Virus record (IMG/VR): IMGVR_UViG_3300019757_000006 | Origin: a virus | Taxonomy: Duplodnaviria; Heunggongvirae; Uroviricota; Caudoviricetes | Strand: one strand, 5' to 3' | DNA length: 64,000 bases | Shown here: positions 1 through 64,000 of the stretch, one piece after another | Layout: the number at the start of each line of letters is the position of its first letter | Numbering within the stretch: the stretch's first letter is position 1 | Position numbers and translations under genes: made by a program | Notes under the pieces: generated by a model | Database searches by the model: none | What the model saw: only the letters and a program-made list of their open reading frames with translations | What the model was told of the DNA's origin: nothing

Positions 1-399
1 CCGACTCAATTAAGTTTTGAAGCTAATGTAGAAGATATAGCCCCGATAAGTAATCCATTATTAGAAGATAATAATCAAGAAGAAGAAAATAGTAAATTTT
101 TGCCTTATATAAATCAAGAAATTATTACTTCTTTATCTTTATCATTATTTGATATTAGGGTACTTAGACAAGAAAATAGATTTCTGTATATATTTATAGA
201 TAAATACAATAATAAAAGATATTATAAAGATCATTTTAAAGCAGAATTCTTCATTAGTAAAAAGGATGGTGTTATTAATAATAGTTATATTGAACCGAAC
301 TCCGATGAGTTCATAAAATATATTGTTACTAACCATTTAGATTTAAATAATATTAGGTATTTACTAGACCAAGAATATAGAAAAGAAATTTTATTATAA
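1..399 (+). CDS. hypothetical protein, 5' partial (frame is open from base 1)
   Basis: The frame of the listed 100..399 ORF is open all the way back to position 1. The listed start is a TTG. The true start probably lies upstream of the window. Confidence 0.45.
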   Translation, partial: PTQLSFEANVEDIAPISNPLLEDNNQEEENSKFLPYINQEIITSLSLSLFDIRVLRQENRFLYIFIDKYNNKRYYKDHFKAEFFISKKDGVINNSYIEPNSDEFIKYIVTNHLDLNNIRYLLDQEYRKEILL

Positions 400-418
400 A
401 AAATAAAAGGTATAAACA

Positions 419-841
419 ATGAAAAAAAAGAGTCTAGTATCTATTTTTAAAAAACATTTAGGTATTCCACATTCTAGACATTATTCTAGAATTTATAATA
501 GAAAAGTAAATTATGAAATAGATGGTATAATAACAGAAACAAGAAGAGTTAGTGTAATAATTGGAGGTAAGAATGATTATATTAGACAAAAAGCTAAAAT
601 TCAATCTGATTTTTATATAAAAAAAGATTTAAAAGATTTAGGTTTTAGAGCATATGATATTATTAAATCCCGAGAGGGTCATTTACATATTTATTTAGCC
701 AAATATATTAAACCGAAAAATATCCAGGTAAAAAAAGGTTATTTACAATTTACAATTCAAAGTAATGAATTAGTTTTACATAAAGGAAATGAATGGCAAA
801 ACAAGAAAATCCAACTCCAGAATGGCTCGGACAAGATTTAA
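419..841 (+). CDS. hypothetical protein
   Basis: 140-aa ORF with ATG preceded by aaaaggtataaacaATG. No recognisable motifs. Confidence 0.5.
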   Translation: MKKKSLVSIFKKHLGIPHSRHYSRIYNRKVNYEIDGIITETRRVSVIIGGKNDYIRQKAKIQSDFYIKKDLKDLGFRAYDIIKSREGHLHIYLAKYIKPKNIQVKKGYLQFTIQSNELVLHKGNEWQNKKIQLQNGSDKI

Positions 842-1305
842 GTTCCGAAAAAATATATACTTTTGTAATTAAGAAAATAGAATTCTTAGTGAGAAAAAGT
901 TTTAGATATGATATGTGGCAAAAACGAAGTAAAGTTGGAGCAAAAGATTGTCCTATCTGTAAAGAGAATTTTTATTATTTAAAACCAGAGTCTCATCATT
1001 ATCCAAGAACTTTATTTGATATAGTAGATAATATATTACAACATCATATAGCTGAAAACGATATAGATGAATGTACTGAATTTGAAATATGTGATGAAGT
1101 AATGAATGAGCATTTTCAGAATAAAGTAGATTTTGTAGTTCTATGTAAACAATGTCATGAAAAATATCATGATAGTGTTCCCGATGTAATAGCAAAAATG
1201 TCTAAAGCTCAGCAAGAGCAAAAAGATGAAGTAAAGAATTATTTTAATAAAGATATTTCTTATAGTACTAATAAAATAAAAAAAGAAGAAAGTGATGAAG
1301 CTTAA
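793..1305 (+). CDS. HNH endonuclease-like protein (start uncertain)
   Basis: The Cys/His pattern CPICKEN...ESHHYPRT...N...VLCKQCHEKYH matches an HNH zinc-finger nuclease motif (HH...N...C..C.H..H). The ORF overlaps the end of 419..841 by 49 nt, so the real start may be an internal Met near 913. Confidence 0.5.
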   Translation: MAKQENPTPEWLGQDLSSEKIYTFVIKKIEFLVRKSFRYDMWQKRSKVGAKDCPICKENFYYLKPESHHYPRTLFDIVDNILQHHIAENDIDECTEFEICDEVMNEHFQNKVDFVVLCKQCHEKYHDSVPDVIAKMSKAQQEQKDEVKNYFNKDISYSTNKIKKEESDEA

Positions 1306-1549
1306 TTATAATTCCACCACCGATGTTCTTTATTTAACTTTTATAAAAGCTAAAGCAGATGAGACTATTATGGATGACGAGTTTATAGTTTATCGTTATA
1401 AAGATAAAAAACTATTAGGAATTACAATCGATGGTTTTAAAGATAGAATTCAGAAAAAAGAATTATCAAAAACCTTTCTGGATAAATATATTCCAGAGGA
1501 AACTTTTAAAACCTTAATAAAAAGAATAAAGGAAGAAAATGACAGCTAG
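1292..1549 (+). CDS. hypothetical protein
   Basis: 85-aa ORF tightly packed between neighbours. Confidence 0.4.
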   Translation: MMKLNYNSTTDVLYLTFIKAKADETIMDDEFIVYRYKDKKLLGITIDGFKDRIQKKELSKTFLDKYIPEETFKTLIKRIKEENDS

Positions 1550-2252
1550 AGAAGCAGAAGTAAAAAGTTTTTTAATGTTGGGAAATGTACCATTTGGTCC
1601 AGGTTTAATACACGAAGGAACTCCATTTGGGCAGACTAATTTTATATTTAATACGAGAGTTAAATATGAAATAGGTAGGGTAGAATTTATGTTTAATCAG
1701 CAAACTAAACCATTTGAATATATTCAAGGAAGTACTCCAAGTTCAATGGAATTAGATATAGGTTCTTTACATACAATGATAAGTCATATTAATTTTGGAT
1801 TACCAAATACTAAACTAAAAGTAACTTTTACAACCGGACCAAATGGAGTACAATCGCAAAAATGGTGTACTGTAAATAAAACTATAGTTAATGAGCAATC
1901 AGCTATTTCGTTTATTTTTGGTAGTACCCATTTTGATGTAATTGGACCAGTTCAGTTAGACTTATTGACTAAACAACTTAATACTGCATTAGATATGTTA
2001 GTAAAAGGAAGTATAGAATATTCAGTGAAGAAAGATCATATTGCTGGTAAGATGCAAGGTGGTAGTAATCCTCCTGCTAGTCCAGCTCCTACTCAACCAG
2101 GAAGCACTCCACCAAGTATTCCAGGACAAGTGAATAATATGAATACCGCTCCAGAAGGAATGAATATAGCTAGACCATCAGGTCCAACAATAGACAAAGC
2201 TCCTGCGAATCCTTCTGAAATAATGCCTGCAATCCCGCCAACTAGAAGATAA
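1539..2252 (+). CDS. hypothetical protein with Pro/Ser/Thr-rich C-terminal tail
   Basis: 237-aa ORF. The C-terminus is GGSNPPASPAPTQPGSTPPSIPGQ...PAIPPTRR, a low-complexity linker-like tail. Confidence 0.5.
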   Translation: MTAREAEVKSFLMLGNVPFGPGLIHEGTPFGQTNFIFNTRVKYEIGRVEFMFNQQTKPFEYIQGSTPSSMELDIGSLHTMISHINFGLPNTKLKVTFTTGPNGVQSQKWCTVNKTIVNEQSAISFIFGSTHFDVIGPVQLDLLTKQLNTALDMLVKGSIEYSVKKDHIAGKMQGGSNPPASPAPTQPGSTPPSIPGQVNNMNTAPEGMNIARPSGPTIDKAPANPSEIMPAIPPTRR

Positions 2253-2261
2253 AGGAAAGAA

Positions 2262-2723
2262 ATGGATAATATAAATTTATTAACTGTATTAGATAGGGTA
2301 TCTGAAGAAGATTTAGAGGCAAGTACTGATGAAATTCAAAAAGTAGTTACCGCTTATGTTCAGTCAGAAGCCTTCGATAATGCTTTCCCAGATCAAGAAT
2401 TAATTTATTTTAATAATAATGGTTTTGATATGACTATAGTTACTATTTTAAAAAGAGATAAAGAAAATTATGATAAAACAGACGAAGAGCTATTACCTGC
2501 TTTTCCAAAGATAACATATATTCTAGAAGTAAATAAAAAAATTGAAATTACAGATGAGACTCAGGAAGTACCAAATCCTTTTAGTATTAGTATTGCTCCG
2601 GATGATTTATTAAATTTGTCCGATAATGAAGAAATTAGATTTTTAACAGAAGCAAAGAAAGCTATTATAGAAATAATTTGTATAATATTAAAAGTATTGT
2701 ATTCGAAAATAAATACAAAGTAA
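2262..2723 (+). CDS. hypothetical acidic protein
   Basis: 153-aa ORF with the RBS-like ggaaagaaATG. Asp/Glu-rich. Confidence 0.5.
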   Translation: MDNINLLTVLDRVSEEDLEASTDEIQKVVTAYVQSEAFDNAFPDQELIYFNNNGFDMTIVTILKRDKENYDKTDEELLPAFPKITYILEVNKKIEITDETQEVPNPFSISIAPDDLLNLSDNEEIRFLTEAKKAIIEIICIILKVLYSKINTK

Positions 2724-2746
2724 TATAAATATATTAAAGGATTAAA

Positions 2747-3520
2747 ATGGAAAGAGAAATGTTAGATTTTATCTTAGAAAGATACTCTGAAAAATACGAG
2801 GCTGAAGATTTCGATTTAAATATGAAAAAATATCAAGAATTAGAAAGTTTTAAAATAAACGAAAATGTTTATAAACAAGACCCAAATTTTTCTAATAAAG
2901 TACATTACATAATGAGATTACATGCTCAATATTATATGACGAAAGTATTCGAAAGTATGAAAGTGGATTTAGAAGACCCAAATACAGCCGAAGTTAGAGA
3001 AGAAGGTAATATTGGGACTGCGGGAAGAATAGTTAAAATGTGGTGTGGAGCAAATACTAAAGATGATAATGAATTATTATGTGGTAGATGGGCTAAGCCT
3101 CCTAGATTAGCAAGTTTTCCAAATACTACAAAGGGAAAAAATAATATACCTATTACGAAAAAGGTAGATTTAATTGCGGTATGTTCTCATCATGCTGCTC
3201 CATTTAGTAGTACTTTTAGACCAGATGGTAAAGCAATAGTTTCATATATTCCAGATAAGATCGTTCTTGGAATTAGTAAACTCCAGAGAATTGTAAATCA
3301 TATTTCTAAACGAGGTTGGTTACAAGAAGATTTAACTAAAGCTATTTACAATGCAGTTTCAGAAGCAGCTGGTTGTGAAGATGTATATGTTGGGTTATTA
3401 AATATTGAACATTCATGTGAAAGTATTAGAGGGGCCAATTCTAAAGACGGATCTTTTTCATCAGAATATTATGGTGGAAAATTCACAAAAGATAAAATTA
3501 GAAATGGTTTAAAATTATGA
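2747..3520 (+). CDS. folE: GTP cyclohydrolase I (FolE / T-fold) family protein
   Basis: VCSHHAAPF...VSYIPDKIVLGISKLQRIV aligns to the FolE catalytic region (CEHH...VAYIP..KVLGLSKIARIV). It lies immediately upstream of thymidylate synthase and DHFR. Confidence 0.75.
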   Translation: MEREMLDFILERYSEKYEAEDFDLNMKKYQELESFKINENVYKQDPNFSNKVHYIMRLHAQYYMTKVFESMKVDLEDPNTAEVREEGNIGTAGRIVKMWCGANTKDDNELLCGRWAKPPRLASFPNTTKGKNNIPITKKVDLIAVCSHHAAPFSSTFRPDGKAIVSYIPDKIVLGISKLQRIVNHISKRGWLQEDLTKAIYNAVSEAAGCEDVYVGLLNIEHSCESIRGANSKDGSFSSEYYGGKFTKDKIRNGLKL

Positions 3521-3930
3521 AATGGTTTGGTCCAAGAGAGAAATCTCTTGGACTCCTGCCACCTCTAAAAGATAAATGTACCTGGTGTTATTCAACATCT
3601 AATATATATTTACAGCCAATATTTACACCAAGGGATATTAGTATACCTTATTTGGATTTACAAGTAAAGAAAAGTAATTTTAAATTTTGTAATAAATGTG
3701 GTACTATATTTGATTATAATTACCATGCTTGGGAACCTGTTTTAGAATGGAAGGTGGCTGGAATGCAAAAAGAAATAAGAAAAATTTTTTTCTTAACTTT
3801 AAAAAAATGTGGAAATAAACTATATATTCCAAAAAAAGTAAATAATAGATGTATAGATGGTATTTATAATATGGAGGAAGAAATTAAAAATCGACCCACC
3901 ACTCCTGATATAAGATTAATACCTGACTGA
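3517..3930 (+). CDS. hypothetical Cys-rich protein (two CxxC pairs, zinc-ribbon-like)
   Basis: CTWCYS....CNKCGT pairs. Start overlaps the folE stop (ATGA). Confidence 0.45.
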   Translation: MKWFGPREKSLGLLPPLKDKCTWCYSTSNIYLQPIFTPRDISIPYLDLQVKKSNFKFCNKCGTIFDYNYHAWEPVLEWKVAGMQKEIRKIFFLTLKKCGNKLYIPKKVNNRCIDGIYNMEEEIKNRPTTPDIRLIPD

Positions 3931-3992
3931 AATGAACCTAAAAAAGAATTGGATTATTATAAAGATAGACCAGAGGGTATGTGTGAAGAACA

Positions 3993-4250
3993 GTGGTTAG
4001 AAATATTTCTAGAACAATAATAAAATTAAAAGGAGAAATTATGACTGGTATTTTTATGAGAGTAAAAAGAAATGATGTAATGGTTAATTTAGAATTAGAA
4101 CATCTGACTGATAAGGAAAGAGAACATCTATTCAAAGATAGACCAAAAATGGAAATAATAAAATTTATGAATGGATTATGTAATTCAATTCAAGAAAAAG
4201 AGGACGCCGATTATAATGAACACTTTTTAGATTCGATGCATCAAGATTAA
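3993..4250 (+). CDS. hypothetical protein
   Basis: 85-aa ORF. The internal Met at MTGIFM is preceded by aaaaggagaaatt, so the true start is probably near 4041. Confidence 0.35.
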   Translation: MVRNISRTIIKLKGEIMTGIFMRVKRNDVMVNLELEHLTDKEREHLFKDRPKMEIIKFMNGLCNSIQEKEDADYNEHFLDSMHQD

Positions 4251-4259
4251 AGGAAAAAA

Positions 4260-5264
4260 ATGAATAGATATTTAGATTTATTACAAGATGTTTTATACGA
4301 TCATAATGAAAGAGATGATAGAACTGGTACAGGTACTTTAAGTGTATTTGGAACTCAAACTAGATATAATTTAAAAAAAGGATTTCCTTTAGTAACAACT
4401 AAAAAAATGTTTACAAAAGGAATTATAGCGGAACTACTTTGGTTTATTGAAGGTAGTACGGACGAAAGAAGATTGGCTGAAATTCAATATGGATTACATA
4501 GAGAGGATCTTATTGGAAAAAATACTATTTGGACGGCAAATGCAGACGCTCAAGGAAAAGATTTAGGTTATGATAATACAGATGTAATTAAAGAATTAGG
4601 TCCCGTGTACGGCAAGCAGTGGCGTTCTTGGACTGGAGATTCTGGAGGAGATATTGATCAAATTAAAAAAGTTATTGATCAAATTCAAAACGATCCCTTA
4701 TCTAGAAGATTAATTGTTTCCGCTTGGAATGTGGCCAAAATAGAAAAAATGGTATTACCTCCATGCCATACCATGTTTCAATTTTATGTTCAACCAACTA
4801 CCCCAGCAATTAGAAAAAATAGAAGTTATCTAAAAGGGACTGATTGTTATTCTCAATATTGTTCTATGTATATACAAGGGAAAAATCCTTCTGACGAGGA
4901 TATTGATCAATTCGATAAAAAATGGGGAATTCCAAAAGGAACTCTGAGTTGTCAATTATATCAAAGAAGCGCAGATTTATTTTTAGGTGTACCTTATAAT
5001 ATTGCCTCTTATTCTTTATTAACTGCTATGATTGCTCAGATATGTGATTTAGAACCAGATGAATTTATTCATACTATTGGAGATGCTCATATTTATTCTA
5101 ATCATGTAGAACAATGTAGAGAGCAATTAACTAGAACTCCTAAAGAGTTATGTAAATTAGAGTTAAATCCTGATATAAAAAATATCGACGATTTTACAAT
5201 GGATGATATAAAAATAGTTGATTATTCGAGTTATGATACTATCAAAGCTCCAATGGCTGTTTAG
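4260..5264 (+). CDS. thyA: thymidylate synthase (ThyA type, with phage/eukaryote-like insertion)
   Basis: Hallmark TS motifs are present: [22 protein letters not shown] and [21 protein letters not shown] (catalytic Cys in PPCH). There is a ~45-aa insertion after FQFYVQ. Confidence 0.95.
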
Positions 5265-5272
5265 GATTTAAT

Positions 5273-5773
5273 ATGAAAATTTCAATGATAGTAGCTTATG
5301 GAAACAACTGGGAAATTGGATTTGATAATAAAATGCTTTGGTATATTCCAGAAGATTTTAAAAACTTTAAGAAAATAACTAGTGGTCATTGTATTTTAAT
5401 GGGCAGAAAAACTTTTGAAAGTATTGGTAAACCATTACCAAATAGAACATCTATTATACTATCTAGAAAGCCATTTAATCAGGAAGGAACCCATTCCTTC
5501 ACTGATGTAGAAGAAGTAATAAAATTTGCGGAAGAGACCGGAGAAGAAGAATTATTTGTGATTGGTGGAGCTCAGATATATAAATTAATGATGCCTTATA
5601 TTAGTAAAATGTACATCTCTCATGTTGATTATTCAGCCGACGAAAACAATAAAGTAGATACTTATTTAGATCCAATTAATCTAAACGATTGGAATATGGC
5701 TGAAACTTGGTCTTTTTTATCAGTTGGTGAAACGCCAGCTTGGGATTTTAAAGTATATACAAGAAAGGAATAA
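5273..5773 (+). CDS. folA: dihydrofolate reductase
   Basis: MISMIVAY..N..IG..N.LPW, the LMGRKTFESIG..LPNR motif and FVIGGAQIY are typical DHFR. Adjacent to thyA, like T4 td/frd. Confidence 0.9.
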   Translation: MKISMIVAYGNNWEIGFDNKMLWYIPEDFKNFKKITSGHCILMGRKTFESIGKPLPNRTSIILSRKPFNQEGTHSFTDVEEVIKFAEETGEEELFVIGGAQIYKLMMPYISKMYISHVDYSADENNKVDTYLDPINLNDWNMAETWSFLSVGETPAWDFKVYTRKE

Positions 5774-5774
5774 T

Positions 5775-6122
5775 ATGGGTTTAGATATGGATGTTCATGT
5801 TAATATTGGAACTCAAGAGGAACCGGAATTTAAAGAAATATTATATTGGAGAAAGCAATATTCTTTACAAGACTGGTTTGGAAAATTAGCAATTAGAAAA
5901 AATTTAGTTCGAGATTTAAATGGATTTAATTGTATAGAAGTTCCACTAACAGTTGAAGATATTCAATTACTTAGGAATGATTTAAAAAATAGAAATTGTC
6001 CAGATTTTGATTACGAAGAAAATTATAATCCAGGATGGATAAAGCGCAGATTAGCAGAATGCGATGAAATGCTTAAATATTTATATTTAGGAAAAGAAAC
6101 TAAATACGATTCTAGTTGGTAG
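5775..6122 (+). CDS. hypothetical protein, member A of tandem paralogue pair
   Basis: Starts MGLDMD right after the DHFR stop (aaggaaTAAtATG). It shares LYWRKQ..L.DWF..LA......F.DFNC..VPLT.EDI..L..DL.NR with the next gene. Confidence 0.55.
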   Translation: MGLDMDVHVNIGTQEEPEFKEILYWRKQYSLQDWFGKLAIRKNLVRDLNGFNCIEVPLTVEDIQLLRNDLKNRNCPDFDYEENYNPGWIKRRLAECDEMLKYLYLGKETKYDSSW

Positions 6123-6146
6123 AGTTAAAAAATAAAAGGAGAAATA

Positions 6147-6518
6147 ATGGGTTTAGATATGTACATAGAAATTATTCAAGATAGTGAAGAAGAGGAAGAG
6201 TTAGATCCAGTACTATACTGGAGAAAGCAACCAGCTTTACATGAATGGTTTCATCAATTAGCCTTAGATAAAAAAATAGAATTTGATGATTTTAATTGTG
6301 TTCCCGTTCCATTAACTAAAGAGGATATTTTTAAATTGCAACAAGATTTAAATAATCGGACATTAGATTTTGGAGCAAAAGGTTTTTTCTTTGGAAGTAA
6401 CGATAGTATGTCAGAAGAAGAGATTAAAGATTGGTGTCATGATAGATTACAAGATTGTAATAAATTATTAAAATCAATAGAAGCTGGAAATCAAATTCAA
6501 TATAATTCTTGGTGGTAA
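6147..6518 (+). CDS. hypothetical protein, member B of tandem paralogue pair
   Basis: RBS aaaggagaaataATG. N-terminal MGLDMY and core are clearly homologous to 5775..6122. Confidence 0.55.
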   Translation: MGLDMYIEIIQDSEEEEELDPVLYWRKQPALHEWFHQLALDKKIEFDDFNCVPVPLTKEDIFKLQQDLNNRTLDFGAKGFFFGSNDSMSEEEIKDWCHDRLQDCNKLLKSIEAGNQIQYNSWW

Positions 6519-6521
6519 TAA

Positions 6522-7862
6522 ATGGAAGATAAACCATTAAATCTGGAGAATAAATTAATTAAGATGTATAGCTGGCATCTAAAGGTTCTGGGTGCTTATG
6601 TTCAGAATCCGGATCCAGGTCTATATGGAGTAGAAGATAATATTATTATTAATAGTTCTGATGCAGCCGCTTTATATCCAACGGTTACTGTATTTAGTAA
6701 TATCAGTTCTGAAACTTTATTTGCTAGAGTTTATGATCCAGCCGCGGTAAGTAATCTTGTTAATTTATTGAAGAAAGTATTTGGTATGAAAGCCAAAGGA
6801 GTACCGATAGATACAATCGTATCTCAAGTAATTCCCTCTTTTACTAATGCAGTTGAAACATTATTAAAAGATTATGGTAAACGTAATCAAATTAAAAATA
6901 AAAAAGATGCTTCTGAATTTACTCTAAAATTTTATCCATATGCGTTAGAAAAAATTATTAGATATAATGGGGAACTTGAAGATATTTTCTGTCCAAAAGA
7001 TGATAGAACTTATTATTTATTAAGAAGTTATTTTTTCCCATTAATAGAAACTATTTCCTGGTTGAGTCCACAGAATAAAGGATATAATCAATTAATAGTA
7101 GATTATATTTTTGAACCAGCTTTATTCGATGAGAAGTACGATAATAAAGAACTTTATATATTCGATAATTATCATAATACTAGATTGAATTTTAAAATAG
7201 TAAATAAAGAAACTATTGAGAGGGATTATTTAGAAAAATATCTATTGAATCCTTATGGTTCTTTATTCTATAAACACGATGATAAATTGGCTTTTGAAGT
7301 TGATTTAATTATTCAAGGTTTAGCCGATAGAAGAACTATTAAAAATCAAATGCTTGTTATGGATGCTATTAATGCAAAGATCGATAATAGTCCAACAGTA
7401 AAAGAATTATTTTTAGATACTGACGAAACTATACTTCATTTAACTCGAGAACAAGCTAGCGCTATTCTAGAAGAAATTGAAGATGATCCGGCTATTAGAG
7501 AATATCGTATTAAATCTTTAATATTAGTAGATTTTGAAAATGTAATTTTTGATAATTACGAAGAATTAAAAAGTTATTTTATTAAAAGAAAAGAGCAATT
7601 TGATTCATTGCAAAATGGTATTAAAGTATCGCTGAACTCTGGTTATGGTATTCTAGGAATGCCTACATTTGAATTTTCAGATACTATTGCTGCTAATAGT
7701 ATTACTACTGGTGGTAAAATATTTGGAATTAAAATGTTCCAAGCTGTTTCTGCTTGGGTTATGGAAAGACATGAGGCTAGATTAGATGATTGTGATGATG
7801 AGAATTGGAAGGATGATGATTGGATAGATCTAGAGTTAAAAGATTTATGTGATTATGAATAA
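6522..7862 (+). CDS. hypothetical protein
   Basis: 446-aa ORF with high coding density. No recognisable catalytic motifs. Acidic C-terminus. Confidence 0.55.
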   Translation: MEDKPLNLENKLIKMYSWHLKVLGAYVQNPDPGLYGVEDNIIINSSDAAALYPTVTVFSNISSETLFARVYDPAAVSNLVNLLKKVFGMKAKGVPIDTIVSQVIPSFTNAVETLLKDYGKRNQIKNKKDASEFTLKFYPYALEKIIRYNGELEDIFCPKDDRTYYLLRSYFFPLIETISWLSPQNKGYNQLIVDYIFEPALFDEKYDNKELYIFDNYHNTRLNFKIVNKETIERDYLEKYLLNPYGSLFYKHDDKLAFEVDLIIQGLADRRTIKNQMLVMDAINAKIDNSPTVKELFLDTDETILHLTREQASAILEEIEDDPAIREYRIKSLILVDFENVIFDNYEELKSYFIKRKEQFDSLQNGIKVSLNSGYGILGMPTFEFSDTIAANSITTGGKIFGIKMFQAVSAWVMERHEARLDDCDDENWKDDDWIDLELKDLCDYE

Positions 7863-7879
7863 CTGCAAAAGGATATACT

Positions 7880-8074
7880 ATGGATATAAATAACGAGGAT
7901 AGGGATTTACCTATTCCTCAAACAAAGAAAGTATTTGTATATGGTACTTTAAAAAGCGACTGTTGTAATAATACCGTGATGCAAAATTTAGGAGCTGAGT
8001 TATTATATAAAAGTAATAGGCTAACGGAGAATCAATTAGAACATAAAGAATTTATTTCTGAGTGGATAGAATAA
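7880..8074 (+). CDS. small hypothetical protein
   Basis: 64-aa ORF filling an intergenic gap. Confidence 0.3.
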   Translation: MDINNEDRDLPIPQTKKVFVYGTLKSDCCNNTVMQNLGAELLYKSNRLTENQLEHKEFISEWIE

Positions 8075-8084
8075 AAGGTAAATT

Positions 8085-8501
8085 ATGAAAGATGAATTTG
8101 GAGATAGAGTCCAATTATTAGATATCGCCGAAAAAGCTAGAAGTAATTTATTGAAAGAATTCTATAATGAGGTATTATATGAAGGTTATACTTTCGATGA
8201 GTTAGTTGAGGATGAAGATTTAGATAAAGAAACAATACCTTATTTTTTAGATCATGGAGTAAAAGCTTCCATTTCCAATTATTCTATAACAATAACATGT
8301 AATTATAATGAATATATTTTTCGAAGACATCGTGATACAAATGAGTATCTAAAAATGGAACAGAATAATTGTTTTTTAATAAATAGAAGGGATACTATAG
8401 CCGGATTTAGAAAACTTCTGGAGAAAATGGAAGAAGAAGAAAAACACATTGGACTTATGACCCCAAGAATATTAGAATGGATGTATAATGTTGGTTACTA
8501 A
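8085..8501 (+). CDS. hypothetical protein, tandem paralogue pair member 1
   Basis: RBS aaaaggtaaattATG. The C-terminal half (ITITCNYNEY...EEEEKHIGLMTPRILEWMYNVGY) aligns with the next gene. Confidence 0.5.
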   Translation: MKDEFGDRVQLLDIAEKARSNLLKEFYNEVLYEGYTFDELVEDEDLDKETIPYFLDHGVKASISNYSITITCNYNEYIFRRHRDTNEYLKMEQNNCFLINRRDTIAGFRKLLEKMEEEEKHIGLMTPRILEWMYNVGY

Positions 8502-8910
8502 AGATAGAAAAGGAATAACTCTAAATCCGGATCCAACTCCAGTAGAGTTATTTATAAAAGCCGAAGAATTAAGAAAAGAATTGAAAAAAGATTTTTTTTT
8601 TCAGATACTTCGACAGAGTGTTCCATATGGTAAAGAACATCGAGAACAATTACCCCTTTTATATAAACGTGGGGTAGAAGTAAATATTAGAAATAAACAC
8701 GTGACTATATATACTCAAAATAATGAATTTCAATTTATGAGATTAAATGGGGATATTCGGTTAAATGAAGATGCTTTGAAATTTTCCGTTGATGGATGTA
8801 AAAGTAAATTAGACGTTATGGATAGAATGAGGCGAATAGAAGAAGAATTTAGAGAAATAAATTCATTGATTCCTCAAATTATTCAGTGGATGGAAATGCG
8901 TGGTTACTAA
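8488..8910 (+). CDS. hypothetical protein, tandem paralogue pair member 2
   Basis: C-terminus VTIYTQNNEF...EEEFREINSLIPQIIQWMEMRGY is homologous to 8085..8501. Start overlaps the previous stop. Confidence 0.5.
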   Translation: MLVTKDRKGITLNPDPTPVELFIKAEELRKELKKDFFFQILRQSVPYGKEHREQLPLLYKRGVEVNIRNKHVTIYTQNNEFQFMRLNGDIRLNEDALKFSVDGCKSKLDVMDRMRRIEEEFREINSLIPQIIQWMEMRGY

Positions 8911-8954
8911 GATATTAAAGATATAATCTATGTATTAAATATAAAAGGAGAAAG

Positions 8955-9133
8955 ATGTTATTAAAATTTAAAGCTGTAAGAGGCGAAATTTATTTTAATC
9001 CAGAATGTTCCCAAATAGAATTTTTATCAGATACTGATATAATTATTATTAATGGTGGTGTTCCTCGAAGGTATACTGCTAGTAAAGAGGAAATGAACGT
9101 TCTGAAAAAAAATTTAGGTAAGTTACTATGAAA
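8955..9133 (+). CDS. small hypothetical protein (59 aa, not in the supplied ORF track)
   Basis: Strong RBS ataaaaggagaaagATG. The stop TGA overlaps the ATG of the next gene (cTATGAaa). Confidence 0.3.
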
Positions 9134-9571
9134 ACAATATGTTTAATTTCCTGCGTTAAAGGAAAGAATAATGTTTCAAGTAAAGCAGTTGATTTATATA
9201 AAAGTACTTTATTCTCGGCTCATAAAAATTGGGCTTATAATGTAAGAGGTTTTAAAGAAGAAGATTGTAGAATTTTATCGGCCGAGCATGGTTTAATTCC
9301 AATGGATATTGTTATAGGTCCTTATGAGAAAACCTTGAATAATATGAGTACTCCGGATAAAGGTAAGTGGGCAAGAAAAGTTTATCAGCAATTAAAAGAT
9401 GAATTCGATTTAAAAGAAACAAACTTTGTTATATTAGCTGGAAAAAATTATTATGAAAATTTAGTTCCAGTTTTAAAGAATTTTGAATTACCAGAGAGTC
9501 TTAAAGGTTTACCGATTGGTAAACGAGTTCAGCAATTACATAAAGAAATAACAGAAAGGAAAAATAAATGA
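9128..9571 (+). CDS. hypothetical protein
   Basis: 147-aa ORF translationally coupled on both sides. Confidence 0.5.
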   Translation: MKTICLISCVKGKNNVSSKAVDLYKSTLFSAHKNWAYNVRGFKEEDCRILSAEHGLIPMDIVIGPYEKTLNNMSTPDKGKWARKVYQQLKDEFDLKETNFVILAGKNYYENLVPVLKNFELPESLKGLPIGKRVQQLHKEITERKNK

Positions 9572-10092
9572 TATTAAAAAATAAATTAGATGTTTCGGAA
9601 ATTGAAAGAAATTCAGATATTGTAAGTAGAATGAGTATTGGAGATTATGATTTAATTCAGATTAGTCAAAATCAAAAATTAACCGAAGAAGATATTGAAA
9701 ATGATGTTCCTATTGAAAAGGAAGTAGTTACTTATTCTATTGGAACTACTATGATTAATCTTAGCGAAATACCAAGAACTGGTATTAGTATTGAGGTTAG
9801 AACTGGTAAAGAATTATTAGAAAAACCATTTTTTACAGAAGCATATAATATAATTGAAGATCGAGTTTATTACAATACTCATATTCTTTTAAGAGATAGA
9901 GCCATTAATTATATTTTTGATAATCTAGGAGATGCTACTGAAATGCAATATCTTATTTTATTTATGAAAAGTAATGGATTCTTTAAATCGTTAAATGCTA
10001 AAGAGCAAGAGAATGACAATTTAGTACCAGTAGAAGAATTAATAGATCAAGAAAATGGCTCTGATATTGCGGAGAAACATGATGGAGAATAA
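9568..10092 (+). CDS. hypothetical protein
   Basis: 174-aa ORF whose start overlaps the previous stop (ATGA). Confidence 0.5.
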   Translation: MILKNKLDVSEIERNSDIVSRMSIGDYDLIQISQNQKLTEEDIENDVPIEKEVVTYSIGTTMINLSEIPRTGISIEVRTGKELLEKPFFTEAYNIIEDRVYYNTHILLRDRAINYIFDNLGDATEMQYLILFMKSNGFFKSLNAKEQENDNLVPVEELIDQENGSDIAEKHDGE

Positions 10093-10330
10093 TATTAACG
10101 TAGAGGAATTCAAACAGATAATTCAATCTTATGAAAATGAAAAAATTGGTCTTCAGAAGCAATTACAAGATTTAGAAAAAGAAAAAATTATTAAAAATGA
10201 AAGATTAGCTCAATTAAAAGCTAATCTTGAATCTAGTTATGGTACTTCCAATATAGATGAGTTACAAAATATATTAAAAACGAATATTGATTTTCTTATA
10301 AAAGCTAAACAGGAAATAGATACTTTATAA
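10079..10330 (+). CDS. hypothetical coiled-coil protein
   Basis: The ORF track starts at 10055. The ATG at 10079 (MMENNIN) has a better RBS (gcggagaaacATG) and avoids a long overlap. Heptad-like Leu/Gln/Glu repeats. Confidence 0.4.
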   Translation: MMENNINVEEFKQIIQSYENEKIGLQKQLQDLEKEKIIKNERLAQLKANLESSYGTSNIDELQNILKTNIDFLIKAKQEIDTL

Positions 10331-10340
10331 AAGGATAAAA

Positions 10341-12062
10341 ATGACATATACAAAGAATTTAAAAGAGTATCATAAAATTGATGCCGCGGTTAATTATAAT
10401 AGGCGAAGTTTTTTAAAATTCAAAGACCATAATAATAAAATAAATGAGTTTATTGAATTATTTAATAAACAGGAAACTAGAAATTTTGATATAATTAAAT
10501 TTCTAGTTGATTTAGAATTTGAAGATGAAGATATTAATAAGGTTGTTCAAGAGGTTATGTTTGACTCTTTGCAGGATTCCCATTATACGGGCAGTTCTGT
10601 ATTATCTGCCTATATAACACATTTACATAATCATTATAATGATATAGGAGTATTTGAACATCTAACTGATGAGAATAAAGAAATCTTTACTAATTTAAGC
10701 GAAAAAGATTTTAGTGATGATATAGATTTCTTTTTTAATGATATTAAAACGGCCTATATTTTTGGACATGTTATGTTTACAAAAATACAAGCTATTACTA
10801 AATTTTTAGAAAAATTAAAAGATACTGTTTATAAGAATTGCCCTTCTAATAAATTAACCGCTCATAGGGCATTTGTAGATTGTAATAATTCTTTAATTAG
10901 AATTTATGGGAGAAAACCTCTTAGTGATACTGTTATTAATGAATCGCTGTTATCCTCTTTAGAAAGAGGGAAATATGTAAACCAAGTTAAAAGCAAAGAC
11001 TCTTTAATAGCTATGAAATTTAATTTATTTAATGATTTAACTTCTGTTTTTGATTTCTTTACTTCCGAAGCTTTTAGTGAGCATGCTATAGATTATAGGG
11101 TTGACGGGTTTTCTTTAAATAAAGCCAATAAAGATTTATTTAGAAATATGGATACAGAAAAAATATGTTCTTTAAATTTAATTGGACCAGCTTTAGGGGA
11201 ACAATTAGATGATAGAATTAAACAATTTGATTTTTTAAATTGCGCATTGACTTATAATTTATTATTAGATAGATTTGATACGGATGGAATGTATGGAGAT
11301 AATTCGCATATAATAAATGTTCTTGTTAAGCCGTGGGAAATTACTTTTAATAGAGAATTTTTTAGTTCAAATATTTCAGGATGTAATGATGGTTTTAGAG
11401 ATCCAGAAGGTTTTCATCATCCGGTTTATGAGTTAATAGAAGATTTAAATTTAGAGGTTCCATCAACGGAATTGGAAAAATTATTGCTTCGAGACTATAA
11501 GGCTCCAGAGGCTAGTAATAGTGTTCAGTCTGCTAATTTTTTAAGAGGAAATAAAAAGGAAGATCTTAAAAATAGAAGTATTAATCGAGTTTTAATACCA
11601 TTAAAAGCTGATCATTTACATAGAACTTCCTATCCAGTTTATGATGTACTATCAGAAGTTCCATATACCGGAATAATTGAATCGCAACTGGCTAGAATTA
11701 AAAAGTATAAGGAAAAGGGATTTATATTTGAGCAAAGATCAAATTATATAAGTACCCTTGCTCATGCTAAATTAGCAGATGCTTTAAAAGTACTGGATGA
11801 TAATATATTTGAATTATTAGATGATAATTTAGAAGTATTTAATGATGCTAAGATGGCCCAGCTTTTTATGGGTTCTAGAAAAAATAATAAAGAAGCTCAG
11901 GTACTAAAAAATAATGTAAAATTATTAGATAGGGTTTCTGAAACGCAAAGGTTATTTTTAAAATTTCAAAGAGAGATAAAAGATCTTTATACAAAAGGTG
12001 GTTTAAAGATTATTGGTAATAGGGATTCTAATACAGAAGAAACTCAGGTATTCGAACTATGA
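10341..12062 (+). CDS. hypothetical protein
   Basis: 573-aa ORF with RBS aaaggataaaaATG. No recognisable motifs. Confidence 0.55.
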   Translation: MTYTKNLKEYHKIDAAVNYNRRSFLKFKDHNNKINEFIELFNKQETRNFDIIKFLVDLEFEDEDINKVVQEVMFDSLQDSHYTGSSVLSAYITHLHNHYNDIGVFEHLTDENKEIFTNLSEKDFSDDIDFFFNDIKTAYIFGHVMFTKIQAITKFLEKLKDTVYKNCPSNKLTAHRAFVDCNNSLIRIYGRKPLSDTVINESLLSSLERGKYVNQVKSKDSLIAMKFNLFNDLTSVFDFFTSEAFSEHAIDYRVDGFSLNKANKDLFRNMDTEKICSLNLIGPALGEQLDDRIKQFDFLNCALTYNLLLDRFDTDGMYGDNSHIINVLVKPWEITFNREFFSSNISGCNDGFRDPEGFHHPVYELIEDLNLEVPSTELEKLLLRDYKAPEASNSVQSANFLRGNKKEDLKNRSINRVLIPLKADHLHRTSYPVYDVLSEVPYTGIIESQLARIKKYKEKGFIFEQRSNYISTLAHAKLADALKVLDDNIFELLDDNLEVFNDAKMAQLFMGSRKNNKEAQVLKNNVKLLDRVSETQRLFLKFQREIKDLYTKGGLKIIGNRDSNTEETQVFEL

Positions 12063-12322
12063 AAAAATTCCTAAAAGTATTCTTTCTTGGATTAATAGTT
12101 TTAGTATTCACTGGTTGTAATGATGGAGTAATTACAAAAAGTACCCTAATTAAAGCTAGGATATTTTGTGACTCAAGATTGGGTACTCATCAATTAAATC
12201 AACTGGATGATGGATCTTTTGGTGCTACCTGTGTTAATGGAGAGTTCACAAGATTACATGAAATTAAAATAGATAGCGAAACTATTAGTGATGAAATTAT
12301 GATTTGGGCTAATAAATTTTAA
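12059..12322 (+). CDS. putative lipoprotein
   Basis: N-terminal MKKFLKVFFLGLIVLVFTGC looks like a signal peptide plus lipobox (L-V-F-T-G-C). Confidence 0.5.
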   Translation: MKKFLKVFFLGLIVLVFTGCNDGVITKSTLIKARIFCDSRLGTHQLNQLDDGSFGATCVNGEFTRLHEIKIDSETISDEIMIWANKF

Positions 12323-12387
12323 CTCGGAACCATAAGTAGTTGTTATAGAAAAAAAGGATATACTAATTGAAAGGAAGTAAGTAGTAA

Positions 12388-14304
12388 ATGAAAGAAAATA
12401 AAGTTGTCTTATTAAGTGAGAAAACTCATGTTTTAAAAAGAAGTGCTAGATATCTTGGAAGTATTGTTCCAGTAAAGATTTCTAGACCATTAATTCAAGA
12501 TGGTAAAATAGTGTTTGGGGAAGTAGATTATGTTCCAGCATTATTAAAAATTGCTAGAGAATTTATAGATAATAAAATTGATGAAAATATTAGGACTGGT
12601 GGTAAGTTCGCCAATGTAATTGATATTCAATTAGATCATGAAAAATTAGTAGCTTCTGATAATGGAAGAGGTATTCCAGTTATTAAAAGTGTGGATGAGT
12701 CCGGTCAAGAACTTGAACAGACAATGCCGGAATTAGCTTGGGCTAATCTTAGAGCTGGTTCTAATTTTGATGATGAAGCAGACAATACTAGTATTGGGCA
12801 AAATGGAGAAGGTGCCTCCTTAGGTGTTATGTTTAGTTCTAAATTTATTGGAGAAACTGATGATTTAAATAAACATTTTAAAATGGTATGTACTGATAAT
12901 ATTAGTACGAAAGATGTAAAGATTACTCCTTCTAAAAAGAAGAATGGTACTAAGATCCAATTTTATCCAGATATGGATAAGTTAAATCTTGGAGATAAAA
13001 TAGATCCAATATATCAAGATTTATTATATTTTGATTTATTATTCTTAAGTATAACATATCCAGATATTACATTTAAATTTAATAAAAGAGTTATTAAAAT
13101 TAAAAGTTATAATCAATTAATTAAAGAATATTTTGACTCTAAGATAATTTGTACTGAGCAAGATAATGTTATTATTGGTGTTACTAGTTCGGAAATTGGA
13201 TACAATTTTATTCAATTCGTTAATGGTATTAATGCTTATAATGGGGGCAATACTTTAGACTATATTGAAAAAAGAGTAGTGCTTCCTTTAACCGAAAGAT
13301 TCCAAAAGAGTCTTAAAACTATTAAAGCGGCTGATATAAAAAATAAAATTAGTATTCATGTAATTTTTAAAGATATGGTTAATCCTAGATTTGAAGATCA
13401 ATTAAAAACTAGTTGTATTAATACTGCAAGTCAATTTCCAGAAATAGCAGAACAGATTTTAGAAATATCTAAAAGTAAATTTATTGAAAAGATATATAAA
13501 GAAAAAAGTATATCAGACCCAATTAGAGATTTACATAAAGCTAATGAATTAGTTGCTTTAGGTAAAGATGCAAAAAATGCTCAGAAGAAAGTAAAGGTTT
13601 CGGCTAAGTATTGGAAAGCATCTAAAGTTAAAAAAAGATTATTTCTAGCGGAAGGGGATTCGGCTATTAATCCTATTATTGCTGAGATTGGAAGAGAAGA
13701 AAATGGGTTTTTCCCACTAAAGGGTAAATTGATTAATTGTCTAAAAAAATCTTTAAAACTAGTTTTAAAGAATGATGAAGTAATTCAGTTAGCAGATATT
13801 CTTGGAATTAATCTTAGTCATAATGAAAATGGTAAAGATAAAGATTTAGACTATTTAGAAATCTGGTTAGCTGGAGATATGGATGTTGATGGTTCTCATG
13901 TTGTATTATTAGTACTTTCTTTTATAGAAAAATTTGCCCCAGCTTATTTAGATAAAGTTAGGGTCTTTAGATTTATGTCTCCAGTTATGATTGCTCTTAA
14001 AAATGATATCCCAATAAATATGTTTTTTACTATGAAAGAATTTGCTGACTTTAGAGATAATAAAAACACTAGAGGAATTTCTTGGTATTATGCTAAAGGT
14101 CTTGGATCTTTATCCGAAGAAATGTGGGAGTTTTTATTTAAAGAATTTCCTTTAAAAGATTTAGGATTACCACTATCATTTGATAATGTAGATGATCCAG
14201 AAAAAGAAAGACAAGAAATGTATTCTTGGTTAACTGATGATATTGATTTTAGAAAAGTAAAAATTAAAGAAAATATAGCTAATTTTGATTTAGGAGATAG
14301 TTAA
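12388..14304 (+). CDS. type II DNA topoisomerase large subunit (T4 gp39-like: GyrB-type ATPase + TOPRIM)
   Basis: The N-terminus has a GHKL ATPase-like region. The TOPRIM motif LFLAEGDSA and the DxD motif GDMDVDGSH are both present. The next gene encodes the Tyr-bearing cleavage subunit. Confidence 0.9.
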   Translation: MKENKVVLLSEKTHVLKRSARYLGSIVPVKISRPLIQDGKIVFGEVDYVPALLKIAREFIDNKIDENIRTGGKFANVIDIQLDHEKLVASDNGRGIPVIKSVDESGQELEQTMPELAWANLRAGSNFDDEADNTSIGQNGEGASLGVMFSSKFIGETDDLNKHFKMVCTDNISTKDVKITPSKKKNGTKIQFYPDMDKLNLGDKIDPIYQDLLYFDLLFLSITYPDITFKFNKRVIKIKSYNQLIKEYFDSKIICTEQDNVIIGVTSSEIGYNFIQFVNGINAYNGGNTLDYIEKRVVLPLTERFQKSLKTIKAADIKNKISIHVIFKDMVNPRFEDQLKTSCINTASQFPEIAEQILEISKSKFIEKIYKEKSISDPIRDLHKANELVALGKDAKNAQKKVKVSAKYWKASKVKKRLFLAEGDSAINPIIAEIGREENGFFPLKGKLINCLKKSLKLVLKNDEVIQLADILGINLSHNENGKDKDLDYLEIWLAGDMDVDGSHVVLLVLSFIEKFAPAYLDKVRVFRFMSPVMIALKNDIPINMFFTMKEFADFRDNKNTRGISWYYAKGLGSLSEEMWEFLFKEFPLKDLGLPLSFDNVDDPEKERQEMYSWLTDDIDFRKVKIKENIANFDLGDS

Positions 14305-15680
14305 TGAAAAAGTTTTTAGATTCAGAAGTGCTTACTTATGGAACTTATAAAGTAGTACAACAGTTACCAAATGCTCTTAGTGGGATGTCTCAGACTCAAA
14401 CTAAGATCATGCATGAGCTTCAAAAGAAACCAGATAAGAAGATAAAGACCGCTGAGGTTTTTACTCTTATTTATAATAATACGAAGTACAGACATGGTGA
14501 TGTATCAGCAAATACTACTACTAGTAATCTGGCTGCTCCATATAGTAATAATATTAATTTATTAAAGCCTAGTGGAACATTTGGATTTAGAAGTGCCAAG
14601 AAAGCATCTTCTGCTAGATATACTAATGTTATTTTTAGTAAGATGGGACAATCTATATTTAATAAAAAAGATATACCATTACTAGAAGAACAGATATTAG
14701 AAGAAACTGTAGTTGAACCACATTATTTATTACCTATTATTCCAGTTGGTTTAATTAATGGTATGGATGGTATTGGTATGGGATATTCTTGTAAAGTACA
14801 TCCTAGAAATCCTTTAGAGATAATTGATTTAATCATTAATATATTAAGTGGTAAAACTAAAGTAATTCCTAGTGTTCTTAACTTACATTACCCGTTCTTT
14901 GATGGAGTAATTGAAAATGGAGAAAATCCTAGACAATTTATTATTAAAGGTAAAGTTTCTAAACCTAAAAAGAATGTTGTAAAAATTACTCAAGTACCCG
15001 TTTCTTTAGATAGAGAAAAAATTATTGATAATTTAAATAAATTAATTGATAAAGATTTAATTAGATCGTTCGAAGAAGATTGTGTAAAAAACACATTTGA
15101 CTTTACTGTTAGAGTAACTCCAGAAGTATGGAATATGGATGAAGAAACTCTATTAGAATTATTCTCATTAAACTCTACTGTATCAGATAGTATTACTCTT
15201 ATTCATAGAGTTAATAATAAATATGAATTATTATTCTTTGATTCGGTTTCTGAGTATCTTGGTTTTTGGATTAAAGAAAGATTAGGTTTATATAAAGAAA
15301 GATTAGCTATTGAAATAATTGAATATGAATTTAGATTAATGAAAAACGAGGAACAACGTAGATTTATTGAATTAGAAAATAATGGGACTATAGTTGTTTC
15401 TAAAAAATCTAAAGTTGATATTTTAAAGCAAATTAAAGCTAATAATTTAAAAAATATTGCAGATGGTTCTTCGGAAACTGGATGGAATTATTTATTAAAT
15501 ATGCCTATTTATAATTTAAGTGCTGAAAAATTAAAAGAATTAGAAATCGAACATGCTAGATTAACTCAAGAGTTAATTGATTATAGAAAATTAAAGCCAA
15601 CGAGTGTTTGGTTAGAAGAATTAAAAAATCTTCATAAATTAGTATTAAAAGAATACGAATCGAAATTGGTTGTGGTATAA
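14304..15680 (+). CDS. type II DNA topoisomerase medium subunit (T4 gp52-like, GyrA/ParC-type cleavage domain)
   Basis: SSARYTNV active-site tyrosine context (AxRYTE in GyrA). Start overlaps the gp39-like stop (TAATG). Confidence 0.85.
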   Translation: MKKFLDSEVLTYGTYKVVQQLPNALSGMSQTQTKIMHELQKKPDKKIKTAEVFTLIYNNTKYRHGDVSANTTTSNLAAPYSNNINLLKPSGTFGFRSAKKASSARYTNVIFSKMGQSIFNKKDIPLLEEQILEETVVEPHYLLPIIPVGLINGMDGIGMGYSCKVHPRNPLEIIDLIINILSGKTKVIPSVLNLHYPFFDGVIENGENPRQFIIKGKVSKPKKNVVKITQVPVSLDREKIIDNLNKLIDKDLIRSFEEDCVKNTFDFTVRVTPEVWNMDEETLLELFSLNSTVSDSITLIHRVNNKYELLFFDSVSEYLGFWIKERLGLYKERLAIEIIEYEFRLMKNEEQRRFIELENNGTIVVSKKSKVDILKQIKANNLKNIADGSSETGWNYLLNMPIYNLSAEKLKELEIEHARLTQELIDYRKLKPTSVWLEELKNLHKLVLKEYESKLVVV

Positions 15681-15706
15681 TCCACAACCAATTTTCCTGT
15701 CGTTAT
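15669..15706 (+). terminator. stem-loop + TTTCCTGTCGTTA element on the topoisomerase stop codon
   Basis: ggttgtgg-tataat-ccacaacc hairpin; the topoisomerase stop TAA (15678-15680) sits in its loop. It is followed by aattttcctgtcgttattttt. Confidence 0.45.
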
Positions 15707-15740
15707 TTTTGGGTAATTTATATTATAACCACTCGGTTTA

Positions 15741-15797
15741 AAAACGTGATAGCTGGTCAACTATACTAAGCTATAGCTATCTTAAGCTAAGCTATTG
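15741..15797 (+). repeat. AGCTA-rich dispersed intergenic repeat, copy A
   Basis: aaaacgtgatagctggtcaactatactaagctatagctatcttaagctaagctattg. The reverse complement of copy C (41101..41163) matches it. Confidence 0.5.
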
Positions 15798-15807
15798 TAT
15801 AATAATA

Positions 15808-15870
15808 CTTTAGAATAAGTACATCAGAGTATAGATATATTATAATCAGATAAGATGATATAATTGAAAA
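15808..15870 (+). promoter_or_regulatory. conserved ~60-bp promoter-like block, copy 1
   Basis: ctttagaataagtacatcagagtatagatatattataatcagataagatgatataattgaaaa. Its 26-nt core agtatagatatattataatcagataa is identical at 34775..34800 and contains TATAAT-like hexamers. It lies ~160 bp upstream of gene 16027. Confidence 0.45.
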
Positions 15871-16026
15871 GTTATATTTTTTTATAGTCTATTTTTTGGC
15901 CCTGACGAGGGCATTATAAATACAATATTAAATATAAAAGGAGATCTTTTTTTATAGTTGTTAATTATTTTTTATAAATAATTAAACCGAGATTCGCGAT
16001 GAAAAAATTAAAAGGAGAGTCACACG

Positions 16027-16413
16027 ATGAATCATACCCCCGTATGTGCGGATAAAGAAAAAGTAAAGAAGCTTTTTTATTCCGTTTTAAAAGAGAAAAA
16101 ATGCTCTCATGAAGATTATACTCTTATTAAAAAATTAATACTAAATGAGGAACATAATGTTCTTTATTACAGAAGTGTAAATAATAATCCTTTTGGAAAA
16201 GGGATGTTGAAAGATTTAAGTATAAAAGAGGGAGAGGTATTTTATTTAAGAAAAAATGTTATTTTTGCTCAACATAAAACATTAGGATTAATTAAAATTT
16301 TAGGTATCAATACTAAAAGAAAAGATATCAAATTATATATAAAGGGTCAATTAGGTAACTTAATTATGGAAAGCACTACTCCAGTTTTAGTGCATAGTGC
16401 TAAGGTTGATTAA
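16027..16413 (+). CDS. hypothetical protein
   Basis: RBS aaaaggagagtcacacgATG. First gene after a 346-bp regulatory intergenic region. Confidence 0.5.
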   Translation: MNHTPVCADKEKVKKLFYSVLKEKKCSHEDYTLIKKLILNEEHNVLYYRSVNNNPFGKGMLKDLSIKEGEVFYLRKNVIFAQHKTLGLIKILGINTKRKDIKLYIKGQLGNLIMESTTPVLVHSAKVD

Positions 16414-17009
16414 TGAATTACTCTAAAGTTAAATTTAATAAATGTATTAGACTTCTTAAACCTATTGTAGATGCATTTTCAAGTACTATTGTTGGAATAG
16501 AAAGAGAGTATGTTATTGAAAGTATTTTTATTACTAAGAATAATCGAATAGGTGTGGTTATTTTAGGTAGTATGGGATTTAGATGTGGTTATATAAGTAT
16601 TGGAGAAAATGATTTATTAGAAGATTATGAATATTATGAAATTGATGTTCATGGTGGTTTAACCTATCAAGGAAAAGATAATATTGATGAAGTTATTAAA
16701 AACAAGTTAACTCCTGAAGAATTTAATTACATTAAAAAAAATATAACTTATATTGGATTTGATTGTGGCCATTATACTGATGGAAATTCTTATGCTGATT
16801 TAATAGAGTACGGAGTTGAAGTTGAACATCAATTTTCTATAGGTGGTCAAGTAAAAACTTTAGACTATGTTAAAAATGAAATTCAGAAAATGGATTCTCA
16901 ATTAAAAAAGACTAATATTAAAGTTAGAAAAAAGTTAGATACTTTAATTCAAACCAGATTAGTATTTGAAAGAGGTCGTTTTAAATTTAAAGGTAAAAAG
17001 AATGGGTAG
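16413..17009 (+). CDS. hypothetical protein
   Basis: 198-aa ORF whose start overlaps the previous stop (TAATG). Confidence 0.5.
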   Translation: MNYSKVKFNKCIRLLKPIVDAFSSTIVGIEREYVIESIFITKNNRIGVVILGSMGFRCGYISIGENDLLEDYEYYEIDVHGGLTYQGKDNIDEVIKNKLTPEEFNYIKKNITYIGFDCGHYTDGNSYADLIEYGVEVEHQFSIGGQVKTLDYVKNEIQKMDSQLKKTNIKVRKKLDTLIQTRLVFERGRFKFKGKKNG

Positions 17010-19089
17010 AGGAAACAGAAGTAGAAACCGAAGAAGAAGAAAAAAAAATAATAATTCTTCTGAAGAAAATACAGAAAATAGAGGTAGTTCTTTTTCTAAA
17101 CAGAGAAAAACTAAAGAGCAAAAAAAACAAGAGAAAATACAAAGAAAGAAGGAAGCGAAAATGGGTAAAAGAAAAAGTAATTTTTTAAGTAATGTGTCAG
17201 ATGCCGTATCAAATGCAATGAGTGTAAATAATTATTATGGTGGTGGTTATGGTTATAATGCGTTTCAGGTAACTAGACCAACTGATGGTGAAGAAAAAAC
17301 AACTTTAAATTTAGCAATCTTTTCACAAAAATTTTTAAATGATATTGCTGCACAATGTGTACCAGTAGCTGGTGGAGCTGAGTTCCAAACTCATTATAGA
17401 TGTTTACAAGTAGTAATTGGTAATGGTCAAGGTAGAGTTGTATTTACAATTCCTACTGTATTCTTTAACTTTCCTCAAACTGTTTCGACAGGTTCTGTTG
17501 ATTTTGATTTAAGAGAAGTAGATACTATTTCAGCTGGATTAAAAGAAAAATCAAATGAACTTGCTATGCAAATTGCAAATGTTTTTCCAAAAGCTTATTT
17601 TGAAGGTATGGGATTTAATGTATCATTTAGAGAAGGTGAAGTTGGAAGTATTCATAGACATCCAGGGGATTTCTCATTCTCGAGTATTGACTTAGATAAA
17701 GATCCTACAAATCCAGGGGTTATTTATAGACAAGGTAATGCAAAAGATGTTATTCAAACGGATTCTGTTTTATATATTCAAGGTGGAAATCATGTTAAGT
17801 TAGTAACTACTCAAACTAGAGTTGTTAATGTAGAAGCAGCTGAGGATGGTGGTGTTGCTGGAACATATGATAAAGCTAAAACTATTGCAATGATTTATAA
17901 AGATTCTGATACTACTCCAGAAATAGATACAACTGCTACGGAAATTGCTTTTGATCAATTTTTTATACCAGATGGAGAAACAGAACAACAAGGTGTTGCA
18001 GAAGTACTTACTCATTATTTAAATAGATTTGATGGTATTTCTCAAGGAGAAGCTGAAGGGTTTATTGAACATGCTGCTAAAGTTATGCAAATTTTAATTT
18101 CAAATAACTATACTGCAATTAACAAGATTGATCCAAATCTTATTAAACCACATTACCATTCTCCAAAAGTTACTTATAGTCGTAATAAAGCAAGTAATAG
18201 TAATACTAAGAGTCATTTCGCAAAAGATATTGGTACTGACTTAGATGTTAAAGATATGATGTTAAATGAAGTATTAGATTTCTTAAATATAGAACCTTCT
18301 AAATCTAAAATTACTGAAATTACTGATGAGGAAGTTAGAACATTATTCTGGAATTGTGCTGGAAATAAAAGTAATTCTGTAACAATATCTTGTTCTGATG
18401 GTACTATTAAATCAGATGTTATTACAAAAACAAGTGTATTAATTAAAGTAACTTTTACTCAAAAATTAGCTAAAGGTACTAGTACTAGTACTAGATATAT
18501 TCAAAAAGGGAATGGTAATGAGTACATTATCGAAGATAAACCTGAAATTACCCCAGAAGTAATTATAGAAGATGATGATGAAAGCAATATTATTCTTGAT
18601 TATAATGATGCTAGTATTGATCTTGATCATATCGAAACTGACGGAATAGATACCGTTCAAAATGATATTCCAGATATTATTGACGCAGATGCTACTAAAG
18701 CTATCCTTGATTCAGAACAAGAAGTAGAATCTATTGATACTATTACAGAAGATGATAAAGAGGAAACTAAAGAAGTTGGTGGTACTCAGGTTCAAGAAGT
18801 TAAAGAAAAAAAACCAGATTTAGATGAGGTTACTATAGATGATATTAAAAAGTTATTTAAGGAATCTTATGGAAAACAATTTACTGAATTGACCGTAGTA
18901 AATCAATTCCAAGTTGATGGTCTTAAGAAAATGTTATTGGTTTTAAAACCATTAGGTACAGAGTATCTAAGAATTAAAACAGAGAATGTAGAAATTTTTG
19001 CTGATGAATTGAATGATAAAGAGTGTTGTATTATTACATTAGAAACAGCTACAAACTCGTTTCCTAAGCCAATCGATTTATCGATTTAA
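17003..19089 (+). CDS. hypothetical protein with poly-basic N-terminus and acidic C-terminal region
   Basis: The ATG at 17003 (MGRGNRSRNRRRRKKNN) has RBS aaaggtaaaaagaATG. I preferred it over the track start at 16966, which would overlap the previous gene. The C-terminus has D/E-rich tracts. Confidence 0.55.
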
Positions 19090-19091
19090 TT

Positions 19092-20144
19092 ATGGATGTG
19101 GCCTTTATAAAGGATCCACATTTAATGTTTGGCTTTCGTAATTTAATTAGAAAGCCAGGTTGGGAAAATGATGTGATTCTAAAATTAGAAACTATTAAAA
19201 ATTTGATGATTGAAAGAGGATGTACTATTTTACTTTTCTCTGGAGATATGTTAGATAGAAGTAAATCTAAAGAATGGTCTTTTAAATTATATTTAAAAGT
19301 TTTAGAAGTACTTACAAAAATCTTTGTGGAAAACGGAATTAATATCTATAGTATTCAGGGTAATCATGATATGTTAGATGGTAATGAATCTGTCGAAGGA
19401 AGTGTATTTGGTAAGTTAGTTGAAGATGGTATTATTCATCATATAACTACTAATCCATTAGTACTTAATCTTCAAGATGAAGCTACTGGAAAACGGGTAG
19501 ATGTTTCTATTCAGGGTTTAGATTATACTGAGGTAAAAGAAAATATTCAATCTGGTATGGAGCGAATAAATTCTAGTACTTTAAATACGGAGATGATAAA
19601 TTGTATGATGACTCATACTAATATTACTCCAAATGAAACTCAAGTATCTGATTTTACGTATAAACATTTATCTGAAACTTATCCAAATATCGATATTCAC
19701 TTTTGTGGGCATTATCATTTAGGTTTTGAACCAGATAAAGTTAATAATACTACATTTATTAATCCTTGGAACTTAACTAGAGTTATAAGAGATTATAATT
19801 CTAGAATGGAGTTACATACTCCAGAAGTAACTTTTATAAATTTTATAAAATATTCAAAAGATGCTGAACCGGAGGAGTTTACTGAGGTAATTCAATTACC
19901 TCATAAATCTTTTTCAGAAGCATTCAGAGAGGAAGTTATAAATTTATTAGAGGAATCAGATAATGGTTTTAAATTCTTTAAAGAGGGAGTAGTTGATTTA
20001 GAAGAATTGCTTCAGAATCAGGAAATGACTGATGAAGAAATGATTTCGGTTTTAATTACTAAAACTCTTGAGGGAGTTCCAGATGAAAGAAAGAGCCTAA
20101 TTAAAAATAAGGTTCTTCAATATCTTGGAGAAGAAAATGTTTAA
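19092..20144 (+). CDS. Mre11/SbcD-like metallophosphoesterase nuclease (T4 gp47-like)
   Basis: Calcineurin-like phosphoesterase motifs appear in order: DPHL (DxH), LFSGDMLDR (GDxxD), IQGNHDM (GNHD), CGHYHLG (GHxH). Confidence 0.7.
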   Translation: MDVAFIKDPHLMFGFRNLIRKPGWENDVILKLETIKNLMIERGCTILLFSGDMLDRSKSKEWSFKLYLKVLEVLTKIFVENGINIYSIQGNHDMLDGNESVEGSVFGKLVEDGIIHHITTNPLVLNLQDEATGKRVDVSIQGLDYTEVKENIQSGMERINSSTLNTEMINCMMTHTNITPNETQVSDFTYKHLSETYPNIDIHFCGHYHLGFEPDKVNNTTFINPWNLTRVIRDYNSRMELHTPEVTFINFIKYSKDAEPEEFTEVIQLPHKSFSEAFREEVINLLEESDNGFKFFKEGVVDLEELLQNQEMTDEEMISVLITKTLEGVPDERKSLIKNKVLQYLGEENV

Positions 20145-20706
20145 TTATTATCCAAGTAAAATAGATACTTATTGGAAATCCGACCCATTAGATAAAAGAA
20201 GATTTTTAGCCAGTTATATGCATTATTTATCTTTAATTAAATTATGTCATAAAGCTCAAGAGAATGGAAAAACTATTGGTTGGGAAATTAAAGAAATATT
20301 AGATTTATCCGCGAAGGATGTTTCTAATTATTATTTTAAACTTAAGTACTTATCGTATTATAAAGTATCAATCTCTCCAAAGATGGTAAAGGATAAAGAA
20401 TCGAAAGAATATTTATTTAATATTAATCTAGAGGGTGATGAGTTAATAGATATAAAGCATAAAGATAACGTGGCTGCATTATATGATAATATATGTGCAG
20501 TTATTGGTGATTATGATTTATATAAAGAGGAAGCTGTTTTAGATATGGGATTACTAGTTCCAGGTAAAAATATGTTCGTTTTAAATAATAGAGACTTAGT
20601 ACAAGTTGAAGAATTTAAAGATAGTCTAGTTAATTTCTTATTAACAGAACCATATACAAAGTTAGAAAAAGGTTCGAAAGTAATCGGATCACTTGTATTT
20701 AAATAA
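20125..20706 (+). CDS. hypothetical protein
   Basis: 193-aa ORF that overlaps the end of the nuclease gene. Confidence 0.5.
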   Translation: MEKKMFNYYPSKIDTYWKSDPLDKRRFLASYMHYLSLIKLCHKAQENGKTIGWEIKEILDLSAKDVSNYYFKLKYLSYYKVSISPKMVKDKESKEYLFNINLEGDELIDIKHKDNVAALYDNICAVIGDYDLYKEEAVLDMGLLVPGKNMFVLNNRDLVQVEEFKDSLVNFLLTEPYTKLEKGSKVIGSLVFK

Positions 20707-20717
20707 AGGAAAAAAAA

Positions 20718-21779
20718 ATGAAAAAAAATTTTGAAGAGTTTACAAATAGTTTACAAGGTGGTAGTTGTTTAAATAAAAACGATATTCTGCATCCAAATGG
20801 TCTTCCAAATATTGGAAAAATTATGGATAAATTAAAAAGTGGGGTGTACTCAAATGCTGGTGGAATCGATACTAAAATAATTGAAGGTAACTTAAAAAAA
20901 GTAACTGAGATGATTGAAAATAAAGAAGCTCCAACTGCAGTATTAAAGCAATTATTTAATGGTATTCCAGGTATTTCTGATACTATTGCAAGCCTATCAG
21001 ATGAAGATTTATTAAATCCTGAAGCGGCAATTAAAAAAATTAAAGAAAATGTTCAAGCTGGAAAGACTGGATATACTGGTTGTAAAACTTGTAGTACTCC
21101 AGACCCAAAACCAAAGTCGGTAAATGATAAAGAGATGTTAGAACTTACTGCTTTACTTAGAATGATTGATCCAACTCAACAATTTATTACAGAGCTGGAA
21201 GCTATCAGACTTAAGCCAGCTAAGTTTGTAAAAAATGTAAAGAAGCTAATTAAAAAATTAGTGAAAGATAGAGAAGGGTTTGAAGCTACTTTAGAATATT
21301 TAAAAGTAGATGATTTCTCAATGCAAAATTTAGCTGAATTATTAATTCAAGATACAAAACCATCTTTAAAAAAATTATCGGAAAAGTTATTAAATAGTTC
21401 TGATATGCCAGAAGAATTAAAAAAACCATTAAAAGCAGTTTCAAAAATGATTGGTTCTTTAGATACTCTTGGTTCTATCGAAAATGCAGATGAAGAAACA
21501 GTTAAAAAAGCATTTAAACCACTTGGTAAAGAGATGAAAAAATTAACGGCAGAGGCTAGAAATAAACCGGAAAATGCTGGTTTATTAAAAGAGTTAAAAA
21601 AACTTAAAAAAAATTATCTATCTAATAAAATTGCAAAAGAAGCTGCAATGAAAAAAATTCTTGATCTTCAAATTCAGGACTTGAATCCTGAAAGAGCTAT
21701 GATTTGCCAATCGTTTCTTCTAGAGGAAATTGATGGCTTTATGAAAAAAGAAGAGGAAGATAATAAAAAAGGTAAATAA
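20718..21779 (+). CDS. hypothetical Lys-rich alpha-helical protein
   Basis: 353-aa ORF with RBS aaaggaaaaaaaaATG. Very K/E-rich. Confidence 0.5.
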   Translation: MKKNFEEFTNSLQGGSCLNKNDILHPNGLPNIGKIMDKLKSGVYSNAGGIDTKIIEGNLKKVTEMIENKEAPTAVLKQLFNGIPGISDTIASLSDEDLLNPEAAIKKIKENVQAGKTGYTGCKTCSTPDPKPKSVNDKEMLELTALLRMIDPTQQFITELEAIRLKPAKFVKNVKKLIKKLVKDREGFEATLEYLKVDDFSMQNLAELLIQDTKPSLKKLSEKLLNSSDMPEELKKPLKAVSKMIGSLDTLGSIENADEETVKKAFKPLGKEMKKLTAEARNKPENAGLLKELKKLKKNYLSNKIAKEAAMKKILDLQIQDLNPERAMICQSFLLEEIDGFMKKEEEDNKKGK

Positions 21780-22586
21780 ATGAAACCAGGTAAAAACGAT
21801 TTAGTAACTATTAATAGTAGTGGTGGTTTAGATAGTACTGTATTATTATATAAAGTACTTAAAACTACAAAAGCAGATGTTATCTTAATTAATTATAAGT
21901 ACGGTCAAAATCATGGTATTGAAATTGAAGTACAAAAAAAATTATATAGAGATATTAAAGAAGATTTTGGAGATAGAGTTCTAGGTAATATTACTATAGA
22001 TCTTGGTCCTGTATACAAAGCTTCTAAAGATGTATTTGATGATCTTAAAACTCTTAGAGAGTCTAAAGGTATTAAAGATAGTACTAATCATGAATTTTAT
22101 ACTCCAAGTAGAAACTTATTATTTATGAGTGCAGCTTCTGCACTCGGCGAATTAGTAAGTATTGCTCAAGGATATAAAAATCTTTATTTAGGAATTGGAG
22201 TTCATAAGCATTCGGAAGAAGCTTATGGAAAAGATGGGGAAAATGGTAGTACTCAATATTGGGATATTACTCCAGAATTCATTGGCCAGTTACAAAATGT
22301 TTTAAATTTAAATGATGTTGTAAATATTGAAATTTATGCTCCATATAAAAATAAGTTCAAGAAAAAGATAATCAAAGATATGGTAAAACATAAAGTTGAT
22401 TTTAAAAAAACTTGGACTTGCTATGATCCATTGTATGATGAAGTTCAACATGAGGTTATGGTTAAAACGTGTAAGAAATGTGAAGCTTGTGTTGAAAGAG
22501 AATTACAAGGAAAATTAGCTGGTGTTGAAGGCATTAATGATTACTATGTAACTCTTAGAAAAAACCAAAAGCATGCTATAGCATAA
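21780..22586 (+). CDS. queC: 7-cyano-7-deazaguanine (preQ0) synthase QueC-like PP-loop ATPase
   Basis: PP-loop SSGGLDST is present. NYKYGQNHG matches QueC (DYGQRH). PSRN matches PGRN. TWTCYDP and the C-terminal zinc motif CKKCEAC match QueC (TWSCY...CGRCDSC). Confidence 0.85.
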   Translation: MKPGKNDLVTINSSGGLDSTVLLYKVLKTTKADVILINYKYGQNHGIEIEVQKKLYRDIKEDFGDRVLGNITIDLGPVYKASKDVFDDLKTLRESKGIKDSTNHEFYTPSRNLLFMSAASALGELVSIAQGYKNLYLGIGVHKHSEEAYGKDGENGSTQYWDITPEFIGQLQNVLNLNDVVNIEIYAPYKNKFKKKIIKDMVKHKVDFKKTWTCYDPLYDEVQHEVMVKTCKKCEACVERELQGKLAGVEGINDYYVTLRKNQKHAIA

Positions 22587-22588
22587 TT

Positions 22589-22873
22589 ATGTTTCCGGTA
22601 CAAAGATTAGGTTACGGTGATATCAAACATCATATATATGAAGATCTTGATAAAGCCTTAGACGTTATTAATAATGCCAACGCCTGGACTACTACCATAA
22701 TAGAACATATGGATATAGCTAGAAACGGTGAAGTTACTATTCTATTCAGAAAACAATCTGCAAGCTTTAAAGAAAAAGGATATAGATTAACTGATGGTAC
22801 TATTAGTATGACCTTAGAAAAATTTAAAGAGATAAAAGCTCAAGACATCCCTATAATATTAAGGGATCAATGA
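22589..22873 (+). CDS. hypothetical protein
   Basis: 94-aa ORF directly after queC. No motif match to QueD/QueE/QueF. Confidence 0.45.
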   Translation: MFPVQRLGYGDIKHHIYEDLDKALDVINNANAWTTTIIEHMDIARNGEVTILFRKQSASFKEKGYRLTDGTISMTLEKFKEIKAQDIPIILRDQ

Positions 22874-22901
22874 TAGGAAGTTCCGAGGAACTTCAACCGC
22901 T

Positions 22902-25544
22902 ATGGAAGCGGTATATAAATATCTAAATAAAAAAATTAAAAATCAAAAGGCGAACCAGATGATATATAAATCACTTACAACAGAATTATTAGAGTTAATT
23001 AAAGCGGCATTATTAAAAGCAAGAGAATATAGATTAATGGAATTAACTCCAGAAGTTTTATTAGAAATGATTTTAACTAAAGATACAATCGTTAGAAATA
23101 TTCTATTGAATTTAGAAATTGATATTGAAGGTGTACTTAACCAACTTAGATTAAGTATTGAAAAAGACCCTATTAAATTTCCAGCGGAAATAGTAAATCC
23201 GGAAGAGATGAATGTAACATTTAGTACAAAAATTGAAGAGCTGTTTGCTATTGCATATCAACAAGCATCTTCAAATAAAGATAAATATCTTGCATTAGAT
23301 ATTTTAATGATAGCTGGTAATGAATTACCAATTATCGAATACCTTAGATCGGTAATGGATGTTCAAATGTTATTTGATGATCTAGTACTTCTTAGAGGGG
23401 ATAGAAAGATTTCGGAAAAAAGTTATATTGAACAATCGTATTTAAATACATATTGTGAAAATTTAAATGAGAAATATCTTGCAGGTAAAATTGATGAAGT
23501 TCATGGTAGAAATGAGCAAGTTGAAAGAATCTCAAATATTTTAAATAAAAGAACTAAAAACAATCCTATTTTAGTAGGACCTCCAGGTACAGGTAAAACT
23601 GCAATCGTTGAAGGTTTAGCTGGTAGAATTTGTACTGGAGATGTAGAGAACCTAACTCAAGCAATTATTTGGGAATTAGATTTAACTGCATTAGCTGCTG
23701 GTGCAGGTGGTAAAGGTGAACTTGAAGCTAGAATGGATGGTTTAATGAAAGAAATCAAAAGAAAGAATGGTATGGAAAATGAAGATATTATTCTATTTAT
23801 TGATGAAGCGCATACTATAATTGATCCACAAGGTGGAATGGATTTAGCTAATGTACTTAAGCCAGCTTTAGCTAGAGGAGAGCTTAGAACTATTGGTGCT
23901 ACTACTTTAAAAGAGTATCAAAAATATTTCGAAAAAGATCCAGCAATCCAAAGAAGATTCCAAATTATTAATGTTGATGAGCCATCGGTTGAAGAAACTA
24001 TGGTAATCCTTAGAGGATTAAGACCAAAGATGATGGAATATCATAAAGTTGAAATTACAGATGAATCTTTAATTGCTGCTGCAAAATTATCTAATAGATA
24101 TATTGCTGATAGATTTCTTCCAGATAAAGCTATTGACTTATTAGATGAGGCTGCTTCTCAAGTATCTAATTCTAAATTTCAAACTCCAGTGGAAGTAAAA
24201 GATTTAAAATTAGAAATTGATAATAGAGTTTTTAGAATTGAAGTTCTAGAAAAATCTAAACTTGGTTCTGATAAAGAAGTATTTATTAATAGACAAAATG
24301 AATCTATTGCAAAATTAAATGAAGAAATCGAAGAGCTTTCTAAAGAAATGGAAGAGATGATGAATCACTTCTTAGAAGAGAAAGAAAAAAGAAAAGAGTA
24401 CATTGCAATTAAACATGAAATCAAAGAGAGAAACGATGAGTTAAATGATTGTCTTGCTGAAAGTAAAATTGAAGAAGCTTTTGAATTAAGAGTTAATATT
24501 ATTCCTGCGTTAGAAGCTAGATTAGAAGAGATTGGAAATACTTTTGAAAAGAGTACTGTAAAACCAGATGATATTACAACTGTATTATTTAACTGGACAG
24601 GTATTCCAACTGATAAAATCCAAGAAGATGAAGATCACTCTAAAGTAAAAGATATAGCTGAATTATTAAAAACTCAAGTTATGGGTCAAGATGAATCTTT
24701 AGATGCAGTGTCTAGAGTTATTAGAAGAAACAAAGCTGGTTTATCAGATGCTGGAAAACCTATCGGTTCATTTATGTTCCTTGGGCCTACTGGTGTTGGT
24801 AAAACTGAAACTTCTAAAGCTGTTGCAGATATCGTATTTGGTAGTTCAAAAGATATGGTTAGATTCGACATGTCTGAATTCCAACAAGAGCATACAGTTT
24901 CAAAACTTATAGGTTCTCCTGCAGGTTATGTTGGACATGATGATGGTGGTCAATTAACTAATGCAATTAAAAGAAAACCTTATTCTGTAATCTTATTTGA
25001 TGAGATTGAGAAAGCTCATCCAAAAGTTTTTGATGTACTTTTACAAGTACTTGATGATGGTAGACTTACAGATGGTAAAGGTATTACAGTAGATTTCAAA
25101 AATACTATTATTATTATGACAAGTAATATTGGTGGTAAAGAGTTAGCTGAAATTCCAAATGCGGCGGTAAGAAAACAAGAAGCTAAAAGAAAACTTCTAG
25201 AAACATATCGACCTGAATTCTTAAATAGAATGGATGAGATTTTAGTATTTAATCCATTAAATGTAGAGTCTTTAGTAAATATTATGAACTATAGAATTGA
25301 AAAATTATCTGATAAATTATGGGAAGACAGATACATTGATGTAAAAGTTTCTCCAGAAGCTAAAGGTAATATGCTTGATACTATTGATATTGGTGTTGAT
25401 GGTGCTAGACCAATTAATAGATTAATTGCTTCTGAGATTGAAGATAGAATTACAGATTTAATTCTAGAAGATAATGTAAGAAGTGGTTCTGAAATCGTAA
25501 TTGATTTAGATGAAAATAATGAGATCTTTGTTGCCACTCTATAG
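22902..25544 (+). CDS. ClpB/Hsp104-like double AAA+ ATPase (class I Clp ATPase with middle coiled-coil domain)
   Basis: Two Walker A motifs, VGPPGTGKTAIVEGLA and FLGPTGVGKTETSKAVA. Walker B motifs ILFIDEAH and VILFDEIEKAH. A ~120-aa coiled-coil insert lies between D1 and D2. The real start may be the internal MIYKSLTTELLELIKAAL at 22961. Confidence 0.85.
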   Translation: MEAVYKYLNKKIKNQKANQMIYKSLTTELLELIKAALLKAREYRLMELTPEVLLEMILTKDTIVRNILLNLEIDIEGVLNQLRLSIEKDPIKFPAEIVNPEEMNVTFSTKIEELFAIAYQQASSNKDKYLALDILMIAGNELPIIEYLRSVMDVQMLFDDLVLLRGDRKISEKSYIEQSYLNTYCENLNEKYLAGKIDEVHGRNEQVERISNILNKRTKNNPILVGPPGTGKTAIVEGLAGRICTGDVENLTQAIIWELDLTALAAGAGGKGELEARMDGLMKEIKRKNGMENEDIILFIDEAHTIIDPQGGMDLANVLKPALARGELRTIGATTLKEYQKYFEKDPAIQRRFQIINVDEPSVEETMVILRGLRPKMMEYHKVEITDESLIAAAKLSNRYIADRFLPDKAIDLLDEAASQVSNSKFQTPVEVKDLKLEIDNRVFRIEVLEKSKLGSDKEVFINRQNESIAKLNEEIEELSKEMEEMMNHFLEEKEKRKEYIAIKHEIKERNDELNDCLAESKIEEAFELRVNIIPALEARLEEIGNTFEKSTVKPDDITTVLFNWTGIPTDKIQEDEDHSKVKDIAELLKTQVMGQDESLDAVSRVIRRNKAGLSDAGKPIGSFMFLGPTGVGKTETSKAVADIVFGSSKDMVRFDMSEFQQEHTVSKLIGSPAGYVGHDDGGQLTNAIKRKPYSVILFDEIEKAHPKVFDVLLQVLDDGRLTDGKGITVDFKNTIIIMTSNIGGKELAEIPNAAVRKQEAKRKLLETYRPEFLNRMDEILVFNPLNVESLVNIMNYRIEKLSDKLWEDRYIDVKVSPEAKGNMLDTIDIGVDGARPINRLIASEIEDRITDLILEDNVRSGSEIVIDLDENNEIFVATL

Positions 25545-26023
25545 TGACAACAATGCCTAGAATGGCCCATAATAGATACATTGAACCGGTAATAGACCAT
25601 CGAATTGTTGAAGAATTAAGAAGTGAAGATGTGAATAATAATATTAGATTTCATAATTTTCGACCATCTATAGATAGTGAATTATTAGAAGAGATTGGAT
25701 CGTTTGTTTATGAAATAAGCGGTAGTAGTATTAATATTAGTATTATGTTTAAGGATACTTCTAAATTTAATAAAACTTTACTTTCAGTTCCAGTAGCATC
25801 AGGAAATGATTTATTAGGTACTTTAGATTATTTAAATAATCTATTGATAATGAGAGATAATCCAGTTCCTTTAGAACCGGAGGTAAGCGTAGCGGAAATT
25901 TTAGCAAATTTGGATGCAAATTCAACTTCTAAAACTTCCATAGATGATCTAATTAACACTGACGTCCCAGAAGAAATTCAAACCGAATTATCTTTTGAGA
26001 ATGGTGGAAGATTTAACCAGTAG
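25544..26023 (+). CDS. hypothetical protein
   Basis: 159-aa ORF whose start overlaps the ClpB-like stop. Confidence 0.45.
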   Translation: MTTMPRMAHNRYIEPVIDHRIVEELRSEDVNNNIRFHNFRPSIDSELLEEIGSFVYEISGSSINISIMFKDTSKFNKTLLSVPVASGNDLLGTLDYLNNLLIMRDNPVPLEPEVSVAEILANLDANSTSKTSIDDLINTDVPEEIQTELSFENGGRFNQ

Positions 26024-26068
26024 CTAAAGATAGTTAGCTTAGTATAGTGAGCTAGCTACCAGCTAAAT
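26021..26068 (+). repeat. AGCTA-rich dispersed intergenic repeat, copy B
   Basis: tagctaaagatagttagcttagtatagtgagctagctaccagctaaat. It overlaps the stop codon of 25544..26023 and matches the reverse complement of copy D. Confidence 0.5.
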
Positions 26069-26101
26069 AAAAAAAATTAAATATAAAAAGGAAAGACCAA
26101 A

Positions 26102-26560
26102 ATGGCAAAAAAAATTAAATTAACAGATATATTAGTAAACTTAACTCCGGAACAAGCAGAAGCAAATAAAAAAAAATTACTTAAATTAGAAGAGCAAAAA
26201 AATGAACATATGACTGTTATTAGAGATTTCGATTCTGAAATTGCTGAACTTGTAAAACAAAAAAATCTTGTTGTTACAAAAATAGATGTTATTCATAAAA
26301 AACAAGAAGCTTTAGTTCCAAAAGGGGCTACACTAGATACTCTATCAGCAAAATTCTTTTGGAAGATTTCTGATACAGCTGTAATTGAAGATGCTGATGC
26401 TTTACCAACTGAGGTTCTTAAAGATGTTGCTGCAGTTCCAGCTCACACAAAACCAGATAAAACGTTAATTAAAAAATACGCTAATGATCATGAGGGTGTT
26501 TGTGCTGGAGCAAGAATTGACCAATCATTTTCATTCCAAATTAATGAAAAAACGCTTTAA
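26102..26560 (+). CDS. hypothetical protein
   Basis: RBS aaaaaggaaagaccaaaATG. 152 aa. Confidence 0.5.
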   Translation: MAKKIKLTDILVNLTPEQAEANKKKLLKLEEQKNEHMTVIRDFDSEIAELVKQKNLVVTKIDVIHKKQEALVPKGATLDTLSAKFFWKISDTAVIEDADALPTEVLKDVAAVPAHTKPDKTLIKKYANDHEGVCAGARIDQSFSFQINEKTL

Positions 26561-26737
26561 TGTTTATTGGTATAAAAAAAATTAAGACAATTTGATACTA
26601 TGGAAAACGCAATTAATTGTCTAATATTTTTTTAGTGGATTTTTAAGTGCTGGATCAGTTAGTATAAAAAAAGGTAGAGGACAAGGTTTTCCAAATGGAA
26701 GATTTTGTCCTAAGCCAAAAATAAAAAGGAACAATAA

Positions 26738-27388
26738 ATGAAACACGAAATGTTTAAAGGAAGCGCCTTAGAAGGTGATAAAAATAATACAACTAATTTA
26801 AAATTAGGTGAAGTAAGATATTATATGAGAGATAATGGTAATTTATTTTATCCAGAAATTAACGAGGTTTCGATAGACGATTTTATTTCTAAAATAGAAA
26901 AAACTTTTGAAGGACATTCAGTTGAAGTTAATGGAGGGTGCATTAATACAGTTATTAATTCAGAAGGTGATTCTGTAATGACTAATAAAGGTTATGTATG
27001 TATTAAAGAAGCTAGTCCAGAAAGTATTGGACTTGCTTTATATATTCATGATGCTGATTTACATATTATTGGTGAAAGATATAATGCCGCTGAAGTTGAA
27101 GAGGTTGAAGAAGAAAAAACTTTAGATATTACAGATGTAAAAGGTGCTAAAAAAAAGATCTCTGATATAAAAGTATTTGGTAATGGTGATTTATTTCAAT
27201 TAATTGCTAAAGCTAGTTCTCAAGGTGAGGGATGGATGAAAAGTACTAAAGCTATGGAAGTAAAAGGTCTTGGAGTTACATTACAAGTATCAACTCAACA
27301 AGGAGATAATGTAGCAGAAGCTTTAACATTTATTCCTGGAGCTAAAATCATTGGAGAAGGCGAAAACAGAGAGATTGTAGTAATTTAA
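26738..27388 (+). CDS. hypothetical protein
   Basis: RBS aaaaaggaacaataaATG. 216 aa. Confidence 0.5.
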   Translation: MKHEMFKGSALEGDKNNTTNLKLGEVRYYMRDNGNLFYPEINEVSIDDFISKIEKTFEGHSVEVNGGCINTVINSEGDSVMTNKGYVCIKEASPESIGLALYIHDADLHIIGERYNAAEVEEVEEEKTLDITDVKGAKKKISDIKVFGNGDLFQLIAKASSQGEGWMKSTKAMEVKGLGVTLQVSTQQGDNVAEALTFIPGAKIIGEGENREIVVI

Positions 27389-27417
27389 TAAATTAAATAA
27401 ATTCCCGAGGAGAAATT

Positions 27418-27900
27418 ATGTTAAAAAAAATTTTAATAGTTATGTTATTAATTAGTGTTGGATGCGCTCATAAGCATTTTCAAATCGATTTTACACAGCC
27501 AGAATATACTACCAATAATAACTTTGTAAAAATTGGTAATGATAATACTGGTCAATGTACTTGGTTTGTGGATGGTAGAGTACAAGAAAAATTAGGTTTT
27601 AAATTAAAGTTTAAAAGACCATATAGTAGACATGCAAAACACTGGATGGAATTGTTGGATTATCAAAAGGGGTTAAAACCTAAACCAAATTCTATTGCAG
27701 TATATGCAAGTGAAAAATATGGGCATGTTGTTTTTGTAGAAGATGTAACTGAAAATTATATTTACTATAGAGAAGCTAATTTTCCACCTAATCACAAAAT
27801 TGATAAACATGATGGTATATTAAGAAAAATGAGTAAAAATAGATTTCCAAATAAAGGACGAGGTCAAGTTCTTATCGGGTATATTTATTTAGAAAATTAA
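27418..27900 (+). CDS. putative lipoprotein with CHAP-like cysteine/histidine peptidase domain
   Basis: Signal peptide plus lipobox MLKKILIVMLLISVGC. GQCTWFVDGR resembles the CHAP catalytic Cys motif, and a downstream YGHVVFVEDV could supply the His. Confidence 0.5.
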   Translation: MLKKILIVMLLISVGCAHKHFQIDFTQPEYTTNNNFVKIGNDNTGQCTWFVDGRVQEKLGFKLKFKRPYSRHAKHWMELLDYQKGLKPKPNSIAVYASEKYGHVVFVEDVTENYIYYREANFPPNHKIDKHDGILRKMSKNRFPNKGRGQVLIGYIYLEN

Positions 27901-27948
27901 ATCTATAATTAAGATGTAATAGATATTTTGAATGATAACTTATAAAAT

Positions 27949-27980
27949 GGGGAGTGAGTTTTCACTCCCCATTTTTTTTA
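27949..27980 (+). terminator. intrinsic terminator
   Basis: ggggagtga-gttt-tcactcccc stem-loop followed by attttttttatt. Confidence 0.7.
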
Positions 27981-28009
27981 TTCGTCACTAAAATTAAAAA
28001 AGGAAAAAT

Positions 28010-28282
28010 ATGCCATATATAAAAGAAGAAGATAAAAAGAAATTACAAGATGGAAAATTAATAGAATCAGCAGGAGAACTTAATTATCTATTTACTAATT
28101 TAATTCAAGAATATATTGATGATAATCAAGGATTAAATTATCAAGTAATAAATGATATCGTTGGAGCTTTAGATGGGGCTAAAGCTGAGTTTCAAAGAAG
28201 AATAGTTATTCCTTACGAAGATAAAAAAATTAGAGAAAATGGCGATGCTTATAATGATAATATTTTAAAGCAAGTTGAATAA
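28010..28282 (+). CDS. hypothetical protein
   Basis: RBS aaaaaggaaaaatATG. 90 aa. Confidence 0.45.
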   Translation: MPYIKEEDKKKLQDGKLIESAGELNYLFTNLIQEYIDDNQGLNYQVINDIVGALDGAKAEFQRRIVIPYEDKKIRENGDAYNDNILKQVE

Positions 28283-28290
28283 GGATTCCG

Positions 28291-30249
28291 ATGTTAGAAA
28301 TTGTTCAGGAACATTTAACTGATTTAAAAATTTATAATACTACTTTAGTAAATATAAATTCGGAATATCATGTTCGTTCAAAAGAAAAAGAAATTCTAGA
28401 AAAAAATATTAAAGAATCTTCAGATTCATTAAGTACAATAGAAGAAGAAGTTCTTTTATTAGAAGAAGCTAAAAAATTATTAGAAACTTTAAAGACTTAT
28501 AAATTACAAGAAAAGAAAGATTTTATTTTAAATATTATTAATACTGCTCTTGGAGATATCTTTAATGATGATGTAAAAATAGATATAGAAGCCCAAGAAA
28601 AGAAAACTTCTAAAAGTACTTCTCAAAAATATGATATAGTATTTTATCAGCAAGGTATTGAGATGGCTAGAAATGAAGAACTTCTAGTTACTAATGGTGG
28701 TGGAATAATGCAAGTTATTTCAATGTTATTTAAAATTCTGATTGGATATATTTATAGTAAGAATACTTTCTATATATTTGATGAAAGTTTTAGTCAATTA
28801 TCTGGAGAAAATAGAACTAGATTATCGAAGTTCTTAAAAGATTTTTGTGATAAATTTAAATTTACTTTAGTAGTAGTTTCTCAAGTTCAAGACTTAGATG
28901 AATTCGCCGATGTAGTATATGATGTTGACGGTCATTATAACGATAGAAATATTAGAACATTAAGTATTACTAATAAAATAATTCCAGAAGATCTAGAAGA
29001 TGGAGAAGGTTATTGGGATTTAGACATTACTAATTTTCAAAGTATTGAAAGACAATCTTTTCAATTTAAAGGATATACTATTATTAGAGGTCCTAATAAT
29101 TCTGGGAAAAGTGCCAGTCTTAGAGCCATTAATAGTATTTTATATAATTCATTTGATGTAAAAAAGTTTCCAAGAAATTCTGGAACGAATAGAGCCTTAC
29201 CAGTTAATATTAAATTATCTAAAATAAAAAATGGTACTACAAAAGAAATATCATTAAAGTATCATAATTCCAAAGTATCTTTTGTAATTGAAGGAAATGA
29301 ATATTATGGAAAAAATTTAGCTGGAGATAAATTAAGAGAAGCTGTTGAAGATATAGGTTTTAAATATATTAATCTTAAAGAATTCTATAAGAATTTTAAA
29401 GGGAATTTAAAAGATCAAACAGAAAGAATTGCTAGTACGACACAATACGATTCTTTATTTCTAGTTGGTAATAAAGGAAATGAAACAGAAAAGGTTTTTA
29501 ACTTTTTATTTAATACCGAAAATATTAGTATGGCTATATTTAAAATTAAAGAAGATATGGTTAATTGGAATAAAAATTATAAAGAACTACAAGAAGAAAT
29601 ACTTTCTAAAACAGAAAGGGTTCTTAGTATTACGGATGAATTAGAATTACTCGGAAGTATTTATTATATAATGAATATCCAGGAGTACCTCAATACTAAC
29701 GAAAATATTAATAATATAGATATAGAACTTTTATCCACCGGAAATAAGATAAATAAACGAGATGAATTTATAAATATCTTTCAGAAAATTAAAGATATTC
29801 CGGAGGCATTAGAATTAATAAATAGTAGTACTCAGGATAATTCAAATAACGACGATACTATTATTAATCTAAGTACTCGTCTAGATAAGGTAAATCTAGA
29901 ATTAGAAAAAAGTAAACCATTATTAGAAAAAAGTATGTTTGTGTATAAATTAGAAAATGATTTAGTACGTTTAAAAGATTTTAATAATACTGATAGTATA
30001 ATAAACCCAGAGAATATGATTAAGAAAATTGAATTAATAGATCAGATAGCTAATAAATACACTCATGTAAAATATATTACTGATAGTATTTCTTATAGTA
30101 ATCATGTGCTAGCGGAAGAAGCTCAATTAGATGAAAAGATAAAAGAGATTAATCATAAAGATTTATTACTTAAAGATAAGTACAATATTCATGAATGTAA
30201 TTCCTGTTCGGGACATGGTTATACTCATTATCATAAAAAGGAAAATTAA
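28291..30249 (+). CDS. SbcC/Rad50-like ABC ATPase with apparently circularly permuted domain order and C-terminal CxxC
   Basis: The SbcC N-terminal motif (NFQSIERQSFQFKGYTIIRGPNNSGKSASLRAI, P-loop) sits at aa ~245-290. The C-lobe-like motifs precede it at aa ~125-200: TNGGG (signature-like), FYIFDES (Walker B) and LVVVSQ (H-loop position). Coiled coil follows, and HECNSCSGHGY lies at the extreme C-terminus. Confidence 0.65.
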   Translation: MLEIVQEHLTDLKIYNTTLVNINSEYHVRSKEKEILEKNIKESSDSLSTIEEEVLLLEEAKKLLETLKTYKLQEKKDFILNIINTALGDIFNDDVKIDIEAQEKKTSKSTSQKYDIVFYQQGIEMARNEELLVTNGGGIMQVISMLFKILIGYIYSKNTFYIFDESFSQLSGENRTRLSKFLKDFCDKFKFTLVVVSQVQDLDEFADVVYDVDGHYNDRNIRTLSITNKIIPEDLEDGEGYWDLDITNFQSIERQSFQFKGYTIIRGPNNSGKSASLRAINSILYNSFDVKKFPRNSGTNRALPVNIKLSKIKNGTTKEISLKYHNSKVSFVIEGNEYYGKNLAGDKLREAVEDIGFKYINLKEFYKNFKGNLKDQTERIASTTQYDSLFLVGNKGNETEKVFNFLFNTENISMAIFKIKEDMVNWNKNYKELQEEILSKTERVLSITDELELLGSIYYIMNIQEYLNTNENINNIDIELLSTGNKINKRDEFINIFQKIKDIPEALELINSSTQDNSNNDDTIINLSTRLDKVNLELEKSKPLLEKSMFVYKLENDLVRLKDFNNTDSIINPENMIKKIELIDQIANKYTHVKYITDSISYSNHVLAEEAQLDEKIKEINHKDLLLKDKYNIHECNSCSGHGYTHYHKKEN

Positions 30250-30941
30250 TGAATTATTTAGATAGTATTATTAATGATACAATGCATGGTCGTAGTAATA
30301 ACTTTGACCCAAATACCACAACTAGTCTTAGTTATTCTAGGAATGATTTAGATATTGGTAATTCGGACAAGGTAATTCCAAAAGAAATTAAACAATCGGG
30401 TATTTCTGATTTGGTGGATATAGATAATTTAGGTTCTAAAGCATTAAAAGAATCCAGTATTAATGAAATACTAGATTTTGGATTATTTGAGAAAACTGTT
30501 AATATAGTAAACAACGATAATAAAAAAACTATAGGAAATAATTGGGCAAGTATTCCAGAAAATAAAAGTTCATTTAATAATGAATTATTATTAGATGCTT
30601 ATAATATAAATAAGTTATTAATTGATGGTAGAAATAATTCTATAACTGATTGGAATAATATTAGAATACATATGGTGGAAATGTTCAGAACGCTTATTAG
30701 TATTAATATAAAGAAGAATTCTGAGCTAACCTTATATTCTTTAATGTCTGCTAATCAAAAACAATTTCAGGAAAATCCCAGTACCCAATTAGAGAAATTC
30801 GATACTGAGTTTTGGGATTTATTCTTAATTCCGTTAACACTAAAACAGGAACAATTACTTGGTATTAAAGCGACTGAATTCTGGATGTATCTAGGATTTG
30901 ATATAAAAGATTTAATAAAAGATTTACAAGCTAATACGTAG
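30249..30941 (+). CDS. hypothetical protein
   Basis: 230-aa ORF coupled to the previous stop (TAATG). Confidence 0.5.
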   Translation: MNYLDSIINDTMHGRSNNFDPNTTTSLSYSRNDLDIGNSDKVIPKEIKQSGISDLVDIDNLGSKALKESSINEILDFGLFEKTVNIVNNDNKKTIGNNWASIPENKSSFNNELLLDAYNINKLLIDGRNNSITDWNNIRIHMVEMFRTLISINIKKNSELTLYSLMSANQKQFQENPSTQLEKFDTEFWDLFLIPLTLKQEQLLGIKATEFWMYLGFDIKDLIKDLQANT

Positions 30942-30983
30942 AGCTTATAGATAATTTATATATAAAAATAAAAGGAAATAAAC

Positions 30984-31550
30984 ATGGCATTAACGCATGA
31001 TTTTAAAAAAGATAGTTTAGTTGCCCCAGAGGTGCTCAGTATTGATAAAGATAGAAAAGAATTAGTGTCTTTAGAAATTTTAAAGTTTACAGAAGACACC
31101 TCTGAACTTTCGGAAGCAGAAATTAAAGATTTATATGAAAGAGTTACAAAAGAAGAATTTATTAAAGTTGATGATTTATCTCAACCATATGTTCTTAGAT
31201 TAGTAACTAGTACTGAAAAAGAATTAAGAAGTCTTGAACCAGACTTCTTACCATCGGGTGACGATTTTGAAATGGCCGAAACTATTCAAGATACATTAAA
31301 AGAAAATGGTATTAATGTTTACGGAGGTGATTTTAAAACTGAAGATTTAGAATACGCTGGAGAAATTAAACAACAGAAGTTATCCGATGCAATTAAACAA
31401 GAGATGTATAATGGATTAAAAGAATTAAGTGAAAAAACAAGCGCTGATAATTTAAGTATTGCGAAAGTAGATGAAGCCATTGATAATTCAGAAGAAATTG
31501 ATGCCGCTATCGAAGATGCAGAGATTATTGAAATCAACCAGAAGGATTAA
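30984..31550 (+). CDS. hypothetical acidic protein
   Basis: RBS aaaaggaaataaacATG. 188 aa, D/E-rich. Confidence 0.5.
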   Translation: MALTHDFKKDSLVAPEVLSIDKDRKELVSLEILKFTEDTSELSEAEIKDLYERVTKEEFIKVDDLSQPYVLRLVTSTEKELRSLEPDFLPSGDDFEMAETIQDTLKENGINVYGGDFKTEDLEYAGEIKQQKLSDAIKQEMYNGLKELSEKTSADNLSIAKVDEAIDNSEEIDAAIEDAEIIEINQKD

Positions 31551-31553
31551 TAA

Positions 31554-33059
31554 ATGAAATTAATTAGGTCAAAGCTTGCGGATAAACGAGAAAAGAAATT
31601 AACATATGACTATAATTTTATAGAAGAAAAGATACAGCTATTCTTGGAAAAATACCAAGTGGATAAAGAAATGGAAATATTTATCCAGGATCTAATTGAT
31701 AAAGAAATCGATCTCGATAAAGCATATATTAATATTACTGCTAAAAAAATTGATAAAGAGCCTCAGGTTCAGGTTGATTTTTTTAGTAGAATTAAAGTTA
31801 AGTTAGAAGAATTCATTGTCGATTGTATTAAAAAAGAAATTATTTTAGTACAAGCTAATGATGGAGAAGAGAGTGCTGCTATAACAGAAGAGATTTTAAT
31901 GAACACATTAGAAACTATTCCACTTACTATGTTTGAAGATGGTATTCAAAGAACTACTTTAGTTGCTTATCATTATTTCTTAAAAATTCTGCACCAGAAT
32001 ACAGAAGCTTATATGGAAAAAAATAAGATTAAAAAAATTAAAGGTATTAAAAATCCTAATGAAATCTTAGCAAATGAAATATATAATGTTATTGGTAAAG
32101 ATAAAGAAATGATTAGATTTACATTAACTATTAAAAACCTTATTGAACAATGGTTGGTAAAATATACTAGTAAAACTAAAATTGGCGATTTCTATTATGA
32201 TATATTAATGATTACTCCAGAGTATATAGTTGAGAAAATTCTAAAATATTTAATTATGGTTGCCATAAGAAATAAGAATCCTATGACTCTAAGAGCTATC
32301 TTTAGTTCATATATTACTTTAATTCATAAAAATTTATTTAGTTATTATGCTACGAATCTTAGTAAAGTAAAGGTTGGATATTTTAAGCAATTAGAAAATC
32401 TATTTACAGAGAATTTTGATTTACTTCATGATAAAGGCGAGAGTCGAGATCCAAAGAAATTCATTATGGATATTATGATAAAGACTTATCTAATGAAAAA
32501 TAAAAGACATCTAAAAGATGATATGGATTTTTTAAATGATGAATACTATCAACATTTCTTCGAGACTAATTATTTTGATGCTATGAGTTCATATAAATAT
32601 GAAAGTAATATGTCATTACTCGATCATATGTATTTTTATGAAACTGTATATAAATATACAAAGAATAGTTCGGATGCTCATGGAACTAGCAATGAATTAA
32701 ATAATAAATATATCGTTAATTCTGAATTCTTTAAGAAAAGTAATAAAAAGAAAAATCTTTTATATATCCAAGAAAAATTAGGAAAGAAACTATTTTCTCA
32801 TTTCTATAATATTTTTGGAGATAAAGAAAGTGTAATGCAAATTTTAGAAAGTATGTCAAAAGATATAATTAAGAAATTAAATTTTAATTATTATCTAGAT
32901 GAAGATTTAAAAAGTGTTGAATTTAACTTTAATGAATACTTAGATAATATCGATTATTTTATTGATAGAATCGAAAAAGTAATTCTAAGAGATAAAAGTA
33001 TTACTCCAAATATTAATGTAATGGACATTTTAAGTAATCCAAACGACAAGAAGGCTTAG
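31554..33059 (+). CDS. hypothetical protein
   Basis: 501-aa ORF. Last gene of the rightward block. Confidence 0.55.
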   Translation: MKLIRSKLADKREKKLTYDYNFIEEKIQLFLEKYQVDKEMEIFIQDLIDKEIDLDKAYINITAKKIDKEPQVQVDFFSRIKVKLEEFIVDCIKKEIILVQANDGEESAAITEEILMNTLETIPLTMFEDGIQRTTLVAYHYFLKILHQNTEAYMEKNKIKKIKGIKNPNEILANEIYNVIGKDKEMIRFTLTIKNLIEQWLVKYTSKTKIGDFYYDILMITPEYIVEKILKYLIMVAIRNKNPMTLRAIFSSYITLIHKNLFSYYATNLSKVKVGYFKQLENLFTENFDLLHDKGESRDPKKFIMDIMIKTYLMKNKRHLKDDMDFLNDEYYQHFFETNYFDAMSSYKYESNMSLLDHMYFYETVYKYTKNSSDAHGTSNELNNKYIVNSEFFKKSNKKKNLLYIQEKLGKKLFSHFYNIFGDKESVMQILESMSKDIIKKLNFNYYLDEDLKSVEFNFNEYLDNIDYFIDRIEKVILRDKSITPNINVMDILSNPNDKKA

Positions 33060-33096
33060 GAAAGAGATTAATCTCTTTCCGTATTCCTGTGCTTTA
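33059..33096. terminator. bidirectional terminator (perfect 22-bp palindrome) between convergent genes, followed by TATTCCTGTG
   Basis: ggaaagagattaatctctttcc lies between the stop of 31554..33059 (+) and the stop of 33098..33730 (-). The downstream gtattcctgtgcttt resembles the TTCCTGTCG motif family. Confidence 0.6.
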
Positions 33097-33097
33097 T

Positions 33098-33730
33098 TTA
33101 ACCTTGGTATATATTTTCGCCCATATTATCAAAATTATTTTCTTGTTGTTTAGTAGGATTATTATTTATATCTATCCCCATTTTTTTTAGGAATTGAGTT
33201 TCTCCCGATTGGGCCTGAACGGCCTTCTGTAAATTATTAGTCCCGCTAAAATCATATTGATTACCAGTTACTTCTGGTTCCTTCTTTACTAAGGTACTTG
33301 TTATAATATCCTCTTTTTTTAATGGTCCAGTTACTGGAGTCTGATCATTATTTATAGTACTAATATTTTCATCAGCTGGTTTTATATTAGATTCTATTTT
33401 TTTAGCCGGAGCCGTTCCAAATTTATCTGTATATTCTTTAGCTGCTGGATTATTTACATCAAATGATTTATTATTTAAATGTTTATTATAATCCTCGTGT
33501 GAGTTAATATTTAATGATTTCATATAATCTTGCGATTTGGTAGCATCCGTTATTGGAGTAACTACCTGCTGTGGTTCAACTTTAACTGGTTCCGAAACAT
33601 GTCCGGAATTTTTATTCATTAAATGTTGAGCTCCATAAGCACCTCCAGCTGTTCCAGCTAGACCTAAACCTACCTTAGTACCTAATCCCATTTCTTCTAA
33701 TAAAGAACTTTTATTTACTTCTAATTTCAT
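33098..33730 (-). CDS. hypothetical protein with Gly/Ala-rich N-terminal segment
   Basis: 210-aa ORF on the minus strand. GLGTKVGLGLAGTAGGAYGAQ is glycine-zipper-like. Confidence 0.5.
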   Translation of the reverse strand: MKLEVNKSSLLEEMGLGTKVGLGLAGTAGGAYGAQHLMNKNSGHVSEPVKVEPQQVVTPITDATKSQDYMKSLNINSHEDYNKHLNNKSFDVNNPAAKEYTDKFGTAPAKKIESNIKPADENISTINNDQTPVTGPLKKEDIITSTLVKKEPEVTGNQYDFSGTNNLQKAVQAQSGETQFLKKMGIDINNNPTKQQENNFDNMGENIYQG

Positions 33731-34105
33731 TTATTTTCCTGTAAGACTTGTTTTTAATCTAGTATCTTTCCAAACTCTCCATCTACCTTGAACTATAGAT
33801 AATTCTAAATACATTCCATCTTTAAAATACATACTAACTTCGACAAGACTACTCTTACTCGTTACTACTGCATTCTCTTCCATGAAAGTAATATTATTTG
33901 GATTAATATAATAACCATTTATATTATAAAAATTATATTGACTAAAGAATTTAACACTTGTATCCTTCAACTCTTGATGCATATCTAATTTAACTCTTTT
34001 AATACTAGCCTTATGTTTATATACCACATAAAACTCTTCCTCTTTTAATTCTATATATCCGATATTCTCTGTATTAATAGTTACGTTACCTAATTTTAAA
34101 AACAT
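33731..34105 (-). CDS. hypothetical protein
   Basis: 124-aa ORF whose start is adjacent to the previous gene. Confidence 0.45.
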   Translation of the reverse strand: MFLKLGNVTINTENIGYIELKEEEFYVVYKHKASIKRVKLDMHQELKDTSVKFFSQYNFYNINGYYINPNNITFMEENAVVTSKSSLVEVSMYFKDGMYLELSIVQGRWRVWKDTRLKTSLTGK

Positions 34106-34124
34106 TCTTTTTCCTTTGATTTAT

Positions 34125-34607
34125 TTATATCTTTATTTTAGTTAGGTACTCTTTTTGACTTAGTCCATTAGGGGAAATTCTTTTATGTCCTCTTTTAATT
34201 AACATATTTGCTAACTCAGAACAATACCATTTATTATTTAATTGAAATCCAACAGGTATTACCCAATCAAATAATATTCCAATATAATCATATTTTAAAT
34301 CTAAATATTTATTTGCTTTATCTTTTATTCTTCTTTCTTGAAAATCATCAATTGTAGTATTAAATAATCCAGTAACTTGATAAATATCCCAATGACCATT
34401 TGTAAGATCTATATCTTTATATCTTACTATATTTTCTCTACCTGATATACCAAAACAATTAGCTTTGCTATAATTATACTCTTTATTTATTTCATGAGTA
34501 CCATCGAATACTATCTCTACATGGGAATATCCATTTCTACCAGTAAATAAATCGATTACTTTATCTAATAGTTTTCCCTTTTCTTTTTTATAAAATGCTA
34601 ATTTCAT
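34125..34607 (-). CDS. hypothetical protein; possible permuted papain-fold (NlpC/P60-like) hydrolase
   Basis: 160-aa ORF. Candidate His (YSHVEIVFDG) precedes candidate Cys (NKWYCSELA), as in permuted NlpC/P60/YiiX-like enzymes. This is a weak motif-level inference. Confidence 0.4.
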   Translation of the reverse strand: MKLAFYKKEKGKLLDKVIDLFTGRNGYSHVEIVFDGTHEINKEYNYSKANCFGISGRENIVRYKDIDLTNGHWDIYQVTGLFNTTIDDFQERRIKDKANKYLDLKYDYIGILFDWVIPVGFQLNNKWYCSELANMLIKRGHKRISPNGLSQKEYLTKIKI

Positions 34608-34754
34608 TTTACCTCCAACTCTTAAAAATTATTTTTTATTGTGTCTTGATATATTTTTGTTAATCCTGGACTAATAAGTCCAATCTTAAAAAATGGAAAA
34701 ATTATTTTTTTTATTATGATTATGCAAATTAGTTCTAGAATTTGCATGGACTAA

Positions 34755-34818
34755 CTTTAAAATAAGTAAATTAAAGTATAGATATATTATAATCAGATAA
34801 AGAAGTAGTATTGAAAAA
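34755..34818 (+). promoter_or_regulatory. conserved ~60-bp promoter-like block, copy 2 (divergent promoter region)
   Basis: ctttaaaataagtaaattaaagtatagatatattataatcagataaagaagtagtattgaaaaa, ~85% identical to 15808..15870. It sits in the 314-bp divergent intergenic region 34608..34921. Confidence 0.45.
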
Positions 34819-34921
34819 TACTATTATTTTATTCAGTTTAAAAAATAGGTTTTAGACAGAAGAAATAGTACATCGGTGTTTTGAATGATGTAGAGATAAA
34901 TAAACAGTATAAGGATAAAAA

Positions 34922-35710
34922 TTGTTAAATTTAAACAACTCGATAATAATTGAAGAGGTAGATAAAATTGAAAAATTAACTACTTGTATAGAAATTTTAA
35001 AAAAAAATGGTATTTCTGAAAAAGAAACAGAATTAAAAATGAATACTTTATTTTATAAAACAATTAATTTAATTAATGATAGCACAGATTATTATATAGA
35101 ATTAATTGAAAATTTTGCAGAGTTTGAAAAAAAGTGGGTTATAGATAAAACAGAACCTACTCCAATTCATAACGCTTTAAATAAAGAAGTAGATATTTTA
35201 TTAAATATTAGAAAAAAACTAGTTGAACTAACTGGAATAAAATTAGAGGACGAAAAAGAAAAAGCTGTTGAAACAGTAAAAGAAGTAAAAGAAGTAAAAG
35301 AAGTAAAAAAAACTAATACTATTAGTTTAAAAGTTCATAAAGAGCATGTTCTTAAAGTTGATTTCAAAGATGATTTTTCTGGAAGCGTTCAAGATAATTC
35401 AAAAACTATTCAATTAGTATTTAGAGGAAAGCAAAAAAGCTCTAAAGTAGGTTATATTTTTGAGTACTTCAAAGGTAAGGATGGAATGACATGTAATCAT
35501 ATATTATATGTTGGAACTACTTATATTGATAAAAAATACAGTAAAATGTATGTGGTTACTCTCGAAGGAGTGGCTAGTTATAATTTAAATATTATAAATA
35601 AATATGTTACTGGTTTTGGAAAAGAAACTCCTATTGGAGATGGCTTGAGTATTATTAATCCTAATTTTATAAAATTAAAAGCAGGACATGAATTAAAGCT
35701 AGTGGAATAA
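34922..35710 (+). CDS. hypothetical protein with KEV tandem repeats
   Basis: The listed start is a TTG (aaggataaaaaTTG). The first ATG (MNTLFYKT) lies ~120 nt downstream. Contains VKEVKEVKEVKEVKK. Confidence 0.4.
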   Translation: MLNLNNSIIIEEVDKIEKLTTCIEILKKNGISEKETELKMNTLFYKTINLINDSTDYYIELIENFAEFEKKWVIDKTEPTPIHNALNKEVDILLNIRKKLVELTGIKLEDEKEKAVETVKEVKEVKEVKKTNTISLKVHKEHVLKVDFKDDFSGSVQDNSKTIQLVFRGKQKSSKVGYIFEYFKGKDGMTCNHILYVGTTYIDKKYSKMYVVTLEGVASYNLNIINKYVTGFGKETPIGDGLSIINPNFIKLKAGHELKLVE

Positions 35711-35712
35711 AA

Positions 35713-36081
35713 ATGGTAGTTTCGTTACAATATATTTTAAATAATTTAAGTATTGATGATTTAACATCCGGTAAACAGATAGAATCATCTAGCTTAAATT
35801 TAAGGTGTCCAAATACAGGGAATAAATTAAGTACTAGTACTATAGAACAACTTTTTATAGAAGCTGGTTACTTAGTTCTTATTCCTAGTTCGGATATTAT
35901 TATTCCAGTTTGTCCTATTCAATTAGACATATCTAGAAGAAAGAAAAGAGGATTTACTTTATTAATTAAAGATGAATACATCAATAGAGTGATTGGATAT
36001 CAAGGTAAAAAAATTTTAGCTTTAAATGATACTTATAACGCTAAATTTAATATAAAAGAGTACTTAATAGAAAAGGAATAA
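35713..36081 (+). CDS. hypothetical protein
   Basis: 122-aa ORF coupled to its upstream neighbour. Confidence 0.45.
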   Translation: MVVSLQYILNNLSIDDLTSGKQIESSSLNLRCPNTGNKLSTSTIEQLFIEAGYLVLIPSSDIIIPVCPIQLDISRRKKRGFTLLIKDEYINRVIGYQGKKILALNDTYNAKFNIKEYLIEKE

Positions 36082-36083
36082 AA

Positions 36084-36359
36084 ATGGAAATACTGCAATA
36101 TAAAAAAGTAACTGCTAATGAAGATCAAAAAATAATGGATCTAGATATTCCAACTAGAATTTTATATGATCAGAAAAAAGATGATTCTATTATTATGACT
36201 GATATGGAGTGGAGTAATTTTATTGAATATACTCTTGGTCAAAACATGACATGGGAACAAGCTAATACTTGGCGTGCAAATAATACAATTATTGATACCC
36301 CAGTTTTAGTTGCTAATAATGGGGATGCTTATCAGTTAATTCCATTAAAATATAATTAA
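36084..36359 (+). CDS. hypothetical protein
   Basis: 91-aa ORF. Confidence 0.4.
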   Translation: MEILQYKKVTANEDQKIMDLDIPTRILYDQKKDDSIIMTDMEWSNFIEYTLGQNMTWEQANTWRANNTIIDTPVLVANNGDAYQLIPLKYN

Positions 36360-36384
36360 AAATAAAAGATTGGAGAAGATAAAG

Positions 36385-36606
36385 ATGGATTTAGAGGATT
36401 TTGAAAAAGGTAAAAAGATTCAATTAGCTATCGAAACGGTAAAAAGAAATCTACAACTATTAGAAAGTTCTAATAAAATAAATGTTAGTATTTCTGGTAC
36501 TAAGCTTATTATGCCAGACGATATGGCAAATGAAGTTAAAGCTAGTTTGAAAGAAAAATACAATAGTCGATTAGGCCAATTAAATGTGGATTTTAAAAAT
36601 TTATAA
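36385..36606 (+). CDS. small hypothetical protein
   Basis: ATG at 36385 (MDLEDF) with RBS ttggagaagataaagATG. The track start at 36370 is a TTG. Confidence 0.4.
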   Translation: MDLEDFEKGKKIQLAIETVKRNLQLLESSNKINVSISGTKLIMPDDMANEVKASLKEKYNSRLGQLNVDFKNL

Positions 36607-36623
36607 AATAAAAAGGATTCTTT

Positions 36624-36833
36624 ATGGAAGATTCTAAACAAGCATTAGAAAAAGAAGAACAATTATTAACTAATGATATATCTATTATTAAAAATAATTC
36701 TTTAATTGAAGTTTTTGCTGATGGTAAAAAAATATATATACCAGATGATATATTAGAAGAAGCAGTGCAGTTAATTACAGAGCAAATGGAATATTATTTA
36801 GCTGATGTAAAATGCAAAATAGTAAATTTATAA
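36624..36833 (+). CDS. small hypothetical protein
   Basis: 69-aa ORF with RBS aaaaggattctttATG. Confidence 0.4.
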   Translation: MEDSKQALEKEEQLLTNDISIIKNNSLIEVFADGKKIYIPDDILEEAVQLITEQMEYYLADVKCKIVNL

Positions 36834-36843
36834 GGAGTTCTTT

Positions 36844-37044
36844 ATGGACTTAGGTTGGAAGAATTTTAAAAAAAAATTGGATATGAAATTTATATTACTG
36901 ATGATTATAGCTATTGTTTTTAGTTTAAATGGATATGTGGTTGGATATCAGAAAGGGTATGTTTCTGGTAAACGGGATGGAATAAAATTAGGAGTAAGTG
37001 ATGAAAAGAATAATGTTTTTACTATTAGTAATATTAATAAGTAA
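36844..37044 (+). CDS. small membrane protein
   Basis: 66-aa ORF with a hydrophobic segment, FILLMIIAIVFSLNGYVV. Confidence 0.35.
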   Translation: MDLGWKNFKKKLDMKFILLMIIAIVFSLNGYVVGYQKGYVSGKRDGIKLGVSDEKNNVFTISNINK

Positions 37045-37591
37045 TGTATCTGGAACTAAGTTAATTCCTATCGAACAATTAGAACGCGAATTTTTAGAGT
37101 TACGGCCATATCAAAGAGAGAATTTAGTTCAGATTTTTATGAGGGCTCGTAAAGATAATTTATCCTGGACGGCGGTAGCCACATCTTGGGAAGAATCAAA
37201 ATTTGGTAGATTTCAAATGGGGTTTCCTAGAGATGGTAGTATAGATTGTGGGGTATTCCATAATAATACTACAGTGCTTTTAGATGCTAGAGATTTAAAA
37301 AGATCCCTTTATAATAAGATTGGGATTTGTACTACAATAATAAGTAATCCGGAATTGGCTTATCAAGAGTTTAAAAAAAATATAGACTATTGGAAAAGAA
37401 CTAGAGGAAAGGGAAATTGGTTTGGTATATGGAAAGGATATAATTCTGGATATAGAAAAACTAATAATAATTATCCTATTATGATAATGAGACGTATAAG
37501 AGTTATTAAAACTTTTATGCCTTATTTAAAAGGCAATCCTTTTTTCGGTAATGTTAAGTTCATTATAAAAAAAGATCCGGAAAGTATTTAG
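36998..37591 (+). CDS. secreted lytic transglycosylase (SLT-domain)-like protein
   Basis: The N-terminus has a signal peptide MMKRIMFLLLVILISNVSG. SWEESKFGRFQMG resembles the SLT catalytic E-S motif plus GLMQ. GYNSGY resembles the AYNAG motif. Confidence 0.5.
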   Translation: MMKRIMFLLLVILISNVSGTKLIPIEQLEREFLELRPYQRENLVQIFMRARKDNLSWTAVATSWEESKFGRFQMGFPRDGSIDCGVFHNNTTVLLDARDLKRSLYNKIGICTTIISNPELAYQEFKKNIDYWKRTRGKGNWFGIWKGYNSGYRKTNNNYPIMIMRRIRVIKTFMPYLKGNPFFGNVKFIIKKDPESI

Positions 37592-37600
37592 AGTTTTAAA

Positions 37601-37927
37601 ATGAAAGAACTAAGCCTCTATACTAAGCAGGAACTATTGTTAGTTATATCTAGTTCTATTCCAAATATAGATTTCGGTATTATGAAAGATGGGACTGTCT
37701 CTGGAATTTTAATTCCAAGAATAGGAAATCAATTTTATAATATCTGGTTTAAATTCAGAGTAGATAATAACGAGTTAGTTTGCGAAATGAAAGAAAATGA
37801 TAGTGAAACTATCTTTTTAAGAATAAAAGATCTTAGAGAAATTCTTAATACAGTTATTGCATTAAGAAGTACTCTTGTAAATACCTATCAATTTGGATAC
37901 GAATTTTATCCAAATAAGGTACATTAA
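37601..37927 (+). CDS. hypothetical protein
   Basis: 108-aa ORF. Confidence 0.45.
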   Translation: MKELSLYTKQELLLVISSSIPNIDFGIMKDGTVSGILIPRIGNQFYNIWFKFRVDNNELVCEMKENDSETIFLRIKDLREILNTVIALRSTLVNTYQFGYEFYPNKVH

Positions 37928-37943
37928 AAACAAAGGAAATAAA

Positions 37944-38513
37944 ATGTCTAAATATACATTTAAAAATAATCCAGAGAATGTGGCTAGAACAGAAGAGTTT
38001 AGTCAAGTTGTAGTATATAAAATGTCGGCTCAGAAATTAGAGGAATACTTAGAATTAACTAGAAAACCTATAACGGAAGAACTTATAAAAGATTGTTTAA
38101 AAATGCTTTTAGAACATATTGATCCACGAATGGATTATCAGATTTTAGAGGTACTTAATGGTTTACCAGTATGGTGTAATGAAGGTCATAAACAAGATGG
38201 TTTAGGTGTTTATGTATTATTTGCGGTAAGACCAGATAATATTAGTGATGCTTTTGCTATGCAAAAAAAAGCATATGATATGGCTTGGATAGAAGATCTA
38301 ATGAGTGATTGTATGTATTATTCAGAAAGAAAATTCTTTCCAGAGAGATGCTTTGATTATCTTACTTGGGATGCTGAAGTTGGTTTGGATGAGTATAGAG
38401 AATTTGCTATGGCTAGAAGAGTTAGAAATGATTGTCTTATTTGGAATAGTATTCTAACCAAAAAAATATTAGAAGAATCAACTCGTGGGTGTAGTCGTCA
38501 TGCCTCAGATTAG
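37944..38513 (+). CDS. hypothetical protein
   Basis: ATG at 37944 (MSKYTF) with RBS aaacaaaggaaataaaATG. I preferred it over the overlapping track start at 37893. Confidence 0.5.
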   Translation: MSKYTFKNNPENVARTEEFSQVVVYKMSAQKLEEYLELTRKPITEELIKDCLKMLLEHIDPRMDYQILEVLNGLPVWCNEGHKQDGLGVYVLFAVRPDNISDAFAMQKKAYDMAWIEDLMSDCMYYSERKFFPERCFDYLTWDAEVGLDEYREFAMARRVRNDCLIWNSILTKKILEESTRGCSRHASD

Positions 38514-38703
38514 AGCTAAGATATTAATAGAACATATTAATGGAACTTATAAAATTTATCTAGATCAAGTGTCTAGTGTAAATCTTAATAAAGAAACTAG
38601 GATGGACAAAGCCAGTTTAGAAATAGCTAAAACTAATTCGGATTTTGTCAAATTAGAATTTGACAATGACGCTACTGCTTTAGATTATTTTGATAAATTA
38701 TAA
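38500..38703 (+). CDS. small hypothetical protein
   Basis: The ATG start (MPQIRAK) has no clear RBS. The track gives a GTG start at 38485. Confidence 0.3.
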   Translation: MPQIRAKILIEHINGTYKIYLDQVSSVNLNKETRMDKASLEIAKTNSDFVKLEFDNDATALDYFDKL

Positions 38704-38714
38704 ATGGAGTTAAT

Positions 38715-38933
38715 ATGCCAAAGATAAAAAACTTTGATAAGTTCAAGGTCTTTATAAATTGTTTATTTGGATCTTGGGGTGGTGATACGCCAGCGGAAGT
38801 CTATTGGGCAGCAGAAGATTTATTATTATTTCTAGAGGAAGAATACGATGTAATAATAATTAATAGATTTGATGAAAGTAAACCCGAAAACGTGGAATTA
38901 GTTTTAGAAGAATTGCAAAAAAAATTAGGATAA
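38715..38933 (+). CDS. small hypothetical protein
   Basis: 72-aa ORF with RBS aatggagttaatATG. Confidence 0.4.
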   Translation: MPKIKNFDKFKVFINCLFGSWGGDTPAEVYWAAEDLLLFLEEEYDVIIINRFDESKPENVELVLEELQKKLG

Positions 38934-38936
38934 TTT

Positions 38937-39389
38937 ATGGAAAATTTAGGATGTAATAAATATGTAGATGGTTTAAAATTTAGAAGACAGTTAATGTGTG
39001 TTGATATAGATATAGAAAATATGATTAAAATATATGGTCTTAAATTGATAATAGATACATTTGAAGAATTTGATGTAGATGAAGAAAATTTAAATTTAGC
39101 CATAGCTTTTGGAGAAGCTAGGTTTACAATTTTACAATTAAGAAGAGATGAATTAAAAAGATATATTCATTTAGCTATATCTAATGCTGAAGAATTTGGT
39201 TCCCTTCTTAATATTATTATTAAAAATAATAATATTGATATTAAATTAGAAGCTCAGGCAATTATAGATTTAGTATCTCATACAAATCAATTTGAAGTAA
39301 ATAATGATATTGAGATGGATATTTTAGACGAAGAAAATCTATATAACAGTCAAAATATTATTTTAGAAATTAGTCAAAAATTAAATTAA
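38937..39389 (+). CDS. hypothetical protein
   Basis: 150-aa ORF. Confidence 0.45.
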   Translation: MENLGCNKYVDGLKFRRQLMCVDIDIENMIKIYGLKLIIDTFEEFDVDEENLNLAIAFGEARFTILQLRRDELKRYIHLAISNAEEFGSLLNIIIKNNNIDIKLEAQAIIDLVSHTNQFEVNNDIEMDILDEENLYNSQNIILEISQKLN

Positions 39390-39444
39390 GTCTAGTATGT
39401 CCGTAGGCCGAAGCCTACAATATTAAATTAAAAAAGGAAAAAAG

Positions 39445-40353
39445 ATGCCGAATCAAAATACGGAACAAGTTACAGGAACTACAAGAGGTGAGAAGATAGG
39501 AATAATTTCGCTAATACTAGCGGCCTTGGTTACGATTCAATTTATGTTTGGATTTATTATTATTAAAGAGGGTACTGCTGGTATTAAAATGAGAGGTACG
39601 GTTTATGTAAAAGAGCCAATGTTGCCTGGTTATAGATTCTTTATACCATTTTATGATATAGTAATAGTTATACCAACTAAGCCAATTATGTTGAATTACT
39701 CTAAAACTAAATTCAATGAGAAAGATACTAAATTATTAAAATTTGATAAAGTAATTGAGAGTTTAGATGAATTAGGAAATGTAGTAAAAGTAGCTATATC
39801 ATTTGAGGCAGTTGCTGTATTAGATCAAATGCCTACTATGTTTGCAAAAGATGGTACCTTTGACGCTGGTTTCTTTAAGAAAGTAGAAGATCCATTTAGA
39901 TCTGTAGTTAGAAATACTATAGCTGAATTTAATGCAAATACTATGCAAAAAAATAGAGCTGCTATTTCAAATAGATTAATCGCACGAATTCAAATATCCT
40001 TTGATAAAAATGAATACTTTGAACTAGTAAATAATTCGGTTAACTTAAAAGAACTTATTCCTTCGGATGCAGTTAAAAAGTTACAAGAAGAGGTATCTAT
40101 TGCTCAACAAAGAACATCAGTTAATAAAAAGAAAGCTGATAGTATGAGAGAATTAGCAAATGGTAAAGCAGATGCTATTACTATTGAAGCAAATGCTCAG
40201 GCAAAAGCAAATAAAGAATTAGCAAATAGTATTACTCCAGAGTTAATTGATTATATTGAAGCAACTAGATGGAATGGGGATAGAAGACATACTGTTGTAA
40301 ATCCTGGAAGAGATGGAGTTACTCCTCCAATTATAATTGGTGGTGACAAATAA
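39445..40353 (+). CDS. SPFH/band-7 (prohibitin/HflKC-like) membrane protein
   Basis: An N-terminal TM helix is followed by an SPFH-like core (GTAGIKMRG...), then an Ala/Gln/Lys-rich coiled tail (ANAQAKANKELAN). Confidence 0.65.
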   Translation: MPNQNTEQVTGTTRGEKIGIISLILAALVTIQFMFGFIIIKEGTAGIKMRGTVYVKEPMLPGYRFFIPFYDIVIVIPTKPIMLNYSKTKFNEKDTKLLKFDKVIESLDELGNVVKVAISFEAVAVLDQMPTMFAKDGTFDAGFFKKVEDPFRSVVRNTIAEFNANTMQKNRAAISNRLIARIQISFDKNEYFELVNNSVNLKELIPSDAVKKLQEEVSIAQQRTSVNKKKADSMRELANGKADAITIEANAQAKANKELANSITPELIDYIEATRWNGDRRHTVVNPGRDGVTPPIIIGGDK

Positions 40354-41048
40354 TGACACTAACTCAAAAAAATACTATGGAGAGTGCTTTTAAAAAGCTC
40401 TCTACCGTAATTCTTCACGAGATTAAGGTATTGCATTATGCCTCTCTTGGAAATGCTTTAAATGTTTATATTCAGACATTTGGAAAAATGGGTGGTACAT
40501 TACCGGAGTTAATGCCTATACTATGGCAAGTAAGAGAAGCTGATGAAAAGGGTTTATTAATGCCTAAAATCAGACAAGTACTTGCGGACTATATTGTAGT
40601 AGGAGATACTTCTCATGTTGGTACAAATGCTCCTATTAATACTCAAAAGAATGCTCCTGGTTTAAGAATAGTTGAAAAAGCTAAACCAGGACCAAATCAA
40701 GTAGTGGCTAATAAAAAAAAACAACAAGAAGTTGAATATGCTAAAACACATTTAGTTGCGGCTGAAGGGGTTGCTGTAAAATGGAAACCCGAAGCGATGT
40801 TAAGATTTTCAGATAAGTGGGCGGAAGATATACATAATGGAAATTATTGTAAACTTCCTCCTAATATGCAAGAAAATTTAAAAATTTTCTTTGCGTCTGG
40901 TGGGACAGAAGAGGAGTTTAATAGTTTCTTTACCTTTGGAGATAAAATTGTAGATTATAATTATATTAAAAAAGAGGTACTTACAGAGTATAATATTTTT
41001 CATAATATTAAAGGGATTGATAGAACTAAATATAAATTATACGAATAA
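40353..41048 (+). CDS. hypothetical protein
   Basis: 231-aa ORF translationally coupled to the SPFH gene (TAATG). Confidence 0.5.
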   Translation: MTLTQKNTMESAFKKLSTVILHEIKVLHYASLGNALNVYIQTFGKMGGTLPELMPILWQVREADEKGLLMPKIRQVLADYIVVGDTSHVGTNAPINTQKNAPGLRIVEKAKPGPNQVVANKKKQQEVEYAKTHLVAAEGVAVKWKPEAMLRFSDKWAEDIHNGNYCKLPPNMQENLKIFFASGGTEEEFNSFFTFGDKIVDYNYIKKEVLTEYNIFHNIKGIDRTKYKLYE

Positions 41049-41052
41049 AAAT

Positions 41053-41083
41053 TGGGGAAGATATCTTCCCCAATTTTTTTTAT
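41053..41083 (+). terminator. intrinsic terminator
   Basis: ttggggaag-atat-cttccccaa stem-loop plus tttttttta. Its flanks (aaaa..tttttttattcgtc) match those of the terminator at 27949. Confidence 0.7.
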
Positions 41084-41100
41084 TCGTCTCTTTTTTATTT

Positions 41101-41163
41101 TTAGCTGGTAGCTAGCTCACTACCTCCAGCTATAGCTTAGTATAGTGCTCCAGCTATCACGTT
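41101..41163 (-). repeat. AGCTA-rich dispersed intergenic repeat, copy C
   Basis: ttagctggtagctagctcactacctccagctatagcttagtatagtgctccagctatcacg. Its reverse complement matches copy A. Confidence 0.5.
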
Positions 41164-41167
41164 TTTT

Positions 41168-41202
41168 TAACGACAGGAAGGCTGGATGGGAAGACCCATC
41201 CT
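41168..41202 (-). terminator. stem-loop + TTCCTGTCGTTA element on the stop codon of the GIY-YIG gene
   Basis: Minus-sense ggatgggtcttcccatcc hairpin, followed by agccttcctgtcgttaaaaaaac. The hairpin overlaps the stop of 41201..41728. Confidence 0.45.
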
Positions 41203-41728
41203 AATTTTCTATTTTATTAACTAAAGTATTTAATTTACCAGTTTTAGTATATTGAGTACCAAGTTGTTTAATTAAATCTACTTCGTATTTAAGTAAATCA
41301 TCTTTATTATCAAATTCTTCTATAATCGTAACCCAATTCATTTGATATTCTTTCCAATCATGAGGCATACTACTAGTATTTAATGATTTAGATAACTTCA
41401 TTTTATTCTCTAATTCCTTAAATGCCTTTACTTTCAGTATATTATTCTCAGACCCTTTAATAAAAGAACTGATATGTTGATTATGTCTATAACCAAAACC
41501 TCTACTAGCTTTTCCAACATAAAGTGGTTCGAATGCCAAACAATGTTCTTTATTCTTTAAAGTACTAATAGTTACTGGTTTTTGTAAAGGTTTAAAAGGA
41601 TTTATATAAATATAAATATAGAATTGATATTTCATATAATTAAAATCGTCTATCTTTGGGAATATTTTATATAATTGAAGAGTATCTTTGTTAGGACATA
41701 ACGCCCTTTTTAATGCTCCTTTATCCAT
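41201..41728 (-). CDS. GIY-YIG family endonuclease (Seg/I-TevI-like homing endonuclease candidate)
   Basis: YIYIYINPFKP...PLYVGKASRGFGYRHNQH matches the GIY-x10-YIG...R...H module. Confidence 0.65.
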   Translation of the reverse strand: MDKGALKRALCPNKDTLQLYKIFPKIDDFNYMKYQFYIYIYINPFKPLQKPVTISTLKNKEHCLAFEPLYVGKASRGFGYRHNQHISSFIKGSENNILKVKAFKELENKMKLSKSLNTSSMPHDWKEYQMNWVTIIEEFDNKDDLLKYEVDLIKQLGTQYTKTGKLNTLVNKIEN

Positions 41729-41730
41729 AA

Positions 41731-42048
41731 CTACTCCTGTATTCTTTTAATTATTTCTTCTATTACATCATTTCTAGAAAATTTTAATTGTTCCATTTTA
41801 GTTAATCTAGAATCAAAAGAATATAAATTTTCTAATTTTTTATCAATATCTTTGGTAATACCATTTAATATTTCTATCTTAGAATCTATACTGGCTTCCA
41901 ATTCCTGCAACTGTTGTACCTTTTTTTTGTTTTTTATTTCTAATTTATTTACATGTATTTTAGTTTTCTGTTCTATTTTCTTTTCGGAAAAAGGTAATAG
42001 ATTATCTTTAAAATAATTCTCCATGTATTTTATATCTTCTGGTGACAT
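41731..42048 (-). CDS. hypothetical coiled-coil protein
   Basis: 105-aa ORF preceded (in mRNA sense) by the conserved 29-bp leader plus TATAAAAG and RBS aaagga. Confidence 0.45.
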   Translation of the reverse strand: MSPEDIKYMENYFKDNLLPFSEKKIEQKTKIHVNKLEIKNKKKVQQLQELEASIDSKIEILNGITKDIDKKLENLYSFDSRLTKMEQLKFSRNDVIEEIIKRIQE

Positions 42049-42063
42049 ATTAAATCCTTTATC

Positions 42064-42092
42064 TTTTATAAGTTTTAGTTAGTTCTTTTTTT
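42064..42092 (-). promoter_or_regulatory. conserved 29-bp late-promoter-like leader, copy 1
   Basis: Minus-sense aaaaaaagaactaactaaaacttataaaa. It is identical at 59935..59963 and ends in TATAAAAG ~20 nt before the ATG at 42048. Confidence 0.45.
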
Positions 42093-42093
42093 G

Positions 42094-42120
42094 GAGACAG
42101 GAAAATCCCCGAAGGGATTA
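42094..42120 (-). terminator. stem-loop + TTTTCCTGTC element after the stop of 42125..42481
   Basis: Minus-sense aatccc-ttcg-gggatt hairpin, followed by ttcctgtctcc. Confidence 0.45.
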
Positions 42121-42124
42121 GTCT

Positions 42125-42481
42125 TTATTTTTTATCTTTATCAGTATCTTCGTCTTTACCTAATCCAGTTAATCTTCTAAATAGAATTGGTAATGATTTT
42201 TCAACTAGACCTAAAATAGGATAAGCGAATACAGATACAGCTCCAATTATTAGACCTTTATGTTGTTCTAAATTAGCTGGTATACTACTATCTACGATAG
42301 TTCCTAAAAAACCACCTATTGCAATGAGAATAAACATATGTTCCCAATCAAACTTAACTTCAGTTTCAGTTCCTTTTGCAAGTTCTTTTTCTTTAAGATG
42401 TATATAAATATAACTTACAAAACCACCAAAGATACTTAAGAGAAAGATTTTAATAGATTCCCAGTACTCAAGAGCCGTCAT
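42125..42481 (-). CDS. holin-like small membrane protein (three predicted TM helices, charged C-terminus)
   Basis: Hydrophobic segments IFLLSIFGGFVSYIYI, ILIAIGGFLGTIV and IIGAVSVFAYPILGLV. C-terminus KDEDTDKDKK. Two genes downstream of the M15 peptidase. Confidence 0.4.
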   Translation of the reverse strand: MTALEYWESIKIFLLSIFGGFVSYIYIHLKEKELAKGTETEVKFDWEHMFILIAIGGFLGTIVDSSIPANLEQHKGLIIGAVSVFAYPILGLVEKSLPILFRRLTGLGKDEDTDKDKK

Positions 42482-42501
42482 TTATATCTCCTTCTCTATT
42501 T

Positions 42502-43461
42502 TTATTGACATTTTGTAGTACAACTACCACATTCATTATCAACTTCGCGCTTTACTTTACAAACTTCTTCAAATTCGCATTTCATAACACTACATTCAAA
42601 TCTTTCTTCGTTATTTTCTTCTCTAAGAATATGAAATAATTTCTTATTCTCGTCTCTTGTATTAGTTAAGACCCTATTAATAAACTTACCTTTTCTAGGC
42701 TCTACTATATATTTTTTATAACAATAATCTACTAATATACTTAATATATATAACCCAATCATTAATTGAAAGGTTACTTTAATATAATCTACATGTTCCT
42801 GAATTTTTTCCATATTCTTTCCATGATTTACTAAAACTTCGTCCGATTGAACTCCCTGACAAACTTTTAATTGAAACGATTTTCCAGTTGCGCTTGGAAT
42901 ACCATTAAAACCTTTAGTACTATCTGGTAATGTAACACATACTAACCATTCATCTCTACCATCAAAATTATATTTAACCATATCTTCTGGTGGATTATCG
43001 ATTACCTTTTTTAAATGATTATCCCACGCTAGTTGCATTGAATGAGGATCCCCACCGAGTGGTAAAGTATGTTGAAATATTTCTTCGTAATTCCATTTTG
43101 GATGGGATAATTCTAAGTAGCTGGCAACGTCTTTACTATTATCGTAAAACATAGTACCGTCCCGAAGATCGATAACATACATATCTCCAGTTTTTCCACC
43201 TACATAAGAAACTCCATGTTCCGCAAATAATCTAAATAATAAATCTTCATCTATTTCTTCGTTATAATCTTCTCTATGAGTTTTTACTTCATATAAAATA
43301 CTATGACTTATTTGATTAACATTTCTCCAGGCTTGTTTTCTCCAAATCATTTCGATTTCGTATTTATTTATTTCATTATAAGTATTTACTGCGTCTCTAG
43401 TTTTAAATTCAGTAAAGAACATTAACAATATAGATAATAAAATAACTATTCTTAAAAACAT
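42502..43461 (-). CDS. membrane-anchored protein (N-terminal TM, Cys-rich C-terminus)
   Basis: MFLRIVILLSILLMFF signal-anchor. C-terminus CSVMKCEFEEVCKVKREVDNECGSCTTKCQ. Lies between the endolysin and the holin-like gene. Confidence 0.45.
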   Translation of the reverse strand: MFLRIVILLSILLMFFTEFKTRDAVNTYNEINKYEIEMIWRKQAWRNVNQISHSILYEVKTHREDYNEEIDEDLLFRLFAEHGVSYVGGKTGDMYVIDLRDGTMFYDNSKDVASYLELSHPKWNYEEIFQHTLPLGGDPHSMQLAWDNHLKKVIDNPPEDMVKYNFDGRDEWLVCVTLPDSTKGFNGIPSATGKSFQLKVCQGVQSDEVLVNHGKNMEKIQEHVDYIKVTFQLMIGLYILSILVDYCYKKYIVEPRKGKFINRVLTNTRDENKKLFHILREENNEERFECSVMKCEFEEVCKVKREVDNECGSCTTKCQ

Positions 43462-43937
43462 TAATATTTGCCTGGCTTTGCAGGAATTATTTCCAGGTGT
43501 GGTAGATCGTCAAAATTTTGATCAGTATAAACATCATCTGAATCCCAATCTAATCCTAATCTTACCTCATGTGTTATTTTTCCTTCTTTAAGAAGTCTAA
43601 TAGCACACCCTTTAACGATTCCCATCATAAAATAAAATCTATCCCCGTCTTTTATTTTACCACTAAAAGCATTAGTACCTTTTTTATAAGGCATTATATC
43701 AACTGCATACGAAACTAATTCATTATCCTCGTTTAGTTTACCCTGATGTTTACTTTTTCTATTAACACCATCCAGTTTACTTCTACCAGCTTTGAATAAC
43801 TTTTCCTGTTCTCGTTGAGTTCGTAAACCATCTATAACACTAAAATCATACATAATAATAGCCTCTTCTAGAATTAATTGTATATCTTTATGACATGTCT
43901 TTAAATTTTTAAGACTCTTTTTTCCAAATGAATACAT
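43461..43937 (-). CDS. peptidase M15 (VanY/L-alanyl-D-glutamate peptidase-like) endolysin candidate
   Basis: GLRTQREQEKLFKAG...SKHQ.G..AVDI...HEVRLGLDWDSDD...DLPHLEI matches the zinc D,D/L,D-peptidase pattern (SxHxxGxAxD ... WGGDW ... D.xHxE). Confidence 0.75.
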   Translation of the reverse strand: MYSFGKKSLKNLKTCHKDIQLILEEAIIMYDFSVIDGLRTQREQEKLFKAGRSKLDGVNRKSKHQGKLNEDNELVSYAVDIMPYKKGTNAFSGKIKDGDRFYFMMGIVKGCAIRLLKEGKITHEVRLGLDWDSDDVYTDQNFDDLPHLEIIPAKPGKY

Positions 43938-43946
43938 AATTTATCC

Positions 43947-44270
43947 TTAATCTTTATTTATCGCTTCCGGTTTCTCAGTTGCTTTTTTAGGTTCTTTTGT
44001 AATCCCCTCTAATTCTTCAGCACTAACATCATCTAATCCTAAAGCTTTTAATGCTTTAACTAATTTCTCTTGAGTAATACCATTTCTTTTAGATTTAGCT
44101 ACAGCTACTAAAATATCTTTAGCTGATTTATCAGAAACCCCATCTTTTGTATTTTTTACGTTTACTAACTTTTCAATCATATTTAAAATAACTAATCCTA
44201 CTGGACTTGATCCAGCAAGAACTTTAGCTAGCTTTAATATCAAAGGTAAAAATTTCATCAAAAAATTCAT
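43947..44270 (-). CDS. hypothetical protein
   Basis: 107-aa ORF with a hydrophobic N-terminal region. Confidence 0.45.
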   Translation of the reverse strand: MNFLMKFLPLILKLAKVLAGSSPVGLVILNMIEKLVNVKNTKDGVSDKSAKDILVAVAKSKRNGITQEKLVKALKALGLDDVSAEELEGITKEPKKATEKPEAINKD

Positions 44271-44331
44271 AATTTATCCTTTTATTTTATGTGTATATCT
44301 TTGTTCGTTTATATTATTATAGAAGAACTGA

Positions 44332-44901
44332 TTATAAAAATAAATCGTTTATTTCTTCTATAGTACTGGCAGGATTAAATGGTTGCATAAAAGGTAAAAC
44401 TTCTTCTAGTTTTACAAAGTTTCCGGTAATGATTAAATCATCCGCTTGCATTCTAAATGCTTCAATCTTATCAATTAATGATCTAATAGCTACTTGATAA
44501 GCTTCATGATTAGCAATAATTCGTTGATTCTCTTCTTCATCCCAAGAACCAGTTCCAGCTAATGCTCTATGGTACTTATCAATATATCTGTCTAATTGTA
44601 ACGGAGTATTCTTATATCCAAGAATCATATCGTTAACTTGATTTTGAGCAGCGTCGCATAAATACATTAAATCTTTTTTAGCTTCTTCCTGTTTATATTC
44701 TAACATAATTTCATTATATTTAATAACTATCATATCTACTGTTGGACATGTATCACAATTTGGAAGTACTTCTGGTACGATAATACTTCCATCTTCATTA
44801 TCATAAGTAATTATTTCTAAGTCAGGTACGAGTCTTCTAAAAGACTCTATTAATAAATCCTGATTTAATGCTTTGTCAAAAGGTAATATTGTATTTGCCA
44901 T
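44332..44901 (-). CDS. hypothetical protein
   Basis: 189-aa ORF whose start overlaps the previous stop. Confidence 0.5.
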   Translation of the reverse strand: MANTILPFDKALNQDLLIESFRRLVPDLEIITYDNEDGSIIVPEVLPNCDTCPTVDMIVIKYNEIMLEYKQEEAKKDLMYLCDAAQNQVNDMILGYKNTPLQLDRYIDKYHRALAGTGSWDEEENQRIIANHEAYQVAIRSLIDKIEAFRMQADDLIITGNFVKLEEVLPFMQPFNPASTIEEINDLFL

Positions 44902-45566
44902 TATAAATCTCCAATCTTATATACAGTAGTTCTCATTCTCATTTTAATACCATAATTACTATAAGCATCCGGAGTTCTACCTTTAAATCTCATAATGCTT
45001 TCAGTAGGTACTCTAACTATTAACATTTGAGAACCATTATTTCTTTCACCACCATCACCATAATTATTTTCAGATAAGTCCGCGATGTTAGTCCAAACAC
45101 CACCTTCTTTTTTAGATGTACTATCCATAATATCTAAACCACCTATAATTTCTAAGTCGTCTATAAATACTCCAAATTGTCCACCACTTGCTTTTTCTAA
45201 TCTTTTATTATTTTTAGTATAATCAAATGACTTAGAATGGGCATCTAAATAAATACAATATATTCCTCTATCTATAGGAAGTTCTTTGAGTTCTGACCAA
45301 GCAGTACTTCTTTTATATTCTCCATCCCACATATTTTTATATATAAGATCGTACACTTCATTATTATCTGTTCTTAATTCAATTGCAGCTATTTCTTCTT
45401 CTATAATAGTAACCATATCTAGAATTTCTTCCATCGTTGGATAAGAACTTACGCTATTACTTGTAATAGTTTCAGTTCTTTTATTATAGAAAATGTTTTT
45501 AGCACTTGGTCTAAGTCTTTTAAAGGCTCTTAATATAAGAGCCCCATCTATATTTTCATAATTCAT
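44901..45566 (-). CDS. fibre-tip-domain protein, paralogous to the C-terminus of the 1012-aa fibre
   Basis: About 150 C-terminal residues align with the end of 45577..48615: SGGQFGVFIDDLEIIGG...GGVWTNIADLSE...RTTVYKIGDL against EGSQFGAFIDGIDINGG...TGVWTNICSLEK...RTIIYKLADI. Confidence 0.6.
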   Translation of the reverse strand: MNYENIDGALILRAFKRLRPSAKNIFYNKRTETITSNSVSSYPTMEEILDMVTIIEEEIAAIELRTDNNEVYDLIYKNMWDGEYKRSTAWSELKELPIDRGIYCIYLDAHSKSFDYTKNNKRLEKASGGQFGVFIDDLEIIGGLDIMDSTSKKEGGVWTNIADLSENNYGDGGERNNGSQMLIVRVPTESIMRFKGRTPDAYSNYGIKMRMRTTVYKIGDL

Positions 45567-45576
45567 AATATTCCTT

Positions 45577-48500
45577 TTATATATCAGCTAATTTATAAAT
45601 AATTGTTCTGTTCTTAATTTCGACATCTGATTTATTACTTCTTATAGGTCTAGCATTAAATCTAATAGTAGTATTTTGCTCTACTCTTACATAGAATTCA
45701 GCACTACCAAAATTTCTAATACCAGCTTTTTCATCATAACCTTTTTCAAGAGAACATATATTAGTCCAAACACCAGTACTAATTCTATCATTAATTAATT
45801 GACCACCATTAATATCAATACCATCAATAAATGCTCCAAATTGAGAACCCTCTTGAACATTATCTGTAGTACTACTATCCATCTTAATTTGATAAACACC
45901 AGGCACTAATAAAAATGTATCTAATTCATACCAAATATTTTGTCCCCATAAATCTAAGTCCCAAATATTTTTATAATAAAATGTAGGTTCTACAATTAAT
46001 CCAATATTACTTTCTAATCTTAAATTAATATCTTGGATATCCGCAGCTCTAGCATCTTCTTCTATCGCTAATCTAACAGTTAATTCATTATCTTTAAAAG
46101 TACTTCTTTCAATTTCTTGATTAATCTTTTCATCTAGAGTTGTACTTGTTTGAGATAAAGTACTCCCTAAAGAATTAAGAGTATTTTCATTAATTGTAAT
46201 TTTAGCCTCTAAACCAGATTCAACTGTATCTATTTTAGCATTTAAAATAGTATCTTGGTTAGTTCTATTAGTCGTTTCTTCAGTAATAATATTATCAAGA
46301 AGTACTAAACTATTTTGATTATCTGATTTAAATTCAGAAACTTCATTATCTAATTCTGTAATAGTTTCAGTTAATACCATATTAGTTTTATTAACAGCAT
46401 CTGTTAAATTAGTAGGAGCATAACCATTTTCATCATTTAATGATTGCACAAAGTTTAATGTTCCATCATTAGCTTCTCTAGTACTAATTTCATCATCTAA
46501 ATTACCTTGAATAATATTATCATTATTAGATCTTTCAGTCGTTTCCTGATTAATAAAAGTATTTAAAGTTTCGATTTCATTAATTCTATTAGTAGTTTCC
46601 GCATCAAGATTGCCTTGAATTTCATTTAAAGAATCATATCTTGTTTGAGATTCAATTAATAAATTAGCGTTTGTAGCATCAATATTTTCCTGCAAGAATG
46701 AATCTCTAGATAAACTAGCTTCCTCGTTTTCCGCTATAGTTAAATCTTGTAAGCTATCGGCAGCTGTTCTATCGATAATTTCTTGAGCAAAACTATCTTC
46801 AATTATAACGCTTCTAGCATTATTAGTACTAACATACGAAGCGAAAGCATCATCATTTTCCTGATCTATATTATTAATTAAATTAACCATTTCAGCAAAA
46901 CTATCTAAGTCAGCAGAACTAGCAGCTAAGATACCATCTATTCTATTTTTCTCTACAGTAACTCTACCAGATAAAATTAAGTTCTCACTTTCTCTTGTTT
47001 GAGTCTCTAGAACTAAAGCAGCTCCAACAGAAGTAAGTTCGGCGTGTAATTCATCATCTTTATTTTCAGAAGCTAATTTATTACCCTCAATTACTGTTCT
47101 AATACTAGCATCTTCGTTAGTACTTCTAGTAATCTCATTGTTTAGGGATAAAGTAACATTATCTATACTATTCTGTCTAGTTGTACTTTCTAATTCAATT
47201 AAATTAGCTAAATTAATTTCTTCATTAGTACTTCTAGTAATTTCATTATTAATCTTAGTATTTAAAATAGTTTCTTCTGCAATCGCTCTTGATTTCTCAT
47301 TTGCGATATCTAATTTTCTAGCTTCGTTTTCTTGAAGTAAAGATAATTCTAAATCATTAATACTATCAGTAATAGCAACATCATGAGCTTCTCTATCTAA
47401 AGTTTCTTGAACAATTTTAGTATTTAAAGCTTCATCTGCTAATTCAGAAGTATCTCTTAAAGCAGTAATCTTATTATCTAAAGCTGTTTCAACTAAAGCA
47501 TTTTGTACTTTGAAGTTATCTAAATCTAACTGAATAGTTCCTTCTGATTCATTAGCTCTTCTAGCTTCTGTATTAATAGCATCAGTTAAGTTTTTAGGAG
47601 TAACTATATTATTACTAATATCTGTTTTATTTAATAAAGAATCAAATACTAAATTACCATCTTTTAATTCTCTTGTGTCCACTTCATTTTGAATAGCTTG
47701 ATTTATTTGAGTATCAGATGCATCTAATCTATCAATTTCCCCTTCTAGGATTAATTTCTCAGCTTGGAAATCAACTTTATCTAATTTTTGATTATCCATA
47801 TTTAACATTTCTGTATTATATGTAACCTTATCAACTTTAGTATCTACTAAAGATCTAATTTGAATAGCTTGAAGATTATTCTCACCATCAATTCTCTGTA
47901 CTTGTTCATTAACATAAGTAAGATCTGCTTTTGTATCGATAAAGTTTTGAATAAAATCATTTAATCTATTTAATATATTAGCCTCTGCTTGGATAGCTCT
48001 AATTTCTTCCGCTACAATTTTAGCTTCATTATTTTCATCAGCTAAAGTACTTCTACCAATTTCATTATCTAATCTAGTATTTAATTCTTGATCTTCTTCA
48101 GTTCTTACTTGAATCTCATCATTCATTTGAATTAAAAATTCAGTTGTATCTAAATTCTTCTCATCTAAATCAGAATTCAATTGAAGCATTCTATTTGATA
48201 ATTCATTAATATCAGTATTTACTTTATTAGTAAGACTTGTTACTACAGCTTCTAATTCTACTTTACTAGCTTTATCAGCAGTAAGTATGGCATCTATACC
48301 ATTAATATAAGTTCTTAAGTCTTGTAACTTAGTTTCTGCAACAGCTACATCCATCTTTGAAGTAGTTAAAACATCATCAGCTGCATCAATATACGCCGTT
48401 AAATTATCAGCTTCTATTTGTAATTCGGCTTTACTAGCTTTTAAATTATCGAGCGATAATATTCTAGCATCAAGACCATTAAACATTTCACTATCTTTTA

Positions 48501-48615
48501 AATCACTATAGTCTTTAGTATCTTGAATTTTAGTATCTGTCGATGCAATTACTTCAGAGGCTTTATTATCTATTTGTAGTCTAGTTTCTGCGCCTAGTTC
48601 GTTTAATAAACTCAT
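45577..48615 (-). CDS. tail fibre protein (long alpha-helical coiled-coil shaft with C-terminal tip domain)
   Basis: 1012 aa, about 850 aa of them low-complexity heptad-like N/T/E/I/L-rich sequence. The C-terminal ~150 aa is a globular domain shared with 44901..45566. It sits within the structural block. Confidence 0.7.
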   Translation of the reverse strand: MSLLNELGAETRLQIDNKASEVIASTDTKIQDTKDYSDLKDSEMFNGLDARILSLDNLKASKAELQIEADNLTAYIDAADDVLTTSKMDVAVAETKLQDLRTYINGIDAILTADKASKVELEAVVTSLTNKVNTDINELSNRMLQLNSDLDEKNLDTTEFLIQMNDEIQVRTEEDQELNTRLDNEIGRSTLADENNEAKIVAEEIRAIQAEANILNRLNDFIQNFIDTKADLTYVNEQVQRIDGENNLQAIQIRSLVDTKVDKVTYNTEMLNMDNQKLDKVDFQAEKLILEGEIDRLDASDTQINQAIQNEVDTRELKDGNLVFDSLLNKTDISNNIVTPKNLTDAINTEARRANESEGTIQLDLDNFKVQNALVETALDNKITALRDTSELADEALNTKIVQETLDREAHDVAITDSINDLELSLLQENEARKLDIANEKSRAIAEETILNTKINNEITRSTNEEINLANLIELESTTRQNSIDNVTLSLNNEITRSTNEDASIRTVIEGNKLASENKDDELHAELTSVGAALVLETQTRESENLILSGRVTVEKNRIDGILAASSADLDSFAEMVNLINNIDQENDDAFASYVSTNNARSVIIEDSFAQEIIDRTAADSLQDLTIAENEEASLSRDSFLQENIDATNANLLIESQTRYDSLNEIQGNLDAETTNRINEIETLNTFINQETTERSNNDNIIQGNLDDEISTREANDGTLNFVQSLNDENGYAPTNLTDAVNKTNMVLTETITELDNEVSEFKSDNQNSLVLLDNIITEETTNRTNQDTILNAKIDTVESGLEAKITINENTLNSLGSTLSQTSTTLDEKINQEIERSTFKDNELTVRLAIEEDARAADIQDINLRLESNIGLIVEPTFYYKNIWDLDLWGQNIWYELDTFLLVPGVYQIKMDSSTTDNVQEGSQFGAFIDGIDINGGQLINDRISTGVWTNICSLEKGYDEKAGIRNFGSAEFYVRVEQNTTIRFNARPIRSNKSDVEIKNRTIIYKLADI

Positions 48616-48643
48616 TTTATTCCTTTTCTTTTAATTACGGTTA

Positions 48644-48973
48644 CTATATAGTAACCGTTTCTTGGATTGAAGATCTAAAATCTTCTATCGTACCTAAATG
48701 AGTTTTAAATTCATCTATTTGCAATTGCATATCTTCTTTATGTAATTCATATTCTGCAACGAAAGTATTATAAGTAACCATAAAAGTAGTTCTGAACTCT
48801 TCTAAATCTTCAATTCTTTCTTTATTTTGAATATACTTACTATTTAAATCTAAATATACTTTTCCCATCTTAGAACCTAAGAAGGTAACTAAATCTTCAA
48901 ATCTAATACCATTAACATAACCAGAGGATTGTTCCTCGGGTAATGCTAGTAGTGCTCTAATTTCTTCTTCCAT
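48644..48973 (-). CDS. hypothetical protein between the two fibre genes (possible fibre chaperone)
   Basis: 109-aa ORF. Function inferred from position only. Confidence 0.4.
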   Translation of the reverse strand: MEEEIRALLALPEEQSSGYVNGIRFEDLVTFLGSKMGKVYLDLNSKYIQNKERIEDLEEFRTTFMVTYNTFVAEYELHKEDMQLQIDEFKTHLGTIEDFRSSIQETVTI

Positions 48974-48985
48974 AATCTTCCTTTA

Positions 48986-51900
48986 TTATATTACTGCTAT
49001 TCCCGCAGCTCTTAAAAATGCATCGTTAAATGCATCTTCATTCTCTGCAGTCAAGTTTTGTAAATTAGTATTTACTTCATTAATACTTTGTACTAAGTTA
49101 GTTTTGTCTACTGTATTTAAATCAGTTCTTACACCAACATCATCTTGAAGAGTTCCAAGAATTCCATCTAGAGTAATTAAACTATCTTTTAAACTAATAG
49201 CGCTATCAATAAATCTTGTTCCAGAAATATCTAAAGTTCCATCTGTTTCTAATCCAGTACTTAATCTATCTAAGTCAATATTACTTTGTAAGAAATTATC
49301 TTTCTCTTGTAAAGCTGTAATTAAATTTTGTACTAAAATTTTATTCTCTTCATAAGAAGCTAAGTTCGAAGCTATACTATTAGTATTCGCTGTAATTAAA
49401 GCTCTTAATGCAGTTTCTAAATTTTGTACTGTAAGGTTAATTGCCTCGCCTAAATCAATTCTAGCTTGTACTTCTGTACTTAAATTTTGAGTAAGAGTTA
49501 ATAACTCTGCATCATTATCAGTACTTTCAGCTTTTAAAGCATCATCTAATAACTTAATACTATCTTTAATACTTGTTGATGTAGCTGTATAAGCTCTCGT
49601 TGCATCTGCTAAATAAACTCCACCTACTTCTAATCCAGTACTTGAAATAATTTCAGTAATTGTATTAGTAATATCAGTATCATTAAGATTTACATAATCA
49701 ATAAGTTCTTTAATACTATCTAATTCTAAACTAGTATCGGCTAAGATACCATCTACTCTAGCAGTAACATCATTAATCTTAGTTGTTTGATCAGCATCAG
49801 TTAATAATATAGCAGCTATTTGCTCATTAATAATACTATCAGCATTTGCTCTTTCAGTTATCTCATTATTAAGATTAGTCTCTAAAACATCCTCAGCTGT
49901 ACTAGCTCTTTCTGTCTCAACTGCAATCTTTTGATCTATCTGAATATTTAAAGCTGTTCTATAAGCTTCTGTAGCTAATTTGGTACTTGTAATATCAGTT
50001 TCAATATCTTGTATTGAAGTTCTATTATCAGTAACTCTAGTATCTATAGCATCAATTTGAATATCTCTAGCAGCTTCGAGGTTTCTTATTTCAGCTCTAA
50101 TAGCAGTCTCTTCTTGAACAGCTCTATTAGTCTCTGTTGTATATAACCCAGTTGCATATTCTCTAGCTTGTTCTACATCTACAATTAATTCATCAACTCT
50201 TACACCAGCAGTAGTAATTCTAATCTCTTGCTCATCTGTAATAGCTTGGAATTTATCATTTAATAATTGTTCCGCAGCAATACTTCTAGCTTCTTCTTGT
50301 GCAATTCTTTCATCAGCTACTATTCTAACATCTACCATTAATCTATCAAAGAATTCGGCTTCGTTAATTTGAATAGGTATTTCGATTCTACCATCTTGAA
50401 TCATAGAATCAATAGTCGAAACTATTTCAATTTCTAGTACTCCTAGACTTCTAACCATAGAGTTAATTGCATCAGTTGTATTAGTTAAATGGTCTCCATT
50501 GATATCTTTTAACTTATTATCAAATATCATATCTCCATCAAATTGCTTTCTTTCTGCAATTTCTAAATCAAGTTTTGTATTAATACTAGCATCGTTATTA
50601 TCAACAATTTCAGTTAAATCAATAATACTATCTTTAATAACTACTTCCGCAGCTAATCTTTTAATATCATTTGCATTAATTTCTTCTCTAATACTATCTT
50701 CTTGTACTAATCTATTTTGAATTTCTGCATCAAGACCTGTACTTAATTTAGTATCTAAAGAGTTAATTGCATTACCTCTTAATTGTACTTCTAATTGTAG
50801 CTTTTGAGCTAAATCTAAAATACTAGCAACTCTTGCTTGAATTTCATTATCGATATTATTATTTAATAGAGTTCTAACATCATTAATATGTTCTTGTCTA
50901 TTAATTATCTCTGCACTAATTCTAGAATCAACCCCATCTATATGAGCATTAATTAAATTAGTATTCTGATCTAATTCATTTAATAAAGAACTTTGAATTT
51001 CGTTTCTAGTAGTTTCAGCATTAATATTATTAGTATTTACTAAATCCATTAATGAAGTTTCTAATTCATTTAAATTATTAGTCCATGTATCACTTCTTGT
51101 TTCTACCATTGCAGTTAAGTTAGCAACCGATGTAGATACAGTATTTTGTACACAAGCTAAAACATCATTTTCTCTATCAATATTATTTAAGATATCAACA
51201 ATATCTTTAAATTCTGCTAAGTTAATATCAGTTCCCGCTAAAATAGCTTCTGTTTGTTTAATAACATTATCAATTTTAGTATTTAAAATATTATCAGAAA
51301 CACCTAACTCTACTTTAATTCTATCAATTTTACTATCAACTATTCCAATAGCTAAAGCTCTATCCGCAGTTTCTCTTACTATCTTATTAGTAACAACTGT
51401 ATCTCCAGCAATTCTATTTGTAGTTTCATTTGCTAAGTTACTTCTATCAGTTTGGATCTGTAAATCTCTAGTACTAATTTCTTCATTTATTTTTTCAGTA
51501 AGAAGTTGAACATCTAATATTCTTTCTTCTGTTTCTGTACTAATTTTATTATTAGTACTTTCAATAAATGTTAAAAGACTTGTTTCTAAAGTTTCTAAAT
51601 CATTTCTAAGAACATTATCAACCGCACTTAAAGTAGCAACTTCTAATACAATACTATCTTTAATAGTAGTTTGCTCATTACTTAAATCATTAATTAAAGC
51701 AGTTAAACTATTTGTACTAGCATTTAAGGTATTTTGTAAATCAACTTGAACAACTTGAACTTCATCTCTTACTACTTGAACTTGAGATAATCTATCTTGT
51801 ACTTCTGTACTAATTAAAGCATTTAAAGTACTAATATTATTAGCTCGTGCAATAGTTTCATTCATAATTAAACTATTAATTACTGAATTCTGAGATAATC

Positions 51901-54900
51901 TTTCATTTGTCTCTGCCGTTAAATTAGTAGTTAATGTAGTAAGACTTGCATTTACATTACTTGCAAAGTTAGCAATACTTCCTTCTTGAGTAATATCAAT
52001 ACCTTTTAATAATTCTACAATCGCCGCATACTCTGCATAAGAACTATCTACTCCATTAAATATAAGTTGAACTATATTATTTACTTGGTCTACATTATCT
52101 TGAACGGCTTGAGTTGCTTCAATTCTAGCTTGAACTTCATTTCCTAAAGCTTGCTCTAAAGAGGCATTACTTGTATTTAAAGCTTGAATTACTTCTAAGT
52201 TTGCGATATTTTGAGTTTCTAAACCTGCTTTAGATAAAGCTAATTTATTATCCATTAATGCATGTAATGATTCAGTATTTGCTTTTTCAGCATCCATTCT
52301 TGCTAACGTATTAGTAATTAATGATTCTCTTAAAACACCTTCTTGTTCAATTCTTGCTTGTAAAGTTCTTTCACCTGCTAATGATATCTCTTTAGCATTT
52401 TCAATATTTTCTAAACAATTATCAAAAGCTGTACTTCTATCTAGAATTTCAGTTCTAATTAAATTAGATAATTCTATATTTTGAGTACTTCTAGTATCTT
52501 CTTCAATACTTAATCTAGCAGTTAAATCATTTTGTACTTCTAGTATCTTAGTATTTAATGTACCAATGTTTGTATTACTTAGAGTTTTATTTAAATCAAT
52601 CTTATCAGATAATTCTTTAAATGAATTTAAAGAGTTTGTACTATTTGCTAGTATACTATCTAAAGCAATTTTATTAGCTTGAGCAATACTATCAATTCTT
52701 TGATCGTTCGCAATACTTCTATCAATTTCTTCTTGAATCTTATTTCTTAATTCATTAACTTTTGATTCTCTAAGAGCAGTTTCTGCATCAATCTTAGCAG
52801 TAAGTTCAACTTTATCAGCTGCTGTTTTTGTATCTAACTCAGTTAAGTTAGTACTAATTACATCACCTTGATTAATTCTATCTTGAATCTCTGTATTAAC
52901 AATTTGCATAATTTCATTATTTCTTGCTAATCTCTCTTGAGTTTCTAAAGAAATGCTTGTTGCTAGCTCACTATCTCCAGCTAATCTATCATTAATTTCA
53001 TTAAGTACAACTTGTTCTAAACTTGCTACTTGAGCTAATCTAGCTTGAGTTTCTTCATCAATTTTAATATCAGTAGCTTCTTGTAAAGTATTTCTTACTT
53101 GAATTTCATTACCAAGAGCATCACTAAGACTTTGAATAGCAGCAATTCTAATATTAACTTCTGTATTAATACTTAATTCTAAACTATCCATTCTTGCATT
53201 AACACTAGCATGAACTGTATCTAAATTATTTTGAGCAAGTGAAATACTAGCTTCTAATTCATTATATACATTTAAAAGAGTTTGTTTAGTTAATGGAACA
53301 CCATCAATAAAAGCATTAAAGTTATTTTCATTTTCAATTATTTTTGCATCTAAGATTTGGAAATTATCAATAACAGTAGCATTAAGTACTGTAAGGCTTC
53401 CCTTAATTTCATTATCAACATCTACTAATTCATTATGAACTGTATTTAATTCTGCTCTAACAATACCTAAATTCTCAGTAATCTTTACACTTAAACCATT
53501 ATCGCTATCTTTATATTTAGTTTCAACTCTATTTAATTCTAAATTAATTGTACTAATATTTTCAGCAATACTATTAAAAATCTCTACTAACTCAGCTGCT
53601 TTTGCAGTAGTCGTAGCATCAATTCTTGCAACTTCATCTAATCTAGTTTGTACTTCAGCTAAAATTCTAGCATCGATTTCAGTAATAGCATCTTCTCTAA
53701 TACCAATTTCAGTATCTAATTTAGCATCAATTCTAGCATCTTCAGCTTCTCTATCAGCAGCTTCTTCTAAGAAACTATTAGTAGTATTAGTTCTTAATTC
53801 TCCAAGACTAGTTAATATACCATCTAGGGCAGATTCTTTCTCAGCTTTTAAATCATTTACAAAATCAATAACTTCTTTAAAACTATCTAAATCAAAATCA
53901 GAACCAGATAAAATTGAATCAATTCTAGCTTTCTCAATATTTAATAAGTTTAAAGTATCTAAATCTTGTTGGATTCTTTCCGCTGTTTCAGTAATTAATC
54001 TTTGATCTAAAGCATTATCATTACTTAATCTTTCATCTGTTTCAGTATTAATCTGAGTTCTAATTTCAGCAACACTTTCATTTAATAGTTCAGTTGTACT
54101 ATCAATTCCAGCTTGTACTAAATCCATTCTAGTATTAATCGTGCTTATAGTTTCATTAACACTATTTTGTAAAGCGTTATTTTGAACTTCAAAAGCATTA
54201 ATCTGTTCTTGAATACTTAATTCAAGATTACTCATATCTTGTTGTCTAGCAGTTGTTTCTTCAGCAATATCTGTACTTAAAGCAGTTAACTGAGAACCTA
54301 TACTATAATTTAATGTATCAATTCTTTCATTGATTAATAAATATTGACTTTCTCTTGTTTCAGATTCAGAATCTAATTTACCAGATAATTCAGCATTCTT
54401 TAATTCTAAATTATAAACTCTTACATCTAAAGCATTAGTCGTATTTTGAATATCATTTATAGTAGCTACATTTAAAGCTAAGTTAGCAGAATTAAAATCA
54501 TTAATTAAAACTTTTAAAGAACTTATACTATCCGTTCCAGTATTAGTACCATTAATTAAATTAATACCATTTCTTAACTCTTGAATACTTGCATTTAAAG
54601 ATTGAACTTCAGTTTGTCTAGTATCAATTTCATTAGTTAATCCTAATTGTATAATACTATGTTTATCTAAAATACTATCATTAAGACTAGTTACTTGAGT
54701 ATTTAAATCAATTTTAATATTAGTAACCGCACTTCTAAGACTTAGAATATCATTATAATTCTTTAAAATATCAGCTTCATATTCAGAAATACTTGATGTA
54801 ATTATAGCTTTTTCATCTTCTGAAAAGTTACTTCCATCTAAGGTACTACCAAGAACCTTTTCTTTTAATTCTCTAAAGCTAGTATTAATATCTTGAACAT

Positions 54901-56437
54901 CTTTAATTCTAGTAGCAATTTCAGTATCTAATTTTAAAGTTAAATTTGAAACAGCGGCTTCTCTAATATTTTCTTCAGTATCAATTCTACTAATATTATT
55001 TACATAATTTAATTGGAATTTATCAGTTAATAATTTAAGATCGTTTTTAAGTTCTACCTTAATACCATCCATTCTATTACTTAAAGTTTTAAATGTTCCA
55101 GCACTTTCATCAACAGCTTTAGTTAAAGAAATAATATCATCAGATTTATCTACTTCACTTATTCTATCATAAATTTCAGTAATCTCATTTGTAATTCTAA
55201 GATCTAAAACCTTATTATTATTTTCTCTAAGGTCAGCTTCAGCTTCTATTAAATCAAATACTTTTTGATATTCAGAACCTAGAGTCCTATTTATACCAGA
55301 AATTAAATCAGATAATCTTAAAATTTCATTGTTAGTCTTCTCTTCAAATTCTATAACTTCATTTTTAATTAATCCTAATCTCTCTTGAGTATTCCCTTTA
55401 AGTAAGTTAATCCCTTCATCTAATCTAGTTACTTCTTTATCTCTAGTACTTATTTCATCAAATGTAAGATTTTTAGCATCTTGAATTTGATCTTGAATAC
55501 CATTATCAATATCTTGTACTTTAGTCTGTACTTGATTTAATAAGAAAGTAGCCGATTGAATAGTTCCTTCGAAGTCATCAATTTTAGATACTAAAGAACC
55601 TAAGGCAGTTGCCCCATCACTTGAATCTAATTCAGCTAAAATATTTAACTTTTCTTGGAAAGCATTTGTATCTAATAAAAGAGTATTTAACTTAGACTTT
55701 TGATTTTGTAAATCTAATTGTAAAGTATTAACTTCGTTATTTACAGTACTAAATTTTAAATTAATATTAGAATTAAGGCTAGCATTAGTTAAATCTAATT
55801 TAGTATTAAATTCTTCTTTAGATAATTTAGAATCTAAAGCAATATTTAAATTTTTACTTTCATTATTAATTTTTGTATTTAAAGTATTATCTAAAAGGAT
55901 TCTATTTTCTCTTTCTGTTTGGATTAGATTAATAATATCTTCTGATCTCTCGATATTATGAATACTTGCTTCAACAAGACTCAACGATCCGGATAATTTT
56001 TGATATTGATATTCTAAATTGTTTTTAATTTGATGAATACTAGCAGAGTTTGTTTCAGTAGTTGTATTAGTACTTTCTAATTTTGCTTCAACAACATCTA
56101 AATCTTTTAATATATCATCTTTTACTTCATTAATATAGTCTTTATTATCATTAAGATTATTAATAGTCCCCAGAACTTCTTGAACAATTAATGTTTCTAT
56201 TTCCGTTCTTGGAATTACATTAGCTTCTACAGCTAATTGTTCTATTAGATTTCTTAGTTCTTCCTGTGTTTGAACTCCAGCGCCAGTTGCAATATCTTCT
56301 ATATAACTTGTTATGTCAGCTTTTGACATTACTCCTGCTTCTAAAGATAATTTTTTAATATAATCTTTTATATCTTGAACAGTTAACCCACTTAAAGGTA
56401 TTACATCTAAGTTAGTTAATTCATTTTGATCTGCCAT
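48986..56437 (-). CDS. giant fibrous structural protein (2483 aa, almost entirely coiled-coil/low-complexity repeats)
   Basis: Single uninterrupted 7.45-kb ORF. Periodic N/T/I/L/E/D/Q composition with recurring ETxxRxxxD and IxxNxxxL patterns, similar in style to the 1012-aa fibre shaft. Confidence 0.7.
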   Translation of the reverse strand: MADQNELTNLDVIPLSGLTVQDIKDYIKKLSLEAGVMSKADITSYIEDIATGAGVQTQEELRNLIEQLAVEANVIPRTEIETLIVQEVLGTINNLNDNKDYINEVKDDILKDLDVVEAKLESTNTTTETNSASIHQIKNNLEYQYQKLSGSLSLVEASIHNIERSEDIINLIQTERENRILLDNTLNTKINNESKNLNIALDSKLSKEEFNTKLDLTNASLNSNINLKFSTVNNEVNTLQLDLQNQKSKLNTLLLDTNAFQEKLNILAELDSSDGATALGSLVSKIDDFEGTIQSATFLLNQVQTKVQDIDNGIQDQIQDAKNLTFDEISTRDKEVTRLDEGINLLKGNTQERLGLIKNEVIEFEEKTNNEILRLSDLISGINRTLGSEYQKVFDLIEAEADLRENNNKVLDLRITNEITEIYDRISEVDKSDDIISLTKAVDESAGTFKTLSNRMDGIKVELKNDLKLLTDKFQLNYVNNISRIDTEENIREAAVSNLTLKLDTEIATRIKDVQDINTSFRELKEKVLGSTLDGSNFSEDEKAIITSSISEYEADILKNYNDILSLRSAVTNIKIDLNTQVTSLNDSILDKHSIIQLGLTNEIDTRQTEVQSLNASIQELRNGINLINGTNTGTDSISSLKVLINDFNSANLALNVATINDIQNTTNALDVRVYNLELKNAELSGKLDSESETRESQYLLINERIDTLNYSIGSQLTALSTDIAEETTARQQDMSNLELSIQEQINAFEVQNNALQNSVNETISTINTRMDLVQAGIDSTTELLNESVAEIRTQINTETDERLSNDNALDQRLITETAERIQQDLDTLNLLNIEKARIDSILSGSDFDLDSFKEVIDFVNDLKAEKESALDGILTSLGELRTNTTNSFLEEAADREAEDARIDAKLDTEIGIREDAITEIDARILAEVQTRLDEVARIDATTTAKAAELVEIFNSIAENISTINLELNRVETKYKDSDNGLSVKITENLGIVRAELNTVHNELVDVDNEIKGSLTVLNATVIDNFQILDAKIIENENNFNAFIDGVPLTKQTLLNVYNELEASISLAQNNLDTVHASVNARMDSLELSINTEVNIRIAAIQSLSDALGNEIQVRNTLQEATDIKIDEETQARLAQVASLEQVVLNEINDRLAGDSELATSISLETQERLARNNEIMQIVNTEIQDRINQGDVISTNLTELDTKTAADKVELTAKIDAETALRESKVNELRNKIQEEIDRSIANDQRIDSIAQANKIALDSILANSTNSLNSFKELSDKIDLNKTLSNTNIGTLNTKILEVQNDLTARLSIEEDTRSTQNIELSNLIRTEILDRSTAFDNCLENIENAKEISLAGERTLQARIEQEGVLRESLITNTLARMDAEKANTESLHALMDNKLALSKAGLETQNIANLEVIQALNTSNASLEQALGNEVQARIEATQAVQDNVDQVNNIVQLIFNGVDSSYAEYAAIVELLKGIDITQEGSIANFASNVNASLTTLTTNLTAETNERLSQNSVINSLIMNETIARANNISTLNALISTEVQDRLSQVQVVRDEVQVVQVDLQNTLNASTNSLTALINDLSNEQTTIKDSIVLEVATLSAVDNVLRNDLETLETSLLTFIESTNNKISTETEERILDVQLLTEKINEEISTRDLQIQTDRSNLANETTNRIAGDTVVTNKIVRETADRALAIGIVDSKIDRIKVELGVSDNILNTKIDNVIKQTEAILAGTDINLAEFKDIVDILNNIDRENDVLACVQNTVSTSVANLTAMVETRSDTWTNNLNELETSLMDLVNTNNINAETTRNEIQSSLLNELDQNTNLINAHIDGVDSRISAEIINRQEHINDVRTLLNNNIDNEIQARVASILDLAQKLQLEVQLRGNAINSLDTKLSTGLDAEIQNRLVQEDSIREEINANDIKRLAAEVVIKDSIIDLTEIVDNNDASINTKLDLEIAERKQFDGDMIFDNKLKDINGDHLTNTTDAINSMVRSLGVLEIEIVSTIDSMIQDGRIEIPIQINEAEFFDRLMVDVRIVADERIAQEEARSIAAEQLLNDKFQAITDEQEIRITTAGVRVDELIVDVEQAREYATGLYTTETNRAVQEETAIRAEIRNLEAARDIQIDAIDTRVTDNRTSIQDIETDITSTKLATEAYRTALNIQIDQKIAVETERASTAEDVLETNLNNEITERANADSIINEQIAAILLTDADQTTKINDVTARVDGILADTSLELDSIKELIDYVNLNDTDITNTITEIISSTGLEVGGVYLADATRAYTATSTSIKDSIKLLDDALKAESTDNDAELLTLTQNLSTEVQARIDLGEAINLTVQNLETALRALITANTNSIASNLASYEENKILVQNLITALQEKDNFLQSNIDLDRLSTGLETDGTLDISGTRFIDSAISLKDSLITLDGILGTLQDDVGVRTDLNTVDKTNLVQSINEVNTNLQNLTAENEDAFNDAFLRAAGIAVI

Positions 56438-56472
56438 TATTACACTCCTTAATTTTAGGTAATTTATTTGGA

Positions 56473-56509
56473 ATAGCTAATAGCTAGCTCACTATAGCCA
56501 GCTATTTAG
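56473..56509 (-). repeat. AGCTA-rich dispersed repeat, copy D (in the 68-bp region upstream of the giant fibre gene)
   Basis: aatagctaatagctagctcactatagccagctatttag. Its reverse complement matches copy B. It overlaps the stop of 56506..58983. Confidence 0.5.
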
Positions 56510-58983
56510 TGTTTAATTGTTAATTGTATATCATCTACATTAAAATGAAAGAAAGGTGGACAAAAATCTAAAAGAGTATTAATGTCGGCGTTCGCATCAT
56601 TTTTAATATTATAATAAATGGTATCCGCATCATTGACAACGAACATACTAGGGGATAGTACTTCAATATTTTTAATAAATGATGTACTTACAGTTGTTTG
56701 TTTGTATTTTTCATATATAAAATTTTCCAATTCCGATTCGAAATATTCTATTTTAAAGCCAATCTTTTGTTTGAAAAATGTAACAATATCTAATTTTATA
56801 CTTAGCTCTAAATCCTGAATACTGTCAAAACTATTCTCAAGAATAAAGTTTTCTTTATCTATATATACATCTAAAATAACATCTAATTTAGGATTACTCT
56901 TATTATAATTATTATTTATTTTAAATAGATAATCTTGATATTGTGGTGCAATATCTACCGTATTAAAGAACGATTGGGATACTCTTGTATTATAAGCAAT
57001 CTTATCTTTTGCATCATTAACCGCAAAGAAACTATCCAATGTACTAAATAATTCTTCCCAGTTGCTTTGAGTAAAATATTCTTTTTCTATATAAGGTAGT
57101 CTAAGTAAATGAACTATCTCATCTTTAGTAAATGGATCTAAAATTGCATCTACTGGTACTAATAAATCTCTTAACTCATTATCTAAATATTCTAAAGTAA
57201 TATTACTTGTATCGATAGCCAGATCGGCTGCCCCATCTACATGTTCGAAATATTTATATATAATTTGCTTAGGAATTAATTGATAATAACTATCATACGC
57301 GCTATAGTATTGAATAATTTCATTATATTCAAAATCTTGAACTGATAAAGTTAATTCAGTAACCTCTTCTTTAATAATACAATAAGCATCTGTAAACATA
57401 GTATTTACTTCCCAAGTAAAATTATTCCCAAAATCTAATTGAAAATCAAAATTCTTAGTACTTACTTTATATATTTTATCAGAAGCTGCCCCACTAGTAA
57501 TAGTAAAATAAGATTTCTGTCTAATAAAATCATATTTAATATCTAAATTAATTTGATTATTAAAAGCTACATCTTTAAGAGATACCATATCCTGAGCAAG
57601 CTTAATTGAAATACTTGGATTAACTATATAAGCTTCTGTTTCATTATTACTTAAAAATTTATAATAAAATGGAGATACAAAAGTTTTTCCGGCATAATCT
57701 ACTTCTGGATAAAAAGGATTTTCTGCTATATGAGTTTCTGTTTGATTTAAAGAAACTGTATCAATAAGGGTATTATTTTTATCTTTTAAAGCATCGAAAA
57801 TAAATAAAAATGATCTAGCATCTAAAAATTTAGCATCCACATATGGAATACTATCATTAATTTGGAAATACTTTTCAAAATCATTTACACTCGTAAGACT
57901 ATTTCGATAAGATAATTTATTAAAAATATTTTGTCTTATCTCTTCAATACTTTGGATATTATTTCCACCAGTTCCACCAATAACAGATACTCCATTAAGA
58001 CTACTTTTAAGTAGTCTAGTTTCCCCAGTATAGGTAACAGTTTCTGTATTTATATCCTGCAATAAAAATTGCATATTACTTAGATTTCCAGTTTCTCCAA
58101 GGGTAGTAACAATTTCAAGAATAATTTCATTATTAGCAGCTAGATACATTCCTGTTCTACCATCTCCAGTTTCAAAAGTAATACTATTACTATAAATCTG
58201 TAAGAATAAATCTAGATCATAAGCAGAACTACCAAATTTATAATATTTAGTACCAAATTTAGGATAACCTTTTATTCCTTCTATCTCATCAGTGGTTAAG
58301 GTATCGATCGAATCTAAGTTAGCTGGTTCAGATGATGAATTAAGCCAAGCATTAGTTGATACTAATCCTTTATAATCATGAATACTTTGCGAGAAAGAAA
58401 ACGTTTCCCCTATATTATAATTAGGAACTATAATCTTTTTTAATTCCCTTTTCTGTTGAAGAACTCCAGTATAATTTACTAAATAAATATAAGAACCTTC
58501 ATTAACTGGATCAGGAGCTCTTGTAATACTTAATTCCGTTTTATTTACGGAACTATAAGCAAAAGCTTGAACTTTACTAGCTGACATTGTAATTTGAATT
58601 CTTTCTGGAATCATGTAATCAATTCCCGAACTATCGTTAAATAAAGTATTCTTTTCAATATTAAATGTTTGGTATCTTATATTATCGAATGATAATTCTG
58701 GTACAATAAAACTTATATTAAAAGTAGATGGTTTTGCTAATTGTATTTCTGATTTATATATAGTACTATGAAATAATAATGAATTAAAATCTTGAGCCAA
58801 TCCTGGATTCATTTCTCTAAACATTTTACTATAAAATTGTTGAACATCGAATTTGATATTAGTAAGGTAATTAGTAAGTATTCCTAATGCTCCAGATTTT
58901 AATAAAATGGGATTAGTAATATTTAAATTACTTTGTATTAATTCTTCAAATTCGGCTTGCGTTACTTCGAACGTTTTACTCAT
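56506..58983 (-). CDS. large structural protein (baseplate-wedge-like by position)
   Basis: 825-aa ORF immediately upstream (in transcription order) of the fibre genes. No enzymatic motifs. Function inferred from context only. Confidence 0.45.
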   Translation of the reverse strand: MSKTFEVTQAEFEELIQSNLNITNPILLKSGALGILTNYLTNIKFDVQQFYSKMFREMNPGLAQDFNSLLFHSTIYKSEIQLAKPSTFNISFIVPELSFDNIRYQTFNIEKNTLFNDSSGIDYMIPERIQITMSASKVQAFAYSSVNKTELSITRAPDPVNEGSYIYLVNYTGVLQQKRELKKIIVPNYNIGETFSFSQSIHDYKGLVSTNAWLNSSSEPANLDSIDTLTTDEIEGIKGYPKFGTKYYKFGSSAYDLDLFLQIYSNSITFETGDGRTGMYLAANNEIILEIVTTLGETGNLSNMQFLLQDINTETVTYTGETRLLKSSLNGVSVIGGTGGNNIQSIEEIRQNIFNKLSYRNSLTSVNDFEKYFQINDSIPYVDAKFLDARSFLFIFDALKDKNNTLIDTVSLNQTETHIAENPFYPEVDYAGKTFVSPFYYKFLSNNETEAYIVNPSISIKLAQDMVSLKDVAFNNQINLDIKYDFIRQKSYFTITSGAASDKIYKVSTKNFDFQLDFGNNFTWEVNTMFTDAYCIIKEEVTELTLSVQDFEYNEIIQYYSAYDSYYQLIPKQIIYKYFEHVDGAADLAIDTSNITLEYLDNELRDLLVPVDAILDPFTKDEIVHLLRLPYIEKEYFTQSNWEELFSTLDSFFAVNDAKDKIAYNTRVSQSFFNTVDIAPQYQDYLFKINNNYNKSNPKLDVILDVYIDKENFILENSFDSIQDLELSIKLDIVTFFKQKIGFKIEYFESELENFIYEKYKQTTVSTSFIKNIEVLSPSMFVVNDADTIYYNIKNDANADINTLLDFCPPFFHFNVDDIQLTIKH

Positions 58984-59000
58984 AATATTTTTCCTTTCTT

Positions 59001-59918
59001 CTATTTTTGACTTATACTAGCGAATTGAGTAAATAAATAAGCTAAACTTTTTTCATCTTCTGCGCTTTTAGCAAAATGATCCCAACCAGAATAAAAAGCA
59101 TACTGCATATCCATAAATTTATATTGCATTGCATAAGTTCCAACTTTTGGACCGCCTCTATCGCCTACTAAATTTTTAAATGGTAAATTAACTGGAAGAA
59201 TTCCAAATAAAGTTATTAGTCCAGTAATATTATAAGTCTTTGGTTCAAATAATACTATATGCATTGCATTACTATTTGGATTTTGAATTAGATAATCATG
59301 TTTATTTTCATTATGTCTTGCGAACAATAAACCTTCTCTAATCAATTCTATACTTTTATGCCAAGCTTCATGATATTTAAATACATCTAATTCTTTATTA
59401 TCTATATAATTACATGTAAAATCGGACCCAGCAAATTCTCTAGTATTAATAAAAGAATTCTTTTGTCTTGTACTAATTGCAATATATTCTTTAGATGGTT
59501 CCGGTAAATCAATATCTGTAATCATTCTACTAAAATTTCTTATAAGAATTTTATCGTTAGGGTCTGTATTAGTCAGACTCCCAATTAATGAGCTTTCGTA
59601 ATTATCTATTTTCTTTTTATCCCTAGAACTTATATAATTAACCGCTTTATTAGAATCTGGAGCTGCCCGTAAAGCATCTAACCAAGGACCATGTTGCATA
59701 AAGACTGCATAATTTCCACTTGTATATGGATCGAAATCAGAATAACCCCAACCTAATTTATAAGATAAGTCTTTTAAAAAAGAATGTAATGAATTATTCT
59801 TATCTTCGAATATTCCTTCTCCTTCTAATTTTCTAGCAAGAAGGTCTTTTATATGATCATGATAACCATCTTTATATGGATCCCCATTAGCTTTTAAAAA
59901 TTTCTGTTCTTCAGCCAT
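59001..59918 (-). CDS. hypothetical structural-block protein
   Basis: 305-aa ORF preceded by the conserved 29-bp leader plus TATAAAATA and RBS aaagga. Confidence 0.45.
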   Translation of the reverse strand: MAEEQKFLKANGDPYKDGYHDHIKDLLARKLEGEGIFEDKNNSLHSFLKDLSYKLGWGYSDFDPYTSGNYAVFMQHGPWLDALRAAPDSNKAVNYISSRDKKKIDNYESSLIGSLTNTDPNDKILIRNFSRMITDIDLPEPSKEYIAISTRQKNSFINTREFAGSDFTCNYIDNKELDVFKYHEAWHKSIELIREGLLFARHNENKHDYLIQNPNSNAMHIVLFEPKTYNITGLITLFGILPVNLPFKNLVGDRGGPKVGTYAMQYKFMDMQYAFYSGWDHFAKSAEDEKSLAYLFTQFASISQK

Positions 59919-59934
59919 ATTTTTTCCTTTATTA

Positions 59935-59963
59935 TTTTATAAGTTTTAGTTAGTTCTTTTTTT
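59935..59963 (-). promoter_or_regulatory. conserved 29-bp late-promoter-like leader, copy 2
   Basis: Identical to 42064..42092. Minus-sense aaaaaaagaactaactaaaacttataaaa, then taataaaggaaaaaatATG. Confidence 0.45.
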
Positions 59964-59977
59964 TAGCTATCCTTTTT

Positions 59978-60026
59978 GCGTAGTTTTAACTACGACAGGA
60001 ATATCTCCTTCCTACTGGAAGGAGAT
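59978..60026 (-). terminator. double stem-loop + TTCCTGTCGTAG element on the stop of 60026..60988
   Basis: Minus-sense atctccttcc-agta-ggaaggagat hairpin, then attcctgtcgtagttaaaactacg. The second part is a small palindrome, cgtagttttaactacg. Confidence 0.45.
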
Positions 60027-60988
60027 TATATATGAGATTCTGGTAAATCTTTTCTAAATGTTCTATTTATTTTATCCATATTTTTTAATATATCGGTACT
60101 TCTATTTTGTAGTAAACCATTAATATCAGTATTCTTAATATCTAAACTTCTTATTAAATTTAGATTATCTTTTGGTAAACAAGCACCACCAACTCCAGAT
60201 TGACCATCAGATGAAAATATTAATTCCTCTTGAGATGGTAATGGAAGGAGTCCAAGTAATTCATTTAATTTTCTAGGATCGGAATCAAATAATTCCGGTA
60301 AAGAGGCATTAAATAAATATTGATACATAGCTAAGGTATTTCTATAGTACTTAAATTCCATAGCTTCCATTTCAGTACAGCTAGTTTCTATTACAAAATC
60401 AAATGATAACATTCTATCCATAAAGAATTGGAACTCTTCTATTACTTGAATATTTCCACCTACTATATTCGGCTTCGTTTTGAATTCTTCAGTAGCATTT
60501 CTAGCATTTAAAAATTCAGGCCAGTATAATAAATTTAATTCTTCTGTATCACATAAATTACTTACTTCACTTGGAAGACAAGTACTCTTTATAGTAACGA
60601 TACCTTTAAAATTATTATCTATTAAGAAATTTAAATTTTCAGTAATACCAGATAAAGTTTCGACGATAGATTGTTCGTGATTAGTAGGAACAGTGATAAC
60701 TACTATAGTACAAGTTAATAAATCTTCTTGATTATCTTGATATCGTTTTTCTTTACTATAAATTACCGTTCTTTTTTTAGCACAGTCTCTTAAATTATTA
60801 TAGATAGCTTGATTAACTACTCCAAAACCTATTAATCCTAATCTTGGTCTATCGTCCGACCATCCTAAATCTGGTGTTGATTGGTAACCATCTAAATTTA
60901 ATATTTTATCCATCTCAAGTAATTCTTCTGGTGTTGGTAATTCTTCTATTTTATATATTGTTTCTGAGTCAACATAATTAGTTTCCAT
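60026..60988 (-). CDS. UDP-glucose/GDP-mannose dehydrogenase family protein, C-terminally truncated
   Basis: N-terminal Rossmann motif GLIGFGVVNQA. PEFLNARNA matches the family EFLREG motif. GVGGACLPKD matches the catalytic-Cys motif GGSCFPKD. Only ~45 aa follow the Cys, so the C-terminal UDP-binding domain is absent. Confidence 0.6.
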   Translation of the reverse strand: METNYVDSETIYKIEELPTPEELLEMDKILNLDGYQSTPDLGWSDDRPRLGLIGFGVVNQAIYNNLRDCAKKRTVIYSKEKRYQDNQEDLLTCTIVVITVPTNHEQSIVETLSGITENLNFLIDNNFKGIVTIKSTCLPSEVSNLCDTEELNLLYWPEFLNARNATEEFKTKPNIVGGNIQVIEEFQFFMDRMLSFDFVIETSCTEMEAMEFKYYRNTLAMYQYLFNASLPELFDSDPRKLNELLGLLPLPSQEELIFSSDGQSGVGGACLPKDNLNLIRSLDIKNTDINGLLQNRSTDILKNMDKINRTFRKDLPESHI

Positions 60989-61005
60989 TTAAATATCCTT
61001 TGTTA

Positions 61006-61034
61006 ATTTAACGACAGTGATTTAAATCACTGTC
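61006..61034 (-). terminator. stem-loop + TGTCGTTAA element containing the stop of the small ORF 61022..61216
   Basis: Minus-sense gacagtga-tttaaa-tcactgtc hairpin; the stop codon sits in its loop. It is followed by gttaaattaacaaaggatatttaaATG. Confidence 0.45.
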
Positions 61035-61216
61035 ACGTTTACCCATTTCGGGTTGGTTATTCTACCACTTGTTAAACTCATATTCATATAACATTGAATT
61101 ATATTTATATGTTCTAACCAGTACCAATAACCATCTATTTTTTTAGGGAGAGTACAATAAGTTCGTACGATTCTTTTCTCCCCTAATTCAGGCTTCTTAG
61201 AATATATCCTAAACAT
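61022..61216 (-). CDS. small hypothetical protein
   Basis: 64-aa ORF bracketed by repeat copy F upstream and a hairpin at its stop. Confidence 0.3.
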   Translation of the reverse strand: MFRIYSKKPELGEKRIVRTYCTLPKKIDGYWYWLEHINIIQCYMNMSLTSGRITNPKWVNVTVI

Positions 61217-61232
61217 TACAGTCCTTTTCTTA

Positions 61233-61277
61233 AATAGCTAAGGAACTATACTAAGCTAAAAGCTATTCGTAGCTATC
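61233..61277 (-). repeat. AGCTA-rich dispersed repeat, copy F
   Basis: aatagctaaggaactatactaagctaaaagctattcgtagctatcg. It shares ctatactaagcta with copy A. Confidence 0.4.
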
Positions 61278-61355
61278 GAGTTTCCTACTTAGCGTTCAAC
61301 CTTGCTATTGGGCTATTAATTCATACTCCAACTTGAGTAGGTCTTAATGCATCCA

Positions 61356-62561
61356 TTATAATCCTTTACATAATAATATTTTAATATACGTTATTAAACT
61401 AACCATAACAATCTTTTTATATCGATAATCAAGCTGAGTACTTAGTTCACCATTTTGTTCAAAGATAGCTTTCGTGATACCTGCAACTAATTCTTTCGCT
61501 TTCTGAAAACTCTCTTCTTTTCTAGCAGAGTTAATTTTATTAGCAAGTACCTCAATATTTAAAGCACAAATCTCTTCTTCTGATTTAGGTTTAATTCCAC
61601 TAATAATTAATTCTATAAAATATTTTAAATCTTCCTCATTCTCATCATTATCTAACCAGTTATCTATTTTAGAAATTACCGCATCAGAAATAAAGAATTT
61701 TTTATAAAGGAATTCTTTGGGGATTGGTTTTTGAAGTACTTTTCTTTTTAGCACAGCATTCTTAGAAACTTTATCAGCAACTCTTTCTACAATACCAGAG
61801 AAGTGTTCATTTCTTTCTACCATATCAGAACCACTATCAAATGAATCTTTTTGTAAAGAACCAACCGCTTCTTTTTTACCTTCTTTATAAGATCTATAAT
61901 AAGCCTCTGCAATACCTTTAAGTAATTGATTATATCTACTTCTAAGAGTACTAATAATTCTTTTTAAACCACCATATACATCCATAGGATTAGCGGCAAT
62001 CTCAGCTGGATATTTAGCTTCTAATGCTGGTACTGATAATTTAAGAATATAACCAAATGGAGTTCCATGTTTTTTAAATGTATGATTACCTTGTAATTCA
62101 TAATTAATAACATATCTAGCAATATCGGGATTACATACTTTTGGAAAGAATCTCATTTTATAATAATTCCAGATACGAACTGAAATAAGCGTTAATGAGT
62201 ATTGTCTCAACTCTGGATCATCTTGATCTAATCCAATAAGATACCCTAACATTAATGTTAAGTAATAAATATCATCATATACGGAATAATCTTTTAGATG
62301 AAATTGTTTCATCTCTTCTTTTAATTCTCTTTCATTTAGCCCAAACAATTTTAACATAAGAGTTGGTAATTTTTTTGGGTATAAAAAGTAATCGCAAAAT
62401 GAATCATGTTTCATACTATCTTGCATTAATTTATGAGTACCCATTTGTAAATAATGTTTTAAAGTAGTCATTGCCAATTTATCATTTTTAAATTTATCTA
62501 GTACTGCTATCATTCTAGGTGATATATCTTTTCTATTTAGTACTGCTTTTGGTGGAGTCAT
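61356..62561 (-). CDS. hypothetical protein
   Basis: 401-aa ORF. Upstream, in mRNA sense, lie ctatataaaaag, the RBS aaagga, then ATG. Confidence 0.5.
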   Translation of the reverse strand: MTPPKAVLNRKDISPRMIAVLDKFKNDKLAMTTLKHYLQMGTHKLMQDSMKHDSFCDYFLYPKKLPTLMLKLFGLNERELKEEMKQFHLKDYSVYDDIYYLTLMLGYLIGLDQDDPELRQYSLTLISVRIWNYYKMRFFPKVCNPDIARYVINYELQGNHTFKKHGTPFGYILKLSVPALEAKYPAEIAANPMDVYGGLKRIISTLRSRYNQLLKGIAEAYYRSYKEGKKEAVGSLQKDSFDSGSDMVERNEHFSGIVERVADKVSKNAVLKRKVLQKPIPKEFLYKKFFISDAVISKIDNWLDNDENEEDLKYFIELIISGIKPKSEEEICALNIEVLANKINSARKEESFQKAKELVAGITKAIFEQNGELSTQLDYRYKKIVMVSLITYIKILLCKGL

Positions 62562-62606
62562 ATTTTTTCCTTTATAATAACTTTTTATATAGTCTATAAT
62601 ATCTAT

Positions 62607-62670
62607 TATAGCTAAGTATAGATCTATAGTTTGCTATATTTAGTTAGCTAGCTATAGTGAGCTAGTTCTT
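62607..62670 (-). repeat. AGCTA-rich dispersed repeat, copy E
   Basis: tatagctaagtatagatctatagtttgctatatttagttagctagctatagtgagctag. It shares gctatagtgagctagc with the reverse complement of copy D. Confidence 0.5.
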
Positions 62671-62686
62671 AGTTTTTCTCTTAATT

Positions 62687-62715
62687 TAATGACAGGAAAA
62701 TCCCCGAAGGGATTT
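62687..62715 (-). terminator. stem-loop + TTTTCCTGTCATTAA element after the stop of 62720..63991
   Basis: Minus-sense aaatccc-ttcg-gggattt hairpin, followed by tcctgtcattaa. The hairpin is nearly identical to the one at 42094..42120. Confidence 0.45.
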
Positions 62716-62719
62716 AAAT

Positions 62720-63991
62720 TTATATTATATAAACTGGATTAAATGGTAAAAACACAGTACCATTTAGATTTTGTAATATATTATCACCGACCATAGCAAG
62801 TTGGTGATTTTGTGTTATATCCATAGAAGTAACATTAGTTAATTCGGGAACTTCCACAAATCCTCCAGAACCATTTGTTTTAATTACAGTACCATCTTCT
62901 CTTTGTAAAAAAGTAATTGTTTTATATGCCCAACCAGTTTTAATATTAGTCACTAATGGATCTAATATATCTTTTTCATAATTCTCTTTCTCTGTATTAT
63001 AATAGATAGTTGTAGAGTCAAAAACATACCCAATAGTTTTAACACTACCATCATTAAAAATAACTATTGTTCTCCGTAAAGAAGAAATTATATCTTTTAC
63101 ACCAGTATATAGAAGTTCATGTACTGTATTATCATTTGCAAAACCATTATATCTTTTACTTCCACAAGAGTATAATTCTCCTAAATCATTTAAAATAAAA
63201 GTAGCATCCCGAGAATTTCTAACCTTAACAGCATTATTAATATTTGGAATTAAAGTTAATTCTGGAGTTGGAACAGTTGTATCTAACCCATGACTATATC
63301 CCAAATTTCTACCGCACATCCAAACAGTACCATCCTTTTTTATAATAGATAAATCGTATTGGGAAAAATGAGCATATTTAATATTATTTATACCAGTATT
63401 CTCTAAAGTGTTTACATCGGAAACAGTTGAAAATTCAGTTCCCAATCCTAATCTACTATTACCATTATCCCCAGCTACATGTAAATAACCAGCAACATCA
63501 ATAATTGCTAAAGTCTTCACGTAACTATCAGTATCTACAAATTTACTAAATTTAGTACCTCCATTATATTTAATATAATCAGTACTTAAACTTCCGGCTA
63601 CGATAGGAAATCCTTGAATTAATATCTGATTATTTCCATATAAATCACCATCTTTTATTAAAAAATTATTACTTCTATTTAATTGAAATAATTGCACATT
63701 TTTTAAATCGTCTAGTACTGTTTTACCATTTTCTTTATCTCCAATAGAAATTAATGGGTTACCAATATCTGGTGGAATTAAGTTACCATCTACATCTGTA
63801 TCTCCAAAAACAGTAGGAAGTACTAACGTAACTGGATTACCCCATCGGTAATCTACTACAGTAATAATTGGTAATAATGATTTATTCGAATCGAATTTCT
63901 CATCTGCTTTAGCTTGAGCTACATCGATAGCTGTAACATAATCTGGAAGAGCTGTATCAGTAGTAATAATTAATTCATATGTATCAGTCAT
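62720..63991 (-). CDS. hypothetical structural-block protein
   Basis: 423-aa ORF with an ATG at 63991, 9 nt inside the window edge. Gly/Asn/Thr-rich and beta-rich composition. Confidence 0.5.
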   Translation of the reverse strand: MTDTYELIITTDTALPDYVTAIDVAQAKADEKFDSNKSLLPIITVVDYRWGNPVTLVLPTVFGDTDVDGNLIPPDIGNPLISIGDKENGKTVLDDLKNVQLFQLNRSNNFLIKDGDLYGNNQILIQGFPIVAGSLSTDYIKYNGGTKFSKFVDTDSYVKTLAIIDVAGYLHVAGDNGNSRLGLGTEFSTVSDVNTLENTGINNIKYAHFSQYDLSIIKKDGTVWMCGRNLGYSHGLDTTVPTPELTLIPNINNAVKVRNSRDATFILNDLGELYSCGSKRYNGFANDNTVHELLYTGVKDIISSLRRTIVIFNDGSVKTIGYVFDSTTIYYNTEKENYEKDILDPLVTNIKTGWAYKTITFLQREDGTVIKTNGSGGFVEVPELTNVTSMDITQNHQLAMVGDNILQNLNGTVFLPFNPVYII

Positions 63992-64000
63992 TTCATTATC

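Follow-up and report, generated by a model that had tools for sequence, protein, structure and literature searches.

A DpdA-family transglycosylase is the signature gene of 7-deazaguanine DNA modification in phages. Published surveys report DpdA in every phage with deazaguanine pathways and no Q-specific phage genes (PMC6884629, PMC10516641). Enterobacteria phages 9g and CAjan (Queuovirinae) use DpdA1 together with FolE, QueD, QueE and QueC, and in 9g the genes form a compact operon that includes QueE and Gat-QueC. In the Vibrio phages KVP40 and nt-1 (Schizotequatrovirus), queC lies in a deazaguanine cluster with DpdA2, and the modification levels of nt-1 are very low (PMC6884629); the KVP40 cluster holds folE, a QueF-like gene, queC and a Gat gene. 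The Campylobacter phage pathway ends at CDG, and CP220 DNA is 100% dADG (PMC10516641). The QueC-family proteins Cap9, of the type IV CBASS Cap9/Cap10 pair, and QatC were found to be ligases that couple a deazaguanine to proteins (PMC13329287; 10.1101/2025.04.06.647259), so that an earlier note on the present DNA, which took preQ0 synthesis for the only known role of QueC, is outdated on this point.

We analyzed 64 kb of DNA (hereafter the window) that encodes a FolE-like and a QueC-like protein (Table 1); it derives from a 224.7-kb (224,699-bp) contig of a jumbo phage that is uncultured and low in GC. With a probability of about 0.65, the two genes, which lie apart from each other, belong to a phage pathway of 7-deazaguanine DNA modification, of which relatives of the phage also encode QueD and a DpdA-like protein. 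DNA modification is the likely purpose of the genes, although this is not proven for the source genome. The earlier note had proposed such a modification, with folate supply as the alternative; its proposal is borne out to the extent that both genes are intact and that modification is favored over folate, but no QueE was found in the lineage.

Table 1. Features of the window around the FolE-like and QueC-like genes.
Feature	Coordinates	Strand	Remarks
FolE-like GTP cyclohydrolase I, long form	2747..3520	+	257 aa; ~85-aa N-terminal extension; PF01227
Cys-rich ORF	3517..3930	+	137 aa; start overlaps FolE stop; membership uncertain
ORF between FolE-like and thyA	3993-4250		small ORF
thyA	4260-5264	+	Pfam, NCBIfam
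folA (DHFR)	5273-5773	+	Pfam, NCBIfam
Charged protein	20718..21779	+	353 aa; 33% K+E+D+R; stop abuts QueC-like start; membership uncertain
QueC-like PP-loop ATPase, 'YWDI' variant clade	21780..22586	+	268 aa; PF06508
ORF after QueC-like	22589..22873	+	94 aa; probably not core part

The FolE-like gene is real: the ORF is present where the earlier note had placed it, and its product matched Pfam GTP_cyclohydroI (95 bits, E 4.8e-27, residues 87-250; gathering threshold 27), the PHROG 'GTP cyclohydrolase' (128 bits) and, among PDB sequences, the human and E. coli GTP cyclohydrolase I (E ~1e-12). The zinc ligands are C146, H149 and C224 and the catalytic residues H148, H222, S177, Q193, E194 and R228; in sequence order, C146/H148/H149/S177/Q193/E194/H222/C224/R228 correspond to E. 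coli C110/H112/H113/S135/Q151/E152/H179/C181/R185, and all nine were invariant in 120/120 homologues. The scores against the NCBIfam equivalogs (75-86 bits) fall under the cut-offs of 162-202, and judged by its sequence the protein is a divergent long form of GTP cyclohydrolase I. Its closest counterparts are in the CP220/CPt10 group (Firehammervirus), whose FolE has the same long form: along 97% of its length the window protein is 47-48% identical to the enzymes of the Campylobacter phages CPt10 and IBB_35. The long form is also the chromosomal FolE of Lebetimonas (locus L025), and Marinilabiliales genomes have it on large chromosomal contigs as well, which weakens the case for a Campylobacterota host.

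The QueC-like protein matched Pfam QueC (96.9 bits, E 1.5e-27) and the PHROG 'QueC-like' (131.5 bits), and the full PP-loop and C-terminal zinc motif that had been read from the sequence were confirmed as SGGLDS at residues 14-19 and the cysteines C214, C231, C234 and C237. These cysteines are invariant across the clade, with a spacing of C-x16-CxxCxxC instead of C-x8. Residues Y41, R111, Y160 and Y215, invariant in 120/120 homologues, correspond to Y35, R99, Y131 and Y189 of E. coli QueC, which have been shown to be essential (PMC13329287). On the other hand, the protein scored 79.7 bits against TIGR00364, under the equivalog cut-off of 150 (150.3), and several canonical motifs are altered: YWDI stands for YPDC in all 120 homologues, TPSRN is found where canonical QueC has VPxRN, and YGQNHGIE corresponds to the canonical YxQxHxxE, its H being N in 95/120 of the clade. 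The closest QueC homologues in isolates are those of KVP40 and nt-1 (29-31% identity), which have in common with the QueC-like protein the motif H..AYG..YWD in place of the canonical CETDFSGYPDCR, although KVP40 reads YWDC and not YWDI; a tblastn search with the QueC-like protein at E <= 1e-5 gave no match in Campylobacter phages. An AF2 model (pLDDT 87) has the QueC fold, the best PDB matches being QueC 2pg3, QueC 3bl5 and Cap9 9nto. Taken on their sequences, the FolE-like and QueC-like proteins look catalytically competent, and the latter is a predicted CDG to ADG/preQ0 synthase; both are members of large clades that are mostly metagenomic.

The QueC-like gene lies apart from other pathway genes, alone among replication genes. 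Within 10 kb of it, neither queD nor queE was found in 13 loci; the exception was locus L016, in which QueE-like and Gat-QueC genes lie near the QueC-like gene. An association with an AAA+ gene seen at two loci (L015, L020) was discarded, the ATPase being of the clamp-loader type with a generic AAA match to ClpB. The charged protein upstream of the QueC-like gene had no family match above threshold; a protein of 296-364 aa occupies this position in all close relatives (L002, L003, L004, L007, L009), and its sequence diverges fast despite the kept position. As the earlier note had stated, the 94-aa ORF downstream has no assignable function (no family match in Pfam, NCBIfam, PHROGs or PADLOC). 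Membership in the module had been suggested, but the ORF is probably not a core part: the sole homologue is that of the closest relative (98 aa, 32%), and no counterpart lies between the QueC-like and ClpB-like genes in L002, L007 and L009. At the other end, the Cys-rich ORF had no family match (Pfam, NCBIfam, PHROGs), and its counterpart after FolE in the closest relative is only a weak one (34%/65 aa, E 0.006).

Pfam scans of all window ORFs of at least 45 aa except one of 2483 aa, together with six-frame searches that included this ORF (phmmer, and HMMs for QueD, QueE, DpdA1, DpdA3 and the new DpdA-like family described below), detected no QueD, QueE or TGT/DpdA in the 64-kb window, in agreement with the earlier reading. 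The QueE and DpdA1 profiles comprised 81 and 63 sequences, respectively. In the closest relative, a 228-kb genome collinear with the window whose shared proteins are 63-78% identical, the order is a DpdA-like gene, QueD, several genes and FolE, with the QueC-like gene another 18 kb on; its QueD-type CPH4 synthase (CxxxHGH) is 5 kb upstream of FolE. By synteny, the source genome would have QueD and the DpdA-like gene at 2-5 kb to the left of the window; short Logan contigs supply sequence up to 1,224 bp left of the window, and the best 120 QueD matches included none from the 224,699-bp contig. All four genes also occur in one phage of 281-285 kb, and subsets of them on contigs of 136.9, 272.6, 226.7 and 281.3 kb. 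The expectation that the missing genes lie elsewhere in the genome agrees with the relatives as regards QueD and the DpdA-like gene, which they carry just upstream of the equivalent of the window's left edge, but not as regards QueE. The latter was not found in the window or the lineage loci by phmmer with the radical-SAM proteins of 9g, L016 and CP220 or with the 81-sequence HMM with filters off, and an alignment scan of IMG/VR for QueE returned 80 contigs, all unrelated. Locus L009 ends in a radical-SAM gene, but this resembles YydG/SPASM and was rejected as QueE.

The gene adjoining QueD in the closest relative encodes a 404-aa protein that bears four DpdA/TGT motifs (LDSGGFQ, SFGGLVG, HMLGQSS and TMDSS), which are collinear with positions nearly invariant in DpdA1 (DSG, HxLG and SxDS). 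In a search with the DpdA1 HMM, this family ranked first (E 1e-3 to 2e-2), with a score that was reached by 0/688 scored shuffles. A comparison by hhalign gave E 2.2e-4 over 260 columns at a probability of only 45%, and shallow hhalign runs were weak. The family had no match in Pfam at E <= 1, to PDB sequences (phmmer, profile) or, by tblastn, in GenBank phages. It is probably a divergent DpdA-like transglycosylase, an assignment that leans on motifs and weak profile scores and is statistically weak. On six related contigs, which carry the QueC-like gene, FolE or QueD as well, the gene adjoins QueD. Another candidate, CP220 gp068, upstream of CP220 QueD, was rejected as it is without TGT motifs, the DpdA3 of CP220 being gp056.

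Like the CP220 group, the present lineage comprises low-GC large phages in which the pathway genes are scattered with no single operon, and the long-form QueD of the relatives is most similar to that of this group (41% identity to CP220 QueD). However, the genome backbone of that group is unrelated to the window at the DNA level; CP220 encodes its own QueE (gp081) and DpdA3, whereas this lineage has a QueC-like gene and no QueE that we could find, and CP220 DpdA3 and the DpdA-like family are different proteins that make contact only at E 0.014. With 9g and CAjan the lineage shares the pathway logic of FolE, QueD, QueE, QueC and DpdA, and the four DpdA1 motifs recur in the DpdA-like protein in the same order and with similar spacing. 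The latter is nevertheless ~400 aa long and was missed by Pfam and BLAST. Whereas in 9g the genes form an operon with QueE, those of the present lineage extend across more than 25 kb and lack QueE; nor are they clustered as in KVP40.

The FolE-like gene could instead provide folate or pterin for the adjacent ThyA/DHFR dTMP module, the QueC-like gene being unrelated. It shares its strand with thyA-folA, which begins 740 bp downstream; both genes were confirmed, but two ORFs intervene, so that 'directly' upstream, as the earlier note had it, is too strong. ThyA/DHFR recycles folate, and new pterin synthesis is not required. Furthermore, no other folate-synthesis gene is present in the window (no folB, folK, folP or folC in Pfam scans of ORFs), and FolE is found with QueD on the same contig in at least 14 cases among the matches listed, adjoining it in locus L115. 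A folate role is disfavored because ThyX replaces ThyA and DHFR in the closest relative, and no thy gene lies at the FolE position in L023/L116, while FolE is retained in each case; we propose that the ThyA and DHFR pair is an independent, exchangeable dTMP cassette, and we regard folate supply as quite improbable. It is somewhat easier to imagine, though still unlikely, that the genes raise the flux of free preQ0/queuosine through the host pathway for tRNA, tuning translation and leaving the DNA unmodified. The window is without a transglycosylase, the pathway lacks a step unless the host provides QueE, and the isolated position of the QueC-like gene would fit as well. Against this, the DpdA-like gene lies beside QueD in the six related contigs, the related loci examined yielded no bacterial-type Tgt, QueA, QueF or QueG, and the surveys cited above list no Q-specific genes in phages but a DpdA wherever a phage has these pathways (PMC6884629, PMC10516641).

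A different role for the QueC-like protein, as a ligase of the Cap9/QatC type that would couple carboxy-deazaguanine to the N-terminus of a protein, e.g. in counter-defense, rather than as a preQ0 synthase, is highly improbable. Cap9 9nto_B was the second-best structural match of the model (TM 0.77 on target), a fit comparable to that of QueC, and the modeled fold would suit a preQ0 synthase and such a ligase alike. The conserved QueC residues are likewise compatible with both, because Cap9 keeps the canonical catalytic core (PMC13329287); a TGT-like protein occurs in the same genomes here too, and the gene is translationally coupled to that of the upstream protein, which has no assigned function. 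Proteins of this kind are recognized by a CD-NTase or QatA/B/D operon, a partner with an N-terminal glycine and an architecture either truncated to ~185 aa or extended to ~400 aa. Here, by contrast, no CD-NTase, QatA, QatB or QatD was detected nearby (Pfam, PADLOC), no neighbor, the upstream protein included, has an N-terminal glycine, and the protein is full length at 268 aa, against ~185 aa for Cap9. It also scored only 28.3 bits with the QatC profile as against 79.7 with TIGR00364, among isolates it is nearest to QueCs that phages encode in deazaguanine clusters, and the phage genome also carries FolE and, in relatives, QueD.

In the DNA-modification pathway that we favor, the FolE-like enzyme would convert GTP to dihydroneopterin triphosphate, from which a long-form QueD, placed a few kb left of the window by the collinear relatives, would form CPH4. 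QueE, from the host or from another part of the 225-kb genome, would then yield 7-carboxy-7-deazaguanine (CDG). The sequence and model of the QueC-like ATPase suggest that it would turn CDG into the amide (ADG) and probably further into the nitrile (preQ0), although with YWDI in place of YPDC the end product may be either. Finally, to judge from the relatives, the divergent DpdA-like protein encoded beside QueD would swap guanine in the phage DNA after replication, an exchange that would shield it from restriction. More tentatively, and with less than even odds, the lineage may use a fifth, previously undescribed DpdA subfamily (~400 aa, escaping detection by Pfam, BLAST and searches of PDB sequences) and the 'YWDI' QueC variant without a phage QueE, the inserted base being ADG, preQ0 or an undescribed derivative; the lack of a phage QueE would then mean that CDG comes from host QueE or by an unrecognized route.

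If these proposals are true, 7-deazaguanine DNA modification reaches widespread uncultured low-GC phages of 200-290 kb and involves a new transglycosylase subfamily overlooked by current annotation pipelines, so that surveys which count DpdA genes would underestimate these modifications. The 'YWDI' clade of QueC offers a natural variant for testing which residues decide between release of the amide and completion of the nitrile. The DNA of such phages may resist restriction enzymes and may behave oddly in sequencing.

The earlier note had taken a FolE-like and a QueC-like gene in this phage as candidates for 7-deazaguanine DNA hypermodification, or for folate salvage, and Pfam scans and alignments of 120 homologues confirmed that both genes are real and their key residues intact. 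In the FolE-like protein (257 aa), the zinc and catalytic residues C146, H148, H149, S177, Q193, E194, H222, C224 and R228 were all invariant in an alignment to human GCH1 and 120 homologues; the roles of the matching GTP cyclohydrolase I residues are well established. The protein, a long form extended by 85 aa at its N-terminus, did not reach the NCBIfam equivalog cut-offs. Long-form FolE (~255 aa) is also the chromosomal FolE of two unrelated bacterial groups (47-55% identity), namely Lebetimonas natsushimae (55%, in a housekeeping context; locus L025) and Marinilabiliales (47-51%, on large chromosomal contigs; loci L117-L134). Among isolates, the closest FolE was that of the Campylobacter phages CPt10 and IBB_35 (47-48% over 97%).

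The QueC-like protein (268 aa) belongs to a large metagenomic clade with members of 240-270 aa. Its Y41, R111, Y160 and Y215, as well as the PP-loop and the four zinc cysteines, were invariant in 120 of 120 clade members; the four residues correspond to Y35, R99, Y131 and Y189 of E. coli QueC, which are essential according to the 2026 study that defined the canonical QueC signature (PMC13329287). All 120 members have YWDI in place of YPDC; the QueC of phage KVP40 has YWDC at this position. The KVP40/nt-1 QueC was the closest among isolates (29-31% identity) and sits in a folE/queF-like/queC/Gat cluster; phages of this type encode DpdA2 and contain dPreQ0, dADG and dG+ at low levels (PMC6884629). 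Judged from their sequences, both the FolE-like and the QueC-like enzyme look active, and the product of the latter could be ADG or preQ0, between which the sequence does not distinguish.

The window has a GC content of ~28%; genes in the first ~41 kb lie on the + strand and those beyond on the - strand, and its gene set comprises divergent large-phage replication and structural genes, the other ORFs being mostly orphans by Pfam. No near relative was found among GenBank phages; a 224,699-bp contig in the database carries both exact proteins. The DUF6884 family is predicted by Pfam curators to bind DNA and flip bases; the window's member also matched the PADLOC candidate defence model PDC-M57A strongly (145 bits) and is kept in three relatives (L003, L009 and L026).

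Coordinates of features in the window and in related loci
Feature	Position	Strand	Remarks
FolE-like	2747-3520		PF01227, 95 bits
ThyA+DHFR	4260-5773	+	
Apparent tandem paralogues	5724-6122, 6147-6518	+	'MGLDM...YWRKQ...W' ends in common; no family match
PolB fragment	6522-7862		Pfam
Apparent tandem paralogues	8085-8501, 8488-8910	+	C-terminal '...WMxxxGY' in common; no family match
DUF6884 protein, YaaA-like	9128-9571	+	Pfam, 116.7 bits
Topoisomerase II subunits	12388-15680		Pfam
Mre11-like phosphoesterase	19092-20144		Pfam
QueC-like	21780-22586		PF06508, 96.9 bits
94-aa ORF	22589-22873		
ClpB/ClpA-type double-AAA+ chaperone	22902-25544	+	Pfam; full-length, 880 aa
Rad50-like ATPase	28291-30249		Pfam
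CHAP lysin; SPFH protein			Pfam
1012-aa ORF	45577-48615	-	Repeat-rich, coiled-coil-like; presumably structural block
2483-aa ORF	48986-56437	-	Presumably structural block
ThyX	L026:15691-16500		Closest relative
DpdA-like family (~400 aa), beside QueD	L026:7324-8538; L023:4540-5745; L116:7729-8934; L029; L136; L137		
AAA_5 (MoxR-like) ATPase and ~500-aa protein	L026:2309-5347; L023:242-2980; L116:3408-6209		Few genes upstream of DpdA-like gene
QueE-like, Gat-QueC, QueC-like, PRTase	L016:6980-13699		Between RNA polymerase subunit genes
FolE, QueD, PRTase	L115:9162-12580		

The statement that QueD, QueE and DpdA are missing from the window was correct. Pfam scans of all ORFs of at least 45 aa, the 2483-aa ORF excepted, revealed no PTPS/QueD, radical-SAM/QueE or TGT/DpdA, and six-frame searches of the window were likewise negative, using phmmer with references from phages 9g, KVP40, CP220 and phiST, an 81-sequence QueE HMM, a 63-sequence DpdA1 HMM and a DpdA3 HMM. 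In the ~40 kb read per relative, none of the lineage's loci contained QueE, which, because only this much was read, may be elsewhere in the genome or supplied by the host.

QueD was recovered from relatives. A 281-285-kb relative (L023/L028) encodes, 3 kb upstream of FolE, a PTPS of 211 aa that bears the QueD signature CxxxHGH, and a search with this protein returned a tight family (60-82% identity) with a member on the 228,283-bp contig of the closest relative and others on the 281,328- and 226,657-bp contigs, where the QueC-like gene is present too; 14 contig sizes were common to the FolE and QueD matches. The relatives' QueD is closest to that of the CP220 group (41%), and CP220 DNA is fully dADG-substituted through DpdA3 (PMC10516641). 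In the closest relative (L026), the left part reads 404-aa protein, 80 aa, 63 aa, QueD, 169 aa, 157 aa, 334 aa, several genes and FolE, followed by 105 aa, 89 aa, ThyX, 115 aa and a PolB fragment, and ~18 kb further on (L004) come a 364-aa protein, the QueC-like gene, a 98-aa ORF and ClpB. The window, with 1.2 kb on its left (from locus L011), is collinear with this relative gene by gene (31-78% identity), the sole difference being ThyA+DHFR versus ThyX. By synteny, QueD and a homologue of the 404-aa protein would be expected ~2-5 kb beyond the left end of the window.

The QueC-like neighbourhood was conserved across contigs of 204-281 kb in the order topoisomerase II, ~700-aa protein, Mre11-like, 296-364-aa charged protein, QueC-like and ClpB-like, with the QueC-like start abutting or overlapping the stop of the charged-protein gene in the relatives; the FolE-like gene was better conserved (50-73% identity, on many large contigs). 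In all close relatives the chaperone, unusual for a phage, directly follows the QueC-like gene (56-73% identity); it also matches the PADLOC models PDC-M37B and DolB. The 94-aa ORF after queC, suggested in the earlier note as a possible module member, was conserved only in the closest relative, which speaks against that suggestion. In a distant jumbo phage (L016), the QueC-like gene lies two genes from Gat-QueC and a QueE-like gene. The phosphoribosyltransferase genes near deazaguanine genes in two other large phages, L016 and L115, might point to a pre-replicative route at the nucleotide level.

The AF2 model of the QueC-like protein (pLDDT 87) matched the QueC structures 2pg3 and 3bl5, and Cap9 (9nto), a protein ligase, about equally well, so that the fold by itself does not settle the chemistry; fold and catalytic residues are compatible with a Cap9-like ligase, but the gene has no CD-NTase or Qat partner, and no neighbouring protein has an N-terminal glycine. 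Folate supply is unlikely as the main role of FolE, since its position is constant while the adjoining thymidylate synthase varies (ThyA+DHFR in the window, ThyX in the closest relative, none in L023 or L116), FolE directly adjoins QueD in L115, and the window has no other folate-synthesis genes. The thymidylate synthase cassette itself has been swapped, with ThyA+DHFR at the exact site of ThyX; the window's ThyA has 334 aa, the thymidylate synthase models 264-318 positions, and its match to them is broken into two stretches (1-179 and 226-334), implying an inserted segment. Deazaguanine DNA modification is the best explanation, with a probability of roughly two in three, and rests partly on the relatives.

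The 404-aa protein had no match in Pfam, among PDB sequences (by sequence search) or by tblastn. The six members of its family (39-76% identical), all on contigs also carrying QueC-like, FolE-like or QueD genes, conserve LDSGG[FY]Q, YSFGGLVGLK, HMLGQSS and TMDSSE. These motifs line up, in the same order, with the DSG, HxLG and SxDS positions that are nearly invariant in phage DpdA1 (LDSGAF, TLGGLVG, HGFGITS and CDSSSW in 9g); the first is also the DSGGFQ motif of E. coli Tgt. Among the ORFs of the lineage loci, the DpdA1 HMM ranked all members first, with E 1e-3 to 2e-2 and 11.7-14.3 bits, versus a maximum of 5.8 bits in 688 scored composition shuffles. In hhalign the family aligned over 260 columns with E 2.2e-4 and a probability of 45%, and the family HMM reached the CP220 DpdA3 homologue at E 0.014. 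A few genes upstream lies a conserved pair whose ~500-aa protein resembles VWA-type Pfam domains weakly, with scores under the threshold. The 404-aa protein is probably a DpdA, on circumstantial evidence that is good but is not proof; if real, this family would be a subfamily distinct from DpdA1-4.

Follow-up and report, generated by a model that had tools for sequence, protein, structure and literature searches.

Several genes in the 64,000-nt stretch of phage DNA that we analyzed (here called the window) end in a hairpin followed by a short recurring sequence, and the question is what kind of signal this arrangement represents. The window comes from a 224.7-kb contig of an uncultured jumbo phage. 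A first-pass annotation had listed seven sites of shared architecture; all seven were present, and the signal was stronger than first reported.

Hairpins and boxes at gene ends in the window

The exact sequence TTCCTGTC (here, the box) was found five times in the window against an expected 1.27, and none of 100 dinucleotide shuffles reached five. All five copies (sites 1, 3, 4, 5, and 7) were oriented with the upstream gene and stood directly 3' of a 6- to 14-bp GC-containing hairpin, which either started no more than ∼5 nt from the stop codon or contained it. Two additional copies of the box were degenerate.

Site 1 (15662..15705, plus strand) has a 14-bp hairpin at 15662-15695 whose loop, TATAAT, holds the TAA stop (15678-15680) of the topoisomerase II A-subunit gene (14304..15680); its box at 15694-15701 is followed by GTTATTTTT. 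At site 2 (33059..33096, plus strand), gene 31554..33059 ends in TAG, and the G of that stop codon opens a 9-bp hairpin (33059-33080; loop TTAA); a variant box, TTCCTGTG, at 33084-33091 is followed by CTTTATTTA. The site 2 tail TTCCTGTGCTTTA also follows a capsid-gene hairpin in the distant relative L313. Read on the minus strand (33040..33080), this hairpin leads into TAAGCC-TTCTTGTC-GTTT, with a box (TAAGCCTTCTTGTCGTT) at 33052-33045; in this reading the element lies 17 nt past the stop of the convergent gene 33098..33730, and its box is antisense within the final codons of gene 31554..33059. Since the hairpin has a box on both strands, the site 2 element is bidirectional.

The remaining sites are on the minus strand. 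Site 3 (41168..41201) belongs to gene 41201..41728, which comes last in the minus-strand structural block; a 7-bp hairpin (41201-41184; loop TCTT) begins on the G of its TAG stop and is followed by the spacer AGCC, the box (41179-41172), and GTTAAAAAAA. The site 4 hairpin (42119-42104, aatcccTTCGgggatt; element 42094..42119) begins 5 nt past the stop of gene 42125..42481 and runs directly into the box (42103-42096), with a late-type promoter-like motif, AAGAACTAACTAAAACTTATAAAA, 23 nt further on. Site 5 (59979..60026) opens with a 10-bp hairpin (60026-60003) whose first base is the final A of the stop codon (TAA) of gene 60026..60988, followed by a single A as spacer and the box (60001-59994); a second small hairpin, cgtagttaaaactacg, follows at 59994-59979, and then the same late-type motif. 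Site 6 (61006..61036) is a degenerate member in which the TAA stop (61024-61022) of a 64-amino-acid ORF (61022..61216) sits in the loop of hairpin 61036-61011, the box-like CACTGTCGT is part of the 3' arm, and the next gene's ribosome-binding site and ATG lie directly 3'. Finally, the site 7 hairpin (62715-62698, aaatcccTTCGgggattt; element 62687..62715) begins 4 nt past the stop of an RCC1-like gene (62720..63991); its box (62698-62691) and the following ATTAAATTAA are upstream of the promoter region of a capsid-like gene (61356..62561).

Five of the eight hairpins in the window overlap or contain a stop codon, and two begin 4 to 5 nt after one. The first-pass annotation had placed the hairpins 0 to 6 nt from the stop and had put a TAA in the loop at two sites. 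Within the window this description was accurate: hairpins begin on the last stop base at 33059, 41201, and 60026, the gap is 4 to 5 nt at 42119 and 62715, and both loop stops were found. As an exact rule, placement on the stop codon did not survive comparison across the family, where the distance from stop to hairpin ranged from about -14 to +39 nt. The hairpins at 42094 and 62687, described earlier as nearly identical, are in fact two identical aaatcccTTCGgggattt hairpins.

The element in related phages

Comparison with relatives, which the first-pass annotation had called for, showed the same hairpin and box architecture in ∼15 related metagenomic phage contigs, down to ∼40% capsid-protein identity. 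These phages appear to be large and lytic, and the portions inspected contained no visible integrase or repressor. Protein homology between the family and any isolated phage was not detectable.

To count the box, we used 323.9 kb of sequence (5.1% intergenic) made up of the window and of loci chosen solely by protein homology, independently of the motif. In this census set, 26 of 37 copies of TTCYTGTC were intergenic; 25 of these 26 were preceded by a hairpin, and 24 of the 25 were called sense to the upstream gene, in line with the orientation proposed earlier. Three further hairpin-preceded copies overlapped convergent gene ends, and eight copies inside genes had no hairpin. An earlier 275-kb set, which overlaps the census set and included two loci retrieved by the motif, was scored for the TCYTGTC core. 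A comparable hairpin was found upstream of 7.4% of intergenic positions in that set, and binomial tests gave P values of ∼3e-33 (association with a hairpin), 8e-27 (intergenic position), and 1.5e-8 (sense orientation), all somewhat inflated, since related phages share orthologous sites that do not count as independent. Inside genes, the sense strand showed no depletion of the box (3 observed versus 1.9 expected), in a test of little power. The box goes with a hairpin before it, an intergenic location, and sense orientation.

Across the family we counted 46 distinct instances with 36 different inner stems. Their DNA consensus is a hairpin, 0 to 7 nt, TTCYTGTC, N-T-W-R, and then an A/T-only stretch; as RNA, it reads as a hairpin of any sequence (6 to 17 bp, with a loop usually of 4 nt), 0 to 7 nt, UUCYUGUC, N-U-W-R, and ∼4 to 5 A/U-only positions. 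The C, G, and C positions of the box were invariant, and A or T occupied 131 of 132 alignment cells at positions +12 to +15 (72% A/T genome-wide). Spacing between stem and box ranged from -6 to +7 nt across the family. The earlier view that the tail is too conserved for a generic intrinsic terminator was borne out. The tail itself had been given as (A/T)TTCCTGTCGTTA; TTCYTGTC, the short T-W-R, and the A/T-only stretch are conserved, but the full string is not, GTTA being one of several continuations. Likewise, it is true that no T-run follows the hairpins, but in many copies 2 to 5 Ts at the stem base continue into the box, and there are graded forms between T-run and box (TTTTTTCTTGTA in L301 and L306, TTTTTTGTC in L313, and TTTTCCTGTG-TTTTTAATTCGTC in L315).

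The box was conserved while the hairpins turned over. At three orthologous positions the box was kept and the hairpin replaced: after topoisomerase II-A (window versus L049), upstream of the capsid-like gene (site 7 and L296, L298, and L300), and after a UDPG-dehydrogenase-like gene (site 5 and the same three relatives). The box persisted to ∼40% capsid identity, where neighboring noncoding DNA could not be aligned. Close relatives showed compensatory G-C to A-T changes (L307 versus L308 and L309; L296 7141-7160 versus L298 6926-6955), which we counted as support for selection on the hairpin structure as well as on the box. Tetraloops were UUCG in seven cases and GAAA in seven, with the complement of either never found, and the hairpins contained 15 G-U pairs; on this basis the structure probably acts at the RNA level, on the sense strand. 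Three phages had bidirectional builds where genes converge (window 33040-33096, L302 15425-15480, and L313 5360/5390), and the one in L302 is a perfect palindrome, AAAACAAGACAGGAA-hairpin-TTCCTGTCTTGTTTT.

The elements are placed at the boundaries of transcription units. Roughly 60% of copies had a promoter-like motif 13 to 50 nt further on, as read by eye from the alignment with no scripted count; these motifs were AAGAACTAA..TTATAAAA, GAACAAAGATATA, and GTATAGATAT.TTATAAT. Several gene blocks ended with the element as their sole candidate terminator. Among gene-end hairpins in the family loci, at least 19 had the box and 2 to 3 had a T-run, so canonical hairpin and T-run terminators are rare in these phages. 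Two are in the window, both on the plus strand. The first (27944..27990; 14-bp hairpin, T8, then ATTCGTC) closes a unit that starts from an early-type promoter-like motif at 15829. The second (41047..41092; hairpin, T8, ATTCGTC), symmetric enough to serve both strands, closes a unit that starts from an early-type promoter-like motif at 34776; in minus-strand terms, it is found ∼100 nt downstream of site 3. At least six copies of the element lie directly before the ribosome-binding site of the next gene (window 61006, L048, L049, L296 11233, L298 11437, and L302 18320).

Resemblance to known signals

The nearest precedents are the terminator motif of phiKZ-like jumbo phages and the class II signals of T7 RNA polymerase, and the element belongs to neither. 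In phiKZ, 61 experimentally mapped terminators have a stem-loop and a conserved TTAT-containing tail, with the motif 5'-BCCYCCCCHWWDGGGRRGGBYTTATKYYGT-3' (PMC10914365), and 201phi2-1 has a similar terminator motif A (PMC11512511). These are also jumbo phages with a stem-loop and a conserved, nonhomopolymeric tail at most mapped ends, whereas our sites are known from sequence alone; in both groups some sites are bidirectional and many are in short intergenic spaces (PMC10914365, PMC11512511). By our own comparison, TTCCTGTCGT fits YTTATKYYGT at 8 of 10 positions, which may be chance. In phiKZ, however, the hairpin sequence is conserved and the tail is T-rich, and standard software therefore classes its sites as intrinsic terminators; in the present family the hairpin is free to vary, and TTCYTGTC is the invariant part. 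Further, multisubunit polymerases are known in phiKZ, but a motif scan and Pfam/PHROGs searches of ∼275 kb of family sequence, which took in ∼1/3 of the 224.7-kb source genome, revealed no RNA polymerase gene or catalytic motif.

T7 class II signals (ATCTGTT) are likewise short, conserved sequences that stop polymerase in one orientation without a U-run hairpin mechanism. They share the core (C)TGT with the box and act with a weak A/U-rich hybrid a few nucleotides downstream. A class II signal may stand beside a class I hairpin, as in rrnB T1 (bioRxiv 10.1101/2021.01.11.426313), but needs none, whereas a hairpin is almost always present here; only 4 to 5 of 8 positions agree with ATCTGTT, and the downstream stretch here is A/T mixed instead of a U-run. 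A motif scan and Pfam detected no T7-like polymerase motif in the family sequence sampled.

Bacterial intrinsic (Rho-independent) terminators share the GC-containing hairpin right 3' of the gene, bidirectional versions at convergent genes, and upstream A-runs pairing with Ts at the stem base. The box occupies the U-tract position, and intermediate forms exist; in contrast to those terminators, there is no U-run of 5 or more, and the tract has an invariant C, G, and C. The true T-run terminators of the same genome differ from the box elements in closing a different promoter class.

A candidate terminator and its alternatives

The near-invariant TTCCTGTC box after a variable hairpin, at many gene ends, is most likely a kind of terminator specific to this family. 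We lean, with somewhat better than even confidence, toward the hairpin and TTCCTGTC being the main transcript-end signal of the family: a leaky, sequence-specific, intrinsic-type terminator in which a conserved pyrimidine-rich box would replace the U-run. The hairpin would fold in the nascent RNA, and either the transcribing RNA polymerase or an accessory factor on this polymerase would recognize the sequence of the box, as RNA or as nontemplate DNA. Polymerase would then pause and be released within or just past the box, where the A/U-rich stretch would provide a weak hybrid; because the box itself is not a weak RNA:DNA hybrid, the classical mechanism would not apply as such. Copies directly before the next ribosome-binding site within operons imply partial read-through, so these elements may let some polymerases pass and act as attenuators that set gene dosage. 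Since units with early-type promoters end at ordinary hairpin and T-run terminators, the box type may belong to separate middle or late machinery, either a phage polymerase or a phage-modified host polymerase.

The main rival, which we consider unlikely, is RNA processing or stabilization: a sequence-specific endoribonuclease of phage or host would cut the polycistronic transcript in or next to UUCYUGUC, the hairpin would halt 3' exonuclease trimming and shield the upstream mRNA, and the downstream mRNA would begin just 5' of its own ribosome-binding site. The copies that require read-through under termination would suit a processing site equally well, as they lie 3 to 36 nt before the next ribosome-binding site or start codon, too close for a promoter to fit in between. 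Moreover, the variable stem-to-box spacing, not easily tolerated by a rigid hairpin-plus-tract mechanism, suits independent modules of cut site and protective hairpin, as do hairpins of any sequence with often extra-stable UUCG or GAAA loops, and a PIN-PhoH protein is encoded near such sites in relatives (L296 7777..9198; L298 7596..9023). In T7 early RNA, RNase III sites are intergenic hairpins in a polycistronic transcript, and the upstream mRNA keeps a protective 3' stem. Those sites also lie between phage genes, but the enzyme cuts inside the stem of a long, irregular duplex, and a conserved single-stranded box is lacking; the stems here are short and perfectly paired, and what is conserved lies beyond them. 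The box matches no nuclease consensus known to us, which we counted against processing. Nor does processing require the promoter-like motifs that follow many copies or explain the graded forms toward T-run terminators, and the two-strand builds at convergent ends are the only visible stop for polymerases entering opposing genes antisense. Downstream promoter-like motifs, bidirectional builds, and the scarcity of other terminators thus appear to fit a terminator better than a pure endonuclease site, although each of the three mechanisms proposed earlier retains some probability.

It is rather improbable that the box is instead the site of a phage regulator, either a DNA-binding protein blocking elongation by orientation or an RNA-binding protein switching read-through at weak hairpins during infection. 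Mycobacteriophage stoperators are 13-mer asymmetric repressor sites that halt elongation, with orientation strikingly correlated with transcription (PMC9283540), and the box is similarly asymmetric, in short intergenic spaces, and oriented with transcription. It is conserved as strongly as the promoter-like motifs of the family, and a single-stranded conserved part beside a hairpin of any sequence suits an RNA-binding protein. Stoperators, however, act as DNA occupied by the immunity repressor, without a hairpin, and have operator copies at promoters; here an apparently selected RNA hairpin accompanies nearly every intergenic copy, the box is absent from promoter regions as an operator, and the examined parts of these seemingly lytic phages yielded no repressor or candidate binding protein. 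An RNA-binding accessory factor would in any case be a version of the terminator reading and not really a rival.

Translation-coupled attenuation, proposed in the first-pass annotation, in which a ribosome at the stop codon would keep the hairpin unfolded and make termination depend on upstream translation, draws on the overlap of window hairpins with stops, but we consider it very unlikely. The family-wide distances and the minus-strand reading of site 2 do not indicate such coupling, because compact genomes, here 5% intergenic, give stop proximity for any terminator, and coupling leaves the conserved box unexplained. Least probable of all is that these are ordinary host-type intrinsic terminators or a dispersed repeat, with the shared tail due to common descent or chance and not to function. 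The aaatcccTTCGgggattt hairpin and box, found twice in the window and once in L020, could reflect copying, and the Ts running from many stems into the box also speak in its favor. This reading is largely refuted by the comparative data, namely one box on 36 different stems and its persistence amid unalignable noncoding DNA; a U-tract role would not require invariant C, G, and C, and shuffled sequence never gave the count of boxes seen in the window.

Gene content and relatives of the window

The window is AT-rich (~28% GC) and densely packed with genes. Plus-strand gene blocks span 100 to 33059 and 34922 to 41048; minus-strand blocks span 33098 to 34607 and 41201 to 63991. Its capsid-like protein (61356..62561, minus strand) has an identical counterpart on ENA contig ERZ27248185 k141_235969 (224,699 bp). 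The genome codes for a family B polymerase fragment, both topoisomerase II subunits, an Mre11-like phosphoesterase, a Rad50/SMC-like ATPase, and a ClpB-like ATPase; Pfam, PHROG, and PDB gave no match for nearly all structural proteins. It also encodes GTP cyclohydrolase I, thymidylate synthase, DHFR, and, by synteny with the related loci L049, L051, and L053, a QueC-like protein (genes at 2747-3520, 4260-5264, 5273-5773, and 21780-22586). Phages that substitute 7-deazaguanine derivatives for the guanine of their DNA typically have these genes, so the DNA of this phage may be modified.

Neither a DNA search nor protein queries in tblastn (capsid-like protein, polymerase B fragment) detected a related phage isolate, and a search for sequence to the left of the window gave a 9-kb contig only. 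The family is known from metagenomes only, and its members are contigs of 200 to 290 kb. NCBI assembly GCA_029935855.1, which looks like a bin of phage contigs and not a cellular genome, holds two jumbo-phage contigs of the family (L296 and L302 in our comparison): JAPOGU010000008.1 is 223 kb long with a capsid 88% identical to that of the window, and JAPOGU010000006.1 is 290 kb long with a capsid 40% identical. Among the matches listed in 14-mer pattern scans of IMG/VR, nearly all were rejected as chance, and L273 was the only true relative.

A hairpin and a conserved box at gene ends

Many gene ends and block ends in the family carry hairpins with stems of 6 to 17 bp, at least 3 G-C pairs, and predicted energies of -8 to -38 kcal/mol, followed by a box, TTCYTGTC, whose most frequent form is TTCCTGTC. 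The first-pass annotation had expected this box to exceed its compositional frequency after stop codons. In the window as a whole, TTCCTGTC occurs five times against 1.27 expected, a number reached in 0 of 100 dinucleotide shuffles, and all five copies are sense to the local genes and directly 3' of a stop-codon hairpin. The same annotation had assigned one architecture to at least seven sites. Of the seven listed, five carry the exact box, and the other two only variants, TTCCTGTG at 33084-33091 and a box-like CACTGTCGT built into the stem at 61011-61036. Its further observations, namely, a stop codon inside the hairpin loop at two sites, a near-identical hairpin pair (the tetraloop hairpin aaatcccTTCGgggattt, present twice), and the absence of a T-run after the box, were all reproduced on the window sequence. 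It had overlooked that the hairpin at 33059-33080, between convergent genes, carries the box on both sides, since its minus strand continues TAAGCC-TTCTTGTC-GTT. Both-strand builds of this kind were found at convergent ends in three phages (window, 33040-33096; L302, 15425-15480, a perfect 56-nt palindrome; L313, 5360/5390).

For the comparison, loci of relatives were retrieved by protein homology only (topoisomerase II-A and capsid-like protein, 40 to 88% identity), and their genes were called with a simple ORF rule. The window and these loci formed an unbiased census set of 323.9 kb, 5.1% of it intergenic; L020, L046 to L048, and L273, found via the motif or neighboring motifs, were left out. 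TTCYTGTC was intergenic in 26 of its 37 copies in this set. A hairpin of at least 6 bp preceded 25 of the 26 intergenic copies, and 24 were called sense to the upstream gene. Three more hairpin-preceded copies overlap convergent-gene ends, and all eight copies lacking a hairpin lie within genes. As background, a comparable hairpin precedes only 7.4% of intergenic positions. Binomial P values were calculated on an earlier, overlapping 275-kb set that includes two motif-retrieved loci (L020 and L273); they were ∼3e-33 for a preceding hairpin, 8e-27 for a position between genes, and 1.5e-8 for sense orientation, and are upper bounds on significance because sites that are orthologous among related phages do not count as independent. 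With one small-ORF misclassification taken into account, ∼30 of the 31 intergenic copies in the 275-kb set were sense.

Family-wide, we counted 46 distinct instances, which use 36 different inner stems. The box read TTCCTGTC in 29 instances, TTCCTGTG in 8, TTCTTGTC in 4, and single other variants in the remaining 5. A position count over 33 instances gave near-invariant T(-1), T(0), C(1), Y(2), T(3), G(4), T(5), and C(6), followed by T at +8 and T or A at +9; positions +12 to +15 were A/T only in 131 of 132 cells. The 58% relative L301 uses TTCTTGTC throughout, and in the most distant clade (41 to 43% capsid identity) the capsid-gene hairpin is followed by TTCCTGTT, TTCCTGTG, or TTTCTGTC.

The comparison with related phages that the first-pass annotation had proposed showed the box kept and the hairpin replaced at three orthologous positions: after topoisomerase II-A (window versus L049), and both upstream of the capsid-like gene and after the UDPG-dehydrogenase-like gene (window, L296, L298, and L300). 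Among close relatives, stems differ by compensatory G-C to A-T changes (L307 versus L308/L309; L296 versus L298). Loops were UUCG in seven cases and GAAA in seven, with the complement of either found in none; stems contain fifteen G-U pairs, and element orientation tracks the gene strand even within short opposed blocks. These features argue for a structure that forms in the sense RNA.

Two further kinds of hairpin were seen. A second small hairpin (cgtagttaaaactacg, ctgtcgtagttaaaacgacag, or cgtagttttactacg) begins within or right after the box in the ...CCTGTCGTAG subclass (window, 59994-59979, minus strand; L046, 3820-3840; L296, ∼9889-9903). Other sense-oriented intergenic hairpins have neither box nor T-run, e.g., gtaggccgaagcctac and acggttactatatagtaaccgt; they lie at 22877-22894, 39403-39418, and 26678-26711 on the plus strand and at 48658-48637 on the minus strand.

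Promoter-like motifs and T-run terminators near the elements

By our reading of the alignment, which was not a scripted count, ∼60% of the elements are followed after 13 to 50 nt by a promoter-like motif. Such motifs were defined by conservation and position only, and those conserved in the family are AAGAACTAA..(C/T)TTATAAAA, GAACAAAGATATA, and GTATAGATAT.TTATAAT with a conserved CTTTAAAATAAG upstream. Several elements stand last among the signals of their gene block. In at least six cases the next ribosome-binding site follows directly; these copies, if terminators, must be leaky.

Canonical terminators are rare. Among gene-end hairpins, the box follows at least 19 and a T-run follows 2 to 3, and a consensus terminator scan of the window between 26 and 45 kb gave strong matches at two T-run sites only (27944-27990 and 41047-41092, both plus strand), each then followed by ATTCGTC. 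These two terminators close units begun at early-type promoter-like motifs at 15829 and 34776, and L301 shows a mirror-image arrangement. Graded forms between T-run and box also exist (TTTTTTCTTGTA, TTTTTTGTC, and TTTTCCTGTG-TTTTTAATTCGTC). Both window T-run terminators share the tail TTTTTTTTATTCGTC; the similar TTTTTAATTCGTC stands after a box-type site in L315, and GTCTCTTTTTTTATTTTT stands after the L301 T-run terminator.

An early-type promoter-like motif of ∼45 bp, CTTTAAAATAAGTA-N7-AGTATAGATAT(A/C/T)TTATAAT, is followed ∼10 nt on by a short hairpin and T-run, which looks like a short leader or attenuator (window, 15805-15895 and 34750-34835; L049, ∼11800-11880; L051, 11399-11506; L053, 11399-11502; L273, ∼1090-1180). 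The motif is kept among relatives with only 50% protein identity and has no recognizable -35 hexamer. A GTDB genome scan with the early-promoter motif gave a single match, in a 54% GC Magnetococcales contig, that we rejected as chance. Two structural-block genes are preceded by 29 identical nucleotides of a late-type promoter-like motif, AAAAAAAGAACTAACTAAAACTTATAAAA (42086-42064 and 59957-59935, minus strand), with a core, TATAAAA, reminiscent of the T4 late promoter TATAAATA. The third class, GAACAAAGATATA, precedes gene 44332..44901 (44304, minus strand) and recurs in L295, L046, L300, and L302.

Known systems and candidate mechanisms

Termination signals are far less understood than promoters, above all for phage polymerases. 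Like canonical intrinsic terminators, the box elements have a GC-rich hairpin at the 3' end of the transcription unit, but the tail right after the stem is TTCYTGTC-N-T-W-R instead of ∼5 to 9 U. T7 class II signals have the consensus ATCTGTT (bioRxiv 10.1101/2021.01.11.426313) and have the general idea and a TGT core in common with the box; only this TGT and the usually preceding C coincide, and they work without a hairpin, whereas 25 of the 26 intergenic copies here have one that is kept by compensatory change. Closest to the box elements is the conserved terminator motif of phiKZ-like jumbo phages. In phiKZ, ONT-cappable-seq mapped 61 terminator sites with a stem-loop and a TTAT-containing tail (PMC10914365), and 201phi2-1 has a similar motif (PMC11512511). 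The phiKZ stem sequence is conserved (CCYCCCC...GGGRRGG) before a T-rich tail; here, 36 unrelated inner stems precede TTCYTGTC. The phiKZ tail, YTTATKYYGT, was derived from mapped 3' ends and differs from ours, which is defined by sequence, with 8 of 10 positions compatible, perhaps by chance. The TTAT..GT part of the tail of the window T-run terminators also resembles it.

Other known elements fit less well. Stoperators are intergenic, repressor-bound DNA sites oriented with transcription (PMC9283540), and the box is likewise an asymmetric intergenic site with this orientation; unlike the box elements, they have no hairpin, no box copy overlaps the promoter-like motifs, and no repressor was found in the parts examined. 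Lambda nut and HK022 put sites have a conserved stem or loop, recognized by N or by the polymerase, downstream of a promoter, whereas here stems and loops vary freely (29 loop types) and the elements stand where genes end, before promoters. Searches with Rfam 15 gave 0 matches at gathering thresholds and, at E ≤ 1, none overlapping a site except a weak RsmZ-like match next to the site near 41201, and we rejected hammerhead or other ribozymes, tRNA-like elements, and any Rfam family as the identity. A dispersed REP/MITE-like repeat was rejected because only the aaatcccttcggggattt hairpin recurs (three copies) and the remaining hairpins are unrelated. Pairing of TTCC with a downstream Shine-Dalgarno sequence was discarded given convergent-end copies without a downstream gene. 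An upstream promoter element was set aside since the spacing, often 22 to 24 nt, ranges from 13 to 50 and promoter-less copies exist. Judged by its sequence features, the element is terminator-like yet outside every described class.

We lean toward a leaky intrinsic-type terminator in which the sequence-specific box would substitute for the U-run. The basis for this reading is a selected RNA hairpin with an invariant box, sense-specific at unit boundaries and bidirectional at convergence. Two geometries are conceivable. Under the classical rule, release would occur 7 to 9 nt after the stem. As the last stem bases are usually the two box Ts, the median 3' end would then lie just past the box. 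Alternatively, the box could act like a T7 class II signal, with release in the A/T-only stretch 5 to 9 nt further on and 3'-end protection as the main role of the hairpin. The invariant T-G step of the box would also match the consensus elemental pause of bacterial polymerases, which has a pyrimidine/G step. The stem-to-box spacing varies from -6 to +7 nt, which argues against a rigid single mechanism. This variable spacing and the copies just before ribosome-binding sites would also suit cleavage and stabilization, in which box and hairpin act in RNA processing and not in termination, an explanation that we consider unlikely.

A broader proposal, which we advance tentatively, is that UUCYUGUC with its A/U-rich follower may be a new class of sequence-specific termination signal, read by an unrecognized phage polymerase or by a phage factor that reprograms the host polymerase, and serving middle and late genes family-wide beside the T-run terminators of an early machinery. 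If so, one phage would use two terminator "languages," one for each of two transcription systems. Pfam and PHROGs searches of ∼47 proteins found no polymerase and no Pfam RNA_pol match, and PDB sequence searches for one found nothing. The motifs DxDGD, GDK..HG.KG, and T7 A/B/C were absent from the ∼275 kb of family sequence scanned, which takes in about one-third of the source genome. The 2,483-amino-acid ORF of the structural block (48986-56437, minus strand), which has no database match, was rejected as a virion polymerase: the protein is coiled-coil-like, and its lone DFDLD is not conserved in relatives. It is repetitive, rich in L, N, E, I, and T, and ∼48% identical to 2,485-amino-acid homologues in L296 and L298, and is probably a fiber or tape-measure-like protein.

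An invariant short box that replaces the U-run across a family of 200- to 290-kb phages would be a directly testable handle on sequence-specific termination and, in phages with almost no annotated proteins, would point to a termination factor or a polymerase. T7 and phiKZ-type elements have already supplied terminators for synthetic biology, and compact, host-orthogonal terminators are a possible use here as well. For annotation, the box is a practical key: in the family's metagenomic contigs it marks the boundaries of transcription units and the direction of genes.

Blocks of AGCTA/TAGCT words (consensus, about ATAGCTGG-N-CACTATA(C/G)TAAGCTA) occupy intergenic stretches of the window at 15735-15810, 26006-26081, 41087-41172, 56459-56520, 61220-61291, and 62630-62680, several of them just downstream of box-type sites. 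They were rejected as a component of the element, being oriented independently of gene strand and, in distant relatives (L051, L053, L300, and L307 to L310), replaced by AACTATTAATAGTTA-type palindrome blocks at equivalent places. This clade-wise replacement suggests binding sites of a DNA-binding protein that co-evolves with each clade. Four tandem copies of such a block, each of ∼120 nt, are present in L301 (17849-18460). A sub-threshold Rfam match to the PrrB/RsmZ sRNA family (41046-41174, minus strand; 28.5 bits versus a gathering threshold of 44; E = 0.011) begins just after the site near 41201, crosses an AGCTA block, and reaches the T-run terminator. The match may be due to chance, or the block and terminator may form a small RNA gene.

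Follow-up and report, generated by a model that had tools for sequence, protein, structure and literature searches.

Short AGCTA-rich, partly palindromic intergenic repeats in a jumbo phage genome as candidate regulatory border sites

The AGCTA repeat family and its sites

The window, that is, the whole 64-kb stretch of DNA that was analysed, is part of the 224.7-kb genome of an uncultured jumbo phage, which has T4-like replication genes and encodes a topoisomerase II protein resembling gp52 (about 30% identity). The contigs of its clade measure roughly 115−290 kb, the closest cellular homologues of their ClpB come from Campylobacterota and from a hydrothermal-vent metagenome, and an RNA polymerase (RNAP) β-like subunit is encoded by the relatives, the RNAP of the clade being a multisubunit enzyme. 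Six AGCTA-rich clusters, A to F, are dispersed over 47 kb of the window, and all of them are found where the original prediction had placed them. At least six AGCTA or TAGCT pentamers per 60 nt occur in the window only at these clusters, all of which are intergenic, and the maximum reached in coding DNA is four.

The clusters share a unit of 24 nt, TAGCT-N5-ACTATA-N3-AGCTA, which is present in the window 12 times with two mismatches at most (five exact and seven near matches), whereas 30 dinucleotide shuffles yielded 0.03 on average. The 14-mer ACTATACTAAGCTA occurs exactly four times in the window (on the plus strand in A and F, on the minus strand in B and C), and TAGTGAGCTAGCTA exactly three times (plus strand in B, minus strand in C and D), or seven times with up to two mismatches, compared with 0.51 expected. 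The bare AGCTA pentamer is common in coding DNA, with 232 occurrences in total versus 171 ± 16 expected, and about 40 of the 232 fall in the six clusters (hand count of four clusters, extrapolated); the signal is therefore the composite unit and not AGCTA alone. The unit is found alone, in inverted pairs, or combined with accessory modules, namely the extension GTGAGCTAGCTA, which makes a hairpin of 9−11 bp, and the tail TAGCTATCTTAAGCTAAGCTA. The inverted relationships between clusters had been anticipated correctly, as C is the reverse complement of A over 46 nt (87%) and the exact 16-mer TATAGTGAGCTAGCTA is common to B and D in opposite orientation; furthermore, B matches C (32 nt, 94%) and D matches E (34 nt, 85%) in the inverted sense. 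The density of copies is low, about 6−7 per 64 kb.

Copy A (15729..15797, plus strand) starts with the conserved leader ACTCGGTTTAAAAACGTGA, followed by the exact unit TAGCTGGTCAACTATACTAAGCTA (15750−15773) and the tail, and it lies between the terminator and CCTGTCG of the topoisomerase gene and a promoter-like block, D9 (15807..15885, plus strand). This block, which stands outside the repeat family, consists of TATAGATATATTATAAT, a second TGnTATAAT box and then a short hairpin with a T-run; it holds the single strong −35/−10 candidate near A, and a second copy of it is located at 34754−34832. Copy C (41102..41156) is made of two units back to back and inverted, the first (41109−41132, plus strand) with two mismatches and the second (41133−41156, minus strand) exact, and it occupies a convergent junction, between its two terminators. 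Copy E (62609..62668), TAGCTAAGTATAGA ... TAGCTAGCTATAGTGAGCTAGTTC, is a composite in degenerate form, and its unit, located on the minus strand (62645−62668), has two mismatches. The copy is placed between a hairpin plus CCTGTC terminator and a ATAGATATTATA box, similar to D9, that precedes a 401-aa gene. Copies A, C and E all adjoin hairpin terminators with CCTGTC(G), in agreement with the suggestion that several copies lie beside such elements.

Copy F (61235..61275, plus strand) comprises the exact unit TAGCTAAGGAACTATACTAAGCTA (61235−61258) plus AAAGCTATTCGTAGCTA and, when read on the minus strand, stands just upstream of the SD sequence and ATG of a 64-aa ORF (61022−61216). E and F had been assigned to a convergent junction that carries a GIY-YIG endonuclease, and neither part of this assignment is borne out: the neighbors of both copies are all on the minus strand, so that the junction of that kind is at C, while the 401-aa ORF between E and F has no Pfam or PHROG match and a six-frame motif scan for the endonuclease was negative.

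Copy B (26021..26065, plus strand) is an imperfect palindrome, TAGCTAAAGATAGTTAGCTTAGTATAGTGAGCTAGCTACCAGCTA, whose exact unit is on the minus strand (26035−26058). Its start overlaps the stop codon of the gene at 25544−26023, its end is 36−43 nt before the ATG at 26102, which confirms the predicted position upstream of that gene, and a public assembly contig breaks inside it. Copy D (56474..56504, minus strand), TAGCTGGCTATAGTGAGCTAGCTATTAGCTA in gene direction, contains an exact unit on the plus strand (56481−56504) and folds into a 9-bp stem (RNAfold), which can be extended by hand to about 11 bp and begins 1 nt past the stop codon of an 825-aa gene. As expected, D lies in the gap ahead of the 7.4-kb gene (2483 aa), which is 68 nt long, at 43−44 nt before the ATG.

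The claim that the copies occur only in noncoding gaps holds for the six clusters and fails for a partial copy within the 7.4-kb ORF itself (about 52945..52983, minus strand), TTAGCTGGAGATAGTGAGCTAGCAACAAGC, which shares the reading frame (DRLAGDSELATS) and the sense of the ORF and includes a 29-nt stretch identical to C at 26 positions (hand count). Because the protein aligns to its orthologues without gaps across this region, the partial copy is a patch and not an insertion.

Orientation, folding and distribution among relatives

The comparison covered syntenic relatives with 73−77% protein identity to the window and more distant ones at 55% and 48%, genomes that were read in parts and from which the copy counts are small. 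Three contigs from one metagenome (Ga0193964) were assigned to the same phage family as the window because their RNAP β-like protein and their RecJ are 61% and 58% identical, respectively, to those of the 55% relative. BLASTN matches between the window and these contigs are almost all intergenic elements, 80−100% identical, the sole coding match being 169 nt at 72%, and the proteins of the sampled regions can hardly be aligned. The 16−24-nt core is nearly invariant between copies as well as between two genomes whose coding DNA can no longer be aligned, and TATAGTGAGCTAGCTA is invariant in 14 of the 17 hairpin-type copies collected from the window and the Ga0193964 contigs. The GTGAGCTAG subtype has 17 copies in this material, compared with none in about 150 kb of sequence from other relatives. 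Searches for the motif were negative in other viral loci that carry ClpB (1.2 Mb) and in 185,579 reference genomes of bacteria and archaea. The family is a lineage-specific set of short, modular, partly palindromic intergenic repeats, the inverted pairs of which, seen in copy C, are also found in the related contigs c26 and c16; likewise, the order unit, tail and D9 block recurs in the window and in c27, c26 and c16.

Nine hairpin-type copies out of 17 point toward a start codon, with the ORF beginning 21−43 nt downstream (the ninth distance is a hand count), three are reversed, and three, at or near convergent junctions, face a terminator 25−45 nt away; the other two are the one in the giant ORF and one fused to a type-A tail and a D9 block. 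Between co-directional genes, nine forward copies stand against three reversed ones, and this mixed, unfixed orientation fits a site that works either way round. A hairpin of roughly 9−11 bp directly after a stop codon is present in 14 of the 17 copies, and the forward strand gives the more stable RNA in 16; copies A and F are weakly palindromic and fold weakly. When applied to 15 copies, RNAalifold predicted nine pairs, made of a 5-bp TAGCT/AGCTA stem with one adjacent pair and of a separate 3-bp stem, with zero compensatory changes, and Rfam returned no match in the window. The 9:3 orientation bias and the stability of the forward-strand RNA hint at a directional or RNA-level role, for which a symmetric DNA site does not account. 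In the gaps of B and D, a simple −35/−10 scan found no sigma-70-type promoter, so that the own promoter of the genes behind them, if any, would be unconventional.

The copies at transcription-unit borders, A, C, F and partly E, are kept in the 73−77% relatives, but in rearranged or inverted form. The gap of the 73% relative that is orthologous to A retains unit and D9, with the unit on the other strand. In the 77% relative, an AGCTA-family cluster stands between the two terminators of the junction orthologous to C, the F site has unit and tail upstream of a similar small ORF (a YWLE motif common to both small ORFs was recognized by eye, not with an alignment tool) and beside an extra ORF of 104 aa, and the E site retains the gene-proximal part alone. 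In the corresponding gap of the 73% relative, copy B is missing and the genes upstream have been exchanged for others. At the site orthologous to D, the 77% relative carries a perfect but unrelated hairpin in its stead, and the 55% and 48% relatives have no hairpin. The orthologues of the genes downstream of B and D are without such an element in the 73−77%, 55% and 48% relatives. Thus, at least these two copies are dispensable, which is also what a selfish element would show.

Junctions of gene indels or replacements with respect to the 73−77% relatives are found at B, at F and at A, the last marked by an extra ORF of 114 aa, and no change of gene content relative to these phages accompanies D or E. 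The 55% relative carries different TAGCTA-rich repeats, TAGCTATTTGCTAGCAAATAGCTA and CAGCTATAGCTA, next to the same neighboring motif, ACTCGGTT(T)AAAA, as would be produced by the coevolution of a protein with its sites. The original prediction had made its case depend on conservation in related phages: the family as such is conserved, at some sites only.

Proposed regulatory border sites and competing explanations

The reading favored here, with a probability of about 0.4, is that the repeats are palindromic sites recognized by a protein, which mark the borders of transcription units and spread by recombination, similar to PeSL and REP/BIME elements. The unit would serve as the module that a sequence-specific DNA-binding factor of the clade recognizes, with its primary home at the transcription-unit border, after a hairpin plus CCTGTCG terminator and before the next promoter-like block, and an alternative home between two convergent terminators. 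At these borders, the transcription program of the phage itself may use it as an operator, enhancer or boundary site. Of the roles first proposed, candidate binding sites for a phage transcription factor are the option most compatible with the invariant core, the unit borders, the terminators and D9, whereas the narrower idea of a middle or late activator acting upstream of operon starts is too simple, given the mixed orientation, the location of C between terminators and the lack of B and D in relatives. The search for a candidate regulator or binding protein among about 50 window proteins with Pfam and PHROG gave none.

Because they are nearly identical, the copies are proposed to provide portable homology as well. 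Exchanges between them, by recombination or gene conversion, would move, invert and duplicate them, would seed new copies in short intraoperon gaps (B and D), and would accompany gene replacement. The location of B, F and A at indel junctions, the in-frame patch of 26/29 identical positions without an indel, and the contig break in B all point to such exchanges.

The best placed of the competing explanations, in itself rather doubtful, is that the repeats are non-autonomous mobile palindromes, MITE- or REPIN-like, that have no function for the phage and that an enzyme with its gene elsewhere, a transposase or nuclease, copies to safe intergenic positions. Their extragenic position, in both orientations and at times as inverted doublets, agrees with this view, and so do their near identity, the differences in presence of B and D with respect to the 73−77% relatives, the distribution of the GTGAGCTAG subtype, which looks like a recent burst, and the occurrence of some copies in untranscribed space between convergent terminators. 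However, inspection of the sequences revealed no consistent target-site duplication at B-type copies, no transposase, Y1/RAYT or other, turned up in the window proteins scanned, and the copy number, about six per 64 kb, is low. Moreover, the border sites A, C and F are still occupied in diverged relatives and the TAGCTA theme persists in the 55% relative, which argues for selection. Even as purely selfish elements, the repeats would be of a kind, REP/MITE-like, that has rarely been documented in a virulent phage.

Somewhat less probable is that the repeats are directional promoters for a phage-specific apparatus, either the multisubunit RNAP or a sigma-like factor, with TATAGTGAGCTAGCTA as the core and the start just downstream. 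The nine copies that point at an ORF start at short distance, the invariance of the core, which matches that of a phage-polymerase promoter, the RNAP β-like subunit of the relatives and the missing sigma-70-type promoter in the B and D gaps would all be accounted for. Such a promoter is difficult to reconcile with the three copies reversed between co-directional genes, the three that face terminators and the inverted unit at the A site of the relative; in addition, orientation and distance are not constant, and the genes orthologous to those after B and D do without the element. The known promoters of jumbo-phage multisubunit RNAPs are early motifs of about 10 nt, AT-rich, or minimal late motifs, and not palindromes of 24−46 nt (PMC7598289), and D9 is the better fit to the early type.

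Unlikely, too, are stem-loops working at the RNA level between cistrons, that is, mRNA processing sites or stabilizers of 3′ ends that set the expression ratio of neighboring genes, as REPs or the RNase III sites of T7 do. The 14 copies that fold after a stop codon suggest this possibility, together with the mismatches, all G·U on the usual mRNA strand (hand analysis), the more stable forward strand, the different perfect hairpin at the site of D in the 77% relative, and one possible compensatory pair in L140, noted by hand and not detected by RNAalifold. On the other hand, the stem found by RNAalifold is the 5-bp TAGCT/AGCTA one, devoid of compensatory pairs, the register of the stem varies between subtypes (hand analysis), one forward copy has no 5′ arm, and what is invariant is the loop with the 3′ arm and not the structure. 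Nor would this reading account for the copies that are reversed or stand between terminators, or for A and F, which are not of the hairpin type.

Very improbable are the remaining two roles considered at the outset, iterons of a replication origin at 15681−16026, which is among the longest noncoding gaps in the window, and repeats dependent on a homing endonuclease: for the former, Tandem Repeats Finder detected no tandem repeats in 15600−16100, GC skew tracks the coding strand with no inflection at copy A (15.7 kb), and the copies are dispersed, some of them inverted, with the same element-plus-promoter composite at several loci; for the latter, a weak link comes from a related metagenomic phage in which two copies directly precede a SegE-type GIY-YIG gene and a DUF2726/DUF559-like putative nuclease gene, respectively, but none of the window copies and only these two of those collected from the related contigs have an endonuclease gene beside them, and in more distant relatives DUF723 endonuclease genes occur without such repeats.

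For jumbo phages with their own RNAPs, signals beyond the early promoters are currently unpredictable from sequence (PMC7598289). This clade offers clear sequence-defined intergenic signals, namely the AGCTA units, the D9 block and the CCTGTCG-tailed terminators, which are nearly identical while the genes diverge. They provide handles for finding the cognate DNA-binding factor, for mapping transcription units in metatranscriptomes, and for understanding how the genes of large phages come to be replaced through short repeated cassettes.

Comparison with known systems

The complement of the core, TAGCTAGCTCACTATAG, contains CTCACTATAG, the −9 to +1 part of the T7 promoter. A promoter of this type was rejected: from the nine copies of 17 that closely precede a gene, transcription would run in the opposite direction, antisense into the gene before, and a search of the large window proteins for a T7-like RNAP domain was negative. 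The resemblance is regarded as a coincidence.

The early promoters of phiKZ and AR9 are conserved motifs located upstream of operons in RNAP-encoding jumbo phages and can be found by bioinformatics (PMC7598289). They are AT-rich boxes of about 10 nt centered near −10, a description that fits D9 with its TATAGATATATTATAAT, and not the AGCTA palindromes, which contain G and C and span 24−46 nt.

The PeSL and PmSL of T4-type phages are cassettes composed of a terminator stem-loop and a sigma-70-type −35/N17/−10 promoter, with a Mot box in PmSL (Comeau 2014, PMC4122927; Arbiol 2010). Like the AGCTA repeats, they are short, well conserved and composite, and they recur between the genes of a large genome of the myovirus type. 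Both have a stem-loop and stand just upstream of SD and ATG, and 14 of the 17 hairpin-type copies here form stems of 9−11 bp. Both are also concentrated where close relatives differ by an insertion, a deletion or a gene replacement, and are thought to provide portable homology there; the junctions at B, F and A are of this sort. The AGCTA unit differs in that it has no sigma-70-like promoter, as judged from the B and D gaps, and in that it occurs in both orientations, in inverted pairs and between convergent terminators; furthermore, this clade encodes its own multisubunit RNAP. In the window, the PeSL-like composite would be the whole A region, with terminator, AGCTA and D9, and not the AGCTA element alone.

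The stoperators of cluster A mycobacteriophages likewise consist of one short conserved site in many copies, dispersed over short gaps between genes and close to stop and start codons. Their sequence coevolves with a phage-encoded DNA-binding protein. Unlike the AGCTA units, whose orientation is mixed, they are asymmetric 13-bp sites strictly oriented with transcription, and they serve the immunity of temperate phages.

The REP, BIME and REPIN elements are units of about 20−40 nt, imperfectly palindromic, extragenic, and single or in inverted pairs, features that return here except for the one partial copy in coding DNA, and they too favor operon ends and convergent junctions and differ in presence between relatives. 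REPs serve as protein-binding sites for gyrase and IHF and as hairpins that stabilize mRNA. They are chromosomal, number tens to hundreds of copies and are tied to RAYT, whereas the AGCTA repeats belong to a phage, have the low density given above, include the weakly palindromic A and F, and have no RAYT (Y1 transposase) among the approximately 50 proteins scanned with Pfam and PHROGs in these 64 of 224.7 kb. Speculatively, the family might be a phage-borne counterpart of REP/REPIN, in which the 24-nt palindromic unit and its inverted doublets multiply, homogenize, and overwrite a coding stretch in frame, and have been co-opted as border or operator sites for the program of a multisubunit RNAP. 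If this were true, they would represent a new class of cis-elements for jumbo phages.

The AGCTA repeat unit and its copies

The repeat family is real, statistically unambiguous and evolutionarily constrained. AGCTA-rich strings were read in each of the six predicted intervals, namely copies A (15741-15797), B (26021-26068), C (41101-41163), D (56473-56509), E (62607-62670) and F (61233-61277), and a sliding count over the 64-kb window found at least six AGCTA/TAGCT per 60 nt at exactly these six places, all intergenic, against a maximum of four in coding DNA. A similar density of such strings in coding regions had been named as evidence against the family; the bare pentamer is indeed common there (232 observed in the window versus 171 ± 16 expected, of which by our count about 40 fall within the six clusters), but the dense clusters are intergenic only. 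The repeat signal is a composite unit, not the bare AGCTA pentamer. All copies can be reduced to one 24-nt unit, TAGCT-N5-ACTATA-N3-AGCTA, which occurs five times exactly and 12 times at up to two mismatches in the window, whereas 30 dinucleotide-preserving shuffles averaged 0.03. Most of the signal comes from two 14-mers: ACTATACTAAGCTA, present exactly four times (forward in A and F, reversed in B and C), and TAGTGAGCTAGCTA, present exactly three times (forward in B, reversed in C and D) and giving seven matches at up to two mismatches where 0.51 are expected. The inverted relations proposed among the copies were confirmed (A/C, 46 nt at 87%; B/C, 32 nt at 94%; D/E, 34 nt at 85%).

The unit occurs in three guises. 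In type A (copies A and F and the right half of C), it is followed by TAGCTATCTTAAGCTAAGCTA and, in copy A, preceded by ACTCGGTTTAAAAACGTGA. In the hairpin type (B, D, the left half of C and a degenerate E), the other-strand unit is extended to TAGCTTAGTATAGTGAGCTAGCTA-YY-AGC, and a stem of 9-11 bp forms between an upstream arm and GAGCTAGCTA. The third guise is the inverted pair of copy C, with two units back to back. Copies B and D start at, or one base past, the stop codon of the upstream gene and end 43-44 nt ahead of the next ATG. With TAGTGAGCTAG as anchor, 17 copies were collected from the window and from three related phage contigs of the metagenome Ga0193964, and the 16-mer TATAGTGAGCTAGCTA is intact in 14 of them. 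Nine aim at an ORF start 21-43 nt downstream (the ninth counted by us from the collected sequences), three are reversed between co-directional genes, three lie at or near convergent junctions with a terminator hairpin in front, and one is joined to a type-A tail and the promoter-like D9 block.

The remaining copy modifies the claim that the repeats are confined to non-coding gaps, which holds for the six clusters but not for a partial copy inside the 7.4-kb ORF 48986-56437. It lies at about 52945-52983 on the minus strand, is 29 nt long and in frame, and by our count equals copy C at 26 of 29 positions. At this point the giant protein aligns without gaps to orthologues of 47% and 32% identity, so the copy seems to have overwritten coding DNA; it is a replacement rather than an insertion, most simply a gene-conversion tract in a repetitive, fibre-like protein. 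Inspection of the B-type copies gave no consistent pattern of target-site duplications.

As predicted, several copies stand beside hairpin/CTGTCG elements: A, C and E adjoin terminators made of a hairpin and then TTTTCCTGTC(G). The terminator family (15660-15705, 33060-33097, 41166-41200, 42084-42124, 59980-60025, 60995-61030 and 62679-62715) consists of a G+C-rich hairpin, often with a C(UUCG)G tetraloop, and then (T)TTTCCTGTC(G). Relatives have the same tail behind their terminators; it may signal termination or restart to the phage RNA polymerase (RNAP), and it resembles the ACTCGGTTTAAAA leader of copy A. Another motif, AAAAAAGAACTAACTAAAACTTATAAAA, is common to 42049-42124 and 59919-60025 (minus strand), 5' of the SD of two structural-module genes, and copy E resembles this motif with an 18-nt AGCTA insertion (AAGAACTA/GCTCACTATAGCTAGCTA/ACTAAA).

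The 79-nt D9 block, 3' of copy A, has two copies in the window (15807-15885 and 34754-34832) that are 81% identical, and it recurs in the loci L008, L131, L140-L142, L228 and L231 with a 79-93% match to the window; its 17-mer TATAGATATATTATAAT is exact in the relatives of 73% and 77% protein identity. The block contains two TATAAT boxes, one with an extended TG, then a short hairpin and a T-run. This arrangement fits what is described for jumbo-phage vRNAP early promoters; alternatively, D9 could encode a very short transcript or an attenuator.

The phage lineage and the spread of the family

The window has a GC content of 27.8% and encodes T4-type topoisomerase II subunits, ClpB, SbcCD-like proteins, thymidylate synthase and a PolB fragment. 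The PolB-like ORF (446 aa, in 6522-9127) spans only part of a DNA polymerase and is followed by two coding-looking "gaps" of 220 nt and two small ORFs; a split or interrupted polymerase gene is possible. The 7-deazaguanine pathway is represented by GTP cyclohydrolase I, DUF6884 and a QueC-like protein (2747-3520, 9128-9571 and 21780-22586), which suggests that the phage replaces guanine in its DNA by a 7-deazaguanine derivative. Such a replacement, if true, could alter the recognition of G-containing motifs such as AGCTA. No known RNA was detected over the whole window by Rfam (gathering thresholds) or ARAGORN, and PDB sequence searches with three large ORFs were empty.

No close relative was found among GenBank phages (INPHARED), where the sole match was 242 nt of a ClpB-like gene in Staphylococcus phages, or by a topoisomerase-based search, and an exact-protein look-up for sequence beyond the window returned only short Logan contigs. 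One of these, L128 (Logan SRR7051569), from a public short-read assembly of the same phage, breaks inside copy B at about 26033, as would be expected of a dispersed repeat; assemblies of the clade may be fragmented at AGCTA elements. The 825-aa protein adjoining D is encoded on a 224,699-nt contig; its homologues grade from 78% down to 28% identity, and the longer of the contigs bearing them measure 115-290 kb. The window phage belongs to a clade of uncultured jumbo phages. An RNAP beta-like protein of about 1030 aa (Pfam RNA_pol_Rpb2_6) is encoded by the 55% relative (L224, 3696-6776) and by Ga0193964_1000026 (c26 segment 2070-5195), so the clade has its own multisubunit RNAP and is a lineage of jumbo phages that combines an encoded RNAP with T4-like replication genes. 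Among cellular ClpB sequences, the nearest belong to Campylobacterota and a hydrothermal-vent metagenome, which gives no more than a hint about the host.

In exact-pattern scans of viral and metagenome collections, the hairpin-type core occurred only in the three Ga0193964 contigs (81, 74.6 and 74.3 kb), and it had no match in 185,579 reference genomes. The motif was not found in 80 other ClpB-carrying viral loci (1.2 Mb), a scan of viral contigs with a 14-mer returned chance matches for the most part, and a full-text literature search for the motif strings and the sample accessions brought up no paper. Origin from a host genome was rejected: the 20-mer had no match, and a lone 18-mer match, in a contig of 43% GC, is chance. 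When the window was compared by BLASTN with about 105 kb of the Ga0193964 contigs, almost only intergenic signals aligned (both AGCTA types, the D9 block and terminators, at 80-100% identity), the sole coding match being 169 nt at 72%, and in the sampled regions the proteins were almost unalignable. Between Ga0193964 and the 55% relative, the RNAP beta-like protein is 61% and RecJ 58% identical. On this basis, the contigs belong to the same phage family as the window.

The repeat sites in syntenic relatives

The most informative test was the comparison with collinear loci of relatives at 77% (L223, L231), 73% (L228), 55% (L224) and 48% (L226, L230). At site A, terminator+CCTGTCG, a single exact unit and the D9 block are all still present in the gap 3' of the topoisomerase gene, with the unit inverted in strand and joined to a different module (CTGGGAACCATAACTAGCTAT). 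The convergent junction at site C carries an AGCTA-family cluster between two terminators. At site F, the unit and its tail lie upstream of a similar small ORF (a YWLE motif in common, judged by eye) with an extra ORF adjacent, and site E retains just the D9-like part proximal to the gene. At site B, there is a 32-nt gap without the element before the orthologous gene, and the upstream genes are replaced. At site D, the 77% relative has a perfect 13-bp hairpin of unrelated sequence at the exact position, and the corresponding gaps of the 55% and 48% relatives (15 and 40 nt) hold no element. The hairpin of the 77% relative (L223, 12476-12534; GTACTAATTTTAC-tta-GTAAAATTAGTAC) overlaps the stop codon of its 824-aa gene; selection may favour a stem-loop as such between the 824-aa/825-aa gene and the giant gene. 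The GTGAGCTAG subtype was not found in about 150 kb of syntenic relatives.

In the 55% relative, long gaps close to the RNAP gene and ahead of the structural operon carry a set of TAGCTA-rich repeats of its own, partly in tandem, which share the neighbouring motif ACTCGGTT(T)AAAA with copy A. Its 460-nt gap upstream of the structural operon (L224, 8620-8990; L225, 80-470) is a TAGCTA-rich tandem array with a period of about 150 nt by eye and a perfect palindrome, TAGCTATTTGCTAGCAAATAGCTA, nearby; the number of tandem units differs between two assemblies of the locus.

Conservation in related phages, on which the original prediction had staked the family, is thus seen at some sites but not at B and D. 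This occupancy shows that the elements at the borders of transcription units are maintained over evolution but shuffled. The intra-operon copies B and D are recent and dispensable, and gene indels coincide with three of the six sites (A, B and F). The elements appear to be mobile or recombinogenic.

Possible functions and known systems

The proposal of transcription-factor binding sites keeps the most plausible core: short, partly palindromic repeats recognised by a protein, a reading to which we assign a probability of roughly 40%, both the binding and the regulatory effect being what we infer. The ancestral place of the repeats would be the border between transcription units, and they would also act as portable homology. 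A purely selfish MITE- or REPIN-like element is unlikely.

A directional phage promoter is a little more doubtful still. The orientation bias (nine forward versus three reversed) is suggestive but not significant, and copies that are reversed, inverted or face terminators argue against a simple promoter of this kind, as does the absence of the elements upstream of orthologous genes. The promoters known for jumbo-phage RNAPs take the form of short boxes rich in A+T or of minimal motifs (PMC7598289), and D9 is a better fit to them. No sigma-70 promoter was found in the B and D gaps, the sole strong candidate being the extended -10 in D9. A T7-type promoter was rejected: the complement contains CTCACTATAG, but this is aimed away from the gene at the nine gene-proximal copies, and no single-subunit (T7-type) RNAP was found among the large window proteins; for a T4 Mot box (TAGCTTA versus TGCTT) or a T4 late promoter (TATAGTGA versus TATAAATA), the spacing to -10-like hexamers varies between subtypes by inspection.

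An intercistronic hairpin acting at the RNA level is improbable, even if hairpin-type copies taken singly fold well, 16 of 17 are more stable on the forward strand (where, in folds analysed by hand, every mismatch is a G.U, which accounts for the difference), and an unrelated hairpin occupies the site of D in the 77% relative. RNAalifold gives only a 5-bp stem with no compensatory changes, the stem register differs between subtypes in the hand-analysed folds, one forward copy is without the 5' arm, and the invariant part is the sequence of the loop and 3' arm.

Replication-origin iterons or homing-endonuclease-associated repeats are, taken together, very improbable, as 15600-16100 holds no tandem repeats, several loci share the composite, no window copy precedes an endonuclease gene and relatives with DUF723 endonucleases have no repeats, although two Ga0193964 copies do lie ahead of nuclease-type genes, one of the SegE GIY-YIG kind (E = 1.6e-22) and one DUF2726/DUF559-like. 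GC skew follows the coding strand (maximum at the 41-kb strand switch, nothing at 15.7 kb) and is uninformative about an origin. The GIY-YIG endonuclease predicted at E/F was not found, and that locus is not convergent, the convergent junction being at copy C. Apart from this statement and the strict exclusion from coding DNA, the earlier description was essentially right.

Among known systems, the PeSL/PmSL cassettes of T4-type phages consist of a stem-loop, a promoter and an SD at indel junctions (PMC4122927). Their defining sigma-70 or Mot promoter is missing from the AGCTA unit. The family also resembles the bacterial REP/BIME elements, imperfect palindromes that lie outside genes at the ends of operons, either singly or as inverted pairs. 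REP/BIME elements serve both as protein-binding sites and as mRNA hairpins. The AGCTA family differs from them in its low copy number and in having a phage as replicon; about 50 window proteins scanned against Pfam and PHROGs yielded no REP-linked transposase (RAYT) gene. It combines features of PeSL/PmSL and REP/BIME and fails to match either, missing a defining feature of each.
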